IMG/VR virus record: IMGVR_UViG_3300021400_000686
Span: 1-64,000 of that record
DNA length: 64,000 nucleotides
Direction: 5' to 3' (one strand)
Origin: a virus
Taxonomy: Duplodnaviria; Caudoviricetes
The notes below the pieces were generated by a model. That model had not been told where the DNA came from. It did not search any database and worked only from the letters and a program-made list of their open reading frames with translations. Made by a program: the position numbers and the translations under genes. Positions 1 to 64,000 of this stretch are shown here, one piece after another; the first letter of the stretch is position 1; the number at the start of each line of letters is the position of its first letter.

Positions 1-74
1 CCGTGATTGGCCTACCGACAGGACTACCACCGCACTTAAACAGCAATGCCCTTGCGCATGTCGGCTTCGGATTG

Positions 75-166
75 TCGGAACGGAAGGATTCGAACCTCCA
101 TCAAGGCTGTTTCGCGGGACTACGCCTTTCCAAACACCGAAGCTCTGCCGTTGAGCTACGTTCCGA
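75..166 (-). ncRNA. tRNA-like RNA with non-canonical, expanded anticodon region
   Basis: Acceptor CGGAACG/CGTTCCG, D arm GCTC-AACGGCA-GAGC, T arm GGAGG-TTCGAAT-CCTTC; about 42 nt between the D and T arms with no 5-bp/7-nt anticodon arm. Confidence 0.65.
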
Positions 167-239
167 TGGCCGTGTTAAGGTCACACGAGTCGCCGCACAT
201 ACATTTTTATAGTGTTCTGTCATTTGCTCCAACCACTCA

Positions 240-315
240 TCGGAACGGCAAGACTTGAACCTGCATCCACACTGGATTTCTTTCTACTGCGCTCTACCAT
301 TGAGCTACGTTCCGA
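240..315 (-). ncRNA. tRNA-like RNA lacking a canonical anticodon arm
   Basis: Same acceptor stem as 75-166 (CGGAACG/CGTTCCG), D arm GCTC-AATGGTA-GAGC, T arm GCAGG-TTCAAGT-CTTGC; the middle is A-rich plus an ATCCA-GTG-TGGAT hairpin. Confidence 0.65.
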
Positions 316-339
316 TCATCCCCCACAGAGGATGTATAA

Positions 340-1806
340 TCAGAAAGCGACCTTAATCGGCTCGTATCTTTCTGAATTGATCGTCTTTTCCATTGCTTCT
401 ATCGGATTCATTCCAACGCACTGCATCACCTGACGGAACACAGACACCGATTGTCCGCTTACAAGTTGTACGCCAATGCGTTTCTTGTCAGCGTGAAAAA
501 TATCATGGCGGCTGTTTACGTTCCAGAAAATGATGTTCGGAATCCTATAACCATGGATCATAAACATCTGCGACATCTGTTCGTAGAATGTCCATTCCCT
601 GTCCCCACAGTTATCGATTTCCATGTCGGAAATAACGATGATCGACTTCGGCATCTGTTCAGGGCTTACTTTATTTTTGACAGCAATATCAAGCACGTTT
701 TCGAACGCCGCCTTCAAGTTGGTGTTCCAACCCCAATTGTTCATGTCAATGCTCCCAAGCTTTTGTGCAAGTGTCTCACCTTTAAGCATTTGAATCGTAG
801 AACTTCCCGAAAAAGACATAAACAAATTGTGATACGGCCCTGTGTTCCTTTCGGCGAAATAAACGGCAAGTCCAACTGATGTTGCAAGTGGACGACCACA
901 CATTGATCCTGATGTGTCGGCAATGACCATTGCATTTGTGCCTTTTTCGACATAATCAGGCAGTTGCCTCCATTGCGCCTCCAAAACGCCGTCCTCTGTG
1001 GCGTAAACGCCATACCCAGAAAGCATCTTCCCAACTATATCGTATGGATATAGCGTCGATGAATGGATGGATTCCTCGCCCGCAACAGCCCTGTTAACGT
1101 ACCTCGCAAAGCGTTCAGCATCATGCCTCATAAAAGCTTCTCTGTAAATCATCATCGCTCTTGACGGAACGTCCGAGTAACGAATTTCATGCCACCGTCC
1201 TTCTGACATAAGCGATTCCACAATCCCAATTCTCTTCCGCATTTGTCTGACAATACGCTTGAATTCATACACTGAATACCCAAGCTTCTTGGCAGTGATG
1301 ATACCTAACCTTCTGGTCTCTTTGGATGAAGCGTCTGCCGTCTTAATCCACTTTGCAAGCAAAGAAATAGCGTTACCGCTCTTGAGGTTCCTTCTATCCT
1401 CCTCGAACTGTACCTTCATCGACTCCCACATATCACCTTCGATGGGCGTGCCAATCAGGCAATATAAGTCGTCGTAACGACCGTAAACGCCAATCAGATC
1501 AAGGTTTGGCCTCAACGCCTCGGGATGAAAGTTTGCCATATACCGCAGTATTGTTCTGAAGGTTTTTCTTTCGCCAAGGCCTCCCCTGATATCCCTTGCA
1601 TAAAAAACAATCTTCGTAGCGAACACCGGATCAACCTTGTAGGCCTCAGAGAAAAGACGTGTGATTCTGTTGGCATCCGCTTCACGAAGTGCACCCACGG
1701 AGCCAAAGAAGTCCAGTCTCGCGTCCCCTGATGTATTTAATGCCACGGCCCCATTTTCTGTCCGTGTAAATGAAGAGCTTTTTCTTGCCGCTTCTGCGAA
1801 ATTCAT
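340..1806 (-). CDS. DUF2828-family protein (TROVE/Ro60-like helical domain + C-terminal vWA)
   Basis: TENGA, RDIRGGLGER and LLAKW motifs; vWA MIDAS-like DTSGSM and IIVISDMEID; 488 aa. Confidence 0.8.
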   Translation of the reverse strand: MNFAEAARKSSSFTRTENGAVALNTSGDARLDFFGSVGALREADANRITRLFSEAYKVDPVFATKIVFYARDIRGGLGERKTFRTILRYMANFHPEALRPNLDLIGVYGRYDDLYCLIGTPIEGDMWESMKVQFEEDRRNLKSGNAISLLAKWIKTADASSKETRRLGIITAKKLGYSVYEFKRIVRQMRKRIGIVESLMSEGRWHEIRYSDVPSRAMMIYREAFMRHDAERFARYVNRAVAGEESIHSSTLYPYDIVGKMLSGYGVYATEDGVLEAQWRQLPDYVEKGTNAMVIADTSGSMCGRPLATSVGLAVYFAERNTGPYHNLFMSFSGSSTIQMLKGETLAQKLGSIDMNNWGWNTNLKAAFENVLDIAVKNKVSPEQMPKSIIVISDMEIDNCGDREWTFYEQMSQMFMIHGYRIPNIIFWNVNSRHDIFHADKKRIGVQLVSGQSVSVFRQVMQCVGMNPIEAMEKTINSERYEPIKVAF

Positions 1807-1838
1807 TGTCTTTCCCCCTTTCAGCTAATGTAAACACA

Positions 1839-1955
1839 TGACCCATTTGATTTGATAGATGCTCCATCTTTTTAATTGCTGTATGGGTCACAGGCAAACA
1901 GGACGCATTGCTTGTAAGATTAACCGTCTTATGCTTTTTGTTGCTGTAAGCGTCC
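1839..1955 (-). repeat. Two tandem stem-loops, each with ACAGCAA + AAAAAG + an inner hairpin, in the 5' leader of the DUF2828 gene
   Basis: GGACGC..GCGTCC (1901-1955) and TGACCCAT..ATGGGTCA (1839-1890); each closing stem is followed within 1-2 nt by ACAGCAA. Confidence 0.6.
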
Positions 1956-1959
1956 CAAA

Positions 1960-2074
1960 CGCGGTGGGTTGGATTCGAACCAACAGCCTCGGCTCCCCAA
2001 AAGCAAAGAAGAATTGCTGTGAGAATCACCACCATGATTCCTTTTTACGCGCTCCACCATTGAGCTACCACCGC
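1960..2074 (-). ncRNA. tRNA-like RNA with a ~66-nt insert in place of the anticodon/variable arms
   Basis: Perfect acceptor GCGGTGG/CCACCGC, D arm GCTC-AATGGTG-GAGC, T arm GTTGG-TTCGAAT-CCAAC; the insert contains AAAAAG, a GAATCA/TGATTC hairpin and ACAGCAA. Confidence 0.7.
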
Positions 2075-2079
2075 ATAAT

Positions 2080-2148
2080 CGAAAACGTCGGACTCGAACC
2101 GCGACTCCGCATCCCAAATGCGGTGTGTTACCATTACACTACGTTCTC
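2080..2148 (-). tRNA. tRNA-Pro(TGG), T stem slightly degenerate
   Basis: Anticodon arm CCGCA-TTTGGGA-TGCGG; acceptor GAGAACG/CGTTTTC; TTCGAGT T loop. Confidence 0.75.
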
Positions 2149-2179
2149 GCTCCTATCGGCACGTTTCGACCGAATAGGC

Positions 2180-3355
2180 TTATACTACATTTTCGAAGTC
2201 GAATATCGTCATCTGCCCTACAATGTCCCCTGTTGCCTTTGAGGACTCGTAAGTGTACGGATATACTGTCCCGTCACCGACGTATTCGTGGCAATAACAA
2301 ACCCTGTGAGAATGGAACTCAATCAGCTCTTTCTTCATCCCGTATCGTGGGCGCTGTCTCGGCGTTCCGTCCTTCATCAGATACGACTCTCGCGACTTAT
2401 GATTGTTTGCCGTCGCCCTCCATAACGGCGAATTGTCTCTATGAATTCCCATCCTCGGATTGCTCGTCTTTACAAAGTACCGACATCCTTTTTCGATATA
2501 CGCTTGTCCTATCGCCTCGGAAAATTTGTTTCCGATCCCCATCCCTTGATAATCTGGAAGCACGACTAAGCGATGTTCTTTCCATGCGTGTTTGATATCT
2601 CGCCCCGGTAGCGAAAGTGTAGCCAGAAACGCAACTGGTATATCGTCAAGCGAAGCGATAAAACATGTCGACGCGTTGTTTAGATCACCGCTTAAATAGT
2701 GATACCTCTTAAACATATCCCATGCTCTCTTACTTCCAGTAGAGATTTCAATATCGATTTGCGGTCGACAAAGATACCTCCCAGTGTAAAACTGCTTCGT
2801 GTCCGTGTTGTAAACCCACGTCGGATTAAGATACGGAATAATGTCGTCGTGGCAAGAAGCGAACACTACATTTTTCAGGCCATGCTTTCGGATATACTTT
2901 GATATACTCACCGAGCACGATATAGCGACCTCTCGGTTTACAACGCTCGTGAATTCGTCTATAACAGCGCCGCTTTTTAGCCTCCTTGCGATGTCGGCCC
3001 TGAACTTTTCGCCCGTTGATAATGCGCTATACGGCTTCAGCCATTGTGGAATCGAATTAAGACCAGCCCCTCCGAGTTTATCCGAGGCGTCTTCTATCCC
3101 GTCAAACTGAGATGCAATACAGAAATTGTCATCCCACTTCGGCTTTTCTTCCCCTCCAAAACAATGCTTCAGGATCGTTGATTTTCCGCTTCCGCTCGAT
3201 CCGACTATCAACCCTATTTCAAATTCTTCGGGGAATTCTGGGATTGATATTTCTGTAGCGACCTCGCCATCGAACTTGTAGTCAAAGTTCTTTTCAATCG
3301 CCTCGGTAACATCGTCCTCAACGACTCGCGTTACCATCTTTAAGGTATTCCCCAT
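2180..3355 (-). CDS. ABC-type ATPase fused to a GNAT (Mom-like) acetyltransferase
   Basis: Walker A GSSGSGKST, Walker B AVIDEF, GNAT motif RLVVLPDYQGMGIG; start placed at MGNTLK after RBS GAGGGTG (the longer ORF start overlaps a tRNA-like element). Confidence 0.8.
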   Translation of the reverse strand: MGNTLKMVTRVVEDDVTEAIEKNFDYKFDGEVATEISIPEFPEEFEIGLIVGSSGSGKSTILKHCFGGEEKPKWDDNFCIASQFDGIEDASDKLGGAGLNSIPQWLKPYSALSTGEKFRADIARRLKSGAVIDEFTSVVNREVAISCSVSISKYIRKHGLKNVVFASCHDDIIPYLNPTWVYNTDTKQFYTGRYLCRPQIDIEISTGSKRAWDMFKRYHYLSGDLNNASTCFIASLDDIPVAFLATLSLPGRDIKHAWKEHRLVVLPDYQGMGIGNKFSEAIGQAYIEKGCRYFVKTSNPRMGIHRDNSPLWRATANNHKSRESYLMKDGTPRQRPRYGMKKELIEFHSHRVCYCHEYVGDGTVYPYTYESSKATGDIVGQMTIFDFENVV

Positions 3356-3385
3356 TTCACCCTCTGTTCCCCTCTTGTTGTCATT

Positions 3386-3487
3386 TCCATCCGACAAGGA
3401 TTTGCACCTTGCATGACATCTCGGTTAATTTGGTACTTCCAATGTCTATGACCAAAATTTAGCGTCTACCTATTCCGCCACGGAAGG
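3386..3487 (-). ncRNA. Leu-type tRNA-like RNA with an enlarged (~16-nt) anticodon loop
   Basis: Leu-class D arm TGGCGGAATAGGTAGACGC, T arm CAAGG-TGCAAAT-CCTTG, stem TTTGGT/ACCAAA closing CATAGACATTGGAAGT. Confidence 0.6.
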
Positions 3488-3745
3488 TTTTGTAGGCTTG
3501 GTTTATCGCCCCCATCTCGTGTGCCTACACGCGGGTTACTATACCGTCACACGTTTCTTACCACTCCCGAAAACCGGGTTTAGAGTTTTCCTTCTCATAA
3601 TCAATACAGTTTGCTCGGAGTTATGATTCTCTCCACCTTATTTATCGGGTGATCAGTCCGACTATTCGGCTTCCTTAGCCTAACGGCGTAACGCGTTTTA
3701 CCGTTAGCGCATTATCGAAGACATCCCTTTACGCATGGACGTGAG
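3488..3745 (-). ncRNA. Candidate structured non-coding RNA between tRNA-like genes
   Basis: No credible ORF; several stems (CTAACGG/CCGTTAG, TCGG/CCGA, GGAG/CTCC, CCCG/CGGG, GTAGGC/GCCTAC). Confidence 0.4.
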
Positions 3746-3756
3746 CTGTATTGCAA

Positions 3757-3827
3757 CTGTCGCAGATGGGCTCGAACCATCGTCCTCCCCTTTATACTGG
3801 GCGCTCGTTCCGCTGAGCTATACGACA
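3757..3827 (-). ncRNA. tRNA-like RNA with a degenerate anticodon arm
   Basis: Acceptor TGTCGTA/TGCGACA, D arm GCTC..GAGC, T arm GATGG-TTCGAGC-CCATC; only 3 bp (CCC/GGG) in the anticodon stem. Confidence 0.6.
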
Positions 3828-3916
3828 ACTTGATACACGGTACGTCTACCGTGCCTTCGGCGATACCCGACGAGAAAAGCACTTGTCTCGGTTCATCCCT
3901 TTTCTCTTATCGCCTA

Positions 3917-3977
3917 TACATCTGGCAAGGAATCGAACCTTGCGTCTCCATGCGTGCTACCACTGCACCACAGATGC
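3917..3977 (-). ncRNA. Minimal tRNA-like RNA with the anticodon arm deleted
   Basis: Acceptor GCATCTG/CAGATGT, D arm GTGC-AGTGGTA-GCAC, T arm GCAAGG-TTCGATT-CCTTGC; only ~10 nt between the D and T arms. Confidence 0.65.
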
Positions 3978-3999
3978 ACCATACAACAAAAGGAGGCAA

Positions 4000-4449
4000 C
4001 TATTCGGACTTTTCACAGAAGTCCTTTTCCATTGACAAGATGCAATCGGAAAGCATCTTGTCAAGGTATCCCAATGTAATCGCCCTATCACACTCCCACA
4101 CCATTCCGCGTCCTACATGCTTATACCACCAGACCTTAAAGCCTCGGTATTCGAAGTTTGGCGCGTCATTATCGTCCATCCATCTATACGACTTGACGCT
4201 GAAAGTGTCGTTCTTGTATTCGTTTCCCGTATTACGAAACGGAGACTCGATGTCGTCTTGGTTCTTATTCCAGTACATCCTTGAGAGCTCGTCCTCGATA
4301 TACATCAGGATCGCCGTTATCGTTGCGGTATAGTTATTACTCCTTATCATGGACACACTCGAAAAATTGATAATCTTGGTAGGTAAACCCCTCGGTCTTT
4401 GTATCTTTCCCACTCGGATAGCGCAACCGCTCGATATCAGCACCAACAA
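4000..4449 (-). CDS. hypothetical phage protein (true start probably further downstream)
   Basis: ORF in a tightly packed minus-strand operon. Confidence 0.5.
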   Translation of the reverse strand: MLVLISSGCAIRVGKIQRPRGLPTKIINFSSVSMIRSNNYTATITAILMYIEDELSRMYWNKNQDDIESPFRNTGNEYKNDTFSVKSYRWMDDNDAPNFEYRGFKVWWYKHVGRGMVWECDRAITLGYLDKMLSDCILSMEKDFCEKSE

Positions 4450-4633
4450 CCTCGGCTACATTTTCTATTCCCTCGTAAATATGCACTCCTTTTTTGGTTT
4501 CGTCCATGAAACACCCGAACCCAGAAATAGGTTTAACGCCAATCTCCTCCATTCGTTTCATAAATGCCTTGTAATGCTTTTCCGCAAGCCTGAACTCGTT
4601 CATCGCAGAATCGAATACCGCAACCTTATCCAT
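4337..4633 (-). CDS. hypothetical phage protein
   Basis: ORF with RBS, coupled to its neighbours. Confidence 0.6.
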   Translation of the reverse strand: MDKVAVFDSAMNEFRLAEKHYKAFMKRMEEIGVKPISGFGCFMDETKKGVHIYEGIENVAEVVGADIERLRYPSGKDTKTEGFTYQDYQFFECVHDKE

Positions 4634-4850
4634 TATTCATTACCTCCAAATCTGGATGTTCTACCAAATATTCTGCCAACTCACTCTTTGCGATCATCTT
4701 CGTCACGTAATACATCGCGCTTGCAGATACATGCACGGGATATACGATTTTCACATTCAGTGGGCCTTTAGGTGCCTTCTCCAACCCCAACCTTATTCTT
4801 TCTCTTTGACTCAGCTTATAAATCGATTGATATCGACCTTGTTCATTCAT
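4626..4850 (-). CDS. hypothetical phage protein
   Basis: Overlapping start/stop with neighbours, RBS GAGGGG. Confidence 0.55.
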   Translation of the reverse strand: MNEQGRYQSIYKLSQRERIRLGLEKAPKGPLNVKIVYPVHVSASAMYYVTKMIAKSELAEYLVEHPDLEVMNNG

Positions 4851-5070
4851 CCCCTCTTACCTCTACTTCATGTTCAGCTTCATACCGCAACTCGATGCAG
4901 TCTTCCTTCTCCGTCACACTAAATCGAGATCGCTTTCTGAACTCTTCTGCCATGAAATAGCCATCTTCGGTTTTCGGAAACTCCATAATGTCAATTGCTT
5001 TGTACTTCAACTTTCGCCACTTTCCCGAACCACTGAGATACCTCAGCGTAATACTGTGCATCGTATCCAC
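4843..5070 (-). CDS. hypothetical phage protein
   Basis: Operon-packed ORF. Confidence 0.45.
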   Translation of the reverse strand: MDTMHSITLRYLSGSGKWRKLKYKAIDIMEFPKTEDGYFMAEEFRKRSRFSVTEKEDCIELRYEAEHEVEVRGDE

Positions 5071-5869
5071 CGTAATCAGATGTCTTATGTCTGCTTACCG
5101 CATCCGCAACGCTCATCCCAGAATTAAATCTTTTAGACATCTGCGCCGCGTATATATCGAACTGAACATACATATCGTAAATGTCCGCCCCGACGTGTCC
5201 GTATTGGCTCGAAACCTCATCCCAAAACTCAGCACGATATTGAAGTATCCCATAATCACGTCCATCATTGCTTACTATGTACTGTTGGAAATGAGACTCT
5301 TGATAAATCTGCGCCAAAGCTCCTTCAAGCCAATAGCTTATATTGTGCCGTTCAAGTGCGTCGTATAACATTTGCTGAATTGTAGGATCGACAAGCTCAC
5401 CGTTCACCATGTAAACACTTTTCGCTTCTGTCTCCACCTCGGTTCCCACCTCGTTGGGAACGCTCTCGACATCGCTTTCAGCAGTCTCTTCTCCTTTCGG
5501 TAGAATCTCATCGGTTGCTGTCTCGCTTTCTTCGCTTGTCTCTTGTTCACAATTCACCACCTTCTTCGTTTCACCAAAGCGAGTGCCGTGCTGTTCCGTA
5601 GGCATCGGTACTTCGGATACATCTTTCTCAGTATCTTTAGCGCAAGAAGATGCTGTTGTGTCCACTTCCACCTCCGCTTCGTACGGATTTGGTTCTTCGC
5701 CATTCGATACTGCCGTCTCTTCTTTGCCTGTCTTCTGTTCATAAGTTTCGTACCAACGCTGAAACTGCTCTGGATTTTCGCACGGCATCCCTCCTAAACT
5801 GGAAGCACCCGAAGCGATAGAAACAACAGCCACGGCACCAATAGCCAGAATACACTGTTTTACCATCAA
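4991..5869 (-). CDS. Exported or membrane-anchored protein with a C-terminal lytic transglycosylase (SLT)-like domain
   Basis: N-terminal hydrophobic segment, acidic linker, LAQIYQES..YGILQY motif. Confidence 0.6.
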   Translation of the reverse strand: MMVKQCILAIGAVAVVSIASGASSLGGMPCENPEQFQRWYETYEQKTGKEETAVSNGEEPNPYEAEVEVDTTASSCAKDTEKDVSEVPMPTEQHGTRFGETKKVVNCEQETSEESETATDEILPKGEETAESDVESVPNEVGTEVETEAKSVYMVNGELVDPTIQQMLYDALERHNISYWLEGALAQIYQESHFQQYIVSNDGRDYGILQYRAEFWDEVSSQYGHVGADIYDMYVQFDIYAAQMSKRFNSGMSVADAVSRHKTSDYGGYDAQYYAEVSQWFGKVAKVEVQSN

Positions 5870-5874
5870 CCCTC

Positions 5875-6237
5875 CTATTCATCGTCCCTAACCTCAATAA
5901 TCAAGCGGTCGTCGTCACCATTTCGAACAATAATCCCAGTCTCGTCCTTCAGCTTTACGGCAAGTTCGTGCCACGTTGTTTTATTGTCTGAAATGTCTTT
6001 CATTATGTCGTCCGCTCGCTGTAAGCACCTCAAGATACGCTCCGCGCCAAATCCGTAGGTTTCTCTGATCGACATCGCAAAAACTGTGAATATCCTGTCC
6101 CAGTGCAAATACTCAGCTTCTTTCACAGCGTCTTGAGCGAGCCACTGCCGAATCGTCTGTATCATCGTTGGTGGAATACCCTTCATTTTCAGATATCCGA
6201 TAACTTGACTTTTGGTATATTTCTTGTCCATTGTCAT
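5875..6237 (-). CDS. hypothetical phage protein
   Basis: First ORF after the promoter at 6279-6306. Confidence 0.6.
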   Translation of the reverse strand: MTMDKKYTKSQVIGYLKMKGIPPTMIQTIRQWLAQDAVKEAEYLHWDRIFTVFAMSIRETYGFGAERILRCLQRADDIMKDISDNKTTWHELAVKLKDETGIIVRNGDDDRLIIEVRDDE

Positions 6238-6259
6238 CCCCTACTTGGGCGTTAATTTG

Positions 6260-6318
6260 TACCCTGAGGTACATTTGTATTTTACCACATATTATTCATT
6301 TGTCAATACCTATAGGTA
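6260..6318 (-). promoter_or_regulatory. Sigma70-type promoter flanked by two TACC-N4-GGTA operators
   Basis: TTGACA-16-TAAAAT with extended TG; TACCCTGAGGTA at 6260-6271 and TACCTATAGGTA at 6307-6318. Confidence 0.75.
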
Positions 6319-6356
6319 TTATTTTTTTATTTTTTCGTATTTTTCCGTACGGGCAT

Positions 6357-6388
6357 AAAAAAAGCGCCCGTCCATAAAGAACGGGCGT
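6357..6388 (-). terminator. Intrinsic terminator
   Basis: ACGCCCGT/ACGGGCGC hairpin followed by T7. Confidence 0.75.
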
Positions 6389-6461
6389 CGCCGAAACAGC
6401 GTTTGGGGGAATACGTTGTCCCGACTATACAAACGGTTGGAGGTATACCGCTCATACCATA

Positions 6462-6641
6462 TTAAATTGCATTTTTCTCATTCAGCCATTCAAGCCATTG
6501 ATCGGCAAGGTCTTTCGCCTTAGCCTTTGCTTCCTCCTCGGTTTCGCCTGTACAGCAAGCCCCGAAGATGATATCAGCCGTCGCAACATAGCATCCTTGC
6601 TCTATGTCATATCGGCACTCTATATTAAACACATTCGCCAT
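6462..6641 (-). CDS. Standalone HicB-N-like small protein (59 aa, below the ORF-track cutoff)
   Basis: MANVFNIECRYDIEQGCYVATADIIFGACCTGETEEEAKAKAKDLADQWLEWLNEKNAI fits the HicB pattern YxA...GxxxxGETxEEA. Confidence 0.6.
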   Translation of the reverse strand: MANVFNIECRYDIEQGCYVATADIIFGACCTGETEEEAKAKAKDLADQWLEWLNEKNAI

Positions 6642-6710
6642 CTTTTCACCATAATCCGAAAGCTTTTCACTATAAAATCGTTTTCAGTCTCGTTATAGTT
6701 AAAATCGCAT

Positions 6711-6742
6711 AAAACAAGAGGCGCACCATTCAGTACGCCCCC
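6711..6742 (-). terminator. Intrinsic terminator
   Basis: GGGGCGTAC/GTGCGCCTC hairpin + TTGTTTT. Confidence 0.6.
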
Positions 6743-6772
6743 GAATACAACAACTTCACATGGAAGTTATGC

Positions 6773-7189
6773 TCAGTACGCTACGTGCCGGAAGATGTGC
6801 GGTTCATCCGTTTCAAAAAATCCTCCCCTGTCTTCATCCCAGATGAAATAAATGCGGTTCTCAGGGCCTACACAAGAATACAGCCCTTCTCTTCGGCACA
6901 TCACAAATCCTGCGTGATATATCCTTTCCTGAATATCGCAACGGTTTGTGTGCATTGCTTCTATCGCATCATCGATGTCATAGTAGAAGCCCATGTTGCC
7001 AGTAGACCCAGTATCGGGCCAACCGAGATGTTTTCCATCTTTTCCGATCAGTTCTTTATTCGGGTGCTCGAAGACCATGATCTCGTAGATCGGGCGTTGG
7101 TGATCTTTCTCAACCCATTCCAAGATACTTTCTCTTGTTGCCATAAATCTCCCTTCTCCCCAGTGGTACGGTTTTTTACGCCATACCAC
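6773..7189 (-). CDS. hypothetical protein
   Basis: ORF downstream of the lysis genes, likely start MATRES. Confidence 0.55.
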   Translation of the reverse strand: MVWRKKPYHWGEGRFMATRESILEWVEKDHQRPIYEIMVFEHPNKELIGKDGKHLGWPDTGSTGNMGFYYDIDDAIEAMHTNRCDIQERIYHAGFVMCRREGLYSCVGPENRIYFIWDEDRGGFFETDEPHIFRHVAY

Positions 7190-7340
7190 CGTCAGGAGAA
7201 ACTCGTATGTGCAAAACAGGGAATTCCTGTGATGCCTTGTTTACCTCGCCGTGTAAGGCGAAATTTGCCCTGTTTTGAGCGTTCTGCATATCGGCTCGAT
7301 AAAATCCTCGCCCATGCGCTAAACCGTCACAAAACAGCTT

Positions 7341-7541
7341 TTATTCGGTTTTGCCCTTATCGTACTGCTTCTTGGCGATAGCCACGACAGCACCGAAGAG
7401 AACATCAATCGCCGCTACGGTCGCAACGATCTGCGAACCATAAGGAATTCCCCACACATCCACAAAGGACGCAAGGAATGTCACAAAAGGCGCGATCAGC
7501 AAAGCAATAAATTTCAGCGTATCATAAGTTTTATTTGACAT
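7341..7541 (-). CDS. Holin (Dp-1-like)
   Basis: 66 aa, two hydrophobic helices, MSNKTYDTLKFIAL N-terminus, basic C-terminus. Confidence 0.75.
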   Translation of the reverse strand: MSNKTYDTLKFIALLIAPFVTFLASFVDVWGIPYGSQIVATVAAIDVLFGAVVAIAKKQYDKGKTE

Positions 7542-7545
7542 CTTT

Positions 7546-7998
7546 TCACCTCATTCCAAGGAAGCTTCCTTCCTTTACGCAATTCTCGTATGTCGATTGA
7601 ATGTTTGCTATTGCGACTTTCGCCCGTGCATTCTTATAGTCTGGGTGTCCGTCGCAATATTTCTCATACACGGTGATATCCTGTAAAGCCTGATTGAAGG
7701 ATTCCTCCGAGTGTCTAACACCGTGCATAATCTCATCAGAATAACCAAGGATACGAATTCGGGCATTTGTGGCTGTTTCTTCTGCCATCCGCTCTTCCAG
7801 AGCGGTAAACCTTTCATCCGTATCCTTTTTCTGTGTGTCTATTTTTGTTTCAAGCTTTTTGATAGCTTCCAACACTTCGTTTTTCTTGTCCGTCTTGGTA
7901 TCCTTTCTCGTGATTAAAAACTGGATAAACGCCAGTAAAGCACCACCACCAACTACGGACACGAAAACCGTAATCACGGTGCCGACAATCTCTCGCAT
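7546..7998 (-). CDS. Membrane/coiled-coil lysis-module protein
   Basis: N-terminal TM helix then coiled coil; lies between endolysin and holin. Confidence 0.65.
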   Translation of the reverse strand: MREIVGTVITVFVSVVGGGALLAFIQFLITRKDTKTDKKNEVLEAIKKLETKIDTQKKDTDERFTALEERMAEETATNARIRILGYSDEIMHGVRHSEESFNQALQDITVYEKYCDGHPDYKNARAKVAIANIQSTYENCVKEGSFLGMR

Positions 7999-8012
7999 CG
8001 GATTGTCCCCCT

Positions 8013-8999
8013 TTATTTTACATAATAACTTGAACAGAAGCCATAAACGCCTCCGTAAATCACATAATGCCAATAGGTTCCGTCTGACCCAACCTTGGTA
8101 TCGCAAACTTCAACCACCGCCCCCTTCGGCATTACGCAAATCGACTTGAAATTAGTCCCCGCGTTCTGTCTCAAGTTAAGGTTCCTTGTGACGATTGCAT
8201 CCCTCTGTTTGGTCTTTCTTAAGCAGTACCTCTTCTCGATGTACCCATAGTGCTTAGACGCAATACAAATGTGCCAGAAGCCGTTTTCCTCGCCAATAAC
8301 CTCAAAGAGGTTTCCAGTCGCAAGGTGAGGATAAGACGAAAGCGCTCCTACCATTGGCTCTGCATACACATCAATCAGCGTCGCTCCGTATGTCTCGCCA
8401 ACCCACGCATCTGTGATCGGCCCCGGAATGTCTCCGCCGTGGATTTCGTTCCACAAAGCTGTAATCGGCTCATACGGTGAATAAACGCCTGTATAGTCAA
8501 CCGCGTTGCTCTGTCCGCTCTTTTCCCACGCACGACTCGCAATCGGCTCAAACAGGATGCCCGCACGGCCTTCGGCAATTGCGCGGTCTGTGGACTCCCA
8601 CCCAATGTGCATACACTTGCCACCACCAACATCAAGACCGATGTGCCGTCCTCGGCCTCCCCAAGTGGTAAACAAAAGCGAGGCCGTCGGCCCCGCCTGT
8701 AAGCTATTGTATTTGTAGCAGTTGTTAATCTGCCCGATTGAGTATTGCTTGTCCCCTGTACAAGTCCACCCAGTGAACGCTGAACAGTCATCGGCTCGTT
8801 TCCCAAGCGAATTCCGTACAATCTGTACCAGTTCCTCTGGACTATATCTTGCGAAGTAGCTTGGTTCCCTCTCGAAGTATCCGCGTATTTGCGCTTCGCT
8901 CGTTAAGAGGACATCCTTCGCGCCCCACAAATAGACATACTTGCCTGATCTAAATGCGTTGATTGCATTATCAACCGCATTTTTCCACGGTATTGCCAT
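8013..8999 (-). CDS. Endolysin (NlpC/P60-like catalytic domain + SH3-like binding domains)
   Basis: YLWGA, DDCSAF (Cys), HIGL (His); C-terminal LNLRQNAG..WHYVIYGGVYGF SH3b-like. Confidence 0.7.
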   Translation of the reverse strand: MAIPWKNAVDNAINAFRSGKYVYLWGAKDVLLTSEAQIRGYFEREPSYFARYSPEELVQIVRNSLGKRADDCSAFTGWTCTGDKQYSIGQINNCYKYNSLQAGPTASLLFTTWGGRGRHIGLDVGGGKCMHIGWESTDRAIAEGRAGILFEPIASRAWEKSGQSNAVDYTGVYSPYEPITALWNEIHGGDIPGPITDAWVGETYGATLIDVYAEPMVGALSSYPHLATGNLFEVIGEENGFWHICIASKHYGYIEKRYCLRKTKQRDAIVTRNLNLRQNAGTNFKSICVMPKGAVVEVCDTKVGSDGTYWHYVIYGGVYGFCSSYYVK

Positions 9000-9038
9000 T
9001 AAGCACCTCTCTTTCTTTTCTATTCAGGTATTACAAAG

Positions 9039-9275
9039 TTATCCCTCCTTGAACGGATCGTGAACTTTGTCCCACCATCTGCCGATCAACTCAGGGAGCA
9101 ACGCAAGGACTTTCCTGTATTTGAATTCCTCAACTGCGTCCCAGTCGCCGAAGTCTCCAAGGACGAACTCGATGCTTTCCGTTGCAATCGTAATCGCTTC
9201 GTCCTTAGTGATCTTAATCGGTGTAAGGATCATTCCCTGTTTCTCGGCTTCTGTTCTGAGCTCTTCGCTTGTCAT
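9039..9275 (-). CDS. hypothetical protein
   Basis: ORF with RBS GGAGA. Confidence 0.5.
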   Translation of the reverse strand: MTSEELRTEAEKQGMILTPIKITKDEAITIATESIEFVLGDFGDWDAVEEFKYRKVLALLPELIGRWWDKVHDPFKEG

Positions 9276-9452
9276 ATCGCATCTCCTTTACCGATCTTTC
9301 GGCGGTGTCATTTTTTCGAGGAGTCGTCTGTGCCTTTCCTCATACTCTTCTTCCGACATTGACTTTTTCAGAGCGTCCTTGTCAAGAAGAAATTTTCTGA
9401 AAAAATCCATCAGTTCATTTTCTGTGTACTGTGCCATAGTTGCTCCTTTATG

Positions 9453-9845
9453 TTATGCAAGCCATAATAGTCGGATGCCTCCCCATACTGTACCAGATGC
9501 CGTCAATGTGAGCGTGCCAGATGTCGTAGACCCACTATAAGTTCCTGTGAATGTGATTGCGCTCGACCCACCTGCAATTTTCATAAAATACGGAACATTC
9601 GGGTCTGTGCCGATGGATGCGGAGCGAAGCCAAAGCAAATAACAAAACCATGTCTCTCCCCCCGGTGCTCCAAACAACAAGCCAAAACTATAATTATTAT
9701 TTGAATCTCTCGGAGTATTTACCGTATAGGTTGTCGCACTTGTGGCATATCGCTGTAAGACAGTACGAAGATTAGCCCCTAAAAGAAAAGATATGCCTTC
9801 TGCATCCAAGTAGGTATCGCTACCCAGTTTAATCGATTTTGCCAT
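9453..9845 (-). CDS. Tail-tip/RBP head module 3 with MAKSIKLG leader
   Basis: MAKSIKLGSDTYLDA N-terminus, beta-rich body. Confidence 0.65.
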   Translation of the reverse strand: MAKSIKLGSDTYLDAEGISFLLGANLRTVLQRYATSATTYTVNTPRDSNNNYSFGLLFGAPGGETWFCYLLWLRSASIGTDPNVPYFMKIAGGSSAITFTGTYSGSTTSGTLTLTASGTVWGGIRLLWLA

Positions 9846-9871
9846 GCGCGTTTGCGCTCTGGAAAGTTAGG

Positions 9872-10210
9872 TTATGATCCTGTATCTGTGCCTGTGAGCT
9901 TAAACCAGTGTGACCATCGTATTGGCGATCCTGATCTTGTCCTGTACCAGATGCCATTAAGGTTGACTATGACTTGGTTAACTGCGTCAGTGTCAACCCC
10001 GTTACTGGTTGTAACAACACATAAGTGCGAATATGACGCGCCCGCTGGGCAATTAGTAATTGCTGTGTTACTTGTCGCAATGTACCACCACCCACTTTGC
10101 TGTTGCGTCCGATAGTCATCTAAGTTTCCGCTCCTTATCGTTCCACGAATTCCAACGATTCCGCTCGCGTCCAGATAGGTATCACTCCCCAACTTAATGC
10201 TTTTCGCCAT
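9872..10210 (-). CDS. Tail-tip/RBP head module 2 (pyocin-knob-like) with MAKSIKLG leader
   Basis: NLDD..SGWWY..NCPAG..Q..WYRT..WSHW pattern. Confidence 0.7.
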   Translation of the reverse strand: MAKSIKLGSDTYLDASGIVGIRGTIRSGNLDDYRTQQQSGWWYIATSNTAITNCPAGASYSHLCVVTTSNGVDTDAVNQVIVNLNGIWYRTRSGSPIRWSHWFKLTGTDTGS

Positions 10211-10263
10211 TTAATTTTCGGGATTTGGCTGTGTCGATTATATCTTATTATGATTGACTTCCA

Positions 10264-10617
10264 TTATTTCCACTTGCCGATTGCAATCCATGAACAAAAT
10301 TGCTGATTTGTAGTTGGATCGTTTCGGTACACTGTAAATCCATTTACGCGTTCCCCTGCCACAAGAACATGATCGTTCCTTGTGTTGGTATATCTCGCTG
10401 ATACTACAACAATTGGGACCGAAATAAAATTTACAGAAAATGTGATTGTCTTTGATGAACTGCCTGCGTCCATCGTAGCCGCACCCCACTGTATCAAAGT
10501 CCCGTCTGGTAGTTTTGTGTAGTCTGTGTGCGATTCGTCTATCGCAGTATGATCGCTCATCACTATCCCACTCGCATCTAAGAATGTATCAGCCCCTAAT
10601 TTAATCGACTTAGCCAT
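10264..10617 (-). CDS. Tail-tip/RBP head module 1 (gp53-like C-terminal domain) with MAKSIKLG leader
   Basis: YTKLPDGTLIQWG..ITFSVNFISVP motif. Confidence 0.7.
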   Translation of the reverse strand: MAKSIKLGADTFLDASGIVMSDHTAIDESHTDYTKLPDGTLIQWGAATMDAGSSSKTITFSVNFISVPIVVVSARYTNTRNDHVLVAGERVNGFTVYRNDPTTNQQFCSWIAIGKWK

Positions 10618-10719
10618 GGTGAGTCACCTCACCTTCCCTCAGACCCCCTTTCCAGAGAGTCGCAGGAGAAAAGCTTACAGAGCTTCCCTCCTTTCGTCTG
10701 TTGTAACGAGAGGTTTGTA

Positions 10720-10729
10720 CCCCCCCCCC
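10720..10729 (-). repeat. G10 homopolymer inside a short leader ORF (10610-10747)
   Basis: ATGAATATCAAACTCATA-G10-TACAAACC, with RBS AAGGAG upstream. Confidence 0.8.
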
Positions 10730-10761
10730 TATGAGTTTGATATTCATGTTGCTCCTTTCTG

Positions 10762-10875
10762 TCAGCTCCAAACGCTGACGACATTTATGATACTGTCGGA
10801 GTTATCGTAGCTGATCCTGCTTGCCTGTTCAGCCGCTCCGCCGAACTCTATGCCGTTTCTGATTAGTTTACCCAT
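10762..10875 (-). CDS. 37-aa tail-associated peptide
   Basis: Strong RBS AGGAGG; MGKLIRNGIEFGG..ASRISYDNS..VVSVWS resembles parts of the 11040 fibre. Confidence 0.5.
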   Translation of the reverse strand: MGKLIRNGIEFGGAAEQASRISYDNSDSIINVVSVWS

Positions 10876-11039
10876 AATGCCTCCTTCCTGTGCTCGAATT
10901 TGCCCCTTTTTTTCGGAGCTTTAGCCACTTGCCTGATAAACTTTATCGCCTGAAGGCGTAAGACCCGCTAATTAGAGGATTTCGCCTCGTTAGAACAGGC
11001 TTTCTTGATTAAGAATGCCGTAAAATCACCTCTTCAAAC

Positions 11040-12038
11040 TTAAATTCTAACCGCACGGAGTATCCAGCTAACAGAAACGGCAGAGCCACAGTTATGCTCG
11101 GCAACAAGATTAATTGCCTCAGACCCATTCATTATAACAATCGCACTACAAGAAACTCTTGTTGTTGCCCCCTGACAAGGCGGTACTTGTTCGTCCGCAA
11201 CTGTTACAGATAAATCACCTCCTGTAATTGCACACCTACGGTAGCCCGGATTATTGTTCGACGGGTATATAAGGCTCCCAGAAATCACGTATCTTCCGGC
11301 AGGAAGTACAACTGACTTCACACTTACTACGGAGGCGTTTGGAACAGACGTTGTGTCTCTATAACTGGACACATCAGTTCCACCAAGATCGATCCAGTTT
11401 GACCAAGAATCATTTGCAAACCTTCTGACGTAAGCACCGCCAGAACCAAACACAAGTTGACATGTCACAGATCCATATCCAACTATAAGTACTGCGCTCC
11501 ATCCCAAAGGGCAGTTATTTTGTGCACTACCATCCCAATAATACAGTCCTGAATAATGTGTACCTTTGAAATTATTTAGATCATTTGTGTTGGCATCGAG
11601 TGACGCTTTGACCCCGTCAATCGCGCTCGCATTCAAGTAGGTATCGCCCGCCAACTTAATGCTTTTCTTCGCCCCCGAATCCCAGCTATTCACCTGAGAA
11701 TAAAGCAGGTTCGCAAGCATCTTTTCACCAGTCACAGATTCCGCAAACTGCGCTGACTTCAGGACTCTGTTTGCCGTCAAATCAAGCCCGTTTATCTCTC
11801 TCGTTTTCGGCACTGTATCGTCTACAACCTCATCAATCTCGTCGATCGCATCCTGCACATTCGTAGCAGTGAGTCCCGAAGCAGTGTGATCATAAGGAAC
11901 TTCACTTGCGGTAAGAGCATCTAACTGCCTCTGTAACTCAGAAGCTCTTTCCTGTAGAGTAGTTATCTCATTCTGTATTGCTTCGAAATCAACTTGTTTG
12001 CCGGGAATTGGAAAGCTTGTAAATTGATAATCTGGCAT
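11040..12038 (-). CDS. Tail fibre / receptor-binding protein
   Basis: Coiled coil, YDHTASGLTATNVQDAIDE fibre motif, internal AKKSIKLAGDTYL, knob-like domains. Confidence 0.7.
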   Translation of the reverse strand: MPDYQFTSFPIPGKQVDFEAIQNEITTLQERASELQRQLDALTASEVPYDHTASGLTATNVQDAIDEIDEVVDDTVPKTREINGLDLTANRVLKSAQFAESVTGEKMLANLLYSQVNSWDSGAKKSIKLAGDTYLNASAIDGVKASLDANTNDLNNFKGTHYSGLYYWDGSAQNNCPLGWSAVLIVGYGSVTCQLVFGSGGAYVRRFANDSWSNWIDLGGTDVSSYRDTTSVPNASVVSVKSVVLPAGRYVISGSLIYPSNNNPGYRRCAITGGDLSVTVADEQVPPCQGATTRVSCSAIVIMNGSEAINLVAEHNCGSAVSVSWILRAVRI

Positions 12039-12048
12039 TTACACCTCC

Positions 12049-12324
12049 TTACCACGAACTCACTTGCGAGTAAGTCAATGAAGCTAACATATTCTCGCCA
12101 GTGATTTCGCTTGCAAAATCGGCACTCTTCAGTACGATATTTCCACTTAGTGCTTTGCCGTTAATTGTTCGCCCTGTCAATACTGTTATCCGTTGGTTGA
12201 TACTGTCAATTGCTTGATTGATATTGATGATATCGTCGGTTACATTCTGTATATCTTGCTGTAACTGGTCTATGTCGATTTCATCCGCGTCAATCGGGAA
12301 CGCTGTGTACTGGTAATCCGCCAT
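12049..12324 (-). CDS. Short paralog of the fibre N-terminal anchor
   Basis: MADYQYTAFP..LKSADFASEITGENMLASLTYSQVSSW aligns with the N-terminal part of 11040-12038. Confidence 0.7.
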   Translation of the reverse strand: MADYQYTAFPIDADEIDIDQLQQDIQNVTDDIININQAIDSINQRITVLTGRTINGKALSGNIVLKSADFASEITGENMLASLTYSQVSSW

Positions 12325-12517
12325 CTTCAGCCTCCTTCTGGGACTCCTCCCATGTTTTCTTGTCTTGCTCCAACTGCGCTTTCTCTATCTGAGCCAACTG
12401 TTCGTAAGCTCTGGATAATTCGTTACGGACAACGAAGATAGGAAGCTCTGATTCATTGATTATCTTTACAAGATTTTCAATGAAGTCTTCTCTTGCTACT
12501 GTGATAGGCTTGTTCAT
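12290..12517 (-). CDS. hypothetical tail-region protein
   Basis: Coupled ORF with RBS. Confidence 0.55.
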   Translation of the reverse strand: MNKPITVAREDFIENLVKIINESELPIFVVRNELSRAYEQLAQIEKAQLEQDKKTWEESQKEAEDGGLPVHSVPD

Positions 12518-12530
12518 ACATGTTTCTCCT

Positions 12531-14936
12531 TTACCATGTGCTTACAACTGTTGGTGTGATGTCAACAAATACAGACCTTGACGGAATCCATACCCGCATT
12601 CCGCTTGGAGTTAGCATCGAAAAGTAATTAGTCCCAGATACCGTTGATCCAACAGTAATACCAGTATTAGTTATCGTGGCGGATGTCCCACCGCCACTAT
12701 AAGTTGAGGTGTAAGAAAATCCACCAGAAGGGCTTAGCGTCAACTTATACGCTGTCCCCGCTACTGTATAACTCAACGAGATGACATCATAAGCCGACGC
12801 AGAAGTGTCGATACTGATACTCCCGCCTGTTATATTAGCGTCCGAGCAATTAAGAGTTGTCGCGTTTACAACACCGTTGTACAAAATCTCAAAGATCGGA
12901 TCACTGGTGGTCGGATTGCGTGGGGGGCCATAGAATGTCTGGATGAACGGGCTTAACGGAGGGCCATTATTCTTGTGTATTACGCCGTAGAAGCCATATC
13001 CGACATGCTGTGCGTCAGGCCAGTATTCGCCAAAGCTGTATAACATACTCGGCGTAATGTTAAACCCACCGATTGAACCAGATACCGCAGTAAGCTCACC
13101 GTACTGTGATACAGAAAACCCAGTACCGAGCGTGATCGAGCCTTTATTTATCGCCACAGCGCCAGTCTCGCCATCAACGGTGAAGTTACCATCGCCAAGG
13201 TTAATAGATGAACCACTAAATGTTCCGCCATAAATCAAATCAGCATTGATGCTGTTTGCCTTGATGTATTCCCCGTTGATATAGACTTTTCCATCGTACA
13301 GATATATTCCCTGTTGTTCACCACCACCAGTTAATCGATTAAAAATATCCTCTTGCGTCAACTTTTCGTCCATTTCAGTTAACGCTTGACTTACTGCAAC
13401 CGAAGCATTGTATTCGGTGTTACTTACCTCTTCAATGTCTCGGAACTTCTCGCCTGTAGCTTCATAACTCGCAGAACACATTCCGTCGAACCGTAAAGTC
13501 CTCCGCATCAGAGGGATAACAACAGGCTCGTTTACATCGTACAAGACCTCGTAGGCTTGCCTTGTCTTACCAATAGCAGTATGGTCTTCTTTCGCCAGAA
13601 CCTCACCGCTCGTATTTGCATACAGTCGGAATTCTGGTTCGCCAGATTTTACTCCGTAAACCTCGCCGTATCTGTTGGCAAGAAGTACATAGTCGTCGCT
13701 CAGCGTAACTGCAATTAAATCACCAACATCAATCGCTGGGTTTGCGTATATCACCGATACGGACATTGGCGTGTAAGTCAACAGACTTTTGTACGCCGCC
13801 AAATCGCTTGCTGTAATCGTTGTGATAAACGGATTAGCGTATACTGGATATGGGTTTGTCTTATCGCCGAAGCTGATAGACGCTCCTTGTGTTGACTTGA
13901 ACAGGACACCGCTTATCGGCTCTGTGCTGTACTCTGCAATATCAGATTCGTCCAGTGCCATGTTGTCGGTATCAAGTGTTTCTTCTGCTTCAGCACTCAG
14001 CCACTTCAGTTCCAACTTTCCAAGTCGGTTGAAGTGCGCTATGCTCCTCGCCCTTGAAGCGATGTATGACAGAATGTCTCTGAGTTTTGTCGCGTTCGTG
14101 CTGAACGGCGACTCTTCATACTGCGTCGCGCTGTACAGGAAAGTTGAGCTTTCGTATTCCACACCCACATACTCGCACAATTTGGTATATATCTGAGAGA
14201 GCGTTGTTGGATATGTCAAAGAACCAAGGAAGTCAGCAGAATCCACATCGAACACTTTCATTAAATCCCGACCGTCTTCGATGTTTACAATGTCGTCTGT
14301 AGTCTTTCGTGGCTTCTCAACGTCGTACACACCCATCGGGCAGTATTCCCATGTTTGCTTTTCGCCGTCAACCCACACTGTTGCAATAGCGTTATTTGCG
14401 TCAAAAACAGCACTTTTAGACGTTGCAAGCTTCTGTACGAGTATTTTATTAGGCGATATAGCGGAATACGAAGAATCGCTGATTTTGATCTTTATAGACG
14501 ATGATGTACCAAAAGCGTATACATACTCCGTATCGGATAACAGAGAATGATATGCACCTGATACAAGTCTTTCACCGTCTATAAAAATGCCACCGTTGCC
14601 AGCGTCAAATACTTTTCCTCCAACTTCAACGTGTGCAAGGTACGAAGCTGAAATCTGATACGCTTCACTTGTAGTGATAACGCCGACATACGCTCTCATT
14701 ATTCCAAACTCATATCCACTCAGGATGCCGTTTGAAATCAGACTGAACGACACAGTATTAGAGGGACAATCCCCGAAGGTCAAGTTCTCGGAAGTCGAGA
14801 AATAATCCCCGAACGTCACCCCGCTGTCGTAAATGTCGTCATTGTCAAAATACACATCATTAAAAACAAGCAAGCATTTCTGCGGATAAGAGGGATTCTG
14901 TATCCGTTCAAGAAATGTCTCTGATCTGCTATACAT
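12531..14936 (-). CDS. Tail/baseplate hub protein
   Basis: 801 aa, positioned after the distal tail gene; beta-rich C-terminus. Confidence 0.7.
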   Translation of the reverse strand: MYSRSETFLERIQNPSYPQKCLLVFNDVYFDNDDIYDSGVTFGDYFSTSENLTFGDCPSNTVSFSLISNGILSGYEFGIMRAYVGVITTSEAYQISASYLAHVEVGGKVFDAGNGGIFIDGERLVSGAYHSLLSDTEYVYAFGTSSSIKIKISDSSYSAISPNKILVQKLATSKSAVFDANNAIATVWVDGEKQTWEYCPMGVYDVEKPRKTTDDIVNIEDGRDLMKVFDVDSADFLGSLTYPTTLSQIYTKLCEYVGVEYESSTFLYSATQYEESPFSTNATKLRDILSYIASRARSIAHFNRLGKLELKWLSAEAEETLDTDNMALDESDIAEYSTEPISGVLFKSTQGASISFGDKTNPYPVYANPFITTITASDLAAYKSLLTYTPMSVSVIYANPAIDVGDLIAVTLSDDYVLLANRYGEVYGVKSGEPEFRLYANTSGEVLAKEDHTAIGKTRQAYEVLYDVNEPVVIPLMRRTLRFDGMCSASYEATGEKFRDIEEVSNTEYNASVAVSQALTEMDEKLTQEDIFNRLTGGGEQQGIYLYDGKVYINGEYIKANSINADLIYGGTFSGSSINLGDGNFTVDGETGAVAINKGSITLGTGFSVSQYGELTAVSGSIGGFNITPSMLYSFGEYWPDAQHVGYGFYGVIHKNNGPPLSPFIQTFYGPPRNPTTSDPIFEILYNGVVNATTLNCSDANITGGSISIDTSASAYDVISLSYTVAGTAYKLTLSPSGGFSYTSTYSGGGTSATITNTGITVGSTVSGTNYFSMLTPSGMRVWIPSRSVFVDITPTVVSTW

Positions 14937-14945
14937 GCTCCCTCC

Positions 14946-15377
14946 TTAATACTCAATAAACGCTACTCGCGCCTCCGCATACTTGATTACTCTGTTTTCA
15001 AGATCAACATAGTTTTTCTGATACTGAACATCAGGCATGTAAAACCTTCCAGTATCGTAGCTGTCGGTTTCGTCGTTGTAATATCTCATGTAGAATTCTC
15101 TTTGCAGTTCATCGGTGTAATGCGCTCTCATGAAGCTCGTGAACTGTACCAGTTCCGCGTTTGTCATTTTCCGCAAATTGAATTCCACCTTAAACGGCAT
15201 GTGCCTGATAACATTTCTCTGTAGCACGCCGTTCACATTTCTTTTCGATGTAGATCGATCAAGTCTTTGGTTCGGCGTGGCTTTATAACTTTCCGCTACA
15301 ATAAGGCCGAGCGGAAAATCGTCGTAAACTGATCCGCTCGGCCTCCTCATTTGCATTAGTGTTCCGTCAAAACTCAT
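14946..15377 (-). CDS. Distal tail protein-like
   Basis: Position after the TMP; size; RNVNGVLQR motif. Confidence 0.6.
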   Translation of the reverse strand: MSFDGTLMQMRRPSGSVYDDFPLGLIVAESYKATPNQRLDRSTSKRNVNGVLQRNVIRHMPFKVEFNLRKMTNAELVQFTSFMRAHYTDELQREFYMRYYNDETDSYDTGRFYMPDVQYQKNYVDLENRVIKYAEARVAFIEY

Positions 15378-18300
15378 CCAGTCACCCTCCTGTACGCGTT
15401 AAGACTTTGGTTTATCATTCTTCCGTTAGAAGCGTTGGGTGTAAAAGAGAACTGCTTGTTCTGTACTACGGCAATAAGGGTTTCAAGTAAGTCTTGCTGA
15501 TTGTCACGTAATTGCCTTACCATTCCGATAACTTCATCAAGACTCACCGATGCATACGCCCCTTGGCCATACTCAGACCGCACGGCACCTGAGTCAATCT
15601 GCGTCGGAAGAACCGCCCCACTCGCGATATACGGGGCCTGTAATGACCCAATCGCGGTATCCGTAAGACTCGTGGCAATATCATTCATCGCCCTTAACGG
15701 AGCGCTTGCCTCATCTTCAATACCTAATGCAAGACCTTCAGACACCATCGCGCCGATTTCGTCTCGGAACACCCTTGACGGAGAACGAATGCCAAGTGCT
15801 CTCTTTGCCGCATTGATCGTTTTTGATGCAATATCTGTGACAACGCCGTTCAGCCAGTGCCACCCGTTTGTAAGACCCTGTGCCATACCGTTTATCATGT
15901 TGGAACCGATGCTTCCCCAGTCTTGTCCGTTCAGCGTATTGTAGATCATAGCGGAATAATTCCCCGAGTTGTTTACAAGACCTTGCAATGCGGTAAACGC
16001 GTTGGACGCCATTGCCCTAAACTTGTTCGCGACATCCCCACTCATGTTGCTCAACTTATTCGCCATAGTCGACGACATACTTGAGAACTTATTCGTGACA
16101 TCGTTGTTCATCGAGGCAAGCTGTTGCGTAGCAGTAGCGCTCATCGCCCTGAACTTATTCGCGCTTGTAGAGTCCATATTGGTGAGCTTGTTCGTTGCGG
16201 TAGAAGACATCCGTTCAAACTTTGAAGACAGATCACTGTTAATCATCTCCAAGCTTCTATTGGAACTTGCCTTCATGTTGTTGAACTTGCTACTTACAGT
16301 CGCGTCCATCGTACTGAGCTTGCCAGATGCGGCGACGGCCATCGTGCTGAACTTCGATGTCACATTATTGTTCATGTTGTTCACGGTGCTTGTGGTCTGT
16401 GTAGACATGTTCTGCATATTCAGGACGAGCTCACGAACCATAGAAGCCACTTGCTTCGCCACTTTAAGCGACATCGCCGCAAACTTGGAAGCCATCATAT
16501 CAGCCATCTGAGAGAACTGGTCTTTTACATCCCTTGTGTTCGTCTTAGCGGTCGTCGCGGTCTTTAAGTTCTCCTGCCTCTGGCGCTCCATCTGCATCGC
16601 CATTTCCTGAGTGACATTGATGGACGATGTACGGGCGGCGTTGTTTTCAGCAACGATGGTATTGGTTGTTTCGGTGAACGACGCTCCCGCGCCGTGGTGT
16701 GCGTTGACAATACGGTTAGTGGTGCTTTCGGTCGTTTCAGCAGTCTTTACGCTTTCCTGACGTTGGCGTTCCATTTGCATTGCCATCTCCTGAGTCACCC
16801 CAGAAGTGGATGCCTTAATTCGCTTATTATCAGACTCAATTTTACTTGTCGTAGTGTCGAACGATGCGCCAGCGCCATGGTTCGCGTTGACAACGCGACT
16901 TGATGAGTCCTCTACGGCCTTTGCGGTAGAGTCGCTTGCCCTAACAGTACGATGGGCGTTATCCTCAGACGTTTGTCCAGTCCTCTGTAACTCTTGGCGC
17001 TGAATTTCCATCTGCATTGCCATTTCCTGAGTTACGGACTGGTAAGACTGAGCCGTTTTCTTGTTGGAGTCATCAAGGCTCTTGGCGGTTTCCTGACGCT
17101 GGCGTTCCATTTCCATCGCCATTTCCTGAGTGACTTCGGAATAGGTCGCCGCCTGTTGATGCGCCGCTTCCCATGCCTCATCACCCTTGGCAACCATCAA
17201 GTCAACCTTGTCGTTGAAATTAGACTGCCATTCATCAAGGCTGTTCTGTGCCTTTTCTTTCCACGACCCGATAGTGTTGTCGTAGAATGTGTCAAGCCCC
17301 TGTGAGGCTTCCACCATTCCTTTGCCAATCTTCTTTGCAATCGGGCCACCGTGGTCGATAAGGTACTGCCCCATGCCGTTCATCGCCCGAACAAGCAATT
17401 CCTTCACGAGCCGTAACGGTGTCTCCAAGCCAGCGATAATAAGTTCGGCAACGCTCGTAACAATTGCCGCGGCAAGCTTTCCAAGAGCACCAAGAACTCG
17501 ATGCCACTTGATGTTCTCTACAAACTCGACAATCTTATCAGTTACGGTGTCCGAGAATTCGATAAAACTGAAGTCTTCAAAGAATTCTCCGATCTCGGAA
17601 GCCGCGCCCCAAAGGAAGTCGCTAAAGGCCTCCGCCGCATCGTCAGCGGGGAAAGTTTTGATGCCTTCAATAAGTGCGTCTATGATCTTTCCTACTGTTT
17701 TGACTATCGTACCGCCGAGGTTCTGGAAATCGGTTTCTTGCAAGAATCCACGCACGAACGAATTGAATGACCGCACCATCTTATTCAGGATTTCAGGGTC
17801 GGTATCGAAGATAGTCTGGATTCCATCAACAATCTTGTTGACAAGAGCGCCTAAGTCAGCGCCAAATCCTTCGAAGTTGATCCCGTCAAAGCACTTGCTG
17901 AAGAAAGTCACAATGCTGGATACAATAAGCTCTATCGGGAATTCCCGAATGCCCTTCCCAAGCGCCTCGATAATCTTGTTCACCACGGTGGAAAACGTGT
18001 CGCCAGCCTTTTCGAAATCAATCTCGGTGAAAATTCCTGTAATAAAATCCAAGAACGCCTGAACCATCTTGTTCAGGATGTCTGGATCAGTGTCAAATAT
18101 CGCCGCGATCCCATCGACAATCTTGTTCACAAGACTGCCGAATGTCGCACCGATATTATTGAAGTTCACCCCCGTGAGGAACCTCCCAACAAATATCGTA
18201 AGGCCGGCGACAATGTCTTCAATCGGAAAGTTTTCGATCTTCTCCTTGATGTTCGACATCAAGTTGTTGACGAACTCCGCCGCTTTGTCCCCAGCTCCGC

Positions 18301-19423
18301 CAAAATCAATACTGTTGATTAAATCCTTCAGCGATTGAATCTGCTGTAGCTCTTCAGGAATAGCCGTGTCCGCAAACGGATTCTGCTCTTGCTCTTCGGG
18401 GGTATCGATGATCGTTAATTCGTCAAACTTTGCCAAAGAACCGCTCGCCTTGTCGGCGGCAGCACCTGTTTTCGCAATAGCGTCCTTATAGTCATTCTGA
18501 TAACGAATTGCCCTCGTATAGGTTTTCTTGCCAAGCAATGCCGCAATATACATCCCGATTGTATTGAATGTATCTGCAAGCCTATTCATCATTGCCGTTA
18601 CTTGTGGGAGAAACGTATCAATCAACGGGGCAAGAGCCGCGCCAATTGCATTGTTCAAATCCTTGCCCGCCTTCTTATAGTCGGACAGGATCATGGACGT
18701 CTTTGTCCCCCATCCCTCTAACGAGGAAATTGCCGCTTGAAACGATGCGCCAACTTTTTTGAGAATCCCGACTAACCCAGCGATGCTCAGGAACTTCTTG
18801 ACAAACGCCCCAACTTGCTTGATTGGGCCCATCATTCTCGCCCCAAGATCATGGACTCTTTTGACTATGTTGCCTATAGTACCAACGACCTTTTTTCCAG
18901 CCGACACCACCACACCAAAGGCCTTCTTAAAGGCAGTGCCGAACCTACTTGTCGTCTCACTTGCCTCCCCAGTCCTGTTGGCAAACATTTCCATATCGGC
19001 TTGACCGTTTGCAATGCACCGAATGTTTGTATCCATCGTACCGGACATTTTCAGCAACGCATTCAGCAACAGCTCAATCTCGGCAGTTGTATTTGCAATT
19101 GACGCTATGTTCCGCTCAAGCGCTTCAGAAAATGTATTTGTCGAGGTGGCGACGGTATCGGTCTTTTCTTGCGCCTCTTCATACGCCTGATTCAAGCCGT
19201 CGGAAAAACCTTCAACGAAATCGGCGATAAACATCTCGACTCTATCAGCGAGATTGTTTAACAAATCACCGATATTCGCATTCGCGTTGGACATTGATTC
19301 TTCCATAGCGGTTCCGATATTCACCGTGGAATCAGACATTCCGCTAAGCTTTTTCTTGATCTCTTCTATCCCTTTATCAATGCCAGACGTATCTATTCGT
19401 GTGTTAATTACAATCTCGTCCAT
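15374..19423 (-). CDS. Tape measure protein
   Basis: 1349 aa, helical, 11/22-residue periodic repeats, RSPSRVFRDEIG motif. Confidence 0.9.
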   Translation of the reverse strand: MDEIVINTRIDTSGIDKGIEEIKKKLSGMSDSTVNIGTAMEESMSNANANIGDLLNNLADRVEMFIADFVEGFSDGLNQAYEEAQEKTDTVATSTNTFSEALERNIASIANTTAEIELLLNALLKMSGTMDTNIRCIANGQADMEMFANRTGEASETTSRFGTAFKKAFGVVVSAGKKVVGTIGNIVKRVHDLGARMMGPIKQVGAFVKKFLSIAGLVGILKKVGASFQAAISSLEGWGTKTSMILSDYKKAGKDLNNAIGAALAPLIDTFLPQVTAMMNRLADTFNTIGMYIAALLGKKTYTRAIRYQNDYKDAIAKTGAAADKASGSLAKFDELTIIDTPEEQEQNPFADTAIPEELQQIQSLKDLINSIDFGGAGDKAAEFVNNLMSNIKEKIENFPIEDIVAGLTIFVGRFLTGVNFNNIGATFGSLVNKIVDGIAAIFDTDPDILNKMVQAFLDFITGIFTEIDFEKAGDTFSTVVNKIIEALGKGIREFPIELIVSSIVTFFSKCFDGINFEGFGADLGALVNKIVDGIQTIFDTDPEILNKMVRSFNSFVRGFLQETDFQNLGGTIVKTVGKIIDALIEGIKTFPADDAAEAFSDFLWGAASEIGEFFEDFSFIEFSDTVTDKIVEFVENIKWHRVLGALGKLAAAIVTSVAELIIAGLETPLRLVKELLVRAMNGMGQYLIDHGGPIAKKIGKGMVEASQGLDTFYDNTIGSWKEKAQNSLDEWQSNFNDKVDLMVAKGDEAWEAAHQQAATYSEVTQEMAMEMERQRQETAKSLDDSNKKTAQSYQSVTQEMAMQMEIQRQELQRTGQTSEDNAHRTVRASDSTAKAVEDSSSRVVNANHGAGASFDTTTSKIESDNKRIKASTSGVTQEMAMQMERQRQESVKTAETTESTTNRIVNAHHGAGASFTETTNTIVAENNAARTSSINVTQEMAMQMERQRQENLKTATTAKTNTRDVKDQFSQMADMMASKFAAMSLKVAKQVASMVRELVLNMQNMSTQTTSTVNNMNNNVTSKFSTMAVAASGKLSTMDATVSSKFNNMKASSNRSLEMINSDLSSKFERMSSTATNKLTNMDSTSANKFRAMSATATQQLASMNNDVTNKFSSMSSTMANKLSNMSGDVANKFRAMASNAFTALQGLVNNSGNYSAMIYNTLNGQDWGSIGSNMINGMAQGLTNGWHWLNGVVTDIASKTINAAKRALGIRSPSRVFRDEIGAMVSEGLALGIEDEASAPLRAMNDIATSLTDTAIGSLQAPYIASGAVLPTQIDSGAVRSEYGQGAYASVSLDEVIGMVRQLRDNQQDLLETLIAVVQNKQFSFTPNASNGRMINQSLNAYRRVTG

Positions 19424-19431
19424 ACATTACC

Positions 19432-20001
19432 TCAACCGTCAAGAATCGCTTTCCACCGCTCTTGCTCTTCAAGCTCTTCTTTCGTGTATTTTGTTCTCAG
19501 GTCAACAAGCTTCTTATTCTCCGAATAGAACTCTTGCTCCCATTTCTCAAGCTTCTTTCCTTTCGACTTCTTCCGCCGAATGCCGACAATATTTGAAAAT
19601 GCCCCTTCGCCAACCTCCATATACGCCGAGAGGAACGTCCACCAATGGACATATTCCTCACCTCGTATATCTTTTCCAACGACCTTGTTTACGGAAGAAA
19701 TAATCATCTTCGCGTCTTGATCCCAGTCCATCAAAACAGGCTTTTTCTTCACCTCTTCAGGGTCAATAGACCCCATATCAATGAACTCCCTGACAACCCT
19801 ATAGATTTCTTCCATGTTTTCAGTCGGAAGCTCTCGCCAACGCGGGAACATTATCCTTATGCAAATCATCCACCGCTCAACATCGTCATAGTCAGGATCG
19901 GAGAAAAACCGCAAAATCTTAAGTATGTCCCGATAATCCGTCCGTATCTCAAATTCCTCCCCACCAATTATTACCGAGCGCGGAAGCTTCCACACATCCA
20001 T
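19432..20001 (-). CDS. Gp15-family tail assembly protein
   Basis: IRTDYRD..DWDQDA..VHWWTF..IVGIR motifs. Confidence 0.75.
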   Translation of the reverse strand: MDVWKLPRSVIIGGEEFEIRTDYRDILKILRFFSDPDYDDVERWMICIRIMFPRWRELPTENMEEIYRVVREFIDMGSIDPEEVKKKPVLMDWDQDAKMIISSVNKVVGKDIRGEEYVHWWTFLSAYMEVGEGAFSNIVGIRRKKSKGKKLEKWEQEFYSENKKLVDLRTKYTKEELEEQERWKAILDG

Positions 20002-20423
20002 CAGTCGTATTCCCTCGTGGCCTCTTCAACCTTTTTCATCTTTGCAATACGATCATCCATCACCTGAGAGATAAGACCGTCCAAAGCCTCGATCACAACG
20101 GACAGATAAATGTCGCCATTCTCCATCGGTGTAAATGGCCCACATTTCAGGAACAATGTATCGGACACCTTTGCATTAAAAAGATAATCAATCTTTTCTC
20201 TAACCTCATCAGAAAGCCTCACGATCTCCTCGCCATCTTCTGTGCCTTCCCGATCACCCATGCCTCTGAAAAATTCAACAACGGTTTTATACCGTTTTAC
20301 GATATCTGCATCAGTAGGATTGAAGCGAATAAACCCAAGCTCTTCACCGTCTTCATCAATAACAGGCACTTTTACCATGCCCGTATTCACTCTCAATTCA
20401 TATGCCATATGATTTTCCCCCAT
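20001..20423 (-). CDS. Tail assembly chaperone
   Basis: Position between the major tail and Gp15-like genes. Confidence 0.6.
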   Translation of the reverse strand: MGENHMAYELRVNTGMVKVPVIDEDGEELGFIRFNPTDADIVKRYKTVVEFFRGMGDREGTEDGEEIVRLSDEVREKIDYLFNAKVSDTLFLKCGPFTPMENGDIYLSVVIEALDGLISQVMDDRIAKMKKVEEATREYD

Positions 20424-20469
20424 ATTCTTAAATGCAAATGGGCCACAAAGTGGCCCATTTCATTATCCT

Positions 20470-20970
20470 TTACGGATTAGGCGTAAATTCTTTCGTCGCA
20501 AGCGCAAATGTGCCCTTTACGCGCTCTCCGACATAATGGATATCAAAAGGAATCTGATATCCAGATGTGTCTCCACCGTATGATGTCGGCACAATATAAC
20601 ACGGCTGTTTGTACGCCGTATACGTTCCCGCCGTTGATCCCTCATCCCAAAGATGAACTTCGACGATAGAGGTTTTAAGCGTATCGTCGGTAGGCTCCGT
20701 ATCGACGAAGCCCTGAAGCTTCTCAAACAGCGGATCGCCAACCTCAGCGTAGAACGGTTCTGCCGATCCACCGCGCTCGTAGCCGTTATGGGTAAGGTTC
20801 GTTTCACCGATAATGTTCTTGAACACGGTGACATCGGGGTTCAGCGCAACGGTGTACTCCTCAAGGTCTTTTCCAAGACGATAATACGAGGCGGTCTGGG
20901 CCCCAAATGTAGTGTCAACGAAATGCGCCATAAACTTACGAGCAATCTTGCCTGTAACTGTTTCAGCCAT
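20470..20970 (-). CDS. Major tail protein
   Basis: LGKDLEEY..YVGERVKGTF motifs; followed by a hairpin terminator at ~20433-20460. Confidence 0.75.
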   Translation of the reverse strand: MAETVTGKIARKFMAHFVDTTFGAQTASYYRLGKDLEEYTVALNPDVTVFKNIIGETNLTHNGYERGGSAEPFYAEVGDPLFEKLQGFVDTEPTDDTLKTSIVEVHLWDEGSTAGTYTAYKQPCYIVPTSYGGDTSGYQIPFDIHYVGERVKGTFALATKEFTPNP

Positions 20971-20990
20971 AAAATTTTCCTTTCTCCGCA

Positions 20991-21497
20991 TCAGAAGGTG
21001 CGGTCAAACTCATTGTGATAATAAGCAGTCAGATTGATTTGCCAGTCCTCGGACTGATCATTTTGTATGGTATACAGATAAGCGGGCGACGTCCGCGAAA
21101 AACGTCTGAACTCACGCCCATCTGTCAGCGTAGGGAATTCCGTCAGCTTGTACTCCGTACCATTTATGGTAACGGTCTGCCCTTCGAGCCAACGCCCAAG
21201 GTTCTCAAGCCATTCTTTTACGATCACTTTTCTCGGTTCAGAGATGCCCGCCGCTCTGTACACAATAGAAAAAGCGTACTGGCATTCCTGAACCACATGG
21301 TCGGTTATGCTAATACGCTCTTGTGTTATCACAGGGGACGAAGACGGAAACAGCGCCTTTCCGCTTTTCAAATCCAACACCGAAAATCTGATCTCATCGG
21401 ACGGATCAAGGCCGGGATATTCATTTACGAGGTCGACGACCGCGCTCGTCAATTGATCATAAGCCCCACCATCAATCCCGATAATGTTACCTGCCAT
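20991..21497 (-). CDS. Tail completion/terminator protein
   Basis: Synteny in the neck module. Confidence 0.55.
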   Translation of the reverse strand: MAGNIIGIDGGAYDQLTSAVVDLVNEYPGLDPSDEIRFSVLDLKSGKALFPSSSPVITQERISITDHVVQECQYAFSIVYRAAGISEPRKVIVKEWLENLGRWLEGQTVTINGTEYKLTEFPTLTDGREFRRFSRTSPAYLYTIQNDQSEDWQINLTAYYHNEFDRTF

Positions 21498-21882
21498 AAA
21501 TTATATTTTTCACCCCCTCGTACCACATCTGTTCATGGTCTCTTTTAGATGCCGTGAACCAGTGGTGTTGCGCATAAGGATGGTGCACGGTTTGATAGTG
21601 CAACGGGTTCCCTGTAAAACGGGATATTCCGTTCCATTGATACCATGCATAAGGTGCTTTTCCGACGACCACTTTTCCCGTTCCCTCATTACCGATATTC
21701 ATCTGTCGAGAATTTTCTGTCATCGCGCCAGTATCCATCGGGATATACGGGATCGTGTCCTCAAACACTCTCATATCAAGCCATTTTTGCGCCTCGTTTA
21801 TCCTGTTGCTTAATTCCTCAAATGATATGTCCACTTTAACGGAACCGTTATCAATATGAATGTCATCAAAACGCTGAGTCAT
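21487..21882 (-). CDS. Minor capsid/neck protein
   Basis: YIPMDTG..PYAWYQW..AQHHWF motifs. Confidence 0.65.
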   Translation of the reverse strand: MTQRFDDIHIDNGSVKVDISFEELSNRINEAQKWLDMRVFEDTIPYIPMDTGAMTENSRQMNIGNEGTGKVVVGKAPYAWYQWNGISRFTGNPLHYQTVHHPYAQHHWFTASKRDHEQMWYEGVKNIIYGR

Positions 21883-22337
21883 CTCCCCATCACCTCCAAG
21901 TGCGGAAGTATTGATCTCGAATAATCAGAACAACTTGACACGGAATATACATCATCGTAATGCGTCTGCATGTGGTGTAAGAACCCCTCTGGGTACGCGC
22001 TATCATCCACCGCATCCCCGTTCGGCCATGTTCCAACGAAGATCATATCAAAATCATTTCCGCCCTTTACCGTGAAAGAGCTTTGATAATCCCCAGTTTT
22101 CTCCCATTCTATCGGTGTGTAGTAGTTGTATCCACTGGACTTGCACCCCTTTGTAATAAGAATGTGAATCGAAACATTGTCGGTCGAGTTTTCCCCCATT
22201 TGAGCGACAATCGCGGCTCTGTCTCGATAAACACAGCAATGGTGTAACTGGTGGGGATACCATTTATCCCCCTCTTTCCTTGACCCAAGCCGATTGAATA
22301 GCGTGATAGTCTCGTTATACATACTTACCTCATGCAA
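21879..22337 (-). CDS. Head closure protein-like
   Basis: Synteny; LPHLEVMGR C-terminus. Confidence 0.55.
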   Translation of the reverse strand: MHEVSMYNETITLFNRLGSRKEGDKWYPHQLHHCCVYRDRAAIVAQMGENSTDNVSIHILITKGCKSSGYNYYTPIEWEKTGDYQSSFTVKGGNDFDMIFVGTWPNGDAVDDSAYPEGFLHHMQTHYDDVYSVSSCSDYSRSILPHLEVMGR

Positions 22338-22725
22338 TCGTTATCGGAATAATGCATAACTTTCTCAAAGTCACATATTGAATTCCGTACTTTGTCCGTA
22401 AAAATTCCGCATCCGCATCAACAGCGCCTGTTGCACCGCCATTTGTAAAGCTAATGCTACTTGACCCCGCTGAAATACTGCCAATTCCATACGTCGACGT
22501 CGCCAAAGACGTCAGCATTCCCAGTTCGCCTTGATCAGTAGTATCCGCCAATCCTGCGGTTGTCATCATGTGACAAACAAGATACGCAAGCGCCTGTTCG
22601 TAGAACTTTCCAAACTTTTCTTTGTTGATGTACGGTTCCGCCAATGATACCCACAAGGCAAGTTGATCATCACTGATGCTCTCAAACTCTGGCGCTACGA
22701 GCCTGATAATCTCAATTGAACTCAT
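22330..22725 (-). CDS. Head-tail adaptor (DUF4054-like)
   Basis: APEF..ALAYLVCH..TKYGIQY motifs. Confidence 0.7.
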   Translation of the reverse strand: MSSIEIIRLVAPEFESISDDQLALWVSLAEPYINKEKFGKFYEQALAYLVCHMMTTAGLADTTDQGELGMLTSLATSTYGIGSISAGSSSISFTNGGATGAVDADAEFLRTKYGIQYVTLRKLCIIPITIA

Positions 22726-22734
22726 GTTGCCTCC

Positions 22735-23001
22735 TTACTTAGAGGCTTTTCTACCTCTCTTAGGCTTTTCTTCATCTTCCGTAGTGGCGTTAACCTCTTC
22801 AGAATCCTCTTCAGGGGCCTCTTCGTGCACCTCTACCGCCTCTTTGTTCTCTTCCTTTGCTAATGCAATCAGGTTGAAGTTGACGAGTGCTTTCAGAGAC
22901 GGGGTTTCTGCCATCTCATCTTTGATATTGATCACCCCACCCGGAAGGACAATCTGTGTTCCCACGTTGATAATTCTGTCGCTCAGATTTGTAAGTTTCA
23001 T
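22735..23001 (-). CDS. Small head-associated protein
   Basis: RBS GGAGG; acidic middle and basic tail. Confidence 0.55.
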   Translation of the reverse strand: MKLTNLSDRIINVGTQIVLPGGVINIKDEMAETPSLKALVNFNLIALAKEENKEAVEVHEEAPEEDSEEVNATTEDEEKPKRGRKASK

Positions 23002-23018
23002 CTCTTAACCTCCGTTTT

Positions 23019-23053
23019 AAGAAAACAGGGAGGAGGAAAACCCTCCCCCCCTC
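23019..23053 (-). terminator. Intrinsic terminator after the MCP
   Basis: G-rich/C-rich hairpin + TGTTTTC. Confidence 0.6.
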
Positions 23054-23061
23054 TTAAATGA

Positions 23062-24123
23062 TTACGATACACCGACCGCGATAAGAGCGGACATCGGATA
23101 GTAGAAGATCACGCCAGCGATACGAGACTCGCAAGGAATCACGGTATCAAGACCCTTGACCTGAAGCGGGTACTGAAGGTACTGCATCGGGATTTCAAGA
23201 GACATCTTCTTCGGATCATTCTTGAACAGGAACGCAACGCCTACACCAGCATTCGGGGAAACGCCCTGAGCGCCTTCAGCATACGGATTGGTTTCAGGAG
23301 AATCCGCATCAAGTTCAGCCGTAGAAACGATGTTCTTGATGTACGGAGAATGCTCAAGAAGGAACGAAAGAACGGAGCCTTCCGTGTTCGGCAGACGACG
23401 AGTGGAGATATCCATGTACACATCCGCCGGTACGCAAAGAGTATCAGGACGCTCGACGTTCTTGGTCACTTTCGCGACCTGCTTCGCCATGCCGTTGATA
23501 TCGTCAAGGATTTCGTCGGCGGTCTTCTCAGTCCACTTGGTCTTGTTGGATGTCGCTCCTGCACCGATGGTGTAAAGCGGAACACTCTGTCCAGAAGACA
23601 GAACACCGAGAATGCCTGAAGCGGAATCGCCACACCATGCAATCTTGTTGGTGAGGTTGTCGTTCTGATAACGAGCCGATTCAGCCTTACGAGAGTCAAG
23701 AGACTTGCCCGCCATACGGGACGCTCTCATTTCCTGAGCAGAATAGCCGTAGGAAACGCCGATAGACTTGACAATCGCCACGGACGGCTTACCCACGATA
23801 TCAGCTCTCGGAAGGTCGGTCGAGTAGTTGTCGATGATCTTCGCAAGACCAGTCTTGTCGTAAGTGTAGTAGGTAACGGTTTCAGCGCCCTCGTCCGTCT
23901 CAGAAGTCTGGGGGAACAGAGTCAGCGCCGTAAGTTCGGGATATTCGACATCGTAAGACTGGGCCTTAACAGCATCCAGTTCACGAGCGAAGAAAACGGA
24001 AGCGTCTTCAGCACTGTCAAAGTGAGTGCTACCCGACGCCATAACGGCCGCAGGAATGGACGAATTCAGAATTGTCCGTACATCGGCCTTATCGTAATGT
24101 GTATGTCTTGCTTTCTTAGCCAT
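23062..24123 (-). CDS. Major capsid protein (DUF2184 family)
   Basis: FFARELD..YDVEYPEL..GVLS..RIAGVIFYYP motifs; 353 aa. Confidence 0.85.
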   Translation of the reverse strand: MAKKARHTHYDKADVRTILNSSIPAAVMASGSTHFDSAEDASVFFARELDAVKAQSYDVEYPELTALTLFPQTSETDEGAETVTYYTYDKTGLAKIIDNYSTDLPRADIVGKPSVAIVKSIGVSYGYSAQEMRASRMAGKSLDSRKAESARYQNDNLTNKIAWCGDSASGILGVLSSGQSVPLYTIGAGATSNKTKWTEKTADEILDDINGMAKQVAKVTKNVERPDTLCVPADVYMDISTRRLPNTEGSVLSFLLEHSPYIKNIVSTAELDADSPETNPYAEGAQGVSPNAGVGVAFLFKNDPKKMSLEIPMQYLQYPLQVKGLDTVIPCESRIAGVIFYYPMSALIAVGVS

Positions 24124-24149
24124 ATTACTTTACCCTCCTCATCTCATAA

Positions 24150-24638
24150 TCAAGCCTGAGCCTGATTGAAAAGTTCAACCGCCGCGATACGTGCGACAGG
24201 ATCAACGCCAGTAAGGAAACGGCCCTTAACGGCAAGTGTGTCAGTAGAAGCATTGGTGAAGTAGCCCGCCTGAGCACCGCCCTTCACTACATAGGTCGCC
24301 TGTCCGTATGTCGGGGACACATTGTCTGCAACGCGAACCCAGATGCGGCCATAACGCATAACGCCCATAGAAGCGTTCTGGCGGATATACAGTTGACCCG
24401 CAAGGTCGTATTCGGTTGTGAGGTTGTTGTTGGAAACGCCCTCGATAGCGGTAGAAGCCGCGACAGGAAGCTTAACCTGTTCGCCCGCCTTTGTGCCCGC
24501 GACTACAGCCACACCAAACTTCATGGTGCCAGTCGCTTCCTCGTTCAGGAAAGTGTCGATAGCATACGGCGCGAGGTCGTAAATGCCACCAGCGATACCT
24601 CTCTGAGTATCAAAATTGTAAGTTGTCTGTGCGCTCAT
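24150..24638 (-). CDS. Head decoration/cement protein
   Basis: Position between scaffold and MCP; MKFGVAVV, GRIWV motifs. Confidence 0.7.
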   Translation of the reverse strand: MSAQTTYNFDTQRGIAGGIYDLAPYAIDTFLNEEATGTMKFGVAVVAGTKAGEQVKLPVAASTAIEGVSNNNLTTEYDLAGQLYIRQNASMGVMRYGRIWVRVADNVSPTYGQATYVVKGGAQAGYFTNASTDTLAVKGRFLTGVDPVARIAAVELFNQAQA

Positions 24639-26245
24639 TACTTATTTTCCTCCTTCTTGTTCTGGCGACGCTCGATCATGCGCTGACGTGCGCTTTCGGG
24701 CGTGTTCTCATCACGCTTGATCGCGGAGTCCTTATTGAACATCTTCTTCCGCTGATCATTGGTAGTCTTGCGCTGTGACTTTTTGATGTCCTGTGCCGCA
24801 TACTGATAAGCGGCGTTAATGTAAGCGTAGCTCTTGCCATCCAGACGCATCGACGGGCGAACCGCCTTGATAATCGTCTTCTTTGCCTTCAGGACGCTCA
24901 TGTTCTCAAGGCCGTCAAGATTGAGGGCTCTACCAAGCATGCCGAGCTTAATCCGCTCACGGATAATCTTGTCTACGCTGTCGACATTCATACGGGGCTT
25001 CTCCTCGTACTTCATGATATCGACTTCCTCTTCCTCGTCCTCATCGTCCTCTTCGTCCTCGTGAACGTCTACATCAACATCGGTTGCCTCATCCTCGGGG
25101 ATTTCTTCAAATCCTTCGATGGTCGGGATATCGTCGTCATCTGCATCGCAGTTTTCTTTCTCTTCCCAATCATCCGCGTCAAAGGTAAGCTCTTCCTCTT
25201 CCTTCTCTTTGACTTCGGGCTCAGCCTCATCAAACGCCTTCTCGGCCAGAAGAGTATCGATGATGTCCAGAAGAGTCTTGATGTCCTTGTCCTGATCACG
25301 GATCACTTCGTCCGCATCCTTGGAGAACTCATCGGTCATTTCCTCTTCGGAAACAACTTCCTCGTCCTCATCCATCTGCTCTTCTTCAACCACAGGCTTC
25401 TTTTCAGGAATCGGTTTCTTTTCGGGCAGCTTCTTTTCCGGCGCCACTTTCTCTTCAGCAACCGCTTCCTTCTCGGCCTCTACCGGATGATTGTCGCGAA
25501 TGTTAGCAATCTTGTCTTCAATCTTGCTCTCTTCGGTCTGAACATCATCCGCATCTTTGTTCTCGAACTGATCCCGGTTTGCCTTATACCACTCAATGGC
25601 CTTTTTCAGCTCTTCTGGTGTAAGCGCCTCGTCAGCTCTCCGAGCATTGCGAATTTTCTTGCTCATCAGCTTTTTTCCTCCTACTAAGGTTTCTCCGTCC
25701 TTCGAATCAATGTTCAGACGGGCTTGATCTCCCGCTCTCGCTTCGCGTACAAGAGCAAGGTGATTGATTCTGATATTACGTTGGATAGCATCGTAATGCT
25801 CACCATTGTAAATACCGGGTGTCTCGTCAAGATCAAGGTTATAGCCTAAAGATAATTCCTTAAAGCCACGCTCCTTCATCTCGTCTGTATCGTGAATGAC
25901 GATTTTCGCCCTCACATCTGATCCATCGCGGTACCCATCCGAAAGGATTGTACCAATGCTTGCATCGTGAACATTGTTTTTGTCCACAAGCCCAGCATCA
26001 TGCGTGATAATAATGGGCTTTCCCCGATAGCTTTCAAGACTTTCTTTGCTGAAAACCTCGGACGGAACCCTTAATTCACGCCGAATAGAACCATCTGGGT
26101 TTGCATACTCAAATATGCCCACGCTTGTCAGAATCGGGGAATCAACCAAATACCCCTCTTCCGTGTAGTACGCTCTGCTTAACGGCGTACTATCAAATCG
26201 AATTACACTTTTAAGTGTCGGATGATCTCTGATTTCCATACTCAC
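24638..26245 (-). CDS. DUF2213 prohead protease/scaffold
   Basis: TEEGYL..VGIFEY..ELSLGY..NHLALVREARAG N-terminal domain; acidic scaffold tail. Confidence 0.85.
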   Translation of the reverse strand: MSMEIRDHPTLKSVIRFDSTPLSRAYYTEEGYLVDSPILTSVGIFEYANPDGSIRRELRVPSEVFSKESLESYRGKPIIITHDAGLVDKNNVHDASIGTILSDGYRDGSDVRAKIVIHDTDEMKERGFKELSLGYNLDLDETPGIYNGEHYDAIQRNIRINHLALVREARAGDQARLNIDSKDGETLVGGKKLMSKKIRNARRADEALTPEELKKAIEWYKANRDQFENKDADDVQTEESKIEDKIANIRDNHPVEAEKEAVAEEKVAPEKKLPEKKPIPEKKPVVEEEQMDEDEEVVSEEEMTDEFSKDADEVIRDQDKDIKTLLDIIDTLLAEKAFDEAEPEVKEKEEEELTFDADDWEEKENCDADDDDIPTIEGFEEIPEDEATDVDVDVHEDEEDDEDEEEEVDIMKYEEKPRMNVDSVDKIIRERIKLGMLGRALNLDGLENMSVLKAKKTIIKAVRPSMRLDGKSYAYINAAYQYAAQDIKKSQRKTTNDQRKKMFNKDSAIKRDENTPESARQRMIERRQNKKEENK

Positions 26246-26268
26246 CTCGCTATATTAAAAAAAGAAAC

Positions 26269-26664
26269 TTATTCAGCCTCTTCTTTTTCCTCTTCAGTAA
26301 TTGTGGCCTCATCGTCGGTTTTATCTCCAATGTTTGAGTTTAATTCATTGGCGAAAAACGCCTCGTCTTTGTTCACTTCATTAGTGAACATTTTTTCAAG
26401 CATACTCATCCCCGGGGTTTTCTCGTCCTCGGAGTCGGTATTCATCGGCCCATCGCCTTCTGTTTCTTCCCCTTCAAAGGCGTATTTTGTAAATTCCAGA
26501 ACAAGCTTTTGCGTATGTGCAAGCTCGTCCCAAAGCATTTCATCGTAGGTTTCGTTTTCTTCCGCCTCGGCCAGATTGATAATCACGTTGCACACGCCCA
26601 TCATCTGCTTGGCGACATTTGCGATCTTTTCAGTGTTCTTCATTTGCGCCTCCTTAAGTTGCAA
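26269..26664 (-). CDS. hypothetical acidic protein
   Basis: RBS GGAGG; ORF in the head operon. Confidence 0.55.
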   Translation of the reverse strand: MQLKEAQMKNTEKIANVAKQMMGVCNVIINLAEAEENETYDEMLWDELAHTQKLVLEFTKYAFEGEETEGDGPMNTDSEDEKTPGMSMLEKMFTNEVNKDEAFFANELNSNIGDKTDDEATITEEEKEEAE

Positions 26665-27488
26665 CAGTCGTCGGGGTTCGGATTGAAATGTTCATTCCAA
26701 TACTCATACGCTAACGACTCATCCTCGCATACCGTTATTTCCTTAAACCCTTTGATATTTTCCAAATACCTTTGCTTTGTCGAAAGCGGTAGATGTAAAT
26801 ATCCGTTTTGCTTTATTACATATTCGGAGTAGTCAATGTCAAACCACTTCCTGATCCAAGTATTGACCCTCAAAAACTCAACAAGCAGTTTGTCGCACTT
26901 TATCGAATTCAGCTTATCAAAGTCCACGAATTCTGGGATAAAAGGGCTCAGCCTTACTTGAACATCGAACCCATTCTCTTGCAGTTTTTCAACCGCTTTA
27001 ATCCGTTTGGATGGAAGAGAAGCCTTTTCATAATCTAAGCGCTTATACAGATCATCATTGAAGCAAGTAATCGTTACCTGAATATGCGCAAGGTTCTTGT
27101 CCATCACCTCAATATACTTATCATCGGCGACAAGATCACTTTTCGTAACAATCAGATACTCTATCCCTTTTTCGTTCAGGGCCTTAATCGTCTCATACGT
27201 TACGCCGTGCCTTTTCTCAAGCGGTTGGAAGCAATCTGTCATTCCGCCAAGTCGTATAGCGGGCACCCCCCCGTCTAACTTTTCTATCTTTTTGCGGATT
27301 TTATCGATGTCGGCAATAGAGGGCTCTTCAGCATCCCACATTTTTCTAAAGCTCAGCAACGACTTAGCGTAGCAGTACCGGCAATCGTGCTGGCATCCCC
27401 TCCCATAAGTGTCTAATCTGGTCGAATAATGGCACTTGCCACCTTCATTTCCTCCAACAGTCTTGTAAAACGACTTAAATTCTTTCAT
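26640..27488 (-). CDS. Radical SAM protein (spore photoproduct lyase-like)
   Basis: CQHDCRYCYA (CxxxCxxC), RLGGMTDCFQP, VRLSP motifs. Confidence 0.8.
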   Translation of the reverse strand: MKEFKSFYKTVGGNEGGKCHYSTRLDTYGRGCQHDCRYCYAKSLLSFRKMWDAEEPSIADIDKIRKKIEKLDGGVPAIRLGGMTDCFQPLEKRHGVTYETIKALNEKGIEYLIVTKSDLVADDKYIEVMDKNLAHIQVTITCFNDDLYKRLDYEKASLPSKRIKAVEKLQENGFDVQVRLSPFIPEFVDFDKLNSIKCDKLLVEFLRVNTWIRKWFDIDYSEYVIKQNGYLHLPLSTKQRYLENIKGFKEITVCEDESLAYEYWNEHFNPNPDDCCNLRRRK

Positions 27489-27509
27489 TCCGATCCCCCT
27501 TTCGGCATG

Positions 27510-27532
27510 AAAAAAGGGCGATCATCTCGCCC
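27510..27532 (-). terminator. Intrinsic terminator after MuF
   Basis: GGGCG/CGCCC hairpin + T6. Confidence 0.65.
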
Positions 27533-28409
27533 CTAACTCTTTCTTCCATTTTTCTCTTGTAAGTATCGTAAGCACCGCCTCTTTTGTGAATAACGGGATC
27601 GCTCGACACCTACAATTGTAGTCTTCCCCCGGGTGGCAATGCCTCCCCGTATATACTCTTCCGTGTTTTGTCATGTACCATATCTCAGGCGGTTGATCTA
27701 CACGAAATATATGCCCGTCAAACGACTTGTGGCAGTCACGAACTTTATGGTCTCTTCGTGTTCGCCAAACATATCGCTTTATCCCGAACATGCTGTATAT
27801 TTTTGAATTTACCGACGCCGAAAAATCGCCGACCCGATTTCTCGCAATCTCGCCGATCCCACCGTACTCATTCACAATCTTGTCAAGGCTTTCAACGGTC
27901 TCTTTGGCCCCACGCTTTCCCTCTTCGATGTCATCAAGCTTTTTATTTACATTCATCAGGTAGAGAGCAATCAGTCCTATCGTCCCATAAACCCAGTCGT
28001 CTCGCTCGTTCTTAAACGTGTCCTTGTCAAACTGTTCCATGTCCACGCCGATCGTCTTTTTGAACGATCTCCTAAACTGGGTCTCCTCTATTCCCTCGAT
28101 CTGGCGCGAAATTTTATCGATTTCCCCGATCGGGTTGAACTTTTGGCCCAGTTCCTCAATCTCTTTCTTACAACGCCTTAAAACACGTTTTTTGCGCTCT
28201 CCGGAGGCAATGTCTTTTTGCGCCTTCCGAATGATTTTGTACAAGCCGTTGGAATACCTCTTCAAGTATCGCTTCATCTCGCGTTCAGCCGATTGTGGGT
28301 ATACGGACGCCAAAACAGCGACAAGCTCACGTTTGCTTCTGAACTTTCGATCTACGAGTTTTAGTTGTTCTCTTTCTTCCTGTTTTGTCATCGCCCTTAA
28401 CCCAATCAA
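27522..28409 (-). CDS. Phage head morphogenesis protein (MuF / SPP1 gp7-like), no toxin extension
   Basis: YVWRTRRDHKVRDCH..HPGEDYNCRCRAIP. Confidence 0.85.
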   Translation of the reverse strand: MIGLRAMTKQEEREQLKLVDRKFRSKRELVAVLASVYPQSAEREMKRYLKRYSNGLYKIIRKAQKDIASGERKKRVLRRCKKEIEELGQKFNPIGEIDKISRQIEGIEETQFRRSFKKTIGVDMEQFDKDTFKNERDDWVYGTIGLIALYLMNVNKKLDDIEEGKRGAKETVESLDKIVNEYGGIGEIARNRVGDFSASVNSKIYSMFGIKRYVWRTRRDHKVRDCHKSFDGHIFRVDQPPEIWYMTKHGRVYTGRHCHPGEDYNCRCRAIPLFTKEAVLTILTREKWKKELGAR

Positions 28410-28785
28410 TCCCCCACTTATCGATTACGGATCGGAAGTCTTCAACATCATGCGGAATAATACAGAACCGAGCCATACCATCAGCGCTCGGATTATATCC
28501 AACGTGGCACAGCTCGTGATACATCAGCTTTTCAAGCCTGTCCGCATCCAACGCCTCGGTGTTTCCAGTGTAAAACGTGATAATGAAGTCCGCCTCTATA
28601 AAAAGCTTCAACTTCTCTTTGACAAGCTCGGTATCTGCAAACACCTCAAGCCCGTTTGACTTTTTTGCTTTGTCGCAATACTGGTAAACAATTCTGCAAT
28701 CAGGATCATCGAGGGCGTTCAGTTCTTTGTATTTTTGAATAACATTTTTGCCAAGCGCATCGAGGTCATCCTCTTGCCAGTACAT
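28327..28785 (-). CDS. Putative phage metallopeptidase
   Basis: HELCH (HExxH) and PHDVEDF motifs. Confidence 0.75.
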   Translation of the reverse strand: MYWQEDDLDALGKNVIQKYKELNALDDPDCRIVYQYCDKAKKSNGLEVFADTELVKEKLKLFIEADFIITFYTGNTEALDADRLEKLMYHELCHVGYNPSADGMARFCIIPHDVEDFRSVIDKWGIDWVKGDDKTGRKRTTKTRRSKVQKQT

Positions 28786-30019
28786 CTGCTTCGTCCCTCC
28801 GACCGTTTGGTGCTATCTCGCGCGGAACTAAGATTTCAGCTTCTCCGTTTGTGAAGACGCTACCGTATGTATCAATCGGCCTGATTTCCGCTTCATAAAT
28901 CACACCGTTCGGATCAGGCGCATGGCCCATGCCGACTTCGCTCCCAGTAAAGGAACCCGCAACGTCTCTGTCAAACGTGTAAGACGAGAACACCGACGCC
29001 TTTTCGTATTCTTTCCCTGTCCCTCCACGATACATCTTGATCGGGGTAACAAGAAACTCGTCAAAGGATAATGGCTCCTTTTTCTTTGCCTCGCAGTCGT
29101 ACTTGTAATTTCCGTACATGATGTTCAGAGCCGCGTTGTGAACCTCGGGGCTTTGAATCATCTGTTTCGTCAGATTGTCCTTATATTCATGGTTGTACGC
29201 TCTGAACCATCCGTCTATGGTTGATTGACTCAAGTTGTCATAAAGGATTTCATCCGCTTCGTCCCGACTGATTTCGTGGAGGTTTTTTGTCACCTTTCCG
29301 AGTTTGAATTTGTAGAATTCCGAATCGATTGCGTCGCTTCCTCCTTCTTCATAAAGGGGCATCAGCTTCCCAACATTCTTGGTTGTAAAGTCGTCAACGC
29401 TATCACCGTCCTCATATTCATAGTCGTCGCGGTTCGGTCTCAATTTCTCGGTCAGATCAGACTTGACTTGTTTTTTCTGATGAACGTATTTGTCGTCCTT
29501 TACCTCAAAGTCGCCTTCTATGTCAGAGCGCCCGTGAGCTTTAAGAATCTGCTTTGCGGTCGCCACCTTTTTTTCGCCGTTTGAGGCTTCGTACTCAAAT
29601 TGATCATCTCCGATCTTTTTATATGCTCTGTCATGAGATACCGCCGTATACCCTGTCGGCATCTCTTCAAGAGACTTGCGAACAGCATCTTTAATTTCGA
29701 ATGAGCTTTTTTCTTTCACCGCATCTTGATAAGCCTTTGTGTACTCGGAAGTGTCAACACTTTTTCCCGTGTCAATCCCCTTCCCCATCTTCTCGGCCTT
29801 CACGCTCTCAGCGGACTTTCCAGTCTTGTTCTCGTACGCTTCCCATGCTTCCCGTGGAGTCATGCCTTCGGTGTTGATCCCCTCAGAATTGCAAAGGCCA
29901 TACGGAAGCTGTGTGCTATATGCACTATGTTTTTTTGCCTTCGGCTTTTCTTCATCGTCAGCGTCCAGTCGTAACAACCATTTAAGCCGTATTTTCTCTA
30001 CAACCTTTGCTTGATTCAT
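28766..30019 (-). CDS. Leader-bearing virion-cargo candidate with a C-terminal ART-like domain
   Basis: IRLKWLLRLDAD leader, LPYG module; MYRG..SSYT..EAEILV (R-S-E). Confidence 0.65.
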   Translation of the reverse strand: MNQAKVVEKIRLKWLLRLDADDEEKPKAKKHSAYSTQLPYGLCNSEGINTEGMTPREAWEAYENKTGKSAESVKAEKMGKGIDTGKSVDTSEYTKAYQDAVKEKSSFEIKDAVRKSLEEMPTGYTAVSHDRAYKKIGDDQFEYEASNGEKKVATAKQILKAHGRSDIEGDFEVKDDKYVHQKKQVKSDLTEKLRPNRDDYEYEDGDSVDDFTTKNVGKLMPLYEEGGSDAIDSEFYKFKLGKVTKNLHEISRDEADEILYDNLSQSTIDGWFRAYNHEYKDNLTKQMIQSPEVHNAALNIMYGNYKYDCEAKKKEPLSFDEFLVTPIKMYRGGTGKEYEKASVFSSYTFDRDVAGSFTGSEVGMGHAPDPNGVIYEAEIRPIDTYGSVFTNGEAEILVPREIAPNGRRDEADVLARG

Positions 30020-30031
30020 ATTGACCTCAAT

Positions 30032-30784
30032 TCAAGTATTTCTTGATCTATCCCCGTCCTCCTTTGACGCGTTCGAACTTTCCACGCTTTTCGCAAGTTG
30101 CCCCTCACTGCTGTCTATCCACGCAACGTCGTCAACCCCAACTGTTTGTGAATAAACCTTGCCTCCGCCAGAATAGTCTTGCGCCATCCTTTTTGACGGG
30201 GAAACAAACCCACCCTCTTCAATAGGCTTGCTACTGTAAATCGTTATCTTTCCGCTCTTAAGCGCGTTGTCGGCGTCTTCTTTAGTGAAGTCAGGATAGA
30301 TAAACTCGTCCTCGCCAAACGCTTCTTTCGCCGTTTTGATGTCTTCAGGCGATCTGATCCCTGTATGATAATCATCCATCATTGGATTGGACTTTTGGAT
30401 AATCTCAAACTGCTTTCTTTTCGCATCCGTGACAGGATATTGACTCGCTTTTGGCTTTGTTGTTTCAGGGGCGCTTTTCTTTGTTTGCTTGGTCTCCCTC
30501 GGCTTTTCTGGCTCGCCCTTTAACTCTTTGAGCTTTTGCAAAATCTCCGCTCTCCTTTTTCCGCCACTGCCAAATCTGCTTGTCCGTTTCAACTCCGACT
30601 CAAGGGCACTTATTGTCTCCGCATTGCCAAACGCTTTCATCTGTCCACCGATTGGGTTCTTCTCCTCGTCAAGTGGAATATGGTTCCCGTTGACAGTAAC
30701 CCAACTATCAGGCTCTTCATCAAATCGTTGTTGCCACTTATGGCGAATATGATCTATAGTATTTGTGCGCTTCATCTGTACCAA
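30032..30784 (-). CDS. Leader-bearing cargo candidate with a degenerate ART-like domain
   Basis: IRHKWQQRFDEE leader, WVTVNGNHIPLD; ITIYSS..GFVSPS..AQDY..EG. Confidence 0.55.
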   Translation of the reverse strand: MVQMKRTNTIDHIRHKWQQRFDEEPDSWVTVNGNHIPLDEEKNPIGGQMKAFGNAETISALESELKRTSRFGSGGKRRAEILQKLKELKGEPEKPRETKQTKKSAPETTKPKASQYPVTDAKRKQFEIIQKSNPMMDDYHTGIRSPEDIKTAKEAFGEDEFIYPDFTKEDADNALKSGKITIYSSKPIEEGGFVSPSKRMAQDYSGGGKVYSQTVGVDDVAWIDSSEGQLAKSVESSNASKEDGDRSRNT

Positions 30785-30786
30785 CC

Positions 30787-31380
30787 TTATTCAAAATCAA
30801 TTCGCCAGTCGTCCTCGTCCTCATCTGTTCCGTAGCGTGTCATCTTTTCCCCAGCAAGTGTTTCGTTATAGTTCTCGATTTTTACCCCTGTGCCAGAGTA
30901 TGCGGACGTTGAGCCGTTGTCGTAAATGACGCCCTTAATGTTGGACAACTTCATTTTGCTTGTATCGTCGCCCTCGCTAAACACCTCAATATCACCGTTT
31001 CTATAAAGAATTGCGATAGAACTATCCGACCACATATCACCATTGTTTTTGACGTCTTGTAATATCACGCTCTTCATCTCGTCCATCGAATAGCGTTCAA
31101 GAATCTGCCCGTTTGCCATTTCAATGGATTTCCCCCTCGACGGACACTTGCCTTTCATCAAATCAGCGACCTTCTTGTTTTCTTTGTCGAAATGTTGTCT
31201 AAGTTTAGGGCTTATCTTGCTCTCTTTGATTTTATCTGCAACTTTCCCTGTTGCGTGACCGTCCTCATCAAGGGGAATGTGCGTACCGTTAATTGTTATC
31301 CAGTCTTCTGGCTCCTCGTCGAAGCGGGCGTGCCACTTACTCCTGATTGTTTCGATCTGTTTATTTGTTTTCATGCCCAC
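30787..31380 (-). CDS. Leader-bearing cargo candidate, unknown C-terminal domain
   Basis: IRSKWHARFDEE leader, WITINGTHIPLD. Confidence 0.65.
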   Translation of the reverse strand: MGMKTNKQIETIRSKWHARFDEEPEDWITINGTHIPLDEDGHATGKVADKIKESKISPKLRQHFDKENKKVADLMKGKCPSRGKSIEMANGQILERYSMDEMKSVILQDVKNNGDMWSDSSIAILYRNGDIEVFSEGDDTSKMKLSNIKGVIYDNGSTSAYSGTGVKIENYNETLAGEKMTRYGTDEDEDDWRIDFE

Positions 31381-31455
31381 CTCAACGCATCAAAAAAGGG
31401 AGTCGGATTTCTCCGCTCCCTCTTGATAATGATATTCTAAAACTCAATCGTGGCT

Positions 31456-31746
31456 TTACTTCTGTGAAAGCTCCGCAATCTTCTGCTTGATCTTCACAAC
31501 GCCCGGATTGTTACCCTGATACTTCAGAAGGTATTTCCAGTCCTCTAAATCAAGCTTGCTTTCGACTTTTTCCACTTCCTCGGCGAAAGTATCGTCCGCG
31601 TTCGCTTCATCGAAGAATGTGGAATAATAGAAATTCAACGCAATCCTCTCCTTGCATGCTTCCGACGGCGCTTTATCGTAAATATCCTTCCAATAGGAAT
31701 TTTCGCTAAACAGCTCTCGCGCCGCGTCAACCTTACTCTTATCCAT
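31456..31746 (-). CDS. Small protein, candidate antidote/partner of 31759-32520
   Basis: RBS AGGAGG; immediately downstream; followed by a terminator at 31392-31420. Confidence 0.6.
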   Translation of the reverse strand: MDKSKVDAARELFSENSYWKDIYDKAPSEACKERIALNFYYSTFFDEANADDTFAEEVEKVESKLDLEDWKYLLKYQGNNPGVVKIKQKIAELSQK

Positions 31747-31758
31747 TGCGATCCTCCT

Positions 31759-32520
31759 TTAATCGTGCCCCTCAATGGGGTTAAGCTCAGGCTTGTAGAA
31801 TGGGTTAATCAAAAGCATCCCCGCTTTATTGTCCCAAATCGAATGTTGGTTATGCTGTACCGCAAACTCAAGCGCATTATCCACATCGTCCGCGACAAAG
31901 CTCAACTCTGGGTTTCCAAAGTGTCCTACGTACGGGCCACCAGTTGGGTATGAATCGGGATCGTCTGAAAGTTCTCTCTTTGCTACCGCGCACATCTGTC
32001 CGTAAGTTTCTGGATCGTATCCCCCAAACGGATCATCAGCTTTGTTGTTCTGATGGAATGTTACGCTAAAGCCACGAGAAATATTGGCTTCCTTGTACGG
32101 TGGCACCATCGTGAACGTTCCGTCCTTTTTGTCTGGCGCTATCTTATCAAAGTTCTGTACCGTTGATAATGCCTTCTCGTATTTCTTACCCTCAGCCTTC
32201 AAGTCTACGCCGTGTTCTTTTGCGTACCTCTCAAGGAACTTCTTTGTTCCTTTCGGCCCCTCAGCGACGATCTTCTTGGATGTTTTTAGCCAACGCGTCG
32301 CATGATCCACTCCGTCGTTTGTCCTGAATGTATCTCGGTTTTCCACAAGCCAGTTGTGACCACCGCCCGGTTGTGAACCGCCTTGATGCCCGGGAATCCC
32401 TTTATGTCCCCAGTTGCCAGATGTCTTAGTCCCTTTATCGCTTCTCTCAGTCGGCAACAGCATACCGTCCGTCCGAAGCATCCACTTCTTCCGTATCGCC
32501 TCTACTCTCCTCATAAGCAC
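31759..32520 (-). CDS. Leader-bearing cargo candidate with a GNWGH module; C-terminus possibly SAM-lyase-like
   Basis: IRKKWMLRTDG leader; SGNWGHKGIPGHQGGS; ALEFAVQHNQHSIWD. Confidence 0.55.
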   Translation of the reverse strand: MLMRRVEAIRKKWMLRTDGMLLPTERSDKGTKTSGNWGHKGIPGHQGGSQPGGGHNWLVENRDTFRTNDGVDHATRWLKTSKKIVAEGPKGTKKFLERYAKEHGVDLKAEGKKYEKALSTVQNFDKIAPDKKDGTFTMVPPYKEANISRGFSVTFHQNNKADDPFGGYDPETYGQMCAVAKRELSDDPDSYPTGGPYVGHFGNPELSFVADDVDNALEFAVQHNQHSIWDNKAGMLLINPFYKPELNPIEGHD

Positions 32521-32589
32521 CCTCTCTGGCCTCGAAAAAGCCCCGTTTTGGGCGTTTACGATATGAGGCCGATCATTTTATTGTATAAC

Positions 32590-33057
32590 TCACTTAAGCG
32601 CAACAGCGACGCATTTTTCAGCGTCGCCGTCAATCCCCTTAAGATAATTATAGGCAACGACATATTTGTCATATCGTGCCAAGTCTCTGTCTGTGACCCT
32701 CGGTAAACGACTCAAATCCATATTATGTTTTAAGTCCGCTTCCTTCACGTGTCGTGCAATCTCATTTACAGACAACCGTTTGATCTGATCCATGTAAGGC
32801 ATCCCCTTCGGGTGTGTAATGTAAGACACCGCTTCCCCTATCTTTTCGCCAAACATCGCGGTGATCATCCCAATCGTTGTATCCGTATCTTCGACTGTAT
32901 CATGTAAGTATGCTACTATTTTCTCCTCATCCGTCGAACACATCCGCGCAACCGCGTCTGGGTGCATCCAGTACGGAGTCCCTCCCTTGTCCACCTGTCC
33001 AAAGTGGACTCGTTTCGAAAATTCCTTCGCAAACTCAACATCAGACATCCGCGCCAC
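32590..33057 (-). CDS. HD-domain (Mesh1/SAH-like) alarmone hydrolase
   Basis: HFGQVDKGGTPYWMHP..YLHDTVED..VKEADLKHN. Confidence 0.85.
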   Translation of the reverse strand: MARMSDVEFAKEFSKRVHFGQVDKGGTPYWMHPDAVARMCSTDEEKIVAYLHDTVEDTDTTIGMITAMFGEKIGEAVSYITHPKGMPYMDQIKRLSVNEIARHVKEADLKHNMDLSRLPRVTDRDLARYDKYVVAYNYLKGIDGDAEKCVAVALK

Positions 33058-33058
33058 C

Positions 33059-33268
33059 TCACGAGAGCCGATTAACGTATTCCTCGGCCTCCTCGTCGCT
33101 AATTCCGTAACTGTGAATTAAACCGTTGAAGGCGTCAAACGCATCAGAAGAGCTTTCCCATCCTTTACGCGGAATGAACTCCTCATAAGAACCGTCTTCC
33201 GTTTTACGGTACAAATCCATGATCGTCCCGTCGTTCCATTTCGTTGCTTCGTAAATTACTTTTCCCAT
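33059..33268 (-). CDS. Small candidate immunity protein for the RelA/SpoT-domain effector
   Basis: 69 aa, own promoter, lies between synthetase and hydrolase. Confidence 0.6.
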   Translation of the reverse strand: MGKVIYEATKWNDGTIMDLYRKTEDGSYEEFIPRKGWESSSDAFDAFNGLIHSYGISDEEAEEYVNRLS

Positions 33269-33296
33269 TTAGCAACCTCCTTTCCCCCACGGCTAT

Positions 33297-33325
33297 ATTA
33301 TATCACATATTGGGCAATATGTCAA
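33297..33325 (-). promoter_or_regulatory. Consensus sigma70 promoter containing ACATATTG-N2-CAATATGT
   Basis: TTGACA-17-TATAAT; palindrome at 33305-33322. Confidence 0.85.
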
Positions 33326-34515
33326 GGATTATTCCGTCTTTTGAACGGCTTTAATTTCTCGATCCCCGGCGGATTTTTGTAGTTCTCTCTCCACCGCTCA
33401 ATCTGAACCTTGTTCAACTCTTCGTTCTTGTCACGCATTTCCTGAGTCCACTCGTCCTTCGGCGTCTTTTCATAATCCCTCTGGATTTCATATTCCTTAT
33501 GGTTAAGGTCTTTGACCGCTTGGCTCTGTGGTGAGTGTACTTGCAGTTCGAAAACGCGTCCACTTGGGGCCTTTACAGAAAGGTGCACCGCACGATAAAT
33601 CGCGTCCTCGTTTACCTTGCCGTCCTTTCCAAGGAACTTGTTGTCAAGCTCGATTACCTCGTAGCCTTGATCCGAGAGGTTTTTCTGCAACTTGTTTACA
33701 CACCCAACGATATCTTTATTATCGCACATCGCAGTGTATCTTACAAGGTCTCCGAACTTTTCTGCAACATCGTCAACCGTTGCTTCTGGGTTCCCCGTTT
33801 CCGCGCGGAACTTTTCGAGCTTTCTAAGAGCTTTGTCCTCAATATGGCTTGCACCCTTGGAAGCGTTTTCCGTACCGTCAAGGTACATCCCCGCGTTTCC
33901 GACGGAGTCAAACAAGTCTTTCGTGATCTTCTTTTCGTCCGCGACAGCGCCCTCGAACACCTTCTTCATCCTTTCGGAGCCTTTAATTTCGCTATCGACC
34001 TTTGACGCGAGCCCGGGGATGCATGCGAACGTCTCGCCCTTTTCATTCTTTTGATAAACGATGTCCTCGTCCTTCAGGTTCGCAACGATATTCTCCCATG
34101 TGCCGGGCTTGATCCATCCTTTTTCCTCGTCTTCAAGCGCCGTTTTCTCTGCGATTTCAAGCGCTTTGGAGTATTTTGCCCCGTTCTTCAGCTTCGGGAA
34201 ACTTGTCCCTTTGCTTGTGGTAGTCTTGTCCGAGAGCCTGTTTGTGTCAAGTTCACTCTTTTTCGGCTCTTTTCCTTCGTTTTTAACCGACTCATTCACT
34301 TTTTTACGAAGCTCTTGGGTCGGTTTCACGCTCTTGCTTTCCACCATTTTTTTAGCAACGTACGGATTTGCCTTGTCAAGGACGCCGTTTTCGTTAAAAT
34401 GGATATGATCGCCTTCTTCTGTCGTGCGCCACTTGCCCTTTTCTTGCGCGTCCATCCGACTTTGATAATCCGCACGAATCCGCCTTAAGATTTTATCTGT
34501 ATATTTCTTGTTCAT
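33322..34515 (-). CDS. Leader-bearing RelA/SpoT-family (small alarmone synthetase-like) effector
   Basis: IRADYQSRMDA leader; GDLVRYT..YRAVHL..FELQVH motifs. Confidence 0.8.
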   Translation of the reverse strand: MNKKYTDKILRRIRADYQSRMDAQEKGKWRTTEEGDHIHFNENGVLDKANPYVAKKMVESKSVKPTQELRKKVNESVKNEGKEPKKSELDTNRLSDKTTTSKGTSFPKLKNGAKYSKALEIAEKTALEDEEKGWIKPGTWENIVANLKDEDIVYQKNEKGETFACIPGLASKVDSEIKGSERMKKVFEGAVADEKKITKDLFDSVGNAGMYLDGTENASKGASHIEDKALRKLEKFRAETGNPEATVDDVAEKFGDLVRYTAMCDNKDIVGCVNKLQKNLSDQGYEVIELDNKFLGKDGKVNEDAIYRAVHLSVKAPSGRVFELQVHSPQSQAVKDLNHKEYEIQRDYEKTPKDEWTQEMRDKNEELNKVQIERWRENYKNPPGIEKLKPFKRRNNP

Positions 34516-36608
34516 CTTACAGTTTTCCTCCGCGCTTCAGTGTATTTGCGCTTTACCTCTTCAAATAATTCTTGCGCGAGCTCAAGAGGGCTCTTTTCCT
34601 CGTCCTGTTTGAATATCTGTTTTTCGTAAAGCTCGTGCATCAAGAGGCTCAGCGCCTTCTTGAACGCCGGGAGAAGTGCGTCCGACTTCTTTAGTAGTTC
34701 CTCAAGAGAAGACCACCTTGGGTCTTCCATTTCGCCGTCTCTGCACTTAGGGACTCCCTCAAAATCCAAAGCAACATATTGCTTGGATACGATGTCGCCG
34801 TTTCCACTTACAATACCAATCGGCTGTAAGTTCTTCGGCTCTACCCCAAATTCCTCAATTGCCTCTCTAACCGCCGCCTCTTCTGGCGTTTCGCCGTCTT
34901 CAATGTGTCCACCCGGGCCACATATCAACCCGTTGTCGGTTCTTATGCCCGTAAGAACGTATCCATCCTTAACGATTAAAACGCCCACGCAATTCGGTTC
35001 CGCCTCGTCGGTGGCCATTTTATCCTTTTCGACATTTGGTGCGCCGTTTTGCGCCATTTCTGGGCTCTGGTGGGCATCCTGAGGCGCTTCTTCACCTTGT
35101 GGTTCTTCTCCGTCACCCTGTCCGCCAAGCATCTGCATCATTTCTGGTGGCATTCCACCCATTCCGGGCATTCCGCCCTGTTGTTGTGGCGCGTTCTCCT
35201 CAAGCTCTTCCTCGGTGTAGTCATCAAGCATCGTCTCGACGTCAAACTCTTCTGTTTCGGCGAGCTTCTTCCTAACCTCAGACGGATCAATCGCTTGCAT
35301 TCCAACATAAGCCTCGGCAACCGCCGCCCTTGCCTGTTGAACGGCAACTTTCTGCTGTTCAAGCTGAACTTGTTCAACCTCACTCAAAGACCAAAGTGGG
35401 CTGAATTCTATTTCGATCTTCGGTGCCTCTTTGATCTTCCCTGTAACGATGCCCGCGGCGAATATAAGCTGTAGCAGATACCTCAGATTGCTCTTAACCA
35501 TCCGCTTCTGGATTCTCTCAACGTAGTTGTACCAGTTTTCTAAATCGCCTTGTCCAGTTGCATTCATTCCTGCGGGGCTTCGTCCAAACAGGATCGTCTG
35601 CGGAATGTTTGTCAGCGCCGACAAGTAGTTGCACGTTGTGTCAATTACATCCGCAACCCCAGAAAATGAAAATTGACGGAAGCTGTAATCCTCACCATCT
35701 CCGTCAACCGTAATCGTATTTAACAATCCCCTCGCAAGGTCAATCGTTTGCAAGCGCTTCAAGACCATGCTCTCACCTTGCTCAGTAGCGAGCATGCTTG
35801 ATAATCCCTTCATCGAATACACCGCTTGTATCGATCGATCTAATAGCTTCACGGCGCTTCCGTGCGCCACCTCAGCATCTCTGATCGCCCTGTGTATCCT
35901 AATGTATTCGGGGACGCCCCACTCTCTGTAAATGGAGCTTGTGGTTCTCTCTGGCAACTGTCCGTTCTGGAACACCAAGCATCTGCTCTCGTGAACCTTG
36001 AACGATCCATACATGCTGTAAACGTAGTAGAATTCTGGCATTCCGAGCTTGCTACCACGGTTCACAAACGGGCTCCTGTAGGCGTCCGTAGTATATAACG
36101 ATGAGTAGTCTATCTGAACAAGCGAACGGTCATACACTCTGATGTCGTCGATTGACTCCACGTGCATCCAGTCGACTGGATCGGTAAGATCACCGCCGTC
36201 GTTGATCAGCATCACCGCGATACATCCACCAAAAAGTCGCGTCCACTTGATACACTGTATAAATATTTCGTCCCAGTCAAGCTCGTCGAGCGCGTCCTTG
36301 TAAAACGCCTCAACAGTATCATTCGAAAGGTCTTTGATCTCAAACCCGTGTTTGATAGCCTCCTCAGCGGGGGCATCAATCACTTTTGAGAAAAGTCCGT
36401 TCCCCTCATAGAAATATGTCAGCTCTGTATCTGGTACATCGGGCTCGCCTTGGTAATGATAATGCTCTGTGGTGTCGCGAGAAGTTCCATACTTATTCAG
36501 GACGTTTACAAAACCGTCCTCTCTGTATGGACGAACTACTTTTCCCGTTTGCTGTTGGATCAGATGCATGTATCGCCTGACCTCAGCCATTTTTTCGTTT
36601 TCACCCAT
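34512..36608 (-). CDS. Portal protein (DUF1073 family) with a C-terminal Nudix hydrolase domain
   Basis: IPQTILFGRSPAGMNATGQGDLENWY; Nudix box GGHIEDGETPEEAAVREAIEEFG. Confidence 0.85.
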   Translation of the reverse strand: MGENEKMAEVRRYMHLIQQQTGKVVRPYREDGFVNVLNKYGTSRDTTEHYHYQGEPDVPDTELTYFYEGNGLFSKVIDAPAEEAIKHGFEIKDLSNDTVEAFYKDALDELDWDEIFIQCIKWTRLFGGCIAVMLINDGGDLTDPVDWMHVESIDDIRVYDRSLVQIDYSSLYTTDAYRSPFVNRGSKLGMPEFYYVYSMYGSFKVHESRCLVFQNGQLPERTTSSIYREWGVPEYIRIHRAIRDAEVAHGSAVKLLDRSIQAVYSMKGLSSMLATEQGESMVLKRLQTIDLARGLLNTITVDGDGEDYSFRQFSFSGVADVIDTTCNYLSALTNIPQTILFGRSPAGMNATGQGDLENWYNYVERIQKRMVKSNLRYLLQLIFAAGIVTGKIKEAPKIEIEFSPLWSLSEVEQVQLEQQKVAVQQARAAVAEAYVGMQAIDPSEVRKKLAETEEFDVETMLDDYTEEELEENAPQQQGGMPGMGGMPPEMMQMLGGQGDGEEPQGEEAPQDAHQSPEMAQNGAPNVEKDKMATDEAEPNCVGVLIVKDGYVLTGIRTDNGLICGPGGHIEDGETPEEAAVREAIEEFGVEPKNLQPIGIVSGNGDIVSKQYVALDFEGVPKCRDGEMEDPRWSSLEELLKKSDALLPAFKKALSLLMHELYEKQIFKQDEEKSPLELAQELFEEVKRKYTEARRKTVR

Positions 36609-36619
36609 ACATTATCTCC

Positions 36620-38695
36620 TTAATACTTCGTTGCATTTAATAGCTCGTCGGCATTGTAATCTTCCCATTGCCCGAGCTTCTTATTATAGAACCTAACCCT
36701 GATCCCGTTATCCTTGATCGCTTTTTTAGCTTTATCGTCCCACGACTTGAAAGCACTCTCCATCTCCGAACGGCTCTTGAAACGAATCTGTTCGATGTCC
36801 TTCGCTAAAACGCCCCCGTGATATTGGCACTCGCAATAATTGAGCGGCGAGTTGTATAGCTCACCAAGCGACTTGACTTGCCCTTTTGCTATCTTTCTGG
36901 CGTTATTAGGACTGTACGACGCTCCCTCGATAGAGCATGTCGTGTCTACAATGCCCGCCGCGTACGTCTGATGCCCCGAGTCCGAGCACCCCATTAAGCT
37001 ATCGTCTAAAGTATAAGTCGTGCGGTCTTTTACGTTGTCTTTCTTGAAAACGATTGTGCATCTGTTTCCATCGCCCTTTTCGCCGTACCACGGGCCACCA
37101 CTTCCAAGCGTGTTCTCGAAATCGTCTTTGTCGGCCATGTAGCCGTACTTTTCTCTCTCCTCTTTCCCCGTGCCTACTGGCGTTCCGAAGATGTTCTTAG
37201 ACAAATCCCTACGAGCATCCAAGTCGGAAGAACCGTCTGTCGTGCCAGTCTCAAATTGGTTCTTTAGATGTCCATTCAATACATCGTCAATATTGGCGGA
37301 ATTGATATTCAAACAAAGGTCGGCATTGTCGAACATCTTCTGCATGTTCGTCTGTAGGTTCACCAACCCTTCTGTATCCAGTCCCCAAAGAGTATTTTTG
37401 TTCTCGCCGTTATAGTCGCCGTCTTCTCCGTATGCCCTGTTTTCCATATACTCAGAAGCACACTTGCTCCACCCGTCTAAGGTCTTAATTCCTTGCGCAA
37501 CCTTCGGAGCATCAACAAGACTCGCATAATCGCTTATTACAGGCTTTTTGTAATTCAGTTCAATGCTCTCAGACTCAATAGGCTTATCCCATTTCTTCTG
37601 ATATTTGGATTCGCCCCTTCTTTCAAGCTCGCTCTCGATAGCCTCAGTCCTTTTTGTTACATCTGGGTAAATCTTTGAAATCGCTTTCTCAAGAGCAGAC
37701 CCGTAAGTTGAGTCTGTAGCCGCCTTCGTGTAGGCGTCTCTAACAGCTTTGAGCTCTTTTTTCATCGCCGACTCAGACATCGACTCTGGATCATCCGATC
37801 CTAACCCAATATCCTTTTCGAGTTTCGACTTAAATATATTGACAATCGACTCGGCTCTCGCGTCTAATGCGTCTACTGCTTCCGCCTCTTTATCGATGTC
37901 GTCGAGCGTCATCACCGCGCGATCCATATCCTTGATCTTTTTGTATTCCTTCTCAAGCTTTTCATCGTCCATGTTATCCACGGGCTCAAGCTTGCACCCA
38001 CCCTCGACAAATTTCTCGGCCCACTTTTTACGTGCGTCAATAAGTTTTGCTCTGTACTCTTTAGACTTTTCGTTTGATCCACCAAATCTTGAATATGCCC
38101 ACGCATCATATGCCTTTGCCTTATCAATATCCGCAAGCATTTTATCAAGCTCGGTGGTTGGCTTCGGGTCGAATCGGTGCGTGTAAGCGTAGTCGACGTC
38201 AAGACGTTCTTTGGCCAGTTCGTCGCCACGATCCAACAGCTTCTCTATCCCCTCCCGATGTGGATTGCTTGACAAATCACCAAATCTCCTCATAGATGAA
38301 GCGTCCGACATACTGATACCGTATTTCGAAAGCATTTCATCGTCGATTTTTCTGATATCGTCAAGAATTCTGTCGGTCTCCGCTGTCATCTCCGACTCGG
38401 TCATCCCGGACAGATTCTTTACCTTTGGCCCCTCCGCCTTTTTCTTCGTCTTAGTCGGCATAACTTCATCGTGGCTTTCCCCCGTTTCGTTATAATATGC
38501 CGACCACGCCTCTCTTGGCGTCATTCCAGTGGTGTCTATACCCATATCTTTGCATAGGCCGTAAGGTAAGCGGGTACTGAATGCCGAATACTTCTTTCCG
38601 CCCTTGTCTTTGTTTTGGTTGTCATCCGCATCATCCGCGTCCATCCGTATTGTCCAACGACGCCGAATGTCCTCAAGTTTGGTAAGTATATTCAT
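36620..38695 (-). CDS. Leader-bearing cargo candidate with a DUF3626-like (ART-related) C-terminal domain
   Basis: IRRRWTIRMDAD leader, LPYG module; KNQFETGT..KYGY..RTTYT..DS..ECQYHG..DIEQI. Confidence 0.65.
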   Translation of the reverse strand: MNILTKLEDIRRRWTIRMDADDADDNQNKDKGGKKYSAFSTRLPYGLCKDMGIDTTGMTPREAWSAYYNETGESHDEVMPTKTKKKAEGPKVKNLSGMTESEMTAETDRILDDIRKIDDEMLSKYGISMSDASSMRRFGDLSSNPHREGIEKLLDRGDELAKERLDVDYAYTHRFDPKPTTELDKMLADIDKAKAYDAWAYSRFGGSNEKSKEYRAKLIDARKKWAEKFVEGGCKLEPVDNMDDEKLEKEYKKIKDMDRAVMTLDDIDKEAEAVDALDARAESIVNIFKSKLEKDIGLGSDDPESMSESAMKKELKAVRDAYTKAATDSTYGSALEKAISKIYPDVTKRTEAIESELERRGESKYQKKWDKPIESESIELNYKKPVISDYASLVDAPKVAQGIKTLDGWSKCASEYMENRAYGEDGDYNGENKNTLWGLDTEGLVNLQTNMQKMFDNADLCLNINSANIDDVLNGHLKNQFETGTTDGSSDLDARRDLSKNIFGTPVGTGKEEREKYGYMADKDDFENTLGSGGPWYGEKGDGNRCTIVFKKDNVKDRTTYTLDDSLMGCSDSGHQTYAAGIVDTTCSIEGASYSPNNARKIAKGQVKSLGELYNSPLNYCECQYHGGVLAKDIEQIRFKSRSEMESAFKSWDDKAKKAIKDNGIRVRFYNKKLGQWEDYNADELLNATKY

Positions 38696-38733
38696 CGTTC
38701 AACCCCAATAAAAAACGGTGCATCTCTGCACCG

Positions 38734-39072
38734 TTAGCCTAAATATATTCCTTTTTGCTGTTCTTTCGACATCGCAATCAGCTTCCGCTGTTGTCGCCTT
38801 ATGTCCCCAATGTCTACGTTTTCACGTGCCTCTAAAAGGTCGTAGATTTCCTCCTCGTTCGGATTGTCGGCCTCAACAATCTTTACCGCTTTTTCTACTG
38901 CCCCCTGATCCAGTTGATCCGAGGAATAAATTGGTTCGTATTTCGCAAGGAATAACCACATCCACCGATAGGTTACAAGTTCTCTCCGTGTGTCTACAAT
39001 GGCGTATAACCCGTCCTCAACCTCACAAATCACGGTATCGCCTGAGCCACCTACAACTGATCGTATCTTCAT
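38734..39072 (-). CDS. Small hypothetical protein (candidate antidote)
   Basis: RBS; followed by a terminator at 38710-38735. Confidence 0.55.
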   Translation of the reverse strand: MKIRSVVGGSGDTVICEVEDGLYAIVDTRRELVTYRWMWLFLAKYEPIYSSDQLDQGAVEKAVKIVEADNPNEEEIYDLLEARENVDIGDIRRQQRKLIAMSKEQQKGIYLG

Positions 39073-39081
39073 GCCTTGCCC

Positions 39082-39312
39082 TCACCAAAAAATCTTTTCA
39101 TCAGCCGTATCCTTCGGCATGTCATCTAAAACATCGTAAAAGTTCGGAATGTCGTCTGGAGCATCGCCGTCAATAAGCCTTTGGCAAACTTCAATCTTCT
39201 CGTCAAGCATCTTCCCGTTTTCGTCGTTCATGAACCGCTCAACAAGCTCGTTCCCTGTTTGCCATATAAGCTCGAACAGCTTTGTCTCTTTTTCCATTCG
39301 CTTAATGTCCAT
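39082..39312 (-). CDS. Small acidic hypothetical protein (candidate antidote)
   Basis: Abuts the stop of the zincin gene. Confidence 0.55.
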   Translation of the reverse strand: MDIKRMEKETKLFELIWQTGNELVERFMNDENGKMLDEKIEVCQRLIDGDAPDDIPNFYDVLDDMPKDTADEKIFW

Positions 39313-39313
39313 A

Positions 39314-40561
39314 TTACGCCCCCGTAACCCGTTTCATCATGTTTCTAACATGCTCTTCTAACCTTTTGCTCGTCTCCGGGAAATCCTTCTTAAAGTATTC
39401 AAGCAACTCGGGCTTGAATACGGACAGCGAACAGTAATTCGCAAACAGCTCGTGCGCCCTACTTTCACGATCCGCGTAATAACCTTTCCCGTGCCCAGCG
39501 TAAATATACCCGTCGCTCATCAACCTTCCGCCAGACATCGCGTCGTACATATCCATAAGGTTATCAAAGCCGTCAAGCTCTTTGTTCGAGACACTTTGAA
39601 TTCGTTTTTTTCCTTCTCTCTTGATCCGTCTGTACTCTTTAGAATACTCGTCATAAGATGAAAACGAACCGCCTTCGAGAAACTTGGTGTTACACGCGCT
39701 TAATTCCCCCGACACCTTTACAGTCTCGGCTCTTCTCGCGCTAACAGCCCTTTTTGAAGCGCCCGAAATTGCCTCCCACGACTCTTTTGATATGTTATCC
39801 TTTCCGTCTATCCTCTCATTGAAAATAGCGTCCATCAGCCCTTTGTTCTTTGACGTTGACATATACCCACTGACGGTACCATCGCCACACATTGCATCCA
39901 TATAGTGACCAAGCTCGTGAGCCACGGTTCTCGCAGAATCGTCATCTATAACTTTCGGTATCTTTACAGCGCAATTTGTAAGCTCACCTGTACTTTTTCT
40001 AACGCTGACCTCCAGTTGGCCTTTGCCGTACGGAACAGTTTTTCTTGTTGCGTTCTTAATAGCGTCGGACACGCACTTATCATTTAACGAGCCCATCGCT
40101 CTATATAACTCTCCGACCTCAGAGTCGCTTCCTTTAGCGGAGTTAATCTTTTCGCAGAAAGCAGACGTTTCTTTCTTACTCGCTGACGTCCCCCTCATCC
40201 ACGTTGGGAAGTTATCAGTCGTTATTTTTGGCAAGCTCTTTTTTTCGTGTACACTATTAGCCTTCGAAACGTCAACCTTCTTGTCTGGAGCATTGACTTT
40301 TTCGTTCATCGCCACTTTTGGCGAGATTCCTTTCCCTTCGATCTTCTCCCAAACCTCACGTGGGGCTAATCCCTCGGTATTGATCCCTAAGTCTTTGGCA
40401 ATACCGTACGGAAGCCTTACACCGAGCGCCGTTGATTTTTTCTGTTTCCTGTTCTGATTCCTGTTTTGATTTTGGCTTTCGTTCTCGCCTTCCTCTTCAG
40501 CGTCCAATCTGAACAGGAGCTTTTTTCTTATGGCCTCGACGGCATTAAGCATTTTGTTCAT
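39314..40561 (-). CDS. Leader-bearing zincin-like metallopeptidase
   Basis: IRKKLLFRLDAE leader, LPYG module; AHELGHYMD and HELFANY. Confidence 0.7.
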   Translation of the reverse strand: MNKMLNAVEAIRKKLLFRLDAEEEGENESQNQNRNQNRKQKKSTALGVRLPYGIAKDLGINTEGLAPREVWEKIEGKGISPKVAMNEKVNAPDKKVDVSKANSVHEKKSLPKITTDNFPTWMRGTSASKKETSAFCEKINSAKGSDSEVGELYRAMGSLNDKCVSDAIKNATRKTVPYGKGQLEVSVRKSTGELTNCAVKIPKVIDDDSARTVAHELGHYMDAMCGDGTVSGYMSTSKNKGLMDAIFNERIDGKDNISKESWEAISGASKRAVSARRAETVKVSGELSACNTKFLEGGSFSSYDEYSKEYRRIKREGKKRIQSVSNKELDGFDNLMDMYDAMSGGRLMSDGYIYAGHGKGYYADRESRAHELFANYCSLSVFKPELLEYFKKDFPETSKRLEEHVRNMMKRVTGA

Positions 40562-40601
40562 GCGCCGCACCTCCATTTAGTGTACGGCGCATGTGTCGCC
40601 G

Positions 40602-41405
40602 TTATCTCAATTTTTCGAACTCTTCCACAACTTCCAATAAGTCATCGGGCAGATACCATCTCAGCTTGTCCTTGATATTGTCTGGTACACCGAAATACGC
40701 TTCCGCAATCGCACCCGCAATCGCACCCAATGTGTCGCTGTCCCCTCCGATTGAAACACAGTTACGAATTACATCTTCGTAGCTCGTTCCTTCGTAAAAG
40801 CACTGCAACGCTTCAGGCATCGAAACCATACAAGTTTCATCGCCGTGCCCATTGATAATGTTGCGATACCATCCTACGCTTCCATGTGGGACGTAGTATT
40901 TATCCATCTCGGCCTTGATAGCATCTTTGCTTGATCCGTTCAGCGCCATGTATACCGCAACCGCCGTCGCCTCAGCGCCTTTAATGCCTTCAGGATGATT
41001 ATGAGTTACTTCAGTCACCTTGCGAGATAGCTCTTTAACCTCGTCAAGATTTTTTGCGAAATACGCTACAGGACTTACTCTCATAGCCGATCCGTTGCCG
41101 AAACTGTTGTAAGGCATCGGATTGTTTGAGAACATCCACTGGAAAAACATTCCGCCGTACCCACAGTTTGGATGCTTGCGCCCAATTCTGTGCATAGTCT
41201 CGATGGTTTTCCTTGATAGATCGCTGTAATCTCCATGGCAATCCATCAGCGCCTTTGCTACGGCGCACGTCATCACCGTGTCGTCCGTGTACTCGCATTC
41301 CGCCGCAAACAGTTCAAACTTCTTTGTTTTGGTGTTATTGAATTCCCACCGAGAACCAATAATATCGCCTAAAATAGCCCCTACCATTAACATCACCCCT
41401 TTCAT
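40602..41405 (-). CDS. ADP-ribosylglycohydrolase (DraG/ARH family)
   Basis: GAILGDIIGS, YTDDT, SFGNGSAMRVSP, GGDSDTLGAIAG. Confidence 0.9.
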   Translation of the reverse strand: MKGVMLMVGAILGDIIGSRWEFNNTKTKKFELFAAECEYTDDTVMTCAVAKALMDCHGDYSDLSRKTIETMHRIGRKHPNCGYGGMFFQWMFSNNPMPYNSFGNGSAMRVSPVAYFAKNLDEVKELSRKVTEVTHNHPEGIKGAEATAVAVYMALNGSSKDAIKAEMDKYYVPHGSVGWYRNIINGHGDETCMVSMPEALQCFYEGTSYEDVIRNCVSIGGDSDTLGAIAGAIAEAYFGVPDNIKDKLRWYLPDDLLEVVEEFEKLR

Positions 41406-41421
41406 ATCATCTTACAGCGAT

Positions 41422-41450
41422 ATTTTATCACATATTGGATAATATGTCAA
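41422..41450 (-). promoter_or_regulatory. Sigma70 promoter for the ARH gene containing the ACATATTG palindrome
   Basis: TTGACA-17-TAAAAT; ACATATTGGATAATATGT at 41430-41447. Confidence 0.8.
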
Positions 41451-41465
41451 TAGTAGGGAGTTATT

Positions 41466-41687
41466 TTATTCTTCCTCGTAATAATCGCACTCTTCTTCGC
41501 CACGAACGACCATCTCGGGCTTGTGCTCTGGATAAGGATACATTTGGCAACTCGCTTTTCTGTAGTCGTTCGACCAAATGTCTCCGTTGTCCCTCAGCAC
41601 ACACGTTTTGCACTGTTCGCAAATAACCAATTTGCCGTTATCAGTAGCGCTGTCATCTTCATACCATCTTTTCGATTTCTCTGCCAT
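41466..41687 (-). CDS. Small Cys-rich protein, candidate ART immunity
   Basis: CEQCKTC..C..C; own promoter TTGCAA-17-TATAAT at 41714-41742. Confidence 0.6.
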   Translation of the reverse strand: MAEKSKRWYEDDSATDNGKLVICEQCKTCVLRDNGDIWSNDYRKASCQMYPYPEHKPEMVVRGEEECDYYEEE

Positions 41688-41742
41688 GCGAACCTCCTTT
41701 CGGCATTTTGATCATTATATCATAGCGAACGGTTCTTTGCAA

Positions 41743-44700
41743 TCACTTTACGGGATACTGCCCAATTACCTCAAGATCGATGTACACGGTGCCGTAATCA
41801 GACTTTGCTTTTGTCACGCGAAAACGCGTCCCTTGCTGAAGCAAAACTTCAAGCTCGTAACCCGCGGTCGAATGATGATAATCGCCATCCCATAGATAAT
41901 TTTCAGACCAATGCTTAGAAAAATCGGCATCGCCAAATTCAGAGAATGGTTCCATGTACAACGCCTTTGTTCCTCTTGGAACATAGATGTTATAGATCAC
42001 TTTCTTTTGCATTCCCGTGCCCTTGGCGGCACCCGTGCTTGAGAAGCCGTATTCGATCGGCTCACGACCAACAAGCTGTTGTAAGTCTTCCGTACTACCA
42101 GTCCTCAGAAGTTCTTTATCACATCCAAGGAAGGCAGACGCTCCTCCAAAGCCAACGCCTCGCTGAACCCACATATCAAAGTCGTACGAGCTTCTTTCAA
42201 TCATTTCTGTTAAGTCGCGTACTTTCTTTGGTAGAGGCCCTGAAGATTTTCCGTAGCCAATATCCCGAAGCGGATCATTGTATGAGTCATAGCTACCCGT
42301 CGTGTAGTTGTACGCCGCTTTCTTTTGTGCAATGCTCGACTCTTTCCAAACGGAACTGCATTTGTCAAACAAAGCGTTATCTGCATCTTTCGGCTCTTGC
42401 GCCCACATCGCATTGTCTTTTCGCTTTTGTGTATAAGCGCTTGCTTCAAAGGCGTTTTGCAAAGGCCCACCATTCAACGCCGTGATTTTGCTGTTGTTTT
42501 CGTTTATCTTAGCGTTGATATCGGCCAACTCATTCTCGATACGTTTCTTCTCTTCGAAGCCCTTTTTGAGCTTTTGCATATTGTTTAGCTTTGCCTCGAT
42601 AACGCTACGCGCATTATCGTCCGACGCGTTCTTCGCCGTTTCAAGAGCCTGTTGCAATTGGCCCTCAAGAAAACTTATACTATCATCGTCGAAACTTCCT
42701 AACGGTATCTCGAGGTCTTCCGTTGGGTGGACTTTGTACATCTTCCCTTTCGCCACGTCGATCTTTTGCTTTAACTTGTTAGCGTCTTTGGAAAGCTTTT
42801 TGTTTTCTGCATTCAGCTCTTTTATTTTCGCGTTATTCTCTTTTTTCTTGACCGCCTCGGCCATCCCGTCGACGTCGGCTTGTAGTTCCTTGATCTTATC
42901 GCGTTGCTTCATCACGGCGTCTTTCCACGATAAGGAGCGCTTCATATTATCTCTTGACGTCCAGTTCGGCTCGCCTTTATCATTGAACGCGTACCCGTAC
43001 TTCTCCGAAAGCTCTTTTTGATTTTGCGCTATCGCGCTATCCACTTCCTTAAGTGCGTCGTTTATAGCGTCTCGCTCCGAAGAAGGCAAAAGCCCAACTT
43101 CGTACGCCTTATCTGGAGTCATTCCGTTAAGTTTGAACCCATCTAACTTCTTCTGCTTTTCCTCAAGCAAGTCGTATAGGTCTGTCACTTTTTGCGCCCT
43201 GTCGAAGAAATCATCTACCGTCTTGACCTTATCACCAGCGCCACCTTTTTCTATGAATTTTTCAAAATCTTCATATGTCGGTATCGCCGTGCCGTTTGCG
43301 TCTGTAAGCTGTTGCTTTTTCAGCGCGTCAATTTCGGCTTGCGCACTATTGATCTTCTTTTGAAGTTGCTTGATTGTACCTTTGTATTCCTTTTTGGGCG
43401 GTTCTTTGGATGCTTTTAACGTCTCCGCGTCCGCAACGATCAGCTCTTTGTTGTTTATAATATTCTTGATCTTCTCTTTGTCTATCGTGTTGCCTGTTTC
43501 GTCTTGAACGGAACCGTTATAATTGACAGCGTATCCATACCCATTTTCTTCAATCACGTCTGCCGCTTCCATCATCTTTTTGAACACGGGATTGTAGTCT
43601 TCCTTGTCCTCGTCGGAAAGCTCCCAAGCGCCACCTACTCCATGGTCGGACAGAAACTTTTCCTCCGCTTCACAAGCGTTCAAAAAGTTGTTGTATGCTT
43701 CATACTTATCAAGAACCTCTTTGAAATTCTCGCTCTTAATTTCCTCGTCGCTGAACCCAAACGACTTAAGGTTTGCCTCCGCCTCTTCCTTGTTTTTCCC
43801 CTTAACATGAGGAATGCTCGGTGCCGTCTGTTCAGTCCCAACCGTGTCGCCTAAACCAGAAAGTTTTTTCTTGTTCTCGGCCTTCTGATCCTTTGCTCCC
43901 TTTAGTAGGTCGCCGTAATATCCTACCATGTCCTTCTTTTGAAGGATGTCTTGAACCTTGTCCTTGTCATATCCGTGAACGGTGCCATTGCTTGGTGCAT
44001 AATCATAAATCCCAAATTCATGAAGCTTGCTACCCGCTTTACTCACGTCCTCGTACATGTCGTAAAACTCAAGTTGCTTTTCTTTTGATAACTTCGAAAA
44101 CCAACTTGCGTCATTCGGATCAATGTTGTTTTCTTCTTTCCAATCTTCTGCGTCCTGATATGCATCGTAGAAATTACCAAGAGCCTCGTACTTCTTGATC
44201 ACATTGTCAAAGTCATCCGAATTGATCTCCTCATCGGTGAAGCCAAAATCTTTAAGCGTACTCGTAAAAGTGTCTATATCCGCATCGTTGTCATTTATGG
44301 CCTTCTGCAATTCCTCAACGGCTTGCGTCGAATCGACGGGCGCTTCACCATAAGGAATATCGTCTGGATCATTCGATTGCTCTGGAGTATTCCCACCAAC
44401 ATTCTCCGTACCAAGCGCCTTCTGATTGTCAATCGACTTCTGAACAGCTTCCTTCTCTTCCGCCGTGAAATACTCGCCTGTAAGCGGGTTCACGAACCCA
44501 TCACCGCTTTTTTGGAATCCGCCCTCGCCCTCGAACTCATCTATGCTACCGCCAAGCGCGTACTCTAAATCGCCCTTACTAAGACTCGAAATGTCGGTGT
44601 CGCTCGGCTCTTCGCCCAACCCAAGCGGATCGTCCATTGGCTCGATCTCCAAGTCCTTCGGAATTTCGGATTCTGGCTCTTGATAATCGTACCCCTTGAA

Positions 44701-45510
44701 ATATTTGTTTATTTCATTCCGTTGCTCGTAAAGGTCGTCAAGTTGCTCCATTTCCTCGTCGGTAAACAATTCGCCCGATTCATCGAATATCTTTTGAATA
44801 GCATTGTTTACGTTCTCAAGTTCTGAAGCAAGCTCCGTTTGGCTCATGTCGGAATAGTTGGGTTTGTCCTCTATCCCGAGTTTGTCCATCAGCTCTTTTT
44901 CTTTTTTACCTAATTCGTAATAGTCTTCCCAGTCGGTCTCGATCTTGTTGTTGTCGTAGTCGGACAACTTTTCCTGTACCTTCTTCAGTTCCGCCTCAAG
45001 TGCCTCTTTAGTTTCTACACCCTCGCTCTCGTTTTGCTTGAGATTATCAAGGGCGGATGTAATCTTGTACTGTTCCTCTTGGAGTTCCCTTGCCTCTTTA
45101 ATATAATTGTCCGACTTTTCTTTGTCGTAGGCATGTGACCACGCGTTGTCCATTGCCTCATCTACTTTTTTCTTTATTTCTTCGAGCTTGTCGTTTAGCT
45201 CGCTCTCCGTCATGCCAGAATAGGCATCGCCTTCTGGGTTTTCAGCGTCTATTACATCGCCCTCGCCCTTCTTTTGCTTCTCAGCATACATTTCATCAGC
45301 GGTTTTGCCCGTTTCGTTCTCGTATGCCTCCCAAGCCTCAGATGGCGTCATTCCCGTTGTATCGATCCCAAGGTCTTTGCAAAGGCCGTAAGGCAAACGC
45401 GTGCCCCATCCAGTAGCCTTCTTCGGTTCCTCGTGTTCTTCCCCTTCTTCGTCGGCGTCCATGCGAGCGCAATATTTAAGTCTAATTGTGTAGAGTATAT
45501 TGTCTCTCAT
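41743..45510 (-). CDS. Large leader-bearing protein with a C-terminal VIP2/Alt-type ADP-ribosyltransferase
   Basis: IRLKYCARMDAD leader, LPYG module; WVQRG..GFSSTG..ELEVLLQQGTRF (R-S-ExE). Confidence 0.85.
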   Translation of the reverse strand: MRDNILYTIRLKYCARMDADEEGEEHEEPKKATGWGTRLPYGLCKDLGIDTTGMTPSEAWEAYENETGKTADEMYAEKQKKGEGDVIDAENPEGDAYSGMTESELNDKLEEIKKKVDEAMDNAWSHAYDKEKSDNYIKEARELQEEQYKITSALDNLKQNESEGVETKEALEAELKKVQEKLSDYDNNKIETDWEDYYELGKKEKELMDKLGIEDKPNYSDMSQTELASELENVNNAIQKIFDESGELFTDEEMEQLDDLYEQRNEINKYFKGYDYQEPESEIPKDLEIEPMDDPLGLGEEPSDTDISSLSKGDLEYALGGSIDEFEGEGGFQKSGDGFVNPLTGEYFTAEEKEAVQKSIDNQKALGTENVGGNTPEQSNDPDDIPYGEAPVDSTQAVEELQKAINDNDADIDTFTSTLKDFGFTDEEINSDDFDNVIKKYEALGNFYDAYQDAEDWKEENNIDPNDASWFSKLSKEKQLEFYDMYEDVSKAGSKLHEFGIYDYAPSNGTVHGYDKDKVQDILQKKDMVGYYGDLLKGAKDQKAENKKKLSGLGDTVGTEQTAPSIPHVKGKNKEEAEANLKSFGFSDEEIKSENFKEVLDKYEAYNNFLNACEAEEKFLSDHGVGGAWELSDEDKEDYNPVFKKMMEAADVIEENGYGYAVNYNGSVQDETGNTIDKEKIKNIINNKELIVADAETLKASKEPPKKEYKGTIKQLQKKINSAQAEIDALKKQQLTDANGTAIPTYEDFEKFIEKGGAGDKVKTVDDFFDRAQKVTDLYDLLEEKQKKLDGFKLNGMTPDKAYEVGLLPSSERDAINDALKEVDSAIAQNQKELSEKYGYAFNDKGEPNWTSRDNMKRSLSWKDAVMKQRDKIKELQADVDGMAEAVKKKENNAKIKELNAENKKLSKDANKLKQKIDVAKGKMYKVHPTEDLEIPLGSFDDDSISFLEGQLQQALETAKNASDDNARSVIEAKLNNMQKLKKGFEEKKRIENELADINAKINENNSKITALNGGPLQNAFEASAYTQKRKDNAMWAQEPKDADNALFDKCSSVWKESSIAQKKAAYNYTTGSYDSYNDPLRDIGYGKSSGPLPKKVRDLTEMIERSSYDFDMWVQRGVGFGGASAFLGCDKELLRTGSTEDLQQLVGREPIEYGFSSTGAAKGTGMQKKVIYNIYVPRGTKALYMEPFSEFGDADFSKHWSENYLWDGDYHHSTAGYELEVLLQQGTRFRVTKAKSDYGTVYIDLEVIGQYPVK

Positions 45511-45521
45511 GGCTTATCCCC

Positions 45522-46055
45522 TTACCTATCTTTTGGCCGTCTCTTCAACTCGCTATTGAAAATAGCCTTTCTCTCGATTGAAAGCGCAAGATTTTCACCG
45601 TCCCGATCTGGGTTTTTCTTGAACGCTTTAATTTTCTTCTCGCAGTCATCAATCTGCTTTTTTATCGTATCCACATCCGCCTTTGACGCTTCCTTCGTCC
45701 ATGCCTCGCGCATCTTCACCAAGCGTTTTCTAAACTTCTCGGCTTCTGCATCTTCCTTGCGTCTCTTTGCAGATGTATACTCTTGCGCATACATTCTATG
45801 AAGTTCGTCCTCGTCGATGTCCTTGATTTTGACATCACTGCCTACGCCCTTCTTTTCCTTCTGCTTGTAGAACTCCGTTGGTGACTCTTTCGTCGCTTTT
45901 TGTACGCGATCCCAAACTTCTCTCGGTGTCAGTCCCTCAGTATCTATGCCTAAATCTTTCGCGATGCCGTAAGGAAGGCTCACGTTCCACCCATCAAGGC
46001 GCTTTTTCTGTTTATATCTAATCGTGTTTGTTGTTTTGTTGATATTCATACTCAC
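45522..46055 (-). CDS. Short leader-bearing protein (leader + LPYG module + coiled coil)
   Basis: IRYKQKKRLDG..LPYGIAKDLGIDTEGLTPREVW. Confidence 0.7.
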   Translation of the reverse strand: MSMNINKTTNTIRYKQKKRLDGWNVSLPYGIAKDLGIDTEGLTPREVWDRVQKATKESPTEFYKQKEKKGVGSDVKIKDIDEDELHRMYAQEYTSAKRRKEDAEAEKFRKRLVKMREAWTKEASKADVDTIKKQIDDCEKKIKAFKKNPDRDGENLALSIERKAIFNSELKRRPKDR

Positions 46056-46083
46056 CTCGATGCATATTGCGTTTTTTCACGAA

Positions 46084-46156
46084 AGCCACCGACAGGATTT
46101 GAACCCGCAACCTACTGATTACAAATCAGTTGCTCTGCCAATTGAGCTAAGATGGC
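46084..46156 (-). tRNA. tRNA-Thr(TGT)
   Basis: Full cloverleaf; anticodon arm ACTGA-TTTGTAA-TCAGT. Confidence 0.9.
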
Positions 46157-46251
46157 TAAATCCACTCTATTGTCAGCGCCGAGTGACTAAGCGCCGTGCT
46201 TTCCCACATTTCTTTCGTCAGGGCCGTGTGCCTGTTACGGCCCCACCGAAT

Positions 46252-46311
46252 ACGACAAGTCGGGGCTTGCACCCGTTAAATCCCTTCGCCTTCGGCTTGA
46301 CGGTCTTGCCG
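46252..46311 (-). ncRNA. tRNA-like acceptor/T-arm minihelix with a non-tRNA middle
   Basis: CGGCAAG/CTTGTCG stem; CGGG-TGCAAGC-CCCG T-like arm. Confidence 0.4.
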
Positions 46312-46446
46312 ATAAAAATACGTGCCCTGTTCCGCATTGTTAAGAGGCTTGGCGCGTTCCGTTCGTATGCGCTCTATTTGTATTCCGCCGAGCGCTTAAG
46401 CGGTGATCTAAGAAGGAACCGTGGAAGAAGTCAATTATACACAACA

Positions 46447-47847
46447 TTAAAAGAAATTCGCCAAGTTGAACTGTGCTTTCAGCTCAAGCTCGGCAAATCC
46501 GTTCGCAGAAGCGTCGACCATATCCTTGAGCTTCATATCTGGGAACCCCTCAAGTTGTAATAGGTAGGGCTCATTCCAGTCGGCGGAAACAATATCAAAA
46601 TTACCAGCTTGCCACTGCGCCGCCATCGGTGTTGCCCTCGCCTCTTTACTGCCTGTCTCTGGAACCGCCGTAACGTCAAACCCTGAAAGGAATTTGATGT
46701 ACATTTCAGCTTGATCCTTACCCGCTTGCCCGGGGTCTTGAGGAATTCTAACGCGAACTTGTTGCTTGTATTTCGCGTTGTCGGATTGGGCGGTCAGTTT
46801 GATAATGTTCCGAACATCGGAAGCCGATAGCGCACGGTTGATCACATCGGCGACTACATATCGCCCGTTCTTTCTTTTGCCAATCAAAACACCCGCCGTA
46901 TACGCGGGGTCATTGTTCTCGTCTTTTTCTGTCGCCGCCAAGTCCCAACACCGCACCCACTGAATAACATCGTCGGGGACAAACGGAAGAATGTTGCCAA
47001 GCTGTTCGCGTTTGAAATACAACCCAGCCGACGGCTTGATCTTCCAGTTACCCATCAGAAGGCGTTCGCGCTCGACCGTTGGTAGCGCCTTTAGGTTCGC
47101 AAGGTACTGTGGGTTCGCCTTCAGCAAGGCTTGATTATCGTAAATAGTTGCCGAAATAAATGTAACAGAGCGCGGTTCCGCTCTCTCTTCTGGCGTCGTA
47201 AGGTTGAACTGTTTACATAATTCTTCTCTCGTGTCAGCCCAAAAGATTTCATTGTCTCTTCGGATCATCCACCGAATTTTCCCACTCCGCTCTGGAATCG
47301 GATATCCTGTCTCTTGGTCGATCCACCATGAAATGAATTTTGCTACCCACGAATTTGCATCTGGGTTACATGTGCCGATCACGTACGGTTTAACGCCACA
47401 CATCGAGCGATTACGGGAAAGCATATAAAAAAAGACATATTCGCTAAAATGGCAAAGCTCGTCATACTCAATTCCACAGATTTGTGACCCGTGATAGTTC
47501 TGCACCTCTTCATCGCGCTCTATATGTCTGAATGATACCCTTGATAATTGTTCTCCGTTTTTATCGTTAAATATCCACGCGCTTTCCCCTCGCCTGATTT
47601 CGGCCCCTCGTATGCCAGAATACATATCACGCGCATTGTCCCACAATCCGCCCTCGTTATAGATTTGGTTCGCGTTTTTTCGAAAGATTACACATCCGAA
47701 GCCCTTAGTGTTTTTGTATCTAAGGGGATAAAGCAACTCCGCATGTGTCTTCCCAGACCCCGCCGCTCCACCGTAGATAATAATTGACGCGGGGTTTGAC
47801 AGGAACTTTTCCTGAGCTCCCCGTTGAGGCCGTAGTATCTTCGCCAC
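46447..47847 (-). CDS. terL: Terminase large subunit
   Basis: YGGAAGSGKT Walker A, IEYDEL Walker B, RCWDLAAT and KDMVDA nuclease motifs. Confidence 0.92.
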   Translation of the reverse strand: MAKILRPQRGAQEKFLSNPASIIIYGGAAGSGKTHAELLYPLRYKNTKGFGCVIFRKNANQIYNEGGLWDNARDMYSGIRGAEIRRGESAWIFNDKNGEQLSRVSFRHIERDEEVQNYHGSQICGIEYDELCHFSEYVFFYMLSRNRSMCGVKPYVIGTCNPDANSWVAKFISWWIDQETGYPIPERSGKIRWMIRRDNEIFWADTREELCKQFNLTTPEERAEPRSVTFISATIYDNQALLKANPQYLANLKALPTVERERLLMGNWKIKPSAGLYFKREQLGNILPFVPDDVIQWVRCWDLAATEKDENNDPAYTAGVLIGKRKNGRYVVADVINRALSASDVRNIIKLTAQSDNAKYKQQVRVRIPQDPGQAGKDQAEMYIKFLSGFDVTAVPETGSKEARATPMAAQWQAGNFDIVSADWNEPYLLQLEGFPDMKLKDMVDASANGFAELELKAQFNLANFF

Positions 47848-48345
47848 TTAATCACCCCCTGTGGCGTCTTCTTCCCCTTTCTCTGGGTCTTCCTCTTCTT
47901 TTTCGATTTCTGGCAAATAAATAACGACCCCACCGTCATCCTCATCCTGAGAATTCACTGTAAGGTCGCCCATATTCTTCTTCATCGCGTCAATACGCGC
48001 CTGTGACTCTTTTGCTTTCCGATCGTCTTCGCTCGCCTTGAAGAAATAATCGATCAACAGCTCCATCGCCCGTTGATTTCCGCCAAGGGCCATCTGGAAC
48101 AACTTTGTAGCCACCGCATTTGCGTTCACTTGCTCATCCTCGGTATACCCCGCGTCCTTGACAAGTTCTTTTGCTCTTCCAACAGCGGGCATACTCATGA
48201 GCTCATTCATCGCTTTGCGAATGTCGGCTTTTCTTCTTCTCGCCTCTCCAGAAGCAATTCCGCCTTTTCGGCAAATCTCGCTTCTCTCGGCTTTGCTAAC
48301 TTCCCCAAGCGACCGAAGATTTTTCTCGCGTACGTTTTTTGCCAC
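47848..48345 (-). CDS. Terminase small subunit-like
   Basis: Directly upstream of terL; RKGGIASGEARRRK motif. Confidence 0.65.
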   Translation of the reverse strand: MAKNVREKNLRSLGEVSKAERSEICRKGGIASGEARRRKADIRKAMNELMSMPAVGRAKELVKDAGYTEDEQVNANAVATKLFQMALGGNQRAMELLIDYFFKASEDDRKAKESQARIDAMKKNMGDLTVNSQDEDDGGVVIYLPEIEKEEEDPEKGEEDATGGD

Positions 48346-48535
48346 GTTTCGCCCTCCTCAAATCATCTTCGGTTAAATTATCGTCTATTTATTTTAAACG
48401 CCTGTAAAGGCCGTTTCTCAACGTTTAAGAGCCACCGTAAGTGTGGCGGCCCCCAACATTCAGCTTGTTCAACTTTGGATATTGCATTCAATCCCCTTTT
48501 AGAGAACCGCCACGAGAAAGGCCGTTGGCCCCTCT

Positions 48536-48757
48536 TTACAGAAAGTCCATGTCGTCGATCTCGTCCGCGCCAAGGCTAATCATTTCTTCCCCGTCTTTTA
48601 TAACCAGTCTTGAATATCCGTCTTCCTCGTCGTCCCCACTTGAATAGATAAATGCGACGCCCTCAAGCTCGTCACCGTCTTTTGTTTTGATCGACACCCT
48701 GTGTTTTCCGCTTACCGCCTCATACATCATATCCTCGATATCGCCAATGTTCAGCAT
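48536..48757 (-). CDS. Candidate immunity protein for Ntox50
   Basis: 73-aa acidic ORF directly after the toxin. Confidence 0.6.
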   Translation of the reverse strand: MLNIGDIEDMMYEAVSGKHRVSIKTKDGDELEGVAFIYSSGDDEEDGYSRLVIKDGEEMISLGADEIDDMDFL

Positions 48758-48769
48758 TTCGACCTCCCT

Positions 48770-49495
48770 TTACGGGATTACTGGAACTATATGCGTTCCG
48801 TCCCGTGATAAAATTATTTTCCCCCACTTTGTCGGAACATGTGTATTGGAATCGCCCTTCTTGACCGCCTCACCAATCACTTCCGTATGTTCGAAAAGGA
48901 CTCTAAGATTCCCACTTTCGTAAAGAACCGTTCCCTCTGTAATGTACTTATCCACAAGCTTCTGTACATCCTCTTCTGGAATTGTAAGATAACTCGGATA
49001 CTTCTTTTCCGCAACCCTTTTTTGATATTCTTTTGTGCCGGGGATATGTTCCCTCTGTTTATCCTTTTTCACGGCCTGTGAATAAGTACCTTCTTTAAGC
49101 CTTTCCCCAACGATTTTCTTAAGTTGGTCTTGGCTCATTGCCCTGTACTTATCTCTTTCCGCCTTCGCTTGTTGTTTGGCGCTCTGGCCTTTATTTTGGC
49201 CGTTTTCCGACGTTTTCTTCTCCTCGTCGGTACTTTTATCGCCGTTCTCGTTATCGCGAGGATTTTCAGCCTTTTTGGTTTTTGCCTCTTCCTCGTTCTT
49301 CTCGATCTCCTTGCCGATCTCTCCCCCAAGGCTTCCGTCGTCTTCAAGTGGGACTGGCTGATGGTTTATTGTAATAAACTGCTTCTTAGGATCGTGATTA
49401 ACTATATGAATTTTTTTCTTCCGCTTCTCATCGCGAGCGTCCATCCTTGCAAGATATTTAGTTTTGATTTCTCTGAGAAGCTCGTAAACGTTCAT
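48770..49495 (-). CDS. Leader-bearing polymorphic toxin, Ntox50-like RNase
   Basis: IKTKYLARMDA leader; KQREHIPG..SYLT..IG..T..KI..G.HIVP. Confidence 0.7.
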   Translation of the reverse strand: MNVYELLREIKTKYLARMDARDEKRKKKIHIVNHDPKKQFITINHQPVPLEDDGSLGGEIGKEIEKNEEEAKTKKAENPRDNENGDKSTDEEKKTSENGQNKGQSAKQQAKAERDKYRAMSQDQLKKIVGERLKEGTYSQAVKKDKQREHIPGTKEYQKRVAEKKYPSYLTIPEEDVQKLVDKYITEGTVLYESGNLRVLFEHTEVIGEAVKKGDSNTHVPTKWGKIILSRDGTHIVPVIP

Positions 49496-49508
49496 TTCTT
49501 TCGCCCCT

Positions 49509-49544
49509 AAAAAAATTCAGGGGACATCCGTCCGAACGTCCCCT
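49509..49544 (-). terminator. Intrinsic terminator ending the early operon
   Basis: GGGGAC/GTCCCC hairpin + TGAATTTTTT. Confidence 0.65.
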
Positions 49545-49623
49545 ACACCAATGGCTATTATATATATAGCACGTCATAAAGGTGAATTTCAATGAATTTT
49601 AGTGAACGCGAAGCGACTTTTTT

Positions 49624-49923
49624 TCACTTTTCCATATATAAAATTTGTCCGTCTATCGCATACCCCAAATCAATGTCCACCGCGTCATCATCAAAATCGG
49701 CATCTTTTTCCGCTCCGAGAATTCCGTAAATCTCATCCTCATATCCACTATCGATCAAGCGATGAAGCGTATCCTCTAAGCATCCACCAAGATCAATATA
49801 GGCAATGTCCCCATCTGGTACGATCACATAGTGCTCGAAATACTGTGATGTAACGCCGAACCTACAGACATGTTCGCCTTCCCCACACAACTCCTTTATG
49901 ATCTTATACCCTCTGTCGCTCAT
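49624..49923 (-). CDS. hypothetical protein
   Basis: RBS GGGGG; follows the Cas7-like gene. Confidence 0.55.
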   Translation of the reverse strand: MSDRGYKIIKELCGEGEHVCRFGVTSQYFEHYVIVPDGDIAYIDLGGCLEDTLHRLIDSGYEDEIYGILGAEKDADFDDDAVDIDLGYAIDGQILYMEK

Positions 49924-49938
49924 CGTTTCCCCCCTTCG

Positions 49939-50676
49939 TTATGCAGTCCAAAGCTTTTTCCAAGTGCTCGTCTTAAGATTTCCACCAATCACCTCTCCTT
50001 CCTCGTTAAGGATTTCATAAAGGAACGCACCGCATCCGGAATTCCGCCACTGTAGCATCCCGTTGTACTGGCCATAGTTCAGCCATTCCAAAAGTGCCAT
50101 CACCCACTCTTCATTAAGACAGCGCACCGTGAACTCTACCGTTGACCCAGAAGGAACTGTCTCAGATGACGCAAGCGCTACCCTCGGGCCTTGCGCCGTC
50201 TCCGCACGAAGCGGTCTCTCAATAACCCCCATCTCACCGCTCAACTTAAACTTGATTTTTCTCGGGGCCACAAGAATGCACTGATCCAGAATTTTACGGA
50301 ACGCCTTCAGCTTCTCCGTATGCTTCGCGCTCGCCATTCCTTTACATCTCTGAAGGGAAGAACAAGCCGCCTTGAAGAACCCCCTTACTTGATAATCCCA
50401 CATGAACGGATTTCCGTTTTCGTCTTTTGGAAATACCGTCATTCCCTTGTCGGCAACTTCGTCAACGCCAAGCGCCTCAACCTCTTCTTCCTTTGATAAT
50501 GCGTCTGGTGCCTTGCTTGCGATATACGCTCTATAAACATCCTCTTGCGATGTTGCCGTACCGAGAACATCTGCAATAAATGTCAGACGAACTCTCACAT
50601 CGTACCCGTCGTCACCTGTTTCTCTCTCCGCTTCAAAAGCATTTACAATTGACTCTAACGATCTTGCCATTTTCAT
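49939..50676 (-). CDS. Standalone Cas7/RAMP-like protein
   Basis: VRLTFIADVLGT strand 1, PFMWDYQVRGFFKAAC, ERPLRA..SETVPSGSTVEFTV, G-rich loop GMLQWRNSGCGAF; RBS GGAGGT. Confidence 0.7.
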   Translation of the reverse strand: MKMARSLESIVNAFEAERETGDDGYDVRVRLTFIADVLGTATSQEDVYRAYIASKAPDALSKEEEVEALGVDEVADKGMTVFPKDENGNPFMWDYQVRGFFKAACSSLQRCKGMASAKHTEKLKAFRKILDQCILVAPRKIKFKLSGEMGVIERPLRAETAQGPRVALASSETVPSGSTVEFTVRCLNEEWVMALLEWLNYGQYNGMLQWRNSGCGAFLYEILNEEGEVIGGNLKTSTWKKLWTA

Positions 50677-50686
50677 ACCTCCTTTT

Positions 50687-51210
50687 ACATTACCTTAACC
50701 TTACTACGCATCGCTTTGCTATGCCACTACACCACAAGACGATTCCATTCTTCGCCATACCAATACAAAGCCTTTACGTTACCACGCTTTACTTCACAAC
50801 GCAGAACCTTCGCGTTACCATACTCGGCTTCACCACATACTACTTCACCGATACGTAGCCCCACACCGCGATACCATTCCACTGCCATTACGTAACAACA
50901 CTCAACAGCAACTCGCATTACCGTTCCATAACATCAAATCACACGACTATACCACCGCTTCTCAATACCTCTCTTTTCATAACCAACACAAGACGATTCC
51001 ATACTTCGCCATACCACAGCATTACAGATACATTACTCCGCCGCGCCTCTCGGAACAATTTCAAAACCCAACCTTGCCTGACCGCACGTTACAATGCCAT
51101 GCCTTCACTTCGCGTTACCATTCATTACATGTCCCTACCCTACCAACACAACGCCTTACCGTCCACCGCAGTACCCATAACAAAACAACACCTTGCCTTG
51201 CTATACCATC
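50687..51210 (-). repeat. Non-coding 5-nt periodic array (NN-NGY units, often GGY)
   Basis: 51105->51066 reads AA-GGC AT-GGC AT-TGT AA-CGT GC-GGT CA-GGC AA-GGT TG-GGT; similar runs at 50698-50727, 50776-50810 and 51180-51209. Confidence 0.85.
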
Positions 51211-51967
51211 ACTTAGCAACGGCCATAAAAGCCTTTTCCCAGATACTCGCCTCCTTCTTTGCGAACTCAAGCTCCATCTTCATTGCCTTCACTTCATCAC
51301 TCTCAATCACCTTCTCCACAATCTTATCCTTATAAACGACCTTCTCAACCTCCTTCTCGACCTCGGTAACATTCATGCCAGCGAGGCTCGCGATCTGCTT
51401 GAACAGCGCGTTGTCAATCGACTGCAACGTCGTTTTATCAACCTTACGAGTGTAAACCGACCAAACCCTATGTGGGTTTACAAAGCACTCCTCCCCGTTA
51501 AGATTGAACCGCACGCACGTGTCCGTAATGAACTCGCGCTTCTCGGCAACTTTTCCGATATCCAAGTACACTAACGTATCATAGAATACCTTCAGCACAA
51601 GATACCGTCCCTCGTAAATGCCACCGACAAAGAAATCATTCATCCTCTTCCCCATGATCGCTTCGCCAGCGGTTCTGTCCGTGTAGCCCTCGGCGTTTTT
51701 CATAACATTATCATTTTTCTTTTCGTCCTTCCCCTCGGGCTTTCCAGTCGATCCTTCGTACACGTAGCACCTCTTTCCTTCCGCGTTTTCTCGCTTTACA
51801 ATTCCATGCGACTCAAACTGATTTGCACGGTTGTACATTACGCTCGGCGGAAACCCCGTAAGAACAGATATTTCCGAAATGGTGATTCCCTCTTCACCAT
51901 ATTCCTTTATCGTTTCGACGATCTTCCCCATAACATCGTCTCCGTACTTACTCTTATTACCGCGCAC
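51209..51967 (-). CDS. hypothetical protein with an N-terminal winged-HTH-like region
   Basis: GITISEISVLTGFPPSVMY; coiled-coil C-terminus. Confidence 0.6.
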   Translation of the reverse strand: MRGNKSKYGDDVMGKIVETIKEYGEEGITISEISVLTGFPPSVMYNRANQFESHGIVKRENAEGKRCYVYEGSTGKPEGKDEKKNDNVMKNAEGYTDRTAGEAIMGKRMNDFFVGGIYEGRYLVLKVFYDTLVYLDIGKVAEKREFITDTCVRFNLNGEECFVNPHRVWSVYTRKVDKTTLQSIDNALFKQIASLAGMNVTEVEKEVEKVVYKDKIVEKVIESDEVKAMKMELEFAKKEASIWEKAFMAVAK

Positions 51968-51971
51968 CTAA

Positions 51972-52184
51972 TCACCTCCGAATAATATTGTATTTCCACT
52001 GGCTATCGTTGAAAAACGAGTCGTCCATCAGATTTTTAATTTTCCGAGCGCCGTCCGCATCGTTAGCAAAGACCTCGTGTACAACATCGTCGCTTCGCTC
52101 CACCGTTCCAACGCTAAGTGCCGAGGAAAACACCACCCCACGGCTTTTCTGGTCGTTTGTCAGCTTGTGGTAAATCTTTCTCAT
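51972..52184 (-). CDS. hypothetical protein
   Basis: RBS GGAGG. Confidence 0.6.
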   Translation of the reverse strand: MRKIYHKLTNDQKSRGVVFSSALSVGTVERSDDVVHEVFANDADGARKIKNLMDDSFFNDSQWKYNIIRR

Positions 52185-52194
52185 CCGTACCTCC

Positions 52195-52605
52195 TTACCA
52201 AACCCTTTTCACACCGCCGTTAATAGGCTGAATTCCGATCGTTCCAAACTCACTGCAATCTGGCATATCTACATTCACCCCGTACGCTAAAGCCTGTCCA
52301 TCCTTCAAGTCGGCCATGTCCTCTTTCCACTCTCCCGTCCATTTTGACACGTACAGGAGCTCATAAATCACGCCGTATAGCGTAAGCGTCTTGATCACAT
52401 GATAGACAACTGCTTCGTTCTCGTCCTCGAAGCGCTTGACCATTTTTCGCTCATTCTCGTCGAGCCAATAAAGATATCCTTCGCCTTCGGATAAGTTCAC
52501 TATATTGTACTTCTCGAACTCCGTTACAGTCTGATCTATAATTCCAAGATAACGCAGTCTTTTGACGCCCTCAGCGTGCTGTCTGTCTTTCATGATCTCC
52601 GCCAT
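52195..52605 (-). CDS. Conserved-looking hypothetical protein
   Basis: RBS; SEFGTIGI..GGVKR C-terminus. Confidence 0.6.
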   Translation of the reverse strand: MAEIMKDRQHAEGVKRLRYLGIIDQTVTEFEKYNIVNLSEGEGYLYWLDENERKMVKRFEDENEAVVYHVIKTLTLYGVIYELLYVSKWTGEWKEDMADLKDGQALAYGVNVDMPDCSEFGTIGIQPINGGVKRVW

Positions 52606-52608
52606 CCG

Positions 52609-52965
52609 TTACCCCCTTGCAAAATTCTTACACCAGAAGCCTTCGTCGAACATGTTGTCGTTGTAAAGGCTGTACTCATAAGCCACCCGAACTGTGTTCT
52701 TGTTTGGCTTGCGTGTGACTTCCATGTCGTTGTTTACGAAGAAATTCACCCCGCTTCTCGTGCCTTCGAGCATGATGTACCATCCGCTCGTCTTGCTGTC
52801 ACGTCCATGAATGTCCTGAACCTTCGCCACCTGAAGCGAATAGCAACTTGTCAGATAGCAATTTCTCTGGCAAGCCTTTGTGATCTGCTCCCGAAGCTTG
52901 TCTGTCATAACCTCCGCGTCGGTAAGAAATCCGACAACCATTTCCGCGATCCCTCTATTTCTCAT
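52609..52965 (-). CDS. hypothetical protein
   Basis: RBS GGGAGG. Confidence 0.55.
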   Translation of the reverse strand: MRNRGIAEMVVGFLTDAEVMTDKLREQITKACQRNCYLTSCYSLQVAKVQDIHGRDSKTSGWYIMLEGTRSGVNFFVNNDMEVTRKPNKNTVRVAYEYSLYNDNMFDEGFWCKNFARG

Positions 52966-53168
52966 CTGTCCTCCCGATTACTTTAACAGCTCATCCGTCT
53001 CTAAATCTAAAATGTGAAGAACCTCTGGGTCATTCATCAGAAGCCACAAAACGCTCGTTGTATAAATCTCGTGGCGTCCATTCTTGAACTCAACCTCAAC
53101 TTCGTGATATTTTTTCATTTAAGCATCCTCCCATCCAAGAATTGATGTGGGGCCGAAGCCCCACGCCA

Positions 53169-53450
53169 TTAAACCGCGTATTTTTTGAAGGGGCGCGTCA
53201 CCTCCGTTTTCAGATACATCTTGTAAAGGTCTCCATGCTCCTTCTTGAAAGCAGTGGTATCGAATTTGTTGCTCACGACCTCTTTGTAGTAGAGAACGAA
53301 TTTGCCAGTGTCAATCACGTCGACGCCCTTGGCATCCATATCCCTTTTCAGCTCCTCTTTCAGAGCATCAGCTTTTTCCTTGAGAGAAGCGATCTCCGCC
53401 TCAATCTCCTCAATCTTACGAACACGGTTGTCAATCATCTTGTTGGTCAT
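53169..53450 (-). CDS. Small coiled-coil phage protein
   Basis: First gene after the promoter at 53518-53546; FDTTAFKKEH motif. Confidence 0.65.
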   Translation of the reverse strand: MTNKMIDNRVRKIEEIEAEIASLKEKADALKEELKRDMDAKGVDVIDTGKFVLYYKEVVSNKFDTTAFKKEHGDLYKMYLKTEVTRPFKKYAV

Positions 53451-53517
53451 ATCTAAACCTCCCTATTTGTGTTGGGCACCATTGCCACTCGGGGATTACC
53501 TCCCCCTTACATTGTAT

Positions 53518-53546
53518 ATTCTACCACATATTGATCAATATGTCAA
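53518..53546 (-). promoter_or_regulatory. Sigma70 promoter with a perfect 18-bp palindrome ACATATTGATCAATATGT
   Basis: TTGACA-17-TAGAAT; palindrome at 53526-53543. Confidence 0.85.
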
Positions 53547-53576
53547 TAGTTTTTGGAAAAATATTTATGTCAACTA

Positions 53577-54194
53577 TCACGACACCCTGTCCAGTCGAAA
53601 ACGCTCTTGCGCGAACGACCGCAGAAAATACAGATTTGAGCACATCAGGTCGCCGTACCGATAAAACGCCCCAACGTACGCAAGCTCCCCAGACGCATCC
53701 AGAAGCACCATTTTTGACTTGATCAAGTCTTCAATGTCTAAGAGGACGCCCTTGTCACGTAAGTCGTTCACGTTGTGCACCATGTCCGAAAGGTAGAACG
53801 CAATGAACATGGCCGTATCGCTGTACTCCCTCTCTCTCGGGTCAGACGTCAACGGGATAATTCCGTTATGTGCCACCCCACACGGGCAGAGAAGCGCGAG
53901 CTCCTTCATGTATTTTAGCTCATCAGTCAGAGGAAACGGCTGTGTCATTTTCGCCCCGACACCCGCTTGCGTCGATATCCTGAAATGATAAACAACCACG
54001 TCGTCGTCCCCGAACTGTTCCGCTCGAAGCGCGTCGAGCAAATCCCCCACTCTCATGAACCCCTTCTGTATTCTTACACGATCACCCTCCGCGACCATAT
54101 ACCCCGCTCCGTGTGGATTCCTATCAAACATCATCCGAATTTCAGCCTCCGTCGGCTGTCTCTTTCCCTTCTCCGACACACAAATCACGCACAT
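53577..54194 (-). CDS. Class II (Ntn) glutamine amidotransferase
   Basis: N-terminal MC, NPHGAG, YHFRIST, HNGII, SDT. Confidence 0.85.
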   Translation of the reverse strand: MCVICVSEKGKRQPTEAEIRMMFDRNPHGAGYMVAEGDRVRIQKGFMRVGDLLDALRAEQFGDDDVVVYHFRISTQAGVGAKMTQPFPLTDELKYMKELALLCPCGVAHNGIIPLTSDPREREYSDTAMFIAFYLSDMVHNVNDLRDKGVLLDIEDLIKSKMVLLDASGELAYVGAFYRYGDLMCSNLYFLRSFAQERFRLDRVS

Positions 54195-54288
54195 AGCTCT
54201 CTCCCTTCTGAAAAGGCCATTTCCGGCCTTTTCGCGTATCTTTCCGATATTTTTATCGCGCCACCTTTTTGAGCCGTCGGAACTGGCT

Positions 54289-55248
54289 TTATGCCACCAG
54301 TTCCGATCCGTTTGCCGTGTAAGCGTAGCGCCCACGTCCTACACCCTCAAGCTTCGCCGACATGTGAAGTCGGCACGTCTTATACTCCTCGCCCACAAGG
54401 CCCATCTGCTTTAACCAAAGGCGCATCACGTACTTGGGGTTCTCGTACCGTGCGACGGGTTCTTCTGGCCGAGCATACCGAACCGACTTTGCGTAATTGC
54501 TCAGGGCCAAGCAGAACTGAATATAGGCTTTCAGCTTCCCCGCGTGAATTCCACCGCCCTTACCGTCAACCCAGTTGTCGAACTGGAATGCTCTAAACTC
54601 GATAGTTCCCTTCGTGAATGTTGCATGAAGGTTGAGCATGTGATACCGCGAGTTATTGTAGTGCGCCATACGTCCGCTATCACAACCCTGTGACTGATAC
54701 CACACATCCGCAAGCTCTTCCATCGTCTTCGGCTTTTTGCTATTTACCGCAGAAATGAACCGAGGATCAACCACTCGACACCATCTATAGAGTCGATCGT
54801 TTCCAATACCTACCGCGTCGGCGATTAGAGTCTCGTGACCCGCCATGATGTTCGCAAGATTTCTAAGAGTCTTCGCCGTGTGTCCGTTAGCGCCAATGTG
54901 GACATGAACCCCACACCCTCGGCTCGGGGAGCTCTTCGCACCCGCCTTCCGAAGCTCTCGGACAACCCCCTGTAACGTCTCGATATCGTTGTAATAAAGG
55001 ATCGGGGTGACAAGCTCACACTTGTGTTCGCTGTCCCCTTCGATCGATGAGTCATATTTCATCGACCACTTACGGCCCGTCATATCGTAGGCTATCCATT
55101 CGTCATAAGCGCCACCTACATACCGATACTGATCTGTCCCGAAAAATTTAGCTACAACCATCGCCGCGTCTTTCCGCGTGATGTTATTCATTTCAACTTC
55201 AACGCCGATTGTCTGGCCCTTAAGATCGTCTCTAAGGTTTTTTCTCAT
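54289..55248 (-). CDS. Putative amidoligase (COOH-NH2 ligase)
   Basis: IGVEVE, YDSSI, ELVTPIL, CGVHVH, RYHMLN, TIEFR. Confidence 0.85.
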   Translation of the reverse strand: MRKNLRDDLKGQTIGVEVEMNNITRKDAAMVVAKFFGTDQYRYVGGAYDEWIAYDMTGRKWSMKYDSSIEGDSEHKCELVTPILYYNDIETLQGVVRELRKAGAKSSPSRGCGVHVHIGANGHTAKTLRNLANIMAGHETLIADAVGIGNDRLYRWCRVVDPRFISAVNSKKPKTMEELADVWYQSQGCDSGRMAHYNNSRYHMLNLHATFTKGTIEFRAFQFDNWVDGKGGGIHAGKLKAYIQFCLALSNYAKSVRYARPEEPVARYENPKYVMRLWLKQMGLVGEEYKTCRLHMSAKLEGVGRGRYAYTANGSELVA

Positions 55249-55316
55249 TTCCTAAAATCCTTTCTGGCCTAAGCCGAAACCCACTAACGAGGGAACCTCC
55301 CTCACCCGACGATTGT

Positions 55317-55358
55317 ATTCTATCACATCTTGATCAATATGTCAATACCTATAGGTAT
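55317..55358 (-). promoter_or_regulatory. Sigma70 promoter carrying both operator types
   Basis: TTGACA-17-TAGAAT; ACATCTTGATCAATATGT at 55325-55342; TACCTATAGGTA at 55346-55357. Confidence 0.8.
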
Positions 55359-55447
55359 ATTTTTTTCGAATTTTCTCACCGTCAAAAAACATTTGCCAAA
55401 TCGACGCGGATATGATATAATGAACAAAATATTGTAAGGAGGTATTT

Positions 55448-55804
55448 ATGAAAGAATCCGATTACACGGCGCGTCAGTTACAGATTATCCGTGGGGAGGT
55501 ACCGCTTGACTCCGTTCGCGGGCGCGAACTTACCGTGATCATTAAAAACGCAACCGCGCTTAACGATAAAGACGTGTTGAAGATAGCCGAACCGATGAAG
55601 TCATCACTAAAGGCTAAACAGACCAAAAGCGCATATGATTACATCAACGAGTATTCCCAGAAGAACTACGCGAAGATTTCGGGGCTTTTCCCGCTTGATT
55701 ATAAGGACAAAGTGCAAGAAATAGCATCAGAACGCGGAATGTCGGTAAGCAGATTTGTTGTAGAAGCCGTTTGCGAAAAAGCGGGGCTTCCACTGCCAAA
55801 CTAA
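55448..55804 (+). CDS. Small divergent protein with a C-terminal ribbon-helix-helix-like region
   Basis: Promoter TTGCCA-17-TATAAT at 55393-55421, RBS AGGAGG; KVQEIASERGMSVSRFVVEAV; bidirectional terminator at 55803-55832. Confidence 0.65.
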   Translation: MKESDYTARQLQIIRGEVPLDSVRGRELTVIIKNATALNDKDVLKIAEPMKSSLKAKQTKSAYDYINEYSQKNYAKISGLFPLDYKDKVQEIASERGMSVSRFVVEAVCEKAGLPLPN

Positions 55805-55830
55805 AAAGAGTCGGGGCCAATCCCCGACTC

Positions 55831-56292
55831 TTACTTATTCATGATATTCGCCAAGCTTTGAAGAGCTCTCCCGTGTATCAATTGTGTCCGTCTCATATAG
55901 GAGTCTGTTCGATCAAAGAAATCCTCTTCTTCGCCGAACAGCATCCTGTTCACAGTATCCCACTTTTCGCAGTCCAGATATCGGATTTGCAATACTGCCT
56001 GTTCGTCTGGATTGTCGATCATACCGATCTTTTCCTCAAACATCTCGCTTTTTTGCTTCCGTTCAGGTTCCAAGACGCTAATCATGTGTTCTATGTGTTG
56101 TTTTCTATCCAACAAGTCGGTTTCATAATCATTGGACGGAGACGGATTTTTAGGCATGTCCGATAATGTCGGAGAACCAACCGTATACAACTTCGTCATC
56201 ACGACCTTTAACCGTTGGTTCTGATTATTTAACTTTCGGACAAGCCTTCTGTACCGTGTTAAGCTGTCTTTTACCTCAGCGACCGTTACCAT
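55831..56292 (-). CDS. DUF1492/RinA-like late transcriptional regulator
   Basis: VLQIRYLDCEKWD..IHGRAL. Confidence 0.65.
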   Translation of the reverse strand: MVTVAEVKDSLTRYRRLVRKLNNQNQRLKVVMTKLYTVGSPTLSDMPKNPSPSNDYETDLLDRKQHIEHMISVLEPERKQKSEMFEEKIGMIDNPDEQAVLQIRYLDCEKWDTVNRMLFGEEEDFFDRTDSYMRRTQLIHGRALQSLANIMNK

Positions 56293-56648
56293 TATTCTTC
56301 CTCGCTCATCATCCCAAATGGAAACTCGTTCGATTTCCCAGAAAAATACGCCTTTTCAGCAACCACTTCGATCTGCTTGATCCTTTCACCGTCTTGCGTA
56401 ATATGCAAACGTCTTTGTAGCCGCCCTACAATTACGATCCTGTCACCCTTGACGAAATTGTCCGAGATAAATGTTGCAAGGTCTTTCCATGCTACAATAT
56501 CAATAAAATCGGACACTCTCCCACCATTCTTGTCCCTTGCCTCGCGGGTATTGACAATCGTAAATGTCGCAATCGGCGTCCCGTCGGATGTGTTAGTCGC
56601 GCGTACATCCTTCAAGAGCTTTCCCTGTAAAATCACAATATTCAGCAT
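56292..56648 (-). CDS. ssb: Single-stranded DNA-binding protein (second, short copy)
   Basis: LNIVILQGKL..SDFIDIVAW..GRLQ OB fold. Confidence 0.75.
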   Translation of the reverse strand: MLNIVILQGKLLKDVRATNTSDGTPIATFTIVNTREARDKNGGRVSDFIDIVAWKDLATFISDNFVKGDRIVIVGRLQRRLHITQDGERIKQIEVVAEKAYFSGKSNEFPFGMMSEEE

Positions 56649-57316
56649 TCTTCCATCCTTTCCATCATACTTTTAATCCCATACTCTTTACTTAAATGCT
56701 TGTCTAAAGTAATCCCATCGTTAATATGATACATTTCCTTGAATTTGTCAAACGAATTTTCAGCTTCCTCCATGTGGGCTCCACATAGCGGAAGAACCTT
56801 TTCGCCGACGGCCAGTCGCCCAATCGGGAAGATATCCGCATGCCGTCCACAAACACAACACCGATGTGATGCCGTGCAAGCATATAAATAGTCCCCGATA
56901 TCGTCAACATAGTCCAGTAGAGAAAAATCGCACGGGATTTCCCAGTCGATTATAAACCGAACGAGGAACCTCTGGAACGACGCAACCAACGACATGCTCG
57001 CATCACTAAGACTGAACATCTCCATTTGCATCTGCAAATCCTCGGAAATGAACTTGAGCTTCATGAACTCCTTGGTCGGGTCAAGTCCCATACCAGTATA
57101 GTCTGATATTGCCCTGAGCAACGCGTAGCACGATCTCCGTTGTTTGTCCGACAGCGATCTTGAGTCCTTAAACATCACCGTACACTCTTTGTACCCGCGT
57201 TTTATCAGTGTCCCAAAGTCGTCGCAGTGCGCCTTAATTGTCAGTTCGCCAGTTGGACTAATATCAACAATCCGACCTTTTGTTGTGTCAACAGGGCTCT
57301 TCATACACATCCTCAA
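56642..57316 (-). CDS. Putative HNH-like nuclease
   Basis: LSDKQR, CCVCG..LPLCGAH; the His motif looks degenerate. Confidence 0.5.
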   Translation of the reverse strand: MRMCMKSPVDTTKGRIVDISPTGELTIKAHCDDFGTLIKRGYKECTVMFKDSRSLSDKQRRSCYALLRAISDYTGMGLDPTKEFMKLKFISEDLQMQMEMFSLSDASMSLVASFQRFLVRFIIDWEIPCDFSLLDYVDDIGDYLYACTASHRCCVCGRHADIFPIGRLAVGEKVLPLCGAHMEEAENSFDKFKEMYHINDGITLDKHLSKEYGIKSMMERMEEC

Positions 57317-57722
57317 TCATTATTTCGACTCTCGGTACCTCACCGTAGTATCGATTTATCACCGACTCGACAATTTGTACATCATCGTGATACGCGACCC
57401 CGTTCAGCGCATCCTCAACGACCTTCATCAAGTTGCTACTGTCGACCTTCTTTAGTGGGCGTATCTTCCCAGAGGCCATCATTGCCTTTTTCTTTTTGCT
57501 CGCGCTCGTTGGGATATCCAGATAGCCCGTGATCTCCATTCTCAAGGCCCTGTCTCTATCAAAATACTTATCCCCACATTGTCGCTCGTACTCTACGGCG
57601 ATCAAGTTTTCGTAGGTCGCCGTCGGCTTAGGCGTGTATGCCCTAACCACATTCCCCACATTTGTGAACCTTGGCCTACCCTTGCCCCTCGGCGTCCCCA
57701 TAATTGTGAACTCAACCCTCAC
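57288..57722 (-). CDS. rusA: RusA-family Holliday junction resolvase
   Basis: PRGKGRPRF..DSSN..K..DALNG..DD. Confidence 0.85.
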   Translation of the reverse strand: MRVEFTIMGTPRGKGRPRFTNVGNVVRAYTPKPTATYENLIAVEYERQCGDKYFDRDRALRMEITGYLDIPTSASKKKKAMMASGKIRPLKKVDSSNLMKVVEDALNGVAYHDDVQIVESVINRYYGEVPRVEIMIEDVYEEPC

Positions 57723-58578
57723 CTTTTAATAAATCTCTCATTTCCGCAAATCTGTCGTTCGCTTTTATTTTTCGCCAACTCTTCCCAGACAGCTTGAACT
57801 CAATCGGATAGCAAACCTCAAATATTCTGTCGTACAGTCTCCGATACCTCATGTCCTGTTCGTTTTTCATCTCGGCGAAGCTAATGTTCGTCGTGATAAT
57901 CATCGGAAGCTTCGAACGATACCTTTGATCAAGGATGTCAAAAATCTTTTCCATCGCGTACTCGGTATCTCGCTCCGCCCCGAAGTCGTCGAATATCACA
58001 AGGCTTGAACTTGTTATCTGATTGAGAATGTTCCGCTCTTCCTCGGAGCCTTGCCTTACGATGCTTAAAATCCTCGCGAACGATGTCATTAGCACCGTCG
58101 TCCCTCTTTCCATAAGTTCGTTGGCAATGCACGCACTCGCGAAGCTCTTACCAGTCCCCACATCACCGTAAAACAAAAGTCCTTGGTTCTTCTCTTTGAA
58201 AATTGGAAACGCTTCGACGTACCTTTTGCAATACTTCAAAATCTGCAAGTTATCGTCGTTGACCTCGAACTTGTCAAATGTTGCGTCATTGTATTTGACG
58301 TCAATCATCGAAGACAGCTTCATTCGGCGAACCATGTTTTTCCGCGCTTCCTCTTCACTGGCCTTCTGTGCTTCATAATAGGCGATTTCATCGCATTGGC
58401 ACGAGCACGGTACCTTTATCGTCTTCTTATTGAAAAACGTCACAAAGCGTTCTTTTTTGCGCCCACAGACCCCACAGTAAAGCAGTCCGTCCTCTCTTAC
58501 CTCATCGCCTTCTCTATGAACCATGTTCTGATATCCTTTTTCCACAATTCCGCCAATTGCGCCCGCAACGTCGTTCAT
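57712..58578 (-). CDS. DnaC/IstB-like helicase loader ATPase
   Basis: GDVGTGKS, VIFDDFG, IITTN; N-terminal Cys cluster. Confidence 0.85.
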   Translation of the reverse strand: MNDVAGAIGGIVEKGYQNMVHREGDEVREDGLLYCGVCGRKKERFVTFFNKKTIKVPCSCQCDEIAYYEAQKASEEEARKNMVRRMKLSSMIDVKYNDATFDKFEVNDDNLQILKYCKRYVEAFPIFKEKNQGLLFYGDVGTGKSFASACIANELMERGTTVLMTSFARILSIVRQGSEEERNILNQITSSSLVIFDDFGAERDTEYAMEKIFDILDQRYRSKLPMIITTNISFAEMKNEQDMRYRRLYDRIFEVCYPIEFKLSGKSWRKIKANDRFAEMRDLLKGEG

Positions 58579-58594
58579 TTTCTACCCCTTTGCT

Positions 58595-59041
58595 TTATTG
58601 GAACGGAAGCCCATCATCGTCAACATTGTCTGGGATCGGCATGAAGCCGTCATTGTCTTTGACGTTCTTCATCCCATTCTTGCGTCTGCGGTCTTCCAAT
58701 TCGTCCTCCGTCAACGAACCAGTTCCTTTTGACTCGCAAAACTCGTGGTTGTTTACGATAACGTCCGTTGTATATACTTTCCTTCCCTCGTTGTCGGTAT
58801 AACTTCCCGTCTGTATCCGACCAGTGACCATTATCTTTGTCCCCTTGGAAAGGAATTTCTCCGCGAACTCTGCCCCTTTATCAAACGCAGTACACGAAAT
58901 GAAGTCGGCACTCTGTTCGCCCTCATTTCTTTTTGTCCTACGGTCTACGGCGAGAGTATACCTTGCAATCGCCATTCCGCCCTGTGTATACCTTACCTCT
59001 GGGTCTTTAGTTAACCTTCCGCATAAAACAACTAAGTTCAT
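58595..59041 (-). CDS. ssb: Single-stranded DNA-binding protein
   Basis: GRLTKDPE OB fold; DDDGLPF acidic tail. Confidence 0.9.
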   Translation of the reverse strand: MNLVVLCGRLTKDPEVRYTQGGMAIARYTLAVDRRTKRNEGEQSADFISCTAFDKGAEFAEKFLSKGTKIMVTGRIQTGSYTDNEGRKVYTTDVIVNNHEFCESKGTGSLTEDELEDRRRKNGMKNVKDNDGFMPIPDNVDDDGLPFQ

Positions 59042-59907
59042 TTTTCCCCCTTAATTCCATATGGATCATCCTCGTCAAAACCCCACGTGTCCGTTGGTAC
59101 GTCATTTTTTAAGTAGTCCGTGAATGGCGTATCCGCAGAAAAGAATGTCGACGGATGTTTAATATACTTTTCTGGCGTGTGTGCTTTTCTGCACTCGTCG
59201 GCGTACGCCCTCACCGCTTTCTCTAACTCGTCGTCACTCCAACCGCTTGATATTCGTGCTTTATACGCCTTATAGGCCCTTCCCTTATCCTTCTTCCTTG
59301 GATAGAGCCTCCACACCTCCTCAAAACGGTCAGAGTAACTTGCGCTTTTTTCTTTTGCGCATGATGCGTCTTGCGCATTTGCGCACTCTTCTGTTGCGCA
59401 ATCATCGCTTTTGCGCACTTGCGTTGCGCATATATTATTATTATTCTTATTCTCTATATCTTCTTCTTTATCTGTACCGTTACGTAACGTTACATTTTCC
59501 GTTACATCTTCTAAGATGGCCTCCTTTTTCCGTTTCCTGTATTCGCTAACGCGTTTCCTTGTCTGCTCCCGAACCCTTTCAAGGCTCGCCGTGTTCTGGT
59601 ATTTCTCCCAGTTAGAAACCATGATCAACGAGTCCACTATCTCAATCATCTCAAATTTCTCGAAAAGACTGAGGGCCATCTGGACTGTTGATATTGGCCT
59701 ATTGAACTGGGCGGAAAGCAGTTGATCGGTATACGCTATGTCTTTCGTGAAATACACAAGACCACCGTCATTTATCTGCCCCGCTAAAGCCAACAGCTTA
59801 AACCATATCACTATCAGCGTATCACCGTTCGGCATGCATTCGATCTGCCGTATCTTACGATTATCGAACACATCGGTCATCAATTTAATCCACTTTACGT
59901 CTGCCAT
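59038..59907 (-). CDS. Phage replisome organiser / replication initiator
   Basis: VKWIKL..DVFD..IWFKLLALAG N-terminus; FEEVWRLYP..YIKHPSTF. Confidence 0.85.
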   Translation of the reverse strand: MADVKWIKLMTDVFDNRKIRQIECMPNGDTLIVIWFKLLALAGQINDGGLVYFTKDIAYTDQLLSAQFNRPISTVQMALSLFEKFEMIEIVDSLIMVSNWEKYQNTASLERVREQTRKRVSEYRKRKKEAILEDVTENVTLRNGTDKEEDIENKNNNNICATQVRKSDDCATEECANAQDASCAKEKSASYSDRFEEVWRLYPRKKDKGRAYKAYKARISSGWSDDELEKAVRAYADECRKAHTPEKYIKHPSTFFSADTPFTDYLKNDVPTDTWGFDEDDPYGIKGEK

Positions 59908-59970
59908 TTCTGCCCCCCTCTCGCATGGCAACGCCTACATGTCTGGGGCGGATAAACCGCCCCACCAGTA

Positions 59971-60753
59971 TTAAATAACCTTGGCAAGCTCAACAGCTTC
60001 CTCGTATTTACTCAGCATCAGGGCTTTCAGGTTTGGAATTCCATATTTGTCCCTAAGACGTACAAACGCGTTATTTCTGTCAGCGTTGTTGTCAAATCGA
60101 TCTCTAAGTATCGCAATTATGGAGTCAACTTGACTCTGCGAGATTGTCTCCACGCTTGCGATATTATCGCTTTTATTTGGGCGTTCATCCTTTACCACAA
60201 CGTCTCCGCTCGGCCCCTCCACGACATTTGCATTCTCCGCCTGAACGATTTCAGGAAGATCAGTGCCCGCGTAAATGTATAGGCCAAGCCCAAACATCGC
60301 TAAATTTTTCGTCAGACACCGCATGATCGTTTTGTTAATGTCAAACATTGTCGCAGAGTCTACGTGTTTTTCAATGTACTCCGTCTGGACGTTTCCGTAT
60401 CTGTCGTAAAAGCGCCCGTCCTCGGCTTTTTTGGCGTACTTAAAGTTCTTGTTGGCAACCTTGTACGAATACGGCTCCGCCTTCATTGCGTTATTCGCAC
60501 TGTCCATAACAGGAAGCCACATCTCCCTTGTCACGCCGTCTATGGTTACGGTCGTGAATACCATATACCCCGTCAATGGATCAAAAACATACGGGCGGTG
60601 GTTTTCATCCTTCCATACCTCGTATGTCGCATCTGGATAACGCTTAATAGCTTCATCCCACGCCCACGCCCACGAAAGATAGGTAAGCCCATTTCTTTCC
60701 TCGGTATGACCGTTCACATTAACAGCTCGCAAAGTATTGAACGCATCAGCCAT
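59971..60753 (-). CDS. Sak3/DUF1071-type single-strand annealing protein
   Basis: LTYLSWAWAW, MWLPVMD, INKTIMRCLTKN..GLGLYIY. Confidence 0.85.
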   Translation of the reverse strand: MADAFNTLRAVNVNGHTEERNGLTYLSWAWAWDEAIKRYPDATYEVWKDENHRPYVFDPLTGYMVFTTVTIDGVTREMWLPVMDSANNAMKAEPYSYKVANKNFKYAKKAEDGRFYDRYGNVQTEYIEKHVDSATMFDINKTIMRCLTKNLAMFGLGLYIYAGTDLPEIVQAENANVVEGPSGDVVVKDERPNKSDNIASVETISQSQVDSIIAILRDRFDNNADRNNAFVRLRDKYGIPNLKALMLSKYEEAVELAKVI

Positions 60754-60767
60754 TTGTGTTTCCTCCC

Positions 60768-61436
60768 TTATACTCTTACAGTCACCGTGACTTTTTCACG
60801 ATACCGAACCCCCGGTATAGACACCTTTCCTTTAGTCCCTCGGATCAGCGCGATAACGGCCTTTTCATCAACTGGGCGAATTTCAACCCCCGCGACCGAT
60901 ATCGGAACCGCCTCGGGATCGATTGAAACGATTTCCCAGTCTTTCCTCTGGCCAACGCCACCAACAGTTGGCTTTGCAACTTCGACTGTTGTAGACATCG
61001 CGCTTTCCATCACCGACGCCTCCGCTCTCGCAATTTCCGCCCCCTCATCGTCACCGATCAGGGAAGCTTCCTCCGCCTCGCGCATCTTGGCTTCCATTTC
61101 GGCCTTGGCAAGCTCTCTAATCCTCGCCTCTTCCTCTCTCTTTCTACGCTCAACCTCCATCATGTAGGACGCCATTTTGTCCTTTGTGGTTTTCTCCGCC
61201 TCCTTGAACGGATTAAGCGCTTCGGACTTAAATGCATTGACCTCCTTGTAGGCCTCGTACGACTTACGCCAGAACGGCTCAATCTTTTTCTCGATTTCCT
61301 TCTGCCTACGCTTCAAATCCTTCAGAAACTCGCCAGCTGTTTTGTATTGTTCATCGTTATGAACCTCGATTGCCGACGCCATCTGTTCCACCGCCGAAAT
61401 CTCTTTCAGCACCTCCTGTTTTTCGATCTGCTCCAT
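60768..61436 (-). CDS. Coiled-coil recombination-module protein
   Basis: Follows the promoter at 61462-61490; synteny with Sak3 and the nuclease. Confidence 0.6.
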   Translation of the reverse strand: MEQIEKQEVLKEISAVEQMASAIEVHNDEQYKTAGEFLKDLKRRQKEIEKKIEPFWRKSYEAYKEVNAFKSEALNPFKEAEKTTKDKMASYMMEVERRKREEEARIRELAKAEMEAKMREAEEASLIGDDEGAEIARAEASVMESAMSTTVEVAKPTVGGVGQRKDWEIVSIDPEAVPISVAGVEIRPVDEKAVIALIRGTKGKVSIPGVRYREKVTVTVRV

Positions 61437-61461
61437 AGCAAGTCCCCCCCTTTCACACTGT

Positions 61462-61490
61462 ATTTTACAACATATTGTGCAATATGTCAA
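61462..61490 (-). promoter_or_regulatory. Sigma70 promoter containing ACATATTGTGCAATATGT
   Basis: TTGACA-17-TAAAAT; palindrome at 61470-61487. Confidence 0.8.
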
Positions 61491-61493
61491 CAG

Positions 61494-62084
61494 TTAATTT
61501 GAATAGTCGTAAATCGTCTTGCACGCGCCGAAAGCCCTCCACGCCTCGGCATCTTTTGTCGGATACACAATCTCCTTGTACTTCCGATCTTTTGATAAAT
61601 GCAAGATTATTTTTTTGTCAATCGAAATACCTTGCGTGGCAAGCGCTTGCGCATATGCTTCCAGTTGCAAGCGATAATTCTTATCGATCACCGTATAGCT
61701 CGTTTTATAATCGACAAGCCACGTTTCGTCCCCGACCGTCGCGATCAAATCCGCCGTCCCCGCGTAACGCATGATCTTGTGGTAAAAACGATATTCGCAC
61801 GCTTCAACCTTTGGCGCCCTTAAGGCAAACCAATCTTCATACGCGCCCGTGTATCCAGAAAGAGTCGGTTCAATATCCATGATCCCGTACTTGTTGAACA
61901 GCTCAATCGCATTGTGCACAGCAGTTCCCTTATCCGCCGCGTTCTGCAAAACCACTGCGCTGATATGCTGATATCCCTTTGTGGTTATCGGTTCGATGAT
62001 TTTGCTTACAGACGGAATTTGTACACCGTTAAGCGTATAGATATGCCCCACTTCCTCAAATTCAAGCTCCCTCAGATTCTCCAT
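61494..62084 (-). CDS. PD-(D/E)xK exonuclease
   Basis: PSVS, GTAVH, YAGTAD, VDYKT, QLEAY. Confidence 0.85.
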   Translation of the reverse strand: MENLRELEFEEVGHIYTLNGVQIPSVSKIIEPITTKGYQHISAVVLQNAADKGTAVHNAIELFNKYGIMDIEPTLSGYTGAYEDWFALRAPKVEACEYRFYHKIMRYAGTADLIATVGDETWLVDYKTSYTVIDKNYRLQLEAYAQALATQGISIDKKIILHLSKDRKYKEIVYPTKDAEAWRAFGACKTIYDYSN

Positions 62085-62131
62085 CTTTACCCCTCTCCGA
62101 TTCTTCTATCGGCTCTACAAATATCGAAATA

Positions 62132-62359
62132 TCAATCGGCATCCCCACCATAAGGTAACGCTCCACGGTAAAATATTGTATTGAACTGTTTCAGCGAAAG
62201 TCCAAAAAGCCCGACAAGCATCAGCTTTTCCCCGTCGTCAAAACTACGCATTCCTCGCTCTTTGAGCGAATAAGATTGCTTCGTTATTCCGAGCTTGCTT
62301 GCCATGTCTTCTTGTGTATAGCCGAACAACGTTCGCAGTGCTTTTAACTCGTATCTCAT
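62132..62359 (-). CDS. Cro-like XRE HTH protein
   Basis: LKALR..YTQEDMASKLGITKQSYSLKERG. Confidence 0.85.
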   Translation of the reverse strand: MRYELKALRTLFGYTQEDMASKLGITKQSYSLKERGMRSFDDGEKLMLVGLFGLSLKQFNTIFYRGALPYGGDAD

Positions 62360-62379
62360 GCAAATCCCCCTATGCGAAG

Positions 62380-62510
62380 AGTATAGCATACCTATAGGTA
62401 TTTGTCAACGGCTAAATTTGTACTTTATGTTTACTTTTGAATATATTTTATACCTTGCGGTAAACATTTTGTTGATTTTGTAAACAAATTATTATATAAT
62501 AGGAAGAAAA
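62380..62510. promoter_or_regulatory. Divergent lysis/lysogeny switch region
   Basis: Leftward TTGACA-17-TATACT; operators TACCTATAGGTA at 62389-62400 and TACCTTGCGGTA at 62451-62462; rightward TATAAT near 62495. Confidence 0.7.
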
Positions 62511-62511
62511 A

Positions 62512-62898
62512 ATGAAAGGAGACAAAATGGACATATTAGTAAACAACGAGCAAGTGCTGATCGAGCTCGAAAATAAAGACTTTCACAGGTTCAATGAACG
62601 GGTAAGGCTTTTATCTTACGCGCGTAGTTTAGGATACCCAGACCTAACAAAAGCATGCAAAGTACCGCCCAACACGTTTTACCGCTACAACACAGGCATC
62701 AAGCACCCAGACGTTAAGACCCTCGCTAAGCTATCTGTCTTCTTCGGCGTGAGTATGAACTGGCTGATCGGGATCGAAGACTATGCCGTGAAAGAAGAAG
62801 AGCTCGTGGAACTTTTCAGAAGGGCGTACAAAGAGGATAAAGAAGCGATAATGGCGATCTTATCAAAATATGACGTCCAAAAGGAGACAAAAGCATGA
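62512..62898 (+). CDS. CI-like XRE HTH repressor
   Basis: TFYRYNTGIKHPDVKTLAKLSVFFGVSMNWLIG. Confidence 0.75.
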   Translation: MKGDKMDILVNNEQVLIELENKDFHRFNERVRLLSYARSLGYPDLTKACKVPPNTFYRYNTGIKHPDVKTLAKLSVFFGVSMNWLIGIEDYAVKEEELVELFRRAYKEDKEAIMAILSKYDVQKETKA

Positions 62899-63281
62899 TC
62901 TCTGGGGATACTGGTTATTGTCGTCGCATGTCGGAACATGGATACGACGAAGATGTCCTTATCGAATACTTATTCACGCTCGACGCTATTACTGGTATAG
63001 AGACCAGTGAAACGGATGACGCCATTGTCTTTTCATTCCGTCTTGACAATGAGTCGTGCCCTCTTCTTGTGTTCCGTGAAAGCGGTTGCACAACAAACCC
63101 TGAAGGTATCAGAAAGTTTTTATCTATTCACGGGCACCTTCCATTCGAGGCAGAAGATTTCTTTACCGATGTCGGGGAGGAAAACGGGATTGTTCCAATC
63201 CCACTCGAAAGCGAGGATTGTGACCCGATCATCTTAGCAGTGTACAGGCTAATGCGTGTCCTGAATTATCATGGCCAATAA
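62895..63281 (+). CDS. hypothetical protein in the immunity operon
   Basis: Coupled between repressor and integrase. Confidence 0.55.
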   Translation: MISGDTGYCRRMSEHGYDEDVLIEYLFTLDAITGIETSETDDAIVFSFRLDNESCPLLVFRESGCTTNPEGIRKFLSIHGHLPFEAEDFFTDVGEENGIVPIPLESEDCDPIILAVYRLMRVLNYHGQ

Positions 63282-64000
63282 AGTAGCAATTTATGTCCGC
63301 GTATCAACGCAATATCAAGTAGACCGAGAGTCGCTTCCAGTGCAACGGAGGGAGCTTTCGGCGTATTCCGAGTATGTCCTTGGGATCAACGACTATGAAA
63401 TATTTGAAGACGCGGGGTACTCGGCGAAAAACACGGACAGGCCATCGTTCCAACAGATGATGTCGAGAGTCCGACAACATGAGTTTTCCCACATGCTTGT
63501 GTGGAAAATTGACAGGATCAGCCGAAATCTTCTCGACTTTGCAGAAATGTACGCTGAGCTTAAAAAGCTCGGCGTGACTTTCGTGTCTAAACACGAGCAG
63601 TTTGATACGTCTACCGCCATCGGCGAAGCCATGTTGAAAATCATCCTTGTGTTTGCTGAGCTTGAACGGAAGATGATCGGCGAACGAGTCGCGGCGGTAA
63701 TGCTGTCTCGCGCATCAGAGGGAAAGTACAACGGAGGAACCCCTCCCTTCGGATACACGAGGGACGGAACAACAATTGTCGTCAACGAGGAAGAACGCCC
63801 CACGGTGGAACGGATATACAAGCTATATCTCTCAGGGGAGTCAACCCACAGCATTTCCAAAATGCTAAACAACGAAGGCGTGAGCAAACGCGGAGCGACT
63901 TGGTGCGCCCAAACAGTACGCGCCATTTTAAGGAGTCCAACGTACATCGGTACAATGCGGTACAACGTGTCCGACCTTGAAAAGTCAAAAATTAAGCCAA
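63271..64000 (+). CDS. Large serine recombinase (integrase), 3' end outside the window
   Basis: My translation: MANKVAIYVRVST..EDAGYSAKNTDRP..VWKIDRISRN..PPFGY; no stop inside the window. Confidence 0.92.
   Translation, partial: MANKVAIYVRVSTQYQVDRESLPVQRRELSAYSEYVLGINDYEIFEDAGYSAKNTDRPSFQQMMSRVRQHEFSHMLVWKIDRISRNLLDFAEMYAELKKLGVTFVSKHEQFDTSTAIGEAMLKIILVFAELERKMIGERVAAVMLSRASEGKYNGGTPPFGYTRDGTTIVVNEEERPTVERIYKLYLSGESTHSISKMLNNEGVSKRGATWCAQTVRAILRSPTYIGTMRYNVSDLEKSKIKP

Follow-up and report, generated by a model that had tools for sequence, protein, structure and literature searches.

The window, the 64,000-nucleotide stretch of DNA that was analysed, belongs to an 88,332-bp record of an uncultured phage from an animal gut. 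It contains the late tail module of this gut-derived, temperate 88-kb siphophage, and all of the tail-module ORFs under study lie on the minus strand between positions 9453 and 14936. Listed from the Tal end of the module, the genes and features are:

12531-14936, minus strand: Tal/hub protein, 801 aa (PHROG tail protein phrog_6616, E 2.9e-24); its gene follows the Dit gene (DUF6711)
12534-12560, minus strand: Tal W-end motif I-T-P-T-V-V-S-T-W, the final nine residues
12290-12517, minus strand: 75-aa gene immediately after Tal (phrog_19373, E 1.7e-10)
12049-12324, minus strand: anchor-only gene, 91 aa, ending YSQVSSW and then a stop (TGG TAA), from ORF call and alignment
11040-12038, minus strand: fused fibre, 332 aa in total
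11682-12038, minus strand: anchor part of the fused fibre, aa 1-119, terminus YSQVNSW, from ORF and alignment
11625-11681, minus strand: fibre junction, comprising the DSG linker (11673-11681) and the internal leader AKKSIKLAGDTYLNAS (11625-11672)
11040-11624, minus strand: head of the fused fibre, a proximal knob domain and a distal domain (alignment; BLASTP E 4e-11)
10762-10875, minus strand: chimeric 37-aa ORF ending VVSVWS, matching the N-termini of P0011-P0013 and the 3' end of the L013 anchor
10610-10747, minus strand: leader mini-ORF that begins as a degenerate leader, MNIKLIGGG, and contains a G10 tract at 10720-10729
10264-10617, minus strand: head 1, 117 aa, leader plus Gp53-like_C tail-fibre tip domain (Pfam PF21882; PHROG tail-fibre C-termini)
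9872-10210, minus strand: head 2, 112 aa, leader plus fibre knob domain (AF2 model, pLDDT 84)
9453-9845, minus strand: head 3, 130 aa, leader plus a domain without a recognised fold, related to the free head of L012

The leader peptide, MAKSIKLGxDTYLDA, occurs four times in the record: at the N-termini of the three free heads and once inside the 332-aa fibre. A repeat search detected a 44-nt direct-repeat family with four copies (9797-9840, 10162-10205, 10569-10612 and 11624-11667), and when all 88,332 bp of the record were scanned with a degenerate pattern, the same four copies were the only ones returned, with none in the reversed control. The three heads agree at 13-15 of 15 N-terminal residues, and their bodies are otherwise unrelated; comparison of the heads with one another after removal of the leader found no similarity among the three. 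Shared leaders on unrelated bodies are likewise found in the related phages L013, L014, L015 and L023, and the ATG falls exactly at the leader in 14/14 head genes from six loci (the window, L012, L013, L014, L015 and L023). Within the window, 16-17 of the 48 nt differ between free-head leaders; 8-11 of the codon changes are synonymous and only 1-3 non-synonymous, and they include swaps between AGC and TCR serine codons. Because these intragenomic differences are mostly synonymous, selection acts on the leader peptide. A leader kept as a peptide despite diverging codons fits the docking role that we propose below. The longest identity is a 17-nt run shared by the fibre junction and the head 2 leader (10189-10205 = 11651-11667); the remaining leader pairs share merely 7-14 identical nt. 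An earlier note on this DNA had described unrelated heads behind mostly synonymously diverged leaders, the 17-nt identity, the fibre junction, the end of its paralogue, the Tal terminus TVVSTW and the 37-aa VVSVWS end, and each of these was recovered at the coordinates it gave, on the minus strand.

To place the joint in context, we used a comparison set of metagenomic relatives (L012, L013, L014, L015, L021 and L023) and proteins (P0002-P0006, P0008, P0010-P0014, P0018 and P0040). The family that bears the joint was absent from cultured phages and from the prophages of 185,579 species genomes, so comparative power is limited by a small family with neither cultured phage nor prophage carriers. 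The fibre reads W119-DSG-AKKSIKLAGDTYLNAS across its joint, and the same W-DSG-A[KS]KSIK junction is carried by P0010-P0014, which together have three distinct N-termini and five distinct heads. This conserved, unannotated region of about 60 aa forms one connector, with a stalk half of some 40 residues ending [LI]-x-[YF]-x-x-V-x-x-W and a head half, the leader of 15-17 residues. The connector is intact in P0010-P0014 and is cut precisely at W|MAK in L012, L013, L014, L023 and P0018. Thus, in the fused form D-S-G bridges the two halves, and in the split form the stalk gene ends with W or WS and the head gene opens with M-A-K-S-I-K-L-G. In split L012, L013, L014 and L023, an anchor halting at W/WS is followed by one to three leader-starting genes in conserved slots. 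The same head type can be found both free and fused, as with head 3 of L023 and the fused head of P0014 (57% identity). Comparison with related phages, which the earlier note had called for, therefore shows the junction to be a conserved module boundary, present in one chain or across two genes and cut at the same residue. A monomer model of the connector is of low confidence (pLDDT 50-76).

The 91-aa anchor joins an N-terminal attachment motif, also present in the fibre, to a coiled-coil stretch and the connector's anchor half. Its identity is 49% with fibre residues 1-119 and 58% with fused P0014, and no other relative of 50-160 aa was found in a collection of 5.8 billion proteins. W or WS is the stop point in anchors of four kinds, and P0018 is a further anchor-only protein with the C-terminus VVSTWS. 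The Tal protein bears an end of the same sort. Alignment matches it to its counterparts in L012, L013 and L023, which have the same terminal motif; overall identity among the Tal proteins of the window, L012, L013/L014 and L023 is only 20-38%, yet all of them close with this nine-residue W motif. The shared terminus [IL]-x-P-x-V-V-[SNA]-[TE]-W, seen in these phages and in P0040, gives a W-end consensus longer than the V-x-x-W originally noticed. L021, which has fused fibres only and no free heads, encodes a homologous Tal with a different C-terminus. W-ended Tal is thus present in every free-head phage and not in the lone fused-only phage, a correlation drawn from roughly three positive lineages that are independent and a single negative one; P0040 contributes its protein sequence only. 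A 74-aa equivalent of the 75-aa post-Tal gene occupies the same position in the ORF maps of L013 and L014.

The heads themselves resemble fibre tips. Residues 35-114 of head 1 match PF21882 at 42.5 bits (cut-off 24.9, E 9.6e-11). Superposed by VIA-align, the head 2 model and residues 447-537 of 6cl6_A, the fibre knob of the R2 pyocin, agree over 84 residues with Z 11.7 and rmsd 2.9 A at 23% identity. All eleven chains that match it with Z >= 8 are phage fibre or RBP proteins, and the fold is shared with the knobs of R-type pyocin, phi812, P68 and phi11 RBPs; no sequence family was assigned. Head 2 is the only head related to the fibre, whose proximal knob is its homologue (31-36% identity) and whose distal domain (aa ~229-332) is common to P0008. 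Intact free homologues of head 2 are P0002-P0006 (46-55% identity). L012 has a single free head, placed directly behind its W-ended anchor, and head 3 is 50% identical to it. Judged by sequence and predicted structure, the small proteins are fibre-tip folds rather than chaperones.

Two small ORFs lie between the fibre gene and head 1. Residues 1-30 of the 37-aa ORF correspond to a P0013-type fibre N-terminus, and its last seven codons and the downstream DNA correspond to an L013-type anchor end, with a 73-nt patch (10710-10782) 97% identical to L013 3776-3848. This junction of a fibre-type start to an anchor-type end indicates that the ORF is a recombination scar, and with it fails the earlier pairing of three W-ends with three heads. 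W-end:head ratios in relatives are 2:1, 2:2 and 2:3, compared with 2-3:3 in the window. The second ORF is the poly-G mini-ORF, whose stop overlaps the head 1 ATG when the tract is G10. Tract length is G10 in the window and L013, G8 in L014, G9 in L015 and G7 in L023, and one contig from run X2 has G9. Of the three mini-ORF frames, just one per phage terminates at the head ATG, and a hairpin spans the head 1 Shine-Dalgarno sequence. A leader ORF with a conserved poly-G tract probably points to phase variation of head 1 translation.

Head modules have been shuffled among these phages. Blocks comprising a slot-specific 5'UTR and leader are 90-100% identical between phages that bear different heads, with exact runs of 27-57 nt between phages versus 6-9 nt within a genome. 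The 30-nt slot-1 5'UTR is 100% identical to slot 1 of L023, that of slot 2 is 90% identical to slot 2 of L023, and that of slot 3 is 90-96% identical to L013_B, L015_B and L023_3. Among public gut-metagenome contigs, one from a goat gut carries head 2 (98% identical) after an L013-type anchor end, and one from run X2 represents a variant without head 1. These comparisons support the swapping of head cassettes between phages by homologous recombination. The earlier suggestion of cassette exchange accordingly holds between phages and not as a programmed intragenomic event. In line with the note, all leader copies are direct and no invertase is nearby: the sole and nearest recombinase found is a large serine recombinase of 553 aa, from 63283 onward, about 50 kb away, and no tyrosine recombinase was found. 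The recombinant fusion for which it had proposed a search did not appear, as no contig joint linked 11651-11667 to 10189-10205 in contigs that hide rare variants.

The relatives show the joint conserved, whether whole or cut, and on that basis tips that clip onto stalks and swap between phages are the most likely explanation. We favor, with moderate confidence, a model in which W-ended stalks hold the heads non-covalently as receptor-binding tips, and in which phages exchanging heads recombine at this same joint. The tips, namely a Gp53-like tip, a pyocin-type knob and a third domain of unassigned fold, would be made as separate polypeptides and would complete the connector on trimeric stalks, for which the 91-aa anchor and Tal, with its C-terminal tip, are the candidates. 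A population of virions could then display several specificities alongside the covalent 332-aa fibre. Related phages trade heads at the joint and at the slot-specific intergenic blocks by homologous recombination, and the poly-G leader ORF before slot 1 would probably toggle head 1 translation. A bolder form of this model is possible, but we regard it as doubtful: a plug-and-play connector in which any leader-bearing head fits any W-ended stalk, including the Tal tip, to give mosaic virions with up to four specificities. In this form the mix would be governed by the poly-G switch, and the array would be protected from deleting itself by leaders recoded synonymously within a genome, yet remain exchangeable with other phages.

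The heads could instead be virion parts that dock elsewhere, the leader being lodged in the fused fibre or in a baseplate protein, Dit or another, and the W serving only as a trimer cap or folding element. The mismatch between W-end and head counts would suit such an arrangement, as would known systems in which N-terminal peptides sit in branching domains and not at fibre ends (PMC6872550). However, the leader lies only three residues past the W in fused homologues, a spacing that makes the two neighbors in the folded fibre; moreover, anchors of four kinds are truncated at precisely this residue, and family-profile searches detected neither a T4gp10-like nor another docking domain in the module. 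We therefore consider docking elsewhere unlikely. Somewhat less likely again is that the locus merely stores cassettes, such that free heads are spare or decaying and without function in the virion, and the anchor-only gene is a truncated fibre. The scar and a 164-nt non-coding gap would be expected of such a store, as would frequent reshuffling among contigs and a 91-aa anchor with no anchor-only relative of its own type. Heads 2 and 3 also have no obvious Shine-Dalgarno sequence ahead of them, which weighs against the docking model. Yet the head ORFs are all intact at six loci, each with its ATG at the leader, the leader peptide is under purifying selection, and free homologues of head 2 (46-55%) and head 3 (50%) have stayed intact across long divergence. 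Arrays of two or three heads with conserved slots also recur.

The 17-nt direct identity and the natural occurrence of the same heads in fused and free versions raise the question of whether programmed or frequent recombination between direct leaders fuses the fibre anchor to a downstream head, deleting what lies between and producing subpopulations with new fusions. This is very improbable, given that other leader pairs are identical over 7-14 nt only, no recombinase gene lies within ~50 kb, such a deletion would be irreversible, and the contig joints are explained by other phage variants, although contigs may hide rare ones. Hardly any weight, and slightly less than to such recombination, is given to non-structural roles as fibre-assembly chaperones or as soluble lectin-like or exclusion proteins. 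Small genes behind a fibre gene do occupy the usual chaperone position, but the bodies of these have their homologues in the distal, receptor-binding portions of fused fibres and in tip and knob folds, and what links the heads is the junction peptide found inside the fibre, not membership of a chaperone family.

For phages of the gut and rumen, host range is poorly understood and most fibres carry no annotation. The locus described here marks a small, precise joint at which fibres are cut into stalk and tip genes and tips are traded. If tips do dock as proposed, the phage would have a multi-specific tail tip of the Gram-positive siphophage type with Tal itself as a carrier, and the two halves would form a compact tag pair (~40 + 15 residues) for adding binding domains without gene fusion. 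"Hypothetical" genes of 100-160 aa between fibre and lysin genes could then be annotated as receptor-binding tips.

Alternative C-terminal fibre parts after a constant N-terminus are familiar from the Mu G segment, the P1 C segment, shufflons and diversity-generating retroelements. The present locus resembles these in its variable C-terminal fibre parts, but here every head has its own start codon. An invertible cassette was rejected, as the leader copies are all direct, with no inverted crossover sites and no flanking invertase; so was a diversity-generating retroelement, as no reverse transcriptase (RVT_1) matched across the 88-kb record.

In K1-5/K1E/SP6, G7C and Klebsiella KP32/KP34, unrelated RBPs share an N-terminal docking peptide of 7-11 or more residues. 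This anchor-branch peptide joins the RBP non-covalently to an anchored protein to make a multi-specific virion, and the RBP genes move horizontally (PMC6872550, PMC13352976). Our three heads similarly share a short N-terminal peptide on unrelated bodies. The docking site in those systems is a T4gp10-like branching domain on podophage or myophage tailspikes (PMC6872550, PMC13352976), whereas here a stalk's C-terminal end seems to act as the partner, fused homologues form a continuous chain, the heads are just 100-165 aa, and Tal bears the end motif. At the family-profile level, no Pfam, PHROG or NCBIfam match to the branching domain was found in Tal, the anchors or the fibre. A comparable geometry is offered by gp38 of T2/T6, a small separate adhesin whose N-terminal attachment domain sits on the C-terminal tip of the gp37 long tail fibre (PMC3157838). 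It too combines a conserved attachment part with a variable, exchangeable specificity part, but those phages have one adhesin with glycine-rich motifs, whereas here one to three heads share one leader and fused versions exist. No head matched the gp38 family in Pfam or PHROG, and there is no sequence relation.

In the lactococcal P335 baseplate (TP901-1, Tuc2009), BppU holds trimers of BppL (and BppA) (PMC4742702). As proposed for our Gram-positive-type siphophage, a stalk or adaptor encoded after Dit and Tal bears separate RBP trimers by an N-terminal stem, and accessory heads can be added; the heads and the joint are without sequence similarity. A likeness to BppU was not confirmed, since BppU_N was not found in the 91-aa anchor, the fibre, the L013 anchor, P0008 or P0018 (hmmscan against Pfam, E 0.01-0.1), nor in the 215-aa anchors of relatives (Pfam). 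Finally, hypermutable poly-G tracts are described in receptor-binding genes of Campylobacter phages (Sorensen et al. 2021, Cell Rep 35:109214; cited in PMC10877375). As in the phages of that account, the G tract here lies in the host-recognition module and varies in length among close relatives. The tract described there is inside the RBP gene, whereas ours is in an upstream mini-ORF, the frame of which sets whether translation stops at the head start codon.

The fibre region lies within an 88,332-bp IMG/VR virus record, of which the window is part, and all of its genes are on the minus strand. We rechecked the ORFs and repeats, and every sequence and coordinate in the earlier note was borne out. 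Exactly four leader copies are present in the whole record.

Features of the fibre region in gene order (coordinates, strand, feature)
15374-19423, minus, tape measure
14946-15377, minus, Dit (DUF6711), after the tape measure
12531-14936, minus, Tal/hub, after Dit
12290-12517, minus, 75-aa gene overlapping the Tal stop (phrog_19373)
12049-12324, minus, 91-aa anchor-only gene, after the 75-aa gene
11040-12038, minus, 332-aa fibre, after the anchor-only gene
10876-11039, ORF-free gap of 164 nt between the fibre stop and the 37-aa ORF
10762-10875, minus, 37-aa ORF
10610-10747, minus, leader mini-ORF with a G10 tract (10720-10729), after the 37-aa ORF
10264-10617, minus, small head gene in slot 1 (head 1)
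9872-10210, minus, small head gene in slot 2 (head 2)
9453-9845, minus, small head gene in slot 3 (head 3)
8013-8999, minus, endolysin with SH3, separated from the heads by two small genes

Searches with the leader pattern and the fibre gathered a small group of relatives, all of them metagenomic. In the fused proteins P0010-P0014, three kinds of N-terminus are combined with five unrelated heads across the junction ...YSQV[NS][ST]W-DSG-A[KS]KSIK... The split relatives (loci L012, L013, L014 and L023, and protein P0018) carry another kind of anchor, of 206-215 aa, which stops at ...VSTW or ...VVSVWS, and behind it come between one and three genes with the leader at their start. The same head can occur free or fused, as with head 3 of L023 and the head of fused P0014 (57% identity). 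The fused and split forms and their shared heads therefore define a conserved unit, the connector, of about 40 residues before the W and about 17 after it, and N-termini and heads can be swapped on either side of this connector. The unit falls within no Pfam, NCBIfam or annotated PHROG family, and neither a DNA nor a protein match to it was found in 50,697 GenBank phage records, which the L013 anchor matches via a generic fibre repeat only. Neither the leader nor the connector pattern occurs in 185,579 species genomes. The metagenomic protein P0016 (311 aa) joins a stalk, a knob, a second W-like end, a second leader-like stretch and another head in a single chain; with two junction-like motifs, it indicates that the connector can be iterated within one fibre. 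An AF2 monomer model that combined connector and knob was confident for the knob, but the connector reached a pLDDT of 50-76, and the model therefore says nothing about the joint.

We reject translation from anchor into head by read-through, frameshifting or hopping on three grounds: the reading frames are not the same, in-frame stops stand just ahead of every head ATG, and no head adjoins the 91-aa anchor.

Two explanations for the repeated leaders, selection on the peptide and exchange of DNA, both hold, on different scales, the first at the protein level within a genome and the second at the DNA level between phages. The leaders of the window's three free heads differ at 16-17 of 48 nt, with 8-11 synonymous and 1-3 non-synonymous codon changes, and serine is AGC in one leader copy but TCG in others. 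With changes that are mainly synonymous, the leader is under purifying selection as a peptide. Exact runs common to copies within one genome reach 6-9 nt (17 nt for head 2 and the fibre), and positional counterparts in different phages share runs of 27-57 nt. Blocks of 5'UTR plus leader are slot-specific and are kept between phages though the heads behind them differ: over 30 nt of slot 1 the window and L023 are 100% identical, and the slot 2 and slot 3 blocks are 90% and 96% identical between phages. An L013-type anchor end and the poly-G block precede head 2 (98% identical) in a contig from goat gut, where one more head comes after it. Of the two runs that contain window sequence, one has a contig in which head 1 is missing and head 2 is joined to the poly-G block; the other has a co-occurring phage with a P0013-type fused fibre. 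These slot blocks and contig contexts show that heads are exchanged between phages at slot borders. The earlier proposal of cassette exchange by homologous recombination thus stands for exchange between phages; within this genome, assembled contigs gave no sign of programmed rearrangement. Nor did they contain a fibre-to-head deletion joint, although assembled contigs could miss rare recombinants.

The slot 5'UTRs themselves (window 9846-9875, 10211-10240 and 10618-10650) are 90-100% identical across L013, L014, L015 and L023, and a Shine-Dalgarno sequence is absent from the slot 2 and slot 3 UTRs, although other module genes have strong ones. Contigs from the two gut metagenome runs that contain this phage, both of one study, were compared over window positions 9000-13000 and included related variants, of similar or higher depth than the phage itself, with other fibre and head sets; these assemblies break at leader copies. 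As had been noted, no invertase lies nearby. The sole recombinase is of the large serine type (63283-64000, plus strand, running on into the record; 553-aa frame, Resolvase domain, E = 9e-38) and sits where GC skew changes, ~50 kb from the fibre locus. As the likely integrase, it makes a temperate lifestyle probable; neither a tyrosine recombinase nor a reverse transcriptase was found.

The idea that three W-ends serve three heads did not survive. The 37-aa ORF that supplied the third W-end consists of the first 30 residues of a P0013-type fibre and the last seven codons of an L013-type anchor, and across its stop a 73-nt patch (10710-10782) is 97% identical to L013 3776-3848 in genomes that are otherwise unrelated. 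The likeliest reading of this ORF is a recombination scar. The patch takes in the anchor's final codons and stop codon together with the ribosome-binding site and the poly-G tract. Moreover, the ratio of W-ends to heads in relatives is 2:1, 2:2 or 2:3, and a 3:3 match is therefore not a rule. In the adjoining gap (10876-11039) neither a terminator nor a promoter consensus was found, nor a match to Rfam, and an Rfam search of window 8000-16000 returned no family.

The window Tal ends in I-T-P-T-V-V-S-T-W. The same nine-residue pattern closes the Tal proteins of L012, L013/L014 and L023, which overall are only 20-38% identical to one another. It also closes protein P0040, the one database relative whose alignment with the window's Tal C-terminal domain reaches the end of that domain. 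In locus L021, which has two fused fibres and no free head, the homologous Tal ends differently. The end motif accompanies free heads in about three independent lineages and is missing from the single lineage without them, a correlation that suggests a second docking site at the Tal tip. The C-terminal 200 aa of Tal have 4 weak relatives among 1.84 billion representatives, and scans of viral contigs with the window and L013 Tal proteins found nothing new. A 74-75-aa gene at the Tal stop is kept in the window (12290-12517) and L013/L014 (L013 4924-5148); phrog_19373 has no assigned function, and the product may be an assembly factor that acts with Tal. In L012, L013, L014 and L023, holin-like genes separate Tal from the anchor, which places the anchor and head genes inside a lysis cassette of holin, anchor, heads and endolysin.

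The heads are receptor-binding modules, not chaperones. Without their leaders, heads 1, 2 and 3 are unrelated to one another. Head 1 has a Gp53-like_C fibre-tip domain (Pfam, E = 9.6e-11). The model of head 2 is confident (pLDDT 84), and its fold is that of the knob domain in fibres of R-type pyocins and staphylococcal phages (Z 11.7, rmsd 2.9 A, 84 residues); over its full length head 2 is homologous to the proximal head domain of the window fibre. Head 3 belongs to no known family and is 50% identical to the sole free head of L012. A sequence search for a relative of solved structure found none, and in the ESM Atlas head 3 and the connector matched nothing beyond viral clusters without a name and fibre families below threshold.

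The stretch from the anchor end to slot 1 has the same three elements in the window, L013, L014, L015 and L023: a strong ribosome-binding site, a mini-ORF that starts with a degenerate leader, and a G tract of 7-10 bases. Of the three frames in any one phage, a single one ends at the head start codon. The observed tract gives this terminating frame in the window (G10), where the stop overlaps the head 1 ATG, and in L014 (G8) and L023 (G7); the tracts of L013 (G10) and L015 (G9) give other frames. The Shine-Dalgarno sequence of head 1 lies within a hairpin. This arrangement probably serves phase-variable translational coupling of head 1.

In the mechanism we propose, the free heads form trimers, and these complete the connector at the W-ends of trimeric stalks, for which the 91-aa anchor and the Tal tip are the candidates. 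The fused fibre shows that only three residues separate the W from the leader in the folded joint. The heads would probably compete for sites, giving a mixed display. Complex prediction of three 91-aa anchors with three copies of head 2 (own alignments) gave 0.88, 0.01 and 0.01 in three runs, scores that bear on binding in neither direction. The proposed system works like three known ones, but by sequence or domain content is a member of none: anchor-branch RBP complexes, in which secondary RBPs are docked by short conserved N-terminal peptides (PMC6872550); gp38 adhesins, which sit on the gp37 tip (PMC3157838); and BppU, which carries BppL (PMC4742702). New here are the specific connector, which occurs in uncut form as well as divided at a single residue, the end motif of Tal, the array of several head slots with recoded leaders, and the poly-G leader ORF.

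Follow-up and report, generated by a model that had tools for sequence, protein, structure and literature searches.

Ten phage proteins encoded among head genes share an arginine-rich N-terminal leader that may serve as a capsid-loading tag

Ten genes in the head and packaging region of a contig from an uncultured phage encode proteins with unrelated C-termini that all begin with a similar short leader, which raises the question of what this common N-terminus does. We analyzed a window of 64,000 nucleotides (IMGVR_UViG_3300021400_000686:1-64000), for which the original prediction was that a portable leader loads many separate effectors into the phage head for injection. Across the 88,332-bp contig, the motif I-[RK]-x-[KRD]-[WYLQFM]-x-x-R-x-D occurred in 10 of 703 six-frame ORFs of at least 40 aa, which were exactly the ten named in that prediction and no others. 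The motif always started at residue 9 to 16, and all ten ORFs lay on the minus strand within the head and packaging block at 28.7-49.5 kb. When the leader was modeled as a 22-position HMM, these ORFs scored 27 to 38 bits and every other ORF of the contig less than 5 bits. The tagged genes form one co-oriented block with the genes for terminase, portal, MuF, and protease-scaffold, and are spaced −4 to 12 nt from the portal gene and from each other; the overlap is 4 nt between the gene for tagged protein 5 and the stop end of the portal gene. Together they encode 4,298 aa and account for 12.9 kb, rather than the ∼15 kb first estimated. The features of the region are listed in Table 1.

The leader was predicted by AlphaFold2 to form a single helix over residues 2 to 17, and a hydrophobic residue at motif position −3 in nine of the ten copies gives it an amphipathic pattern. 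The invariant Ile is encoded by ATA, ATT, and ATC and the invariant Arg by both CGN and AGR codons, and nucleotide identity among the leaders averages 48%, so the leader is not a DNA repeat. It is conserved at the level of the protein and not of the DNA. These observations bear on the possibility that the common N-terminus is a functionless relic of tandem duplication followed by swapping of C-terminal domains. The genes are clustered, and the N-termini encoded at 30032 and 30787 are 50% identical, as such a history would produce. However, four positions are invariant or nearly so across the ten paralogs while their codons differ freely, the sequence beyond the conserved N-terminal modules described below is unrelated among the ten proteins, and the same leader type is kept on different cargo in relatives whose portal proteins are only 60-68% identical. 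The conservation pattern already disfavors the relic explanation, and we consider it very improbable.

Table 1. Head, packaging, leader-tagged, and candidate antidote genes in the window
Feature	Coordinates	Strand	Length (aa)	Remarks
Major capsid protein	23062..24123	-	353	PHROG 264
DUF2213 protease-scaffold	24638..26245	-	535	N-terminal gp21-like protease domain (predicted), hyper-acidic spacer, conserved C-terminal helices
MuF head protein, stand-alone	27522..28409	-	295	Without effector domain
Polyvalent-type phage metallopeptidase, stand-alone	28327..28785	-	152	PF18894
Tagged protein 1	28766..30019	-	417	Leader 10-19, acidic spacer, module A; weak DRAT/ART-like C-terminal lead
Tagged protein 2	30032..30784	-	250	Leader 13-22, module B; C-terminus matches internal part of PHROG 13543 (1879 positions)
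Tagged protein 3	30787..31380	-	197	Leader 12-21, module B; C-terminus without assignment
ORF of no family, candidate antidote	31456..31746	-	96	After tagged protein 4
Tagged protein 4	31759..32520	-	253	Leader 9-18, Gly-rich module C (G-N-W-G-H type); C-terminus without assignment
HD_4 hydrolase, candidate antidote of tagged protein 5	32590..33057	-		264-nt gap before
Tagged protein 5	33322..34515	-	397	Leader 13-22, degenerate module B; C-terminus like XopAD C-terminal region
Portal protein with C-terminal Nudix domain	34512..36608	-	698	
Tagged protein 6	36620..38695	-	691	Leader 10-19, module A; DUF3626-like C-terminus (lead)
ORF of no family, candidate antidote	38734..39072	-	112	After tagged protein 7, 241-nt gap
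Tagged protein 7	39314..40576	-	420	Leader 16-25, module A; H-E-x-x-H at residue 220
ADP-ribosylglycohydrolase, candidate antidote of tagged protein 8	40602..41405	-		337-nt gap before
Tagged protein 8	41743..45510	-	1255	Leader 9-18, module A, long acidic coiled-coil, C-terminal ADP-ribosyltransferase (PF03496)
Tagged protein 9	45522..46055	-	177	Leader 12-21 joined directly to module A, helical tail
Large terminase	46447-47847	-		
Gene upstream of large terminase, likely small terminase	47848-48345	-	165	
Tagged protein 10	48770..49495	-	241	Leader 10-19 (Lys at position 2), degenerate module B, Ntox50

We then considered what the leader is attached to. Of the C-terminal identities suggested earlier, two were confirmed. 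When the C-terminal 518 aa of tagged protein 8 were scanned alone, ADPrib_exo_Tox was matched at 2.3e-18 (66.7 bits against a Pfam gathering cut-off of 23.4), and the protein also matched the PHROG 'Bxa ADP-ribosyl transferase' at 1e-28; tagged protein 10 matched Ntox50 (PF15542) at 1.4e-14 (55.1 bits against a cut-off of 22.2). The others are leads only. The RelA/SpoT-like assignment of tagged protein 5 corresponds to a match with the XopAD C-terminus at 4e-15 and a weak one with the small alarmone synthetase 8vx3 (E 0.01), a family search with the putative zincin of tagged protein 7 returned no significant match, and the ART/DRAT-like end of tagged protein 1 and the DUF3626-like end of tagged protein 6 have the same standing. 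DUF3626 is a domain fused to MuF in other phages, and tagged protein 6 matched MuF-carrying clusters at TM 0.60; every member of these clusters has Phage_Mu_F, and 12% of the members of one have DUF3626. The C-terminal parts of PHROGs labeled 'head morphogenesis' (PHROG 4728 in the case of tagged protein 7) and 'minor head protein' also match C-termini of the tagged proteins. Phage_Mu_F itself matched none of the ten, the PHROG matches covering non-MuF C-terminal parts only, and the MuF gene of the window lacks a toxin domain, as originally described. No protein has more than one recognizable effector domain, and none was recognized in tagged protein 9.

The ART and ADP-ribosylglycohydrolase, the synthetase-like protein and HD_4 hydrolase, and Ntox50 all map between terminase and protease-scaffold, and the two pairs resemble polymorphic toxin-immunity pairs. 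This resemblance would suit proteins that are not virion cargo at all, being either late toxins released at lysis for interbacterial competition or enzymes active inside the infected cell, with a common N-terminus that serves oligomerization, export, or regulation. Jamet et al. class the MuF toxins with the polymorphic toxins, which serve in competition between bacteria, and how MuF toxins are delivered is not established (PMC5576092). Against this reading, the proteins have no signal peptide and the locus no secretion-system context, the genes lie strictly among head genes, and the same modules are fused elsewhere to two proteins of the head interior, portal and MuF. We judge a role outside the virion improbable.

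The leader proved to be only the first part of a longer conserved N-terminus. It is followed by an acidic spacer and then by one of three short modules, a second layer absent from the original prediction: module A (helix-loop-helix), module B (W-I-T-I-N-G-x-H type), or module C (G-N-W-G-H-x-G-R-P-G type). In the structural model, the spacer is disordered and module A comprises helices at residues 35-47 and 56-67 joined by a loop (pLDDT 88-90). Neither the leader nor the junction modules were found in Pfam, where module A had no match even at E≤10, and a text search of the literature with module C motif strings found no paper describing that module. SAP and Rho N-terminal domains were among the structural matches of module A, at Z 2.1-2.5. 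Such matches could mean that the leader and modules are nucleic-acid-binding elements (an Arg-rich helix, a SAP/HeH-like module A with an extended loop between its helices, and an AT-hook-like G-R-P-G core in module C) that attach the enzymes to the packaged genome, or to the end of it, and so let them travel along, or that act on DNA or RNA in the cell. The two to three tandem leader copies of distant relatives would fit such binding, as would SPP1 gp7, a MuF family member that, according to a title cited in PMC5576092, binds DNA and is directed to the procapsid via the portal. However, all structural matches of module A fall below Z 4 and are indistinguishable from chance, and the strict spacing of Ile, Arg, Arg, and Asp together with the hydrophobic stripe fits protein docking better than nonspecific charge binding. 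As is established for tailed-phage packaging, the portal does not admit folded proteins along with the DNA, so that a separate loading step would still be required. Nucleic acid binding seems to us an improbable explanation.

We further examined how leader and modules are distributed. The Arg-rich leader belongs to a single clade among the relatives of Faecalibacterium phage Brigit. Two near-complete relatives have about ten and five leader-tagged genes as well as polyvalent proteins, all inside the head block; in the relatives G001 and G003, the polyvalent proteins are 1767 and 1823 aa long and contain four to five copies of module B. In the closest relative, the portal ORF extends further, taking in module B and then an additional domain. 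When leader and module A together served as the profile in an exhaustive search, 319 clusters were recovered (E≤1e-3), with the match almost always within residues 1-100 of proteins of 50-1886 aa and with diverse toxins at the C-terminus (ART, Zeta, DUF3626, Gln deamidase). The search of cultured phages for the tag found none that carries it, and no prophage copy was found in the species genomes searched. The original prediction that the leader would co-occur with DUF2213 heads was borne out in all seven leader-bearing records with enough sequence. Conversely, FP_Brigit, the closest isolate, and L009 share these head genes but lack tagged cargo, and the heads therefore do not need the cargo.

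The junction modules are more widespread than the leader. In uncultured phages, they occur after group-specific short leaders, after MuF or portal-Nudix, and between the units of giant polyvalent proteins. Module C, for example, follows the MuF C-terminus, portal-Nudix, or short N-terminal peptides common to the paralogs of one contig, and is present in four copies in one polyvalent ORF; the placement of module B parallels this. A leader was found upstream of 83 of 284 N-terminal module copies compared to 5 of 67 internal copies, and mainly where there is no MuF or portal-Nudix anchor, which the modules otherwise follow directly. In other phages, many module B proteins lack a leader and start directly at the module, which could then itself be the loading signal in place of the leader. 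In addition, leader-like stretches are present at internal junctions of a few fused polyvalent proteins. Such stretches would be superfluous if the leader were purely an N-terminal address, so that processing is no less plausible a role for it than targeting alone.

The head genes include a candidate for such processing. The DUF2213 protein matched PHROG 530 'head maturation protease' at 7e-79, its residues H82, S132, and H162 are invariant, and the top three matches of its model (pLDDT 65) were all to T4 gp21 (5JBL; E 4e-4 to 9e-4, the next match being at 0.08); a protease-scaffold of predicted gp21 fold is thus encoded with the head genes. The gene for the PF18894 metallopeptidase overlaps the called MuF start by 83 nt. 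Every leader ends in the tetrapeptide R-h-D-[S/G/A] (h, hydrophobic), and it is only this tetrapeptide that recurs at residues 16-19 of DUF2213 in 8/8 homologues, where it lies in a predicted β-strand, and, with R, K, or H as its first residue, at residues 467-470, again in 8/8. It is also present in six of eight capsid proteins, the window's own having His in place of Arg. Two proteases beside the array, a leader ending in a type of tetrapeptide that the protease-scaffold conserves at two positions, leader-like stretches at internal junctions where cutting would free the units, and modules with a much wider distribution than the leader, often at the very N-terminus without it, would all be expected if the junction module were the real loading or handling signal and the leader a propeptide. 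Such a propeptide, either protease-recognized or inhibitory, would keep the toxin inert until cut by the head protease or the neighboring metallopeptidase. However, the modules persist after MuF and portal domains that are already in the head, where a pure loading role for them is not needed, and the metallopeptidase is also encoded in relatives without tagged cargo. We regard the propeptide explanation as unlikely, albeit one to be taken seriously.

Taken together, the gene and protein comparisons lead us to lean modestly toward the leader being a load tag like the T4 capsid targeting sequence. Such a tag would take the place of a covalent link to MuF or portal, and it may be cut as well. The loading claim of the original prediction draws support from the confinement of tagged genes to the head and packaging block, from effector kinds that are fused to MuF elsewhere, and from modules that follow MuF or portal-Nudix; it is weakened by heads of the same type without tagged cargo, by the wider spread of the modules, and by the leader-like stretches inside fused proteins. 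As a load tag, the leader would be the first part of a three-part address on a polymorphic set of virion effector or toxin proteins: an Arg-rich amphipathic helix of ∼17 residues ending in R-h-D, an acidic disordered spacer, and module A, B, or C. Behind this address would come a variable linker and an enzyme domain unrelated to those of the other proteins. The junction modules would mark the start of a cargo unit in the same way whether it follows MuF, portal, another polyvalent unit, or a short leader, and in this clade the leader would substitute for the covalent anchor by recruiting separately encoded cargo into the procapsid while the head proteins are being synthesized. Docking would probably be to the protease-scaffold, which in this clade has a hyper-acidic spacer (net charge −57 in the protein of the window), or else to portal or MuF. 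The association of an acidic scaffold spacer with the leader was found in one clade only and amounts to about one independent contrast. The gp21-like protease may then clip the leader, the cargo would exit with the DNA at infection, and the putative dedicated antidote genes (ADP-ribosylglycohydrolase, HD hydrolase, and small ORFs) would limit self-harm. Use of the leader as an engineerable tag is speculation.

A short shared peptide that docks inside an HK97-fold shell or onto a scaffold has precedents in the cargo-loading peptides of encapsulins and in phage scaffolds, the likeness being one of analogy only. In P22 and Pa193, a helix-turn-helix of the scaffold binds the capsid interior (PMC11456595). 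The DUF2213 protein is homologous to the capsid-bound scaffold gp24 of Pa193, but a profile of the scaffold C-terminus did not match the leaders. It has been proposed that ARTs and Nudix domains encoded near, or fused to, head genes are packaged (PMC9503650), and phage-type polyvalent proteins have been described by Iyer, Burroughs, Anand, de Souza, and Aravind in 2017 (PMC5512222). With the latter, the locus shares the repertoire (ART, RelA/SpoT-like, metallopeptidase), the neighborhood of portal, terminase, and MuF, and a stand-alone PF18894 metallopeptidase, but here every unit is encoded by a gene of its own and has an individual leader and at most one recognizable effector domain. MuF polymorphic toxins of temperate Firmicutes phages (Jamet et al. 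2017, PMC5576092) also combine variable toxin domains in the packaging module with antidote-like genes. Their effector domains match those found here, and in other contigs the junction module follows MuF; in this window, by contrast, the ten proteins are leader-tagged rather than fused, and MuF is separate. In T4, the proteins that bear the capsid targeting sequence are IPI-III and Alt, and the sequence is removed by the prohead protease gp21. The T4 internal proteins have only that sequence in common (PMC3012670). The locus resembles this system in layout, as read from its genes, with a short N-terminal peptide common to otherwise unrelated, putatively head-associated proteins, a predicted gp21-fold protease in the head module, and an ADP-ribosyltransferase, as is Alt, among the tagged proteins (41743). 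It differs in that its leader is a longer Arg-rich helix with an acidic spacer and a second conserved module, and in that the tagged genes lie inside the head operon together with candidate antidote genes.

We searched the 703 six-frame ORFs of the contig for the Arg-rich N-terminal motif I-[RK]-x-[KRD]-[WYLQ]-x-x-R-x-D, which the original prediction had described as a leader shared by ten effector-like (cargo) proteins, and found it in exactly the ten ORFs named, starting at residue 9-16. A leader HMM gave 27-38 bits for these ten and <5 bits for all others. The leader is conserved at the protein level: its mean nucleotide identity is 48%, and the invariant Ile and Arg are each encoded in more than one way, the Arg by codons of both its families. 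Because codon use varies at these invariant residues, a DNA-level repeat or recombination site was ruled out. It is improbable, though conceivable, that the common N-terminus is a relic of duplication. A single stripe runs along the leader (the hydrophobic residue at -3, the Ile, the aromatic residue or Leu at +4, and the residue preceding the Asp), and AlphaFold2, with a 40-row alignment, predicted residues 2-17 as one helix and residues 18-34 as disordered.

In each of the ten proteins, an acidic spacer follows the leader and precedes a short module of one of three kinds. Five proteins have module A (L-P-Y-G-L ... G-I-D-T-x-G-M-T-P-x-E-A-W type); four have module B (W-I-T-I-N-G-x-H-I type), in two cases degenerate; and one has module C (G-N-W-G-H-x-G-x-P-G-x-x-G-G-S type). 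Module A was predicted by AlphaFold2 to form two loop-joined helices (pLDDT 88-90). Pfam searches with the N-terminal 50-85 residues (E≤10) gave no relevant match to the leader or modules, every match in a structural search with the leader plus module A model had Z <4, and a literature search for the module C motif returned nothing useful. A less probable reading is that the leader or modules serve as a nucleic-acid tether. With ten such genes, the window illustrates leader tagging clearly.

The original prediction had further assigned unrelated effector domains to the C-termini. Ntox50 and the ADP-ribosyltransferase were confirmed, whereas the DUF3626-like, RelA/SpoT and zincin assignments stay leads only; no domain was assigned to the remaining four cargo C-termini, and PDB sequence searches with cargo 2, 4 and 7 (ORFs 30032, 31759 and 39314) gave no significant match. 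Three cargo genes are each followed, across gaps of 241-337 nt, by a candidate antidote: an ADP-ribosylglycohydrolase in one case, an HD_4 hydrolase in another and a small ORF in the third. A second small ORF, also a candidate antidote, lies behind cargo 4 with a gap of only 12 nt. Less probably, the tagged proteins are non-virion toxins.

The window is the initial 64 kb of an 88,332-bp viral contig; its genes are all carried on the minus strand, and 23-50 kb is the head and packaging module, which also encodes a decoration-like protein. The nearest cultured relative is Faecalibacterium phage FP_Brigit (portal plus Nudix, 49% identity across 97% of the length). We note several features of this block. 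The metallopeptidase ORF lies in another frame from MuF, overlapping its called start by 83 nt and running 20 nt into the end of cargo 1 (ORF 28766). Either MuF begins further downstream than called, or the pair is coupled, perhaps as a frameshift fusion. The same pair occurs in three relatives without tagged cargo (L009, L011, L012), and in a further contig, L007, MuF is matched only weakly, by a fragment where the contig ends. Between the genes for the protease-scaffold and MuF lies one for a radical SAM protein, which is unusual for such an enzyme. The very acidic 131-aa ORF finishes with a short motif of A-F-F-A-N-E-L-N-S-N-I-G type that recurs near the N-termini of a 1196-aa module A protein (L002:9761-13351) and of the cluster representative P0137; the ORF may be one more separated part of a polyvalent protein. 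The late block is tightly packed except at long intergenic gaps of 241-443 nt, and three of these lie directly upstream of candidate antidote genes.

Features of the head and packaging block and of the leader-bearing ORFs (minus strand; cargo ORFs by first coordinate)
Feature	Coordinates	Assignment or remark
Major capsid protein	23062-24123	
DUF2213 protein	24638-26245	putative head protease-scaffold, 535 aa
Very acidic ORF	26269-26664	131 aa
Radical SAM gene	26640-27488	PF04055, 1.1e-14
MuF	27522-28409	
Metallopeptidase	28327-28785	polyvalent type, stand-alone
Cargo ORF	28766	DRAT-like; weak lead
Cargo ORF	33322	XopAD C-terminal region, with a weak match to small alarmone synthetase; lead
Portal fused to Nudix	34512-36608	
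Cargo ORF	36620	DUF3626-like, structural match to MuF-carrying clusters (DUF3626 in 12% of one); lead
Cargo ORF	39314	H-E-x-x-H motif, later E-L-F-A motif; lead
Cargo ORF	41743	PF03496 ADP-ribosyltransferase, PHROG 'Bxa' family; confirmed
Large and probable small terminase	46447-48345	
Cargo ORF	48770	Ntox50; confirmed
Long gaps	33058-33321, 39073-39313, 41406-41742, 46056-46446, 48346-48769, 49496-49938	

An exhaustive profile search with the leader plus module A recovered 319 clusters at E≤1e-3, in proteins of 50-1886 aa, with the match nearly always inside residues 1-100; where Pfam recognizes the C-termini, they are toxin families. In four secreted-looking representatives (P0031, P0116, P0128, P0149), a G-I-D/N-T-x-G-L/M-T/S motif resembling the module A loop is repeated in tandem many times; these are probably an unrelated repeat family caught by the profile. 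Close relatives keep the leader form I-R-x-K-W. In distant relatives the form is Y-R-x-R-R-x-x-R-L-D, frequently as 2-3 copies in tandem, and still others bear a different N-terminal peptide. DNA-pattern scans of IMG/VR located module B in at least 96 ORFs and module C in 73. These two modules occur behind short N-terminal peptides that are common to one contig's paralogs and differ between phage groups, straight after the MuF C-terminus, straight after portal-Nudix, and repeated within polyvalent ORFs. Differing short amphipathic peptides precede module B or C in L048, L075, L051 and L069; in L035, L038, L059, L060 and L074; in L078; and in many other contigs. Comparison of these N-termini suggests that leaders differing between phage groups are a general rule.

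The portal-Nudix fusion is a feature of the window's clade, and in the closest uncultured relative (L010, portal 68% identical) the portal ORF continues via module B to an extra domain. Portal-Nudix-module B-further domain ORFs of 1390-1454 aa were seen in two relatives (L010:9986-14350 and G003 52093-56265). The L010 large terminase (L010:6762-8942) is 726 aa long, against 466 aa in the window, with an insertion early in the ATPase region that is intein- or Hint-domain-like in appearance. With an iterated profile, a leader was detected upstream of 83 of the 284 module copies at N-termini, against only 5 of the 67 internal ones. Whole scans of two near-complete relatives showed 14 module-bearing ORFs, about ten with an Arg-rich leader, in the 100-kb record and nine, five with a leader, in the 98.6-kb record; all lie within the head block, and both genomes also encode one polyvalent protein with 4-5 module B copies. 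As predicted, the leader co-occurs with DUF2213, a homologue of which was present in 7/7 leader-bearing records with enough sequence. FP_Brigit and several contigs have the same head genes without tagged cargo. We looked up the genome context of six cluster representatives, three of which lie on contigs too short to inform. A tblastn search of 50,697 cultured-phage records with the leader plus module A, B or C gave no meaningful match, and none of the 185,579 species genomes scanned by pattern for prophage copies yielded a confirmed relative.

Homology links the N-terminal domain of the DUF2213 protein with Pseudomonas phage Pa193 gp24 (E 1e-12), of which a helix-turn-helix fragment remains bound within capsid vertices, with cleavage suspected by the authors (PMC11456595). 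The sole clear structural match of the DUF2213 domain model, which is of moderate confidence, is the T4 prohead protease gp21, and His82, Ser132 and His162 are invariant. The protein has a hyper-acidic middle, keeps R-h-D-S (h, hydrophobic) at residues 16-19, and near its C-terminus has an R/K/H-L-D-G-K motif kept in 8/8 homologues; R-F-D-S is present in six of eight capsid proteins. The leaders finish in a tetrapeptide of the same kind, which, though short, suggests a possible shared cleavage or docking motif. Less probably, the leader is a propeptide only. Docking was modeled with leader residues 1-34 against DUF2213 residues 1-205 plus the scaffold C-terminus (420-535), and the score of 0.02 (mark, 0.32) speaks neither for nor against it; a profile of the scaffold C-terminus did not match the leaders. 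The acidity of the scaffold spacer fully separated phages with the leader from those without it (7 versus 5, exact p 0.0025), but since the leader-bearing phages form one clade in the tree, we do not count this association as independent support. A literature search for DUF2213/DUF2184 cleavage data yielded nothing useful, and the FP_Brigit paper is without virion proteomics.

In the simplest reading, cargo units carry module A, B or C as a marker irrespective of how they are anchored, and the leader substitutes for the covalent anchor in separately encoded units. A fuller reading, possible but rather doubtful, is an undescribed 'cargo code' in many uncultured tailed phages: every effector unit would begin with one of the universal junction modules A, B and C, a group-specific short amphipathic leader would replace covalent MuF or portal fusion, and in this clade the hyper-acidic spacer of the protease-scaffold would be the docking site of the Arg-rich leader, which would be cut at R-h-D. 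If so, the leader would be a portable tag setting which proteins the phage injects. The leader reading, if right, would explain how many separately encoded toxins and host-modifying enzymes are loaded into the heads of gut-type Firmicutes phages without structural-protein fusion, and would place MuF toxins, portal fusions and polyvalent proteins in a single modular system, as three forms with common junction modules. With the modules carried by hundreds of clusters, it would also supply a sequence rule to predict injected proteins in viromes and a candidate tag to load foreign proteins into capsids.

This leader and the three junction modules were absent from Pfam, cultured phages and the papers searched. 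ADP-ribosyltransferases and Nudix domains that lie near head genes or are fused to them have been proposed as packaged (PMC9503650; PMC5512222), a proposal that the leader reading would extend. The principle of tag-loaded head cargo is already known: in T4, diverse internal proteins have in common only a capsid targeting sequence (PMC3012670), the same logic as that of the leader reading.

What the first reader, a model, noticed from the sequence alone, without database searches (positions are those of the whole stretch)
49939..51210. Standalone Cas7/RAMP-like gene with an upstream 5-nt-periodic NN-GGY array: candidate non-CRISPR RNA-guided system
Seen: a 245-aa protein with RAMP hallmarks, including the C-terminal G-rich loop, and no other cas genes or CRISPR array in the window. 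The ~520 nt directly upstream on the same strand are pentamers with a fixed (G)GY triplet and a variable dinucleotide, e.g. AA-GGC AT-GGC AT-TGT AA-CGT GC-GGT CA-GGC AA-GGT TG-GGT. Runs of 6-8 units stay in register, with occasional 1-2 nt slips. The triplet is relaxed to NGY in many units. A period of 5 does not fit coding sequence. Established: Cas7 polymerises along guide RNA with a fixed nucleotide step per subunit. Inference: each subunit grips one GY-containing triplet and displays the NN bases, so the array encodes gapped guides for DNA or RNA recognition, for example repressing rival phages. I recall a recently reported phage system of this kind (VIPR, GGY/NN repeats) but cannot verify the match here.
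Basis: partly seen in the sequence, partly recalled or inferred. Interest (0 to 1): 0.93.

Follow-up and report, generated by a model that had tools for sequence, protein, structure and literature searches.

The report
Phage VIPR guide-RNA system
An 88-kb gut phage carries a lone Cas7-like protein gene directly behind a 520-base array of five-letter repeats, which fits the VIPR RNA-guided silencing system published in 2026 preprints, so it is a real but already described kind of system.

Summary

This matches VIPR (Vipr protein plus vrRNA array; bioRxiv 10.64898/2026.04.26.720920 and .720927). In 161 of 163 homologous loci the gene is flanked on its own strand by such an array. A profile comparison links the family to SUSP1 Vipr (E 6e-5), with the guanine-stacking Trp and the pyrimidine-pocket Arg of the G-loop conserved.

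This clade differs from the characterised type II in four ways:
- The unit is relaxed to Y-NN-(G)-G.
- The array is cut by +1 slips into about 16 modules of 5-9 units, each usually opening with Y-NNN-GG.
- No tail was found.
- No conserved accessory gene was found.

The variable dinucleotides look like codon positions 1-2, as the published one-base-skip rule predicts. No natural target was found, and expression is untested.

The scan already holds 153 VIPR-like findings on other DNA. Verdict: new member of a known kind.

The parts
49939..50670 (-). vipr gene: 243-aa lone RAMP (Cas7-like) protein. An alternative start at 50676 gives 245 aa.
50023..50061 (-). G-rich loop (residues 204-216, G-M-L-Q-W-R-N-S-G-C-G-A-F)
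   Evidence: G204, Q207, W208, R209 and G214 are invariant in 42 homologs. The loop aligns to the SUSP1 Vipr G-loop: D177->Q207, W178->W208, R179->R209. The roles of these residues come from cryo-EM. It also aligns to the Csm4 / type VII Cas7 G-loops, E 9e-4.
50155..50229 (-). Long beta-hairpin (residues 148-172), read as the RAMP thumb
   Evidence: Strands 148-158 and 161-172 in the model. Conserved RPLRAxTxQGxRVALAxSE. Calling it the thumb is inference from Cas7 architecture.
50678..50684 (-). Shine-Dalgarno AAGGAGG of vipr
   Evidence: Read from the sequence: 7 nt before the ATG at 50670.
50688..51210 (-). vrRNA array: about 100 pentamers Y-NN-(G)-G in about 16 modules of 5-9 units, separated by single extra bases
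   Evidence: Period 5, z 8.7. Parse and position frequencies. Only such region in the genome. Arrays flank homologs in 161 of 163 loci. No Rfam family. Fold z -1.5.
51062..51107 (-). Example module: slip T, then 9 units (NN = AA AT AT AA GC CA AA TG TT).
   Evidence: The IMG/VR scan of its xNN pattern gave 3 hits that read as chance.
50989..51019 (-). Module with the conserved 27-nt core GTATGGCGAAGTATGGAATCGTCTTGT (copy 1)
   Evidence: The same core is the only array stretch shared with the closest relative L081.
50730..50765 (-). Near-duplicate module (copy 2 of the 27-nt core)
51209..51967 (-). Upstream 252-aa gene with a weak N-terminal winged-helix signal. It is a neighbour and only a weak candidate for an accessory (vap-like) gene.
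   Evidence: HTH_IclR E 0.003, MarR_2 E 0.02. Csa3 wHTH E 2.5e-4. Shared only with the syntenic phage L081 at 51% identity. Not conserved next to vipr in the family.
49624..49923 (-). Downstream 99-aa ORF, last gene before the terminator
   Evidence: 54% identical to a gene in L081 only. No family hit.
49518..49545 (-). Intrinsic-terminator-like hairpin (12 pairs) plus a T run. Likely end of the operon.
53518..53546 (-). Promoter TTGACA-17-TAGAAT with the palindrome ATATTGATCAATAT in the spacer. Likely start of the ~4-kb operon that ends with the array and vipr.
   Evidence: Sequence. The motif recurs at 6 or more places in the genome. Its role as this operon's promoter is inferred.

Best explanation
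This is a VIPR system (Viral Interference Programmable Repeat) of a ruminant- or animal-gut phage.

Proposed mechanism:
- The array 50688-51210 is transcribed on the minus strand. It probably belongs to an early operon that runs from the operator-controlled promoter at about 53546 to the terminator at 49518.
- Copies of the 243-aa RAMP protein (Vipr) bind the RNA one per pentamer. They sequester the G and Y letters with the G-loop (W208, R209) and the thumb hairpin, and they expose the two variable bases.
- The exposed dinucleotides pair with double-stranded DNA that reads NN-x-NN-x (one base skipped). Typically this is a coding sequence with the skip at the wobble position, and binding silences the gene. 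The likely targets are competing phages, satellites or other mobile DNA in the same host.

Shown here: the RAMP fold, the conserved G-loop, the period-5 array, the near-universal pairing of gene and array, the viral context, and the codon-like make-up of the NN letters.

Taken from the SUSP1 and P. fulva experiments and inferred for this clade: filament assembly, the one-base skip, DNA rather than RNA as the target, and silencing as the outcome.

This clade is a relaxed variant. The first G is only 43-52% G, and the G-loop Asp that reads it in SUSP1 is an invariant Gln here. The array is punctuated into short modules that usually open with a six-base Y-NNN-GG unit.
For: Fold:
- The unbiased PDB search returns CRISPR RAMPs in the top 38 rows.
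- The BFVD top hit at 51% identity is already labelled a RAMP superfamily protein.

Link to the characterised Vipr:
- I located the SUSP1 locus (vipr 28474-29061, arrays on both sides).
- The profile-profile alignment is end to end: E 6e-5, probability 65%, 183 columns.
- Reciprocal HMM hits are weak but consistent.
- The G-loop W and R that hold G2 and Y3 in the cryo-EM structure are invariant here.

Array:
- Period 5, z 8.7.
- 18 slips against 51 +/- 7 in shuffles.
- It is unique in the genome.

Association:
- 82 of 83 viral or metagenome loci have a same-strand array directly upstream or downstream; 0 of 10,474 distant windows do.
- This replicates in 79 of 80 bacterial-genome loci; 9 of 4,488 distant windows do.

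Guide-like behaviour:
- The closest relative (protein 88% identical) has an almost wholly different array.
- The NN dinucleotides fit sense codon positions 1-2 (r 0.76; log-likelihood -256 against -272 to -316 for other phases or strands and -283 for uniform). The paper reports the same for natural targets.

Context:
- No cas genes or CRISPR array.
- The record is a virus, about 90% complete.
Against: - Sequence homology to SUSP1 Vipr is distant (hhalign probability 65%; HMM hits 8-16 bits).
- Only 22% of units are canonical YNNGG.
- In-register runs are 5-9 units, against 13-17 in SUSP1.
- The one-base-skip rule is untested for this clade.
- The closest solved folds are RNA-targeting Cas7s.
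Confidence: 0.85

Rival explanations
1. Same two parts, but the complex targets RNA rather than DNA. The Vipr-like filament on the array RNA would bind or cleave transcripts of rivals or of the host, as type III and type VII Cas7 backbones do.
For: The closest solved folds are Csm3, Cmr4, type VII Cas7 and Cas7-11, all RNA-targeting. All NN letters look like sense-strand codons. Sense-copy guides would not pair with mRNA, but they would pair with antisense or template strands, so orientation alone does not settle the question.
Against: The characterised VIPRs bind dsDNA on either strand. A guide that copies the sense strand cannot pair with the mRNA of that gene. No Csm3-type catalytic context or partner nuclease is present in the locus.
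Confidence: 0.07
2. The array is a guide-less decoy or regulatory RNA: a sponge of short Vipr-binding modules that titrates the Vipr of rival phages or autoregulates the phage's own vipr. It would not be a set of specific guides.
For: Modules are short (10-18 specified bases) and degenerate. The array lies in the 5' leader of vipr on the same transcript. Satellites are reported to use solo vrRNAs to redirect a phage's VIPR.
Against: Arrays diverge almost completely between close relatives while the protein stays 88% identical. The NN letters have a codon-like composition. Both features are expected of guides under diversifying selection and not of a sponge, which needs only the constant letters.
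Confidence: 0.05
3. The tract works as DNA, not RNA: a phased G-tract element (half-helical-turn spacing) bound by a phage protein, for example a packaging, replication or partition site next to the terminase region. The RAMP-like gene would be unrelated to it.
For: The tract lies between the early genes and the terminase module, next to a gene with a weak winged-helix signal.
Against: The tract follows the RAMP gene, on its strand, through unrelated phage backbones and both flank positions in 161 of 163 loci. The winged-helix neighbour is not conserved. The strand asymmetry (G 37%, C 10%) fits an RNA product.
Confidence: 0.02

Closest known systems
Type II VIPR of Escherichia phage SUSP1 (Vipr, vap1, four vrRNAs; bioRxiv 10.64898/2026.04.26.720920, .720927, 10.64898/2026.10.15.759431; PDB 36pp)
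   Same: - Phage-encoded lone RAMP protein of about 200-240 aa with RRM core, thumb hairpin and a G-loop of the form G-x-G-x-W-R-(3-4 residues)-G-x-F.
- A same-strand array of 5-nt repeats with conserved G/Y letters and variable NN.
- No cas genes and no CRISPR array.
- NN letters that look like codon positions 1-2.

   Different: - Protein identity is about 20%.
- The G1-reading Asp177 is Gln207 here.
- The repeat is relaxed: canonical YNNGG is 22% here against 73% in SUSP1.
- Runs are 5-9 units broken by +1 slips, instead of 13-17 unbroken units.
- There is one continuous 520-nt array in the vipr leader, rather than separate ~100-nt vrRNAs each with a leader and a pseudoknot tail.
- There is no vap1 homolog.
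Other VIPR types of the same preprint (types I, III-VII: repeats NNNGG, YNNNG, NNNNG; staggered arrays with vrRNAs offset by 1 nt; one type apparently without a vap)
   Same: The relaxed Y-NNN-G-like unit, abutting modules offset by one base and the absence of a tail match these descriptions in words.
   Different: The figures and tables that define the types are not held, so I could not assign a type. I also could not tell whether the Y-NNN-GG module opener and the 5-7-unit module length are already described.
Cas7 backbone subunits of class 1 CRISPR effectors (Csm3, Cmr4, type VII Cas7, Csf2)
   Different: - The step is 5 nt, not 6.
- There is no Cas5, Cas6, large or small subunit and no CRISPR repeat-spacer array.
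- The guide is noncontiguous.
- Sequence similarity is limited to the G-loop.

Membership tests
VIPR (Vipr + vrRNA) | Sequence homology to a characterised Vipr (SUSP1 Vipr, PDB 36pp) | tested here: met
   hhalign of 107 family members against 31 SUSP1-clade members: E 6e-5, probability 65%, 183 columns end to end, with W178/R179 aligned to invariant W208/R209. Single-sequence BLASTP is not significant. The relationship is distant; the paper's own route, PSI-BLAST from X1U2U4, could not be run.
VIPR (Vipr + vrRNA) | Adjacent array of at least 4 tandem YNNGG units, or the related NNNGG, YNNNG or NNNNG units | tested here: met
   About 100 units on the gene's strand directly upstream: position 5 is G in 85-95%, position 1 is Y in 73-75%, position 4 is G in 43-52%. 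The same holds in 161 of 163 homologous loci.
VIPR (Vipr + vrRNA) | Minimal locus without other cas genes or a CRISPR array, mostly viral or proviral | tested here: met
   Virus record of 88,332 bp. No CRISPR-like repeats. No PADLOC cas hit on the gene or its neighbours apart from a weak wHTH match.
VIPR (Vipr + vrRNA) | Accessory gene (vap) conserved next to vipr | tested here: not met
   No neighbouring gene family occurs in more than 29 of 84 loci. The window's neighbours are shared only with the syntenic phage L081. There is no similarity to SUSP1 vap1. The paper says 'typically', and it names six vap genes for seven types, so a vap is not required for membership.
VIPR (Vipr + vrRNA) | vrRNA with a conserved structured 3' tail (type II) | tested here: inconclusive
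   No repeated tail-like element, no Rfam hit and a fold z of -1.5. The paper describes tail-less staggered arrays, so absence does not exclude membership.
VIPR (Vipr + vrRNA) | vrRNAs are expressed and bound by Vipr | not testable with these tools
   This needs small-RNA sequencing and a pull-down.
VIPR (Vipr + vrRNA) | NN letters match natural DNA targets under the one-base-skip rule | tested here: inconclusive
   The NN composition fits sense codon positions 1-2. No target stood above chance in 1.2 Mb of related phages, or in four IMG/VR pattern scans, three of which gave chance-level hits and one none.
CRISPR-Cas (class 1) | Repeat-spacer array and a multi-gene effector (Cas5, Cas7, large subunit) with or without an adaptation module | tested here: not met
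   No CRISPR-like array. A single RAMP gene in the genome. The neighbours are not cas genes.

The most novel reading that the evidence does not exclude
This large gut-phage clade may run a distinct VIPR grammar that is not yet described. In this reading there are no long tailed vrRNAs. Instead, one leader array is punctuated every 5-9 units by a six-base opener. That opener is Y-NNN-GG in the window (14 of 17 module starts) and C-AAN-GG across the family (GG 92-98%). Internal units keep only G2 and a non-G at Y3. This matches a G-loop in which the G1-reading Asp is an invariant Gln. Each short module would be a separate tail-less guide, or a nucleation point for a 6-8-subunit filament, working without any accessory protein.
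Probability: 0.3. Interest if true: 0.5.

Novelty: new member of a known kind. Interest (0 to 1): 0.35.

Why it matters
VIPR is a months-old discovery: a second, noncontiguous logic of RNA-guided DNA recognition that may predate CRISPR. This locus does not change that picture.

It does show that one Vipr clade is very common. I counted 1,622 clusters at 50% identity, at least 575 IMG/VR contigs and 170 GTDB species genomes, mostly gut Clostridia. Its repeats and G-loop vary together: G1 is relaxed and Asp is replaced by Gln.

That gives a natural test of which protein-RNA contacts set the repeat code. It also offers a compact, vap-less, tail-less system that could be simpler to reprogram. If the punctuated short-module layout proves to be new, it would bear on how vrRNAs are measured and processed.

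Tried and rejected
Family and RNA libraries:
- Pfam, PHROGs, PADLOC and NCBIfam do not hit the protein.
- Rfam finds nothing in 49500-52500, including hammerhead ribozymes.
- Tandem Repeats Finder misses the array because the units are too degenerate.
- Profile A1 finds nothing in the SUSP1 genome, and BLASTP to SUSP1 Vipr gives E 0.1. Only profile-profile comparison links the two families.
- PDB 36pp (SUSP1 Vipr) is found by sequence but is not in the fold libraries, so no direct structural superposition was possible.

Target hunts:
- Ten-unit windows against 0.76 Mb of related phages gave one 9-unit perfect match in L055. The same pattern has 46 IMG/VR matches, all AT-rich K/I/E helices with no flank extension, so I read it as chance.
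- The pattern around 50857 had 0 hits.
- Modules 51106 and 50852 had 3 and 16 hits, mostly out of frame, with no locus hit by two long modules.
- No skip length from 0 to 3, with NN or NNN read as the variable letters, beat shuffled guides in 1.2 Mb.
- Hand-decoding the modules as degenerate peptides gave no convincing motif.

Sequencing runs:
- No RNA holder is listed for the stretch.
- Contigs laid from four gut runs cover the array only in part. Eight variants and one 5-nt deletion were too few to test NN hypervariability.

Rejected reading: the tract as coding sequence. It has no long ORF and a period of 5.

Not run: complex prediction, because a filament without its RNA is a poor test.

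Full report
**What is there**

The window is part of an IMG/VR virus record of 88,332 bp, estimated about 90% complete. Almost all genes lie on the minus strand.

At 49939-50676 (-) there is a 245-aa ORF. The second ATG (50670) lies 7 nt after an AAGGAGG, and the database copy is 243 aa, so I take 49939-50670 as the gene.

Directly upstream on the same strand, from the stop codon of a 252-aa gene (51209-51211) to the ribosome-binding site, lie about 520 nt without a long ORF.

**The array**

- The tract is G 37% and C 10%. Its autocorrelation peaks at lags 5 (z 8.7), 10, 15, 21 and 26.
- A register parse gives 103 pentamers and 18 slip bases; shuffles need 51 +/- 7.
- With the phase anchored on a single G, the unit reads position 1 Y 73%, positions 2-3 variable (mostly R then W), position 4 G 43%, position 5 G 95%.
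- Only 22% of units are canonical YNNGG, against 73% in SUSP1.
- It is the only period-5 region in the genome.
- It matches no Rfam family and does not fold better than shuffles (z -1.5).

**The protein**

- No profile library names it.
- With 41 homologs the AlphaFold model has pLDDT 81.5.
- Foldseek's best PDB matches are all Cas7-type RAMPs (E 4e-7).
- A search of 48,161 representative chains, run without Foldseek, puts CRISPR RAMPs in all of the top 38 rows.
- The C-terminal loop G204-x-x-Q207-W208-R209-x-x-x-x-G214-x-F216 is invariant or nearly so. It aligns with Csm4 and Cas7 G-loops even at sequence level (E 9e-4).
- The long hairpin 148-172 is the likely thumb. This is inference.

**Is the pairing of gene and array real?**

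The family is large:
- 862 hits in the 90% clusters.
- 1,622 representatives at 50% identity.
- At least 575 IMG/VR contigs.
- 170 GTDB species genomes, mostly gut Clostridia but also Bacteroidota and Actinomycetota.

In 82 of 83 viral or metagenome loci a period-5, G-over-C tract lies on the gene's strand directly upstream (32 loci), downstream (48) or on both sides (2). The one exception is cut 8 nt before the gene. None of 10,474 windows more than 2 kb away reaches the threshold. The independent set from bacterial genomes gives 79 of 80, with 9 of 4,488 distant windows reaching it.

No other neighbouring gene is conserved; the best occurs in 29 of 84 loci. The window's flanking genes are shared only with the syntenic phage L081, while vipr plus array sits in unrelated backbones in L082 and L083. 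Gene plus array is therefore the unit.

**Comparison with what is known**

VIPR systems were reported in April 2026:
- a lone RAMP protein, Vipr;
- vrRNAs of alternating GGY/NN;
- recognition of dsDNA with one base skipped per unit;
- targets in rival phages and satellites;
- seven types, some with NNNGG, YNNNG or NNNNG units, staggered or ribozyme-spaced arrays, and varied accessory genes.

I located the reference locus in phage SUSP1: vipr at 28474-29061, vap1 next to it, and clean 13-17-unit arrays on both sides. PDB 36pp is its Vipr.

Our family's profile aligns end to end with the SUSP1 clade's (E 6e-5, probability 65%). Reciprocal HMM hits are weak but consistent.

The cryo-EM paper assigns G1 to H17 and D177, G2 to R138 and W178, and Y3 to R179. 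In the alignment W178 and R179 correspond to the invariant W208 and R209, while D177 corresponds to an invariant Q207. This agrees with the array: G2 and Y are kept and G1 is relaxed. The match between protein and RNA is an inference from a distant alignment, though the G-loop is its most confident part.

**Features of this clade**

- Across 82 family arrays (8,181 units), the runs between +1 slips cluster at 5-7 units.
- The slip context is conserved: G | C (86%) | A A N G (92%) G (98%).
- In the window, 14 of 17 module starts read Y-NNN-GG, against GG in 32 of 89 other units (Fisher p 8e-4).
- The array therefore looks like about 16 short modules, each opened by a six-base unit. This may be the 'staggered array' of the preprint, whose figure I cannot see.
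- Two modules (51019-50989 and 50765-50730) share a 27-nt core. It is also the only array stretch conserved in the closest relative, whose Vipr is 88% identical while the rest of its array is unalignable.

**Guide content**

The NN dinucleotides fit sense codon positions 1-2 of the phage's own genes far better than any other phase or strand (r 0.76). This is what the one-base-skip rule with the skip at the wobble position predicts.

I could not name a target. A 9-unit perfect match in a related phage proved to be one of 46 AT-rich chance matches. Three further IMG/VR scans gave nothing or chance hits without convergence. No skip rule beat shuffled guides locally. Modules of 10-18 specified bases are too short for database-wide searches with exact patterns.

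**Expression context (inferred)**

A consensus-like promoter with a palindromic operator sits at 53546-53518. It is one of several copies in the genome. A strong terminator lies at 49545-49518. Together they bracket a ~4-kb operon whose last members are the 252-aa gene, the array, vipr and a 99-aa ORF.

No RNA run holds the stretch. DNA holders are gut metagenomes, including goat and sheep.

**Verdict**

The locus is a member of the published VIPR class, in a relaxed, punctuated, vap-less form. The scan has already logged 153 VIPR-like findings in at least 127 genomes. It is a sound annotation with modest extra value, not a new kind of system.

Noticed in passing
window 53518-53546 (-); further copies at about 6301 and 55330 in the window and at about 81341, 82654 and 84220 in the genome beyond it: A ~30-nt promoter/operator is repeated six or more times: TTGACA, a spacer holding the palindrome ATATTGATCAATAT, then TAGAAT. 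It looks like a set of early promoters under one repressor.
   Followed up: partly
window 48770-49495 (-): A 241-aa protein with a C-terminal Ntox50 toxin domain (Pfam E 1.4e-14) lies just after the vipr operon and before the small and large terminase genes. It is conserved at 62% identity in the syntenic phage L081.
   Followed up: no
L081, L082, L083 (metagenome contigs): Vipr proteins 88%, 83% and 73% identical to the window's sit in different phage backbones: next to N6/N4 methyltransferases in L082 and next to an integrase/cI-like module in L083. The array is upstream in two and downstream in one. The gene-plus-array module seems to move between phages.
   Followed up: partly
L138 and L139 (one 86-kb Oscillospiraceae MAG contig, JAGCAN010000001.1, at 22-29 kb and 70-77 kb): Two copies of the Vipr gene with the same match statistics lie about 48 kb apart on one contig. 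This could be a long repeat, a concatemer or a circular phage assembled twice.
   Followed up: no
window 74-165, 239-315, 2079-2149, 3756-3828, 46083-46157 (-): ARAGORN calls five tRNA genes, among them Phe with anticodon AAA and Tyr with anticodon ATA. These unmodified-A anticodons are unusual. One tRNA-Pro is 92 nt long.
   Followed up: no
window 50605-50670 (-), residues 1-22 of Vipr: The window's subclade (16 close homologs) has an extra N-terminal helix of about 22 residues. Most of the family lacks it and starts at the first beta strand.
   Followed up: no
window 50449-50535 (-), residues 46-74 of Vipr: The segment A-P-D-A...E-E-E-V-E-A-x-G is strongly conserved, but the model has pLDDT below 50 there. 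It may order only on RNA, DNA or a neighbouring subunit, and it could be the counterpart of the helical bundle that holds the skipped base in SUSP1 Vipr.
   Followed up: no
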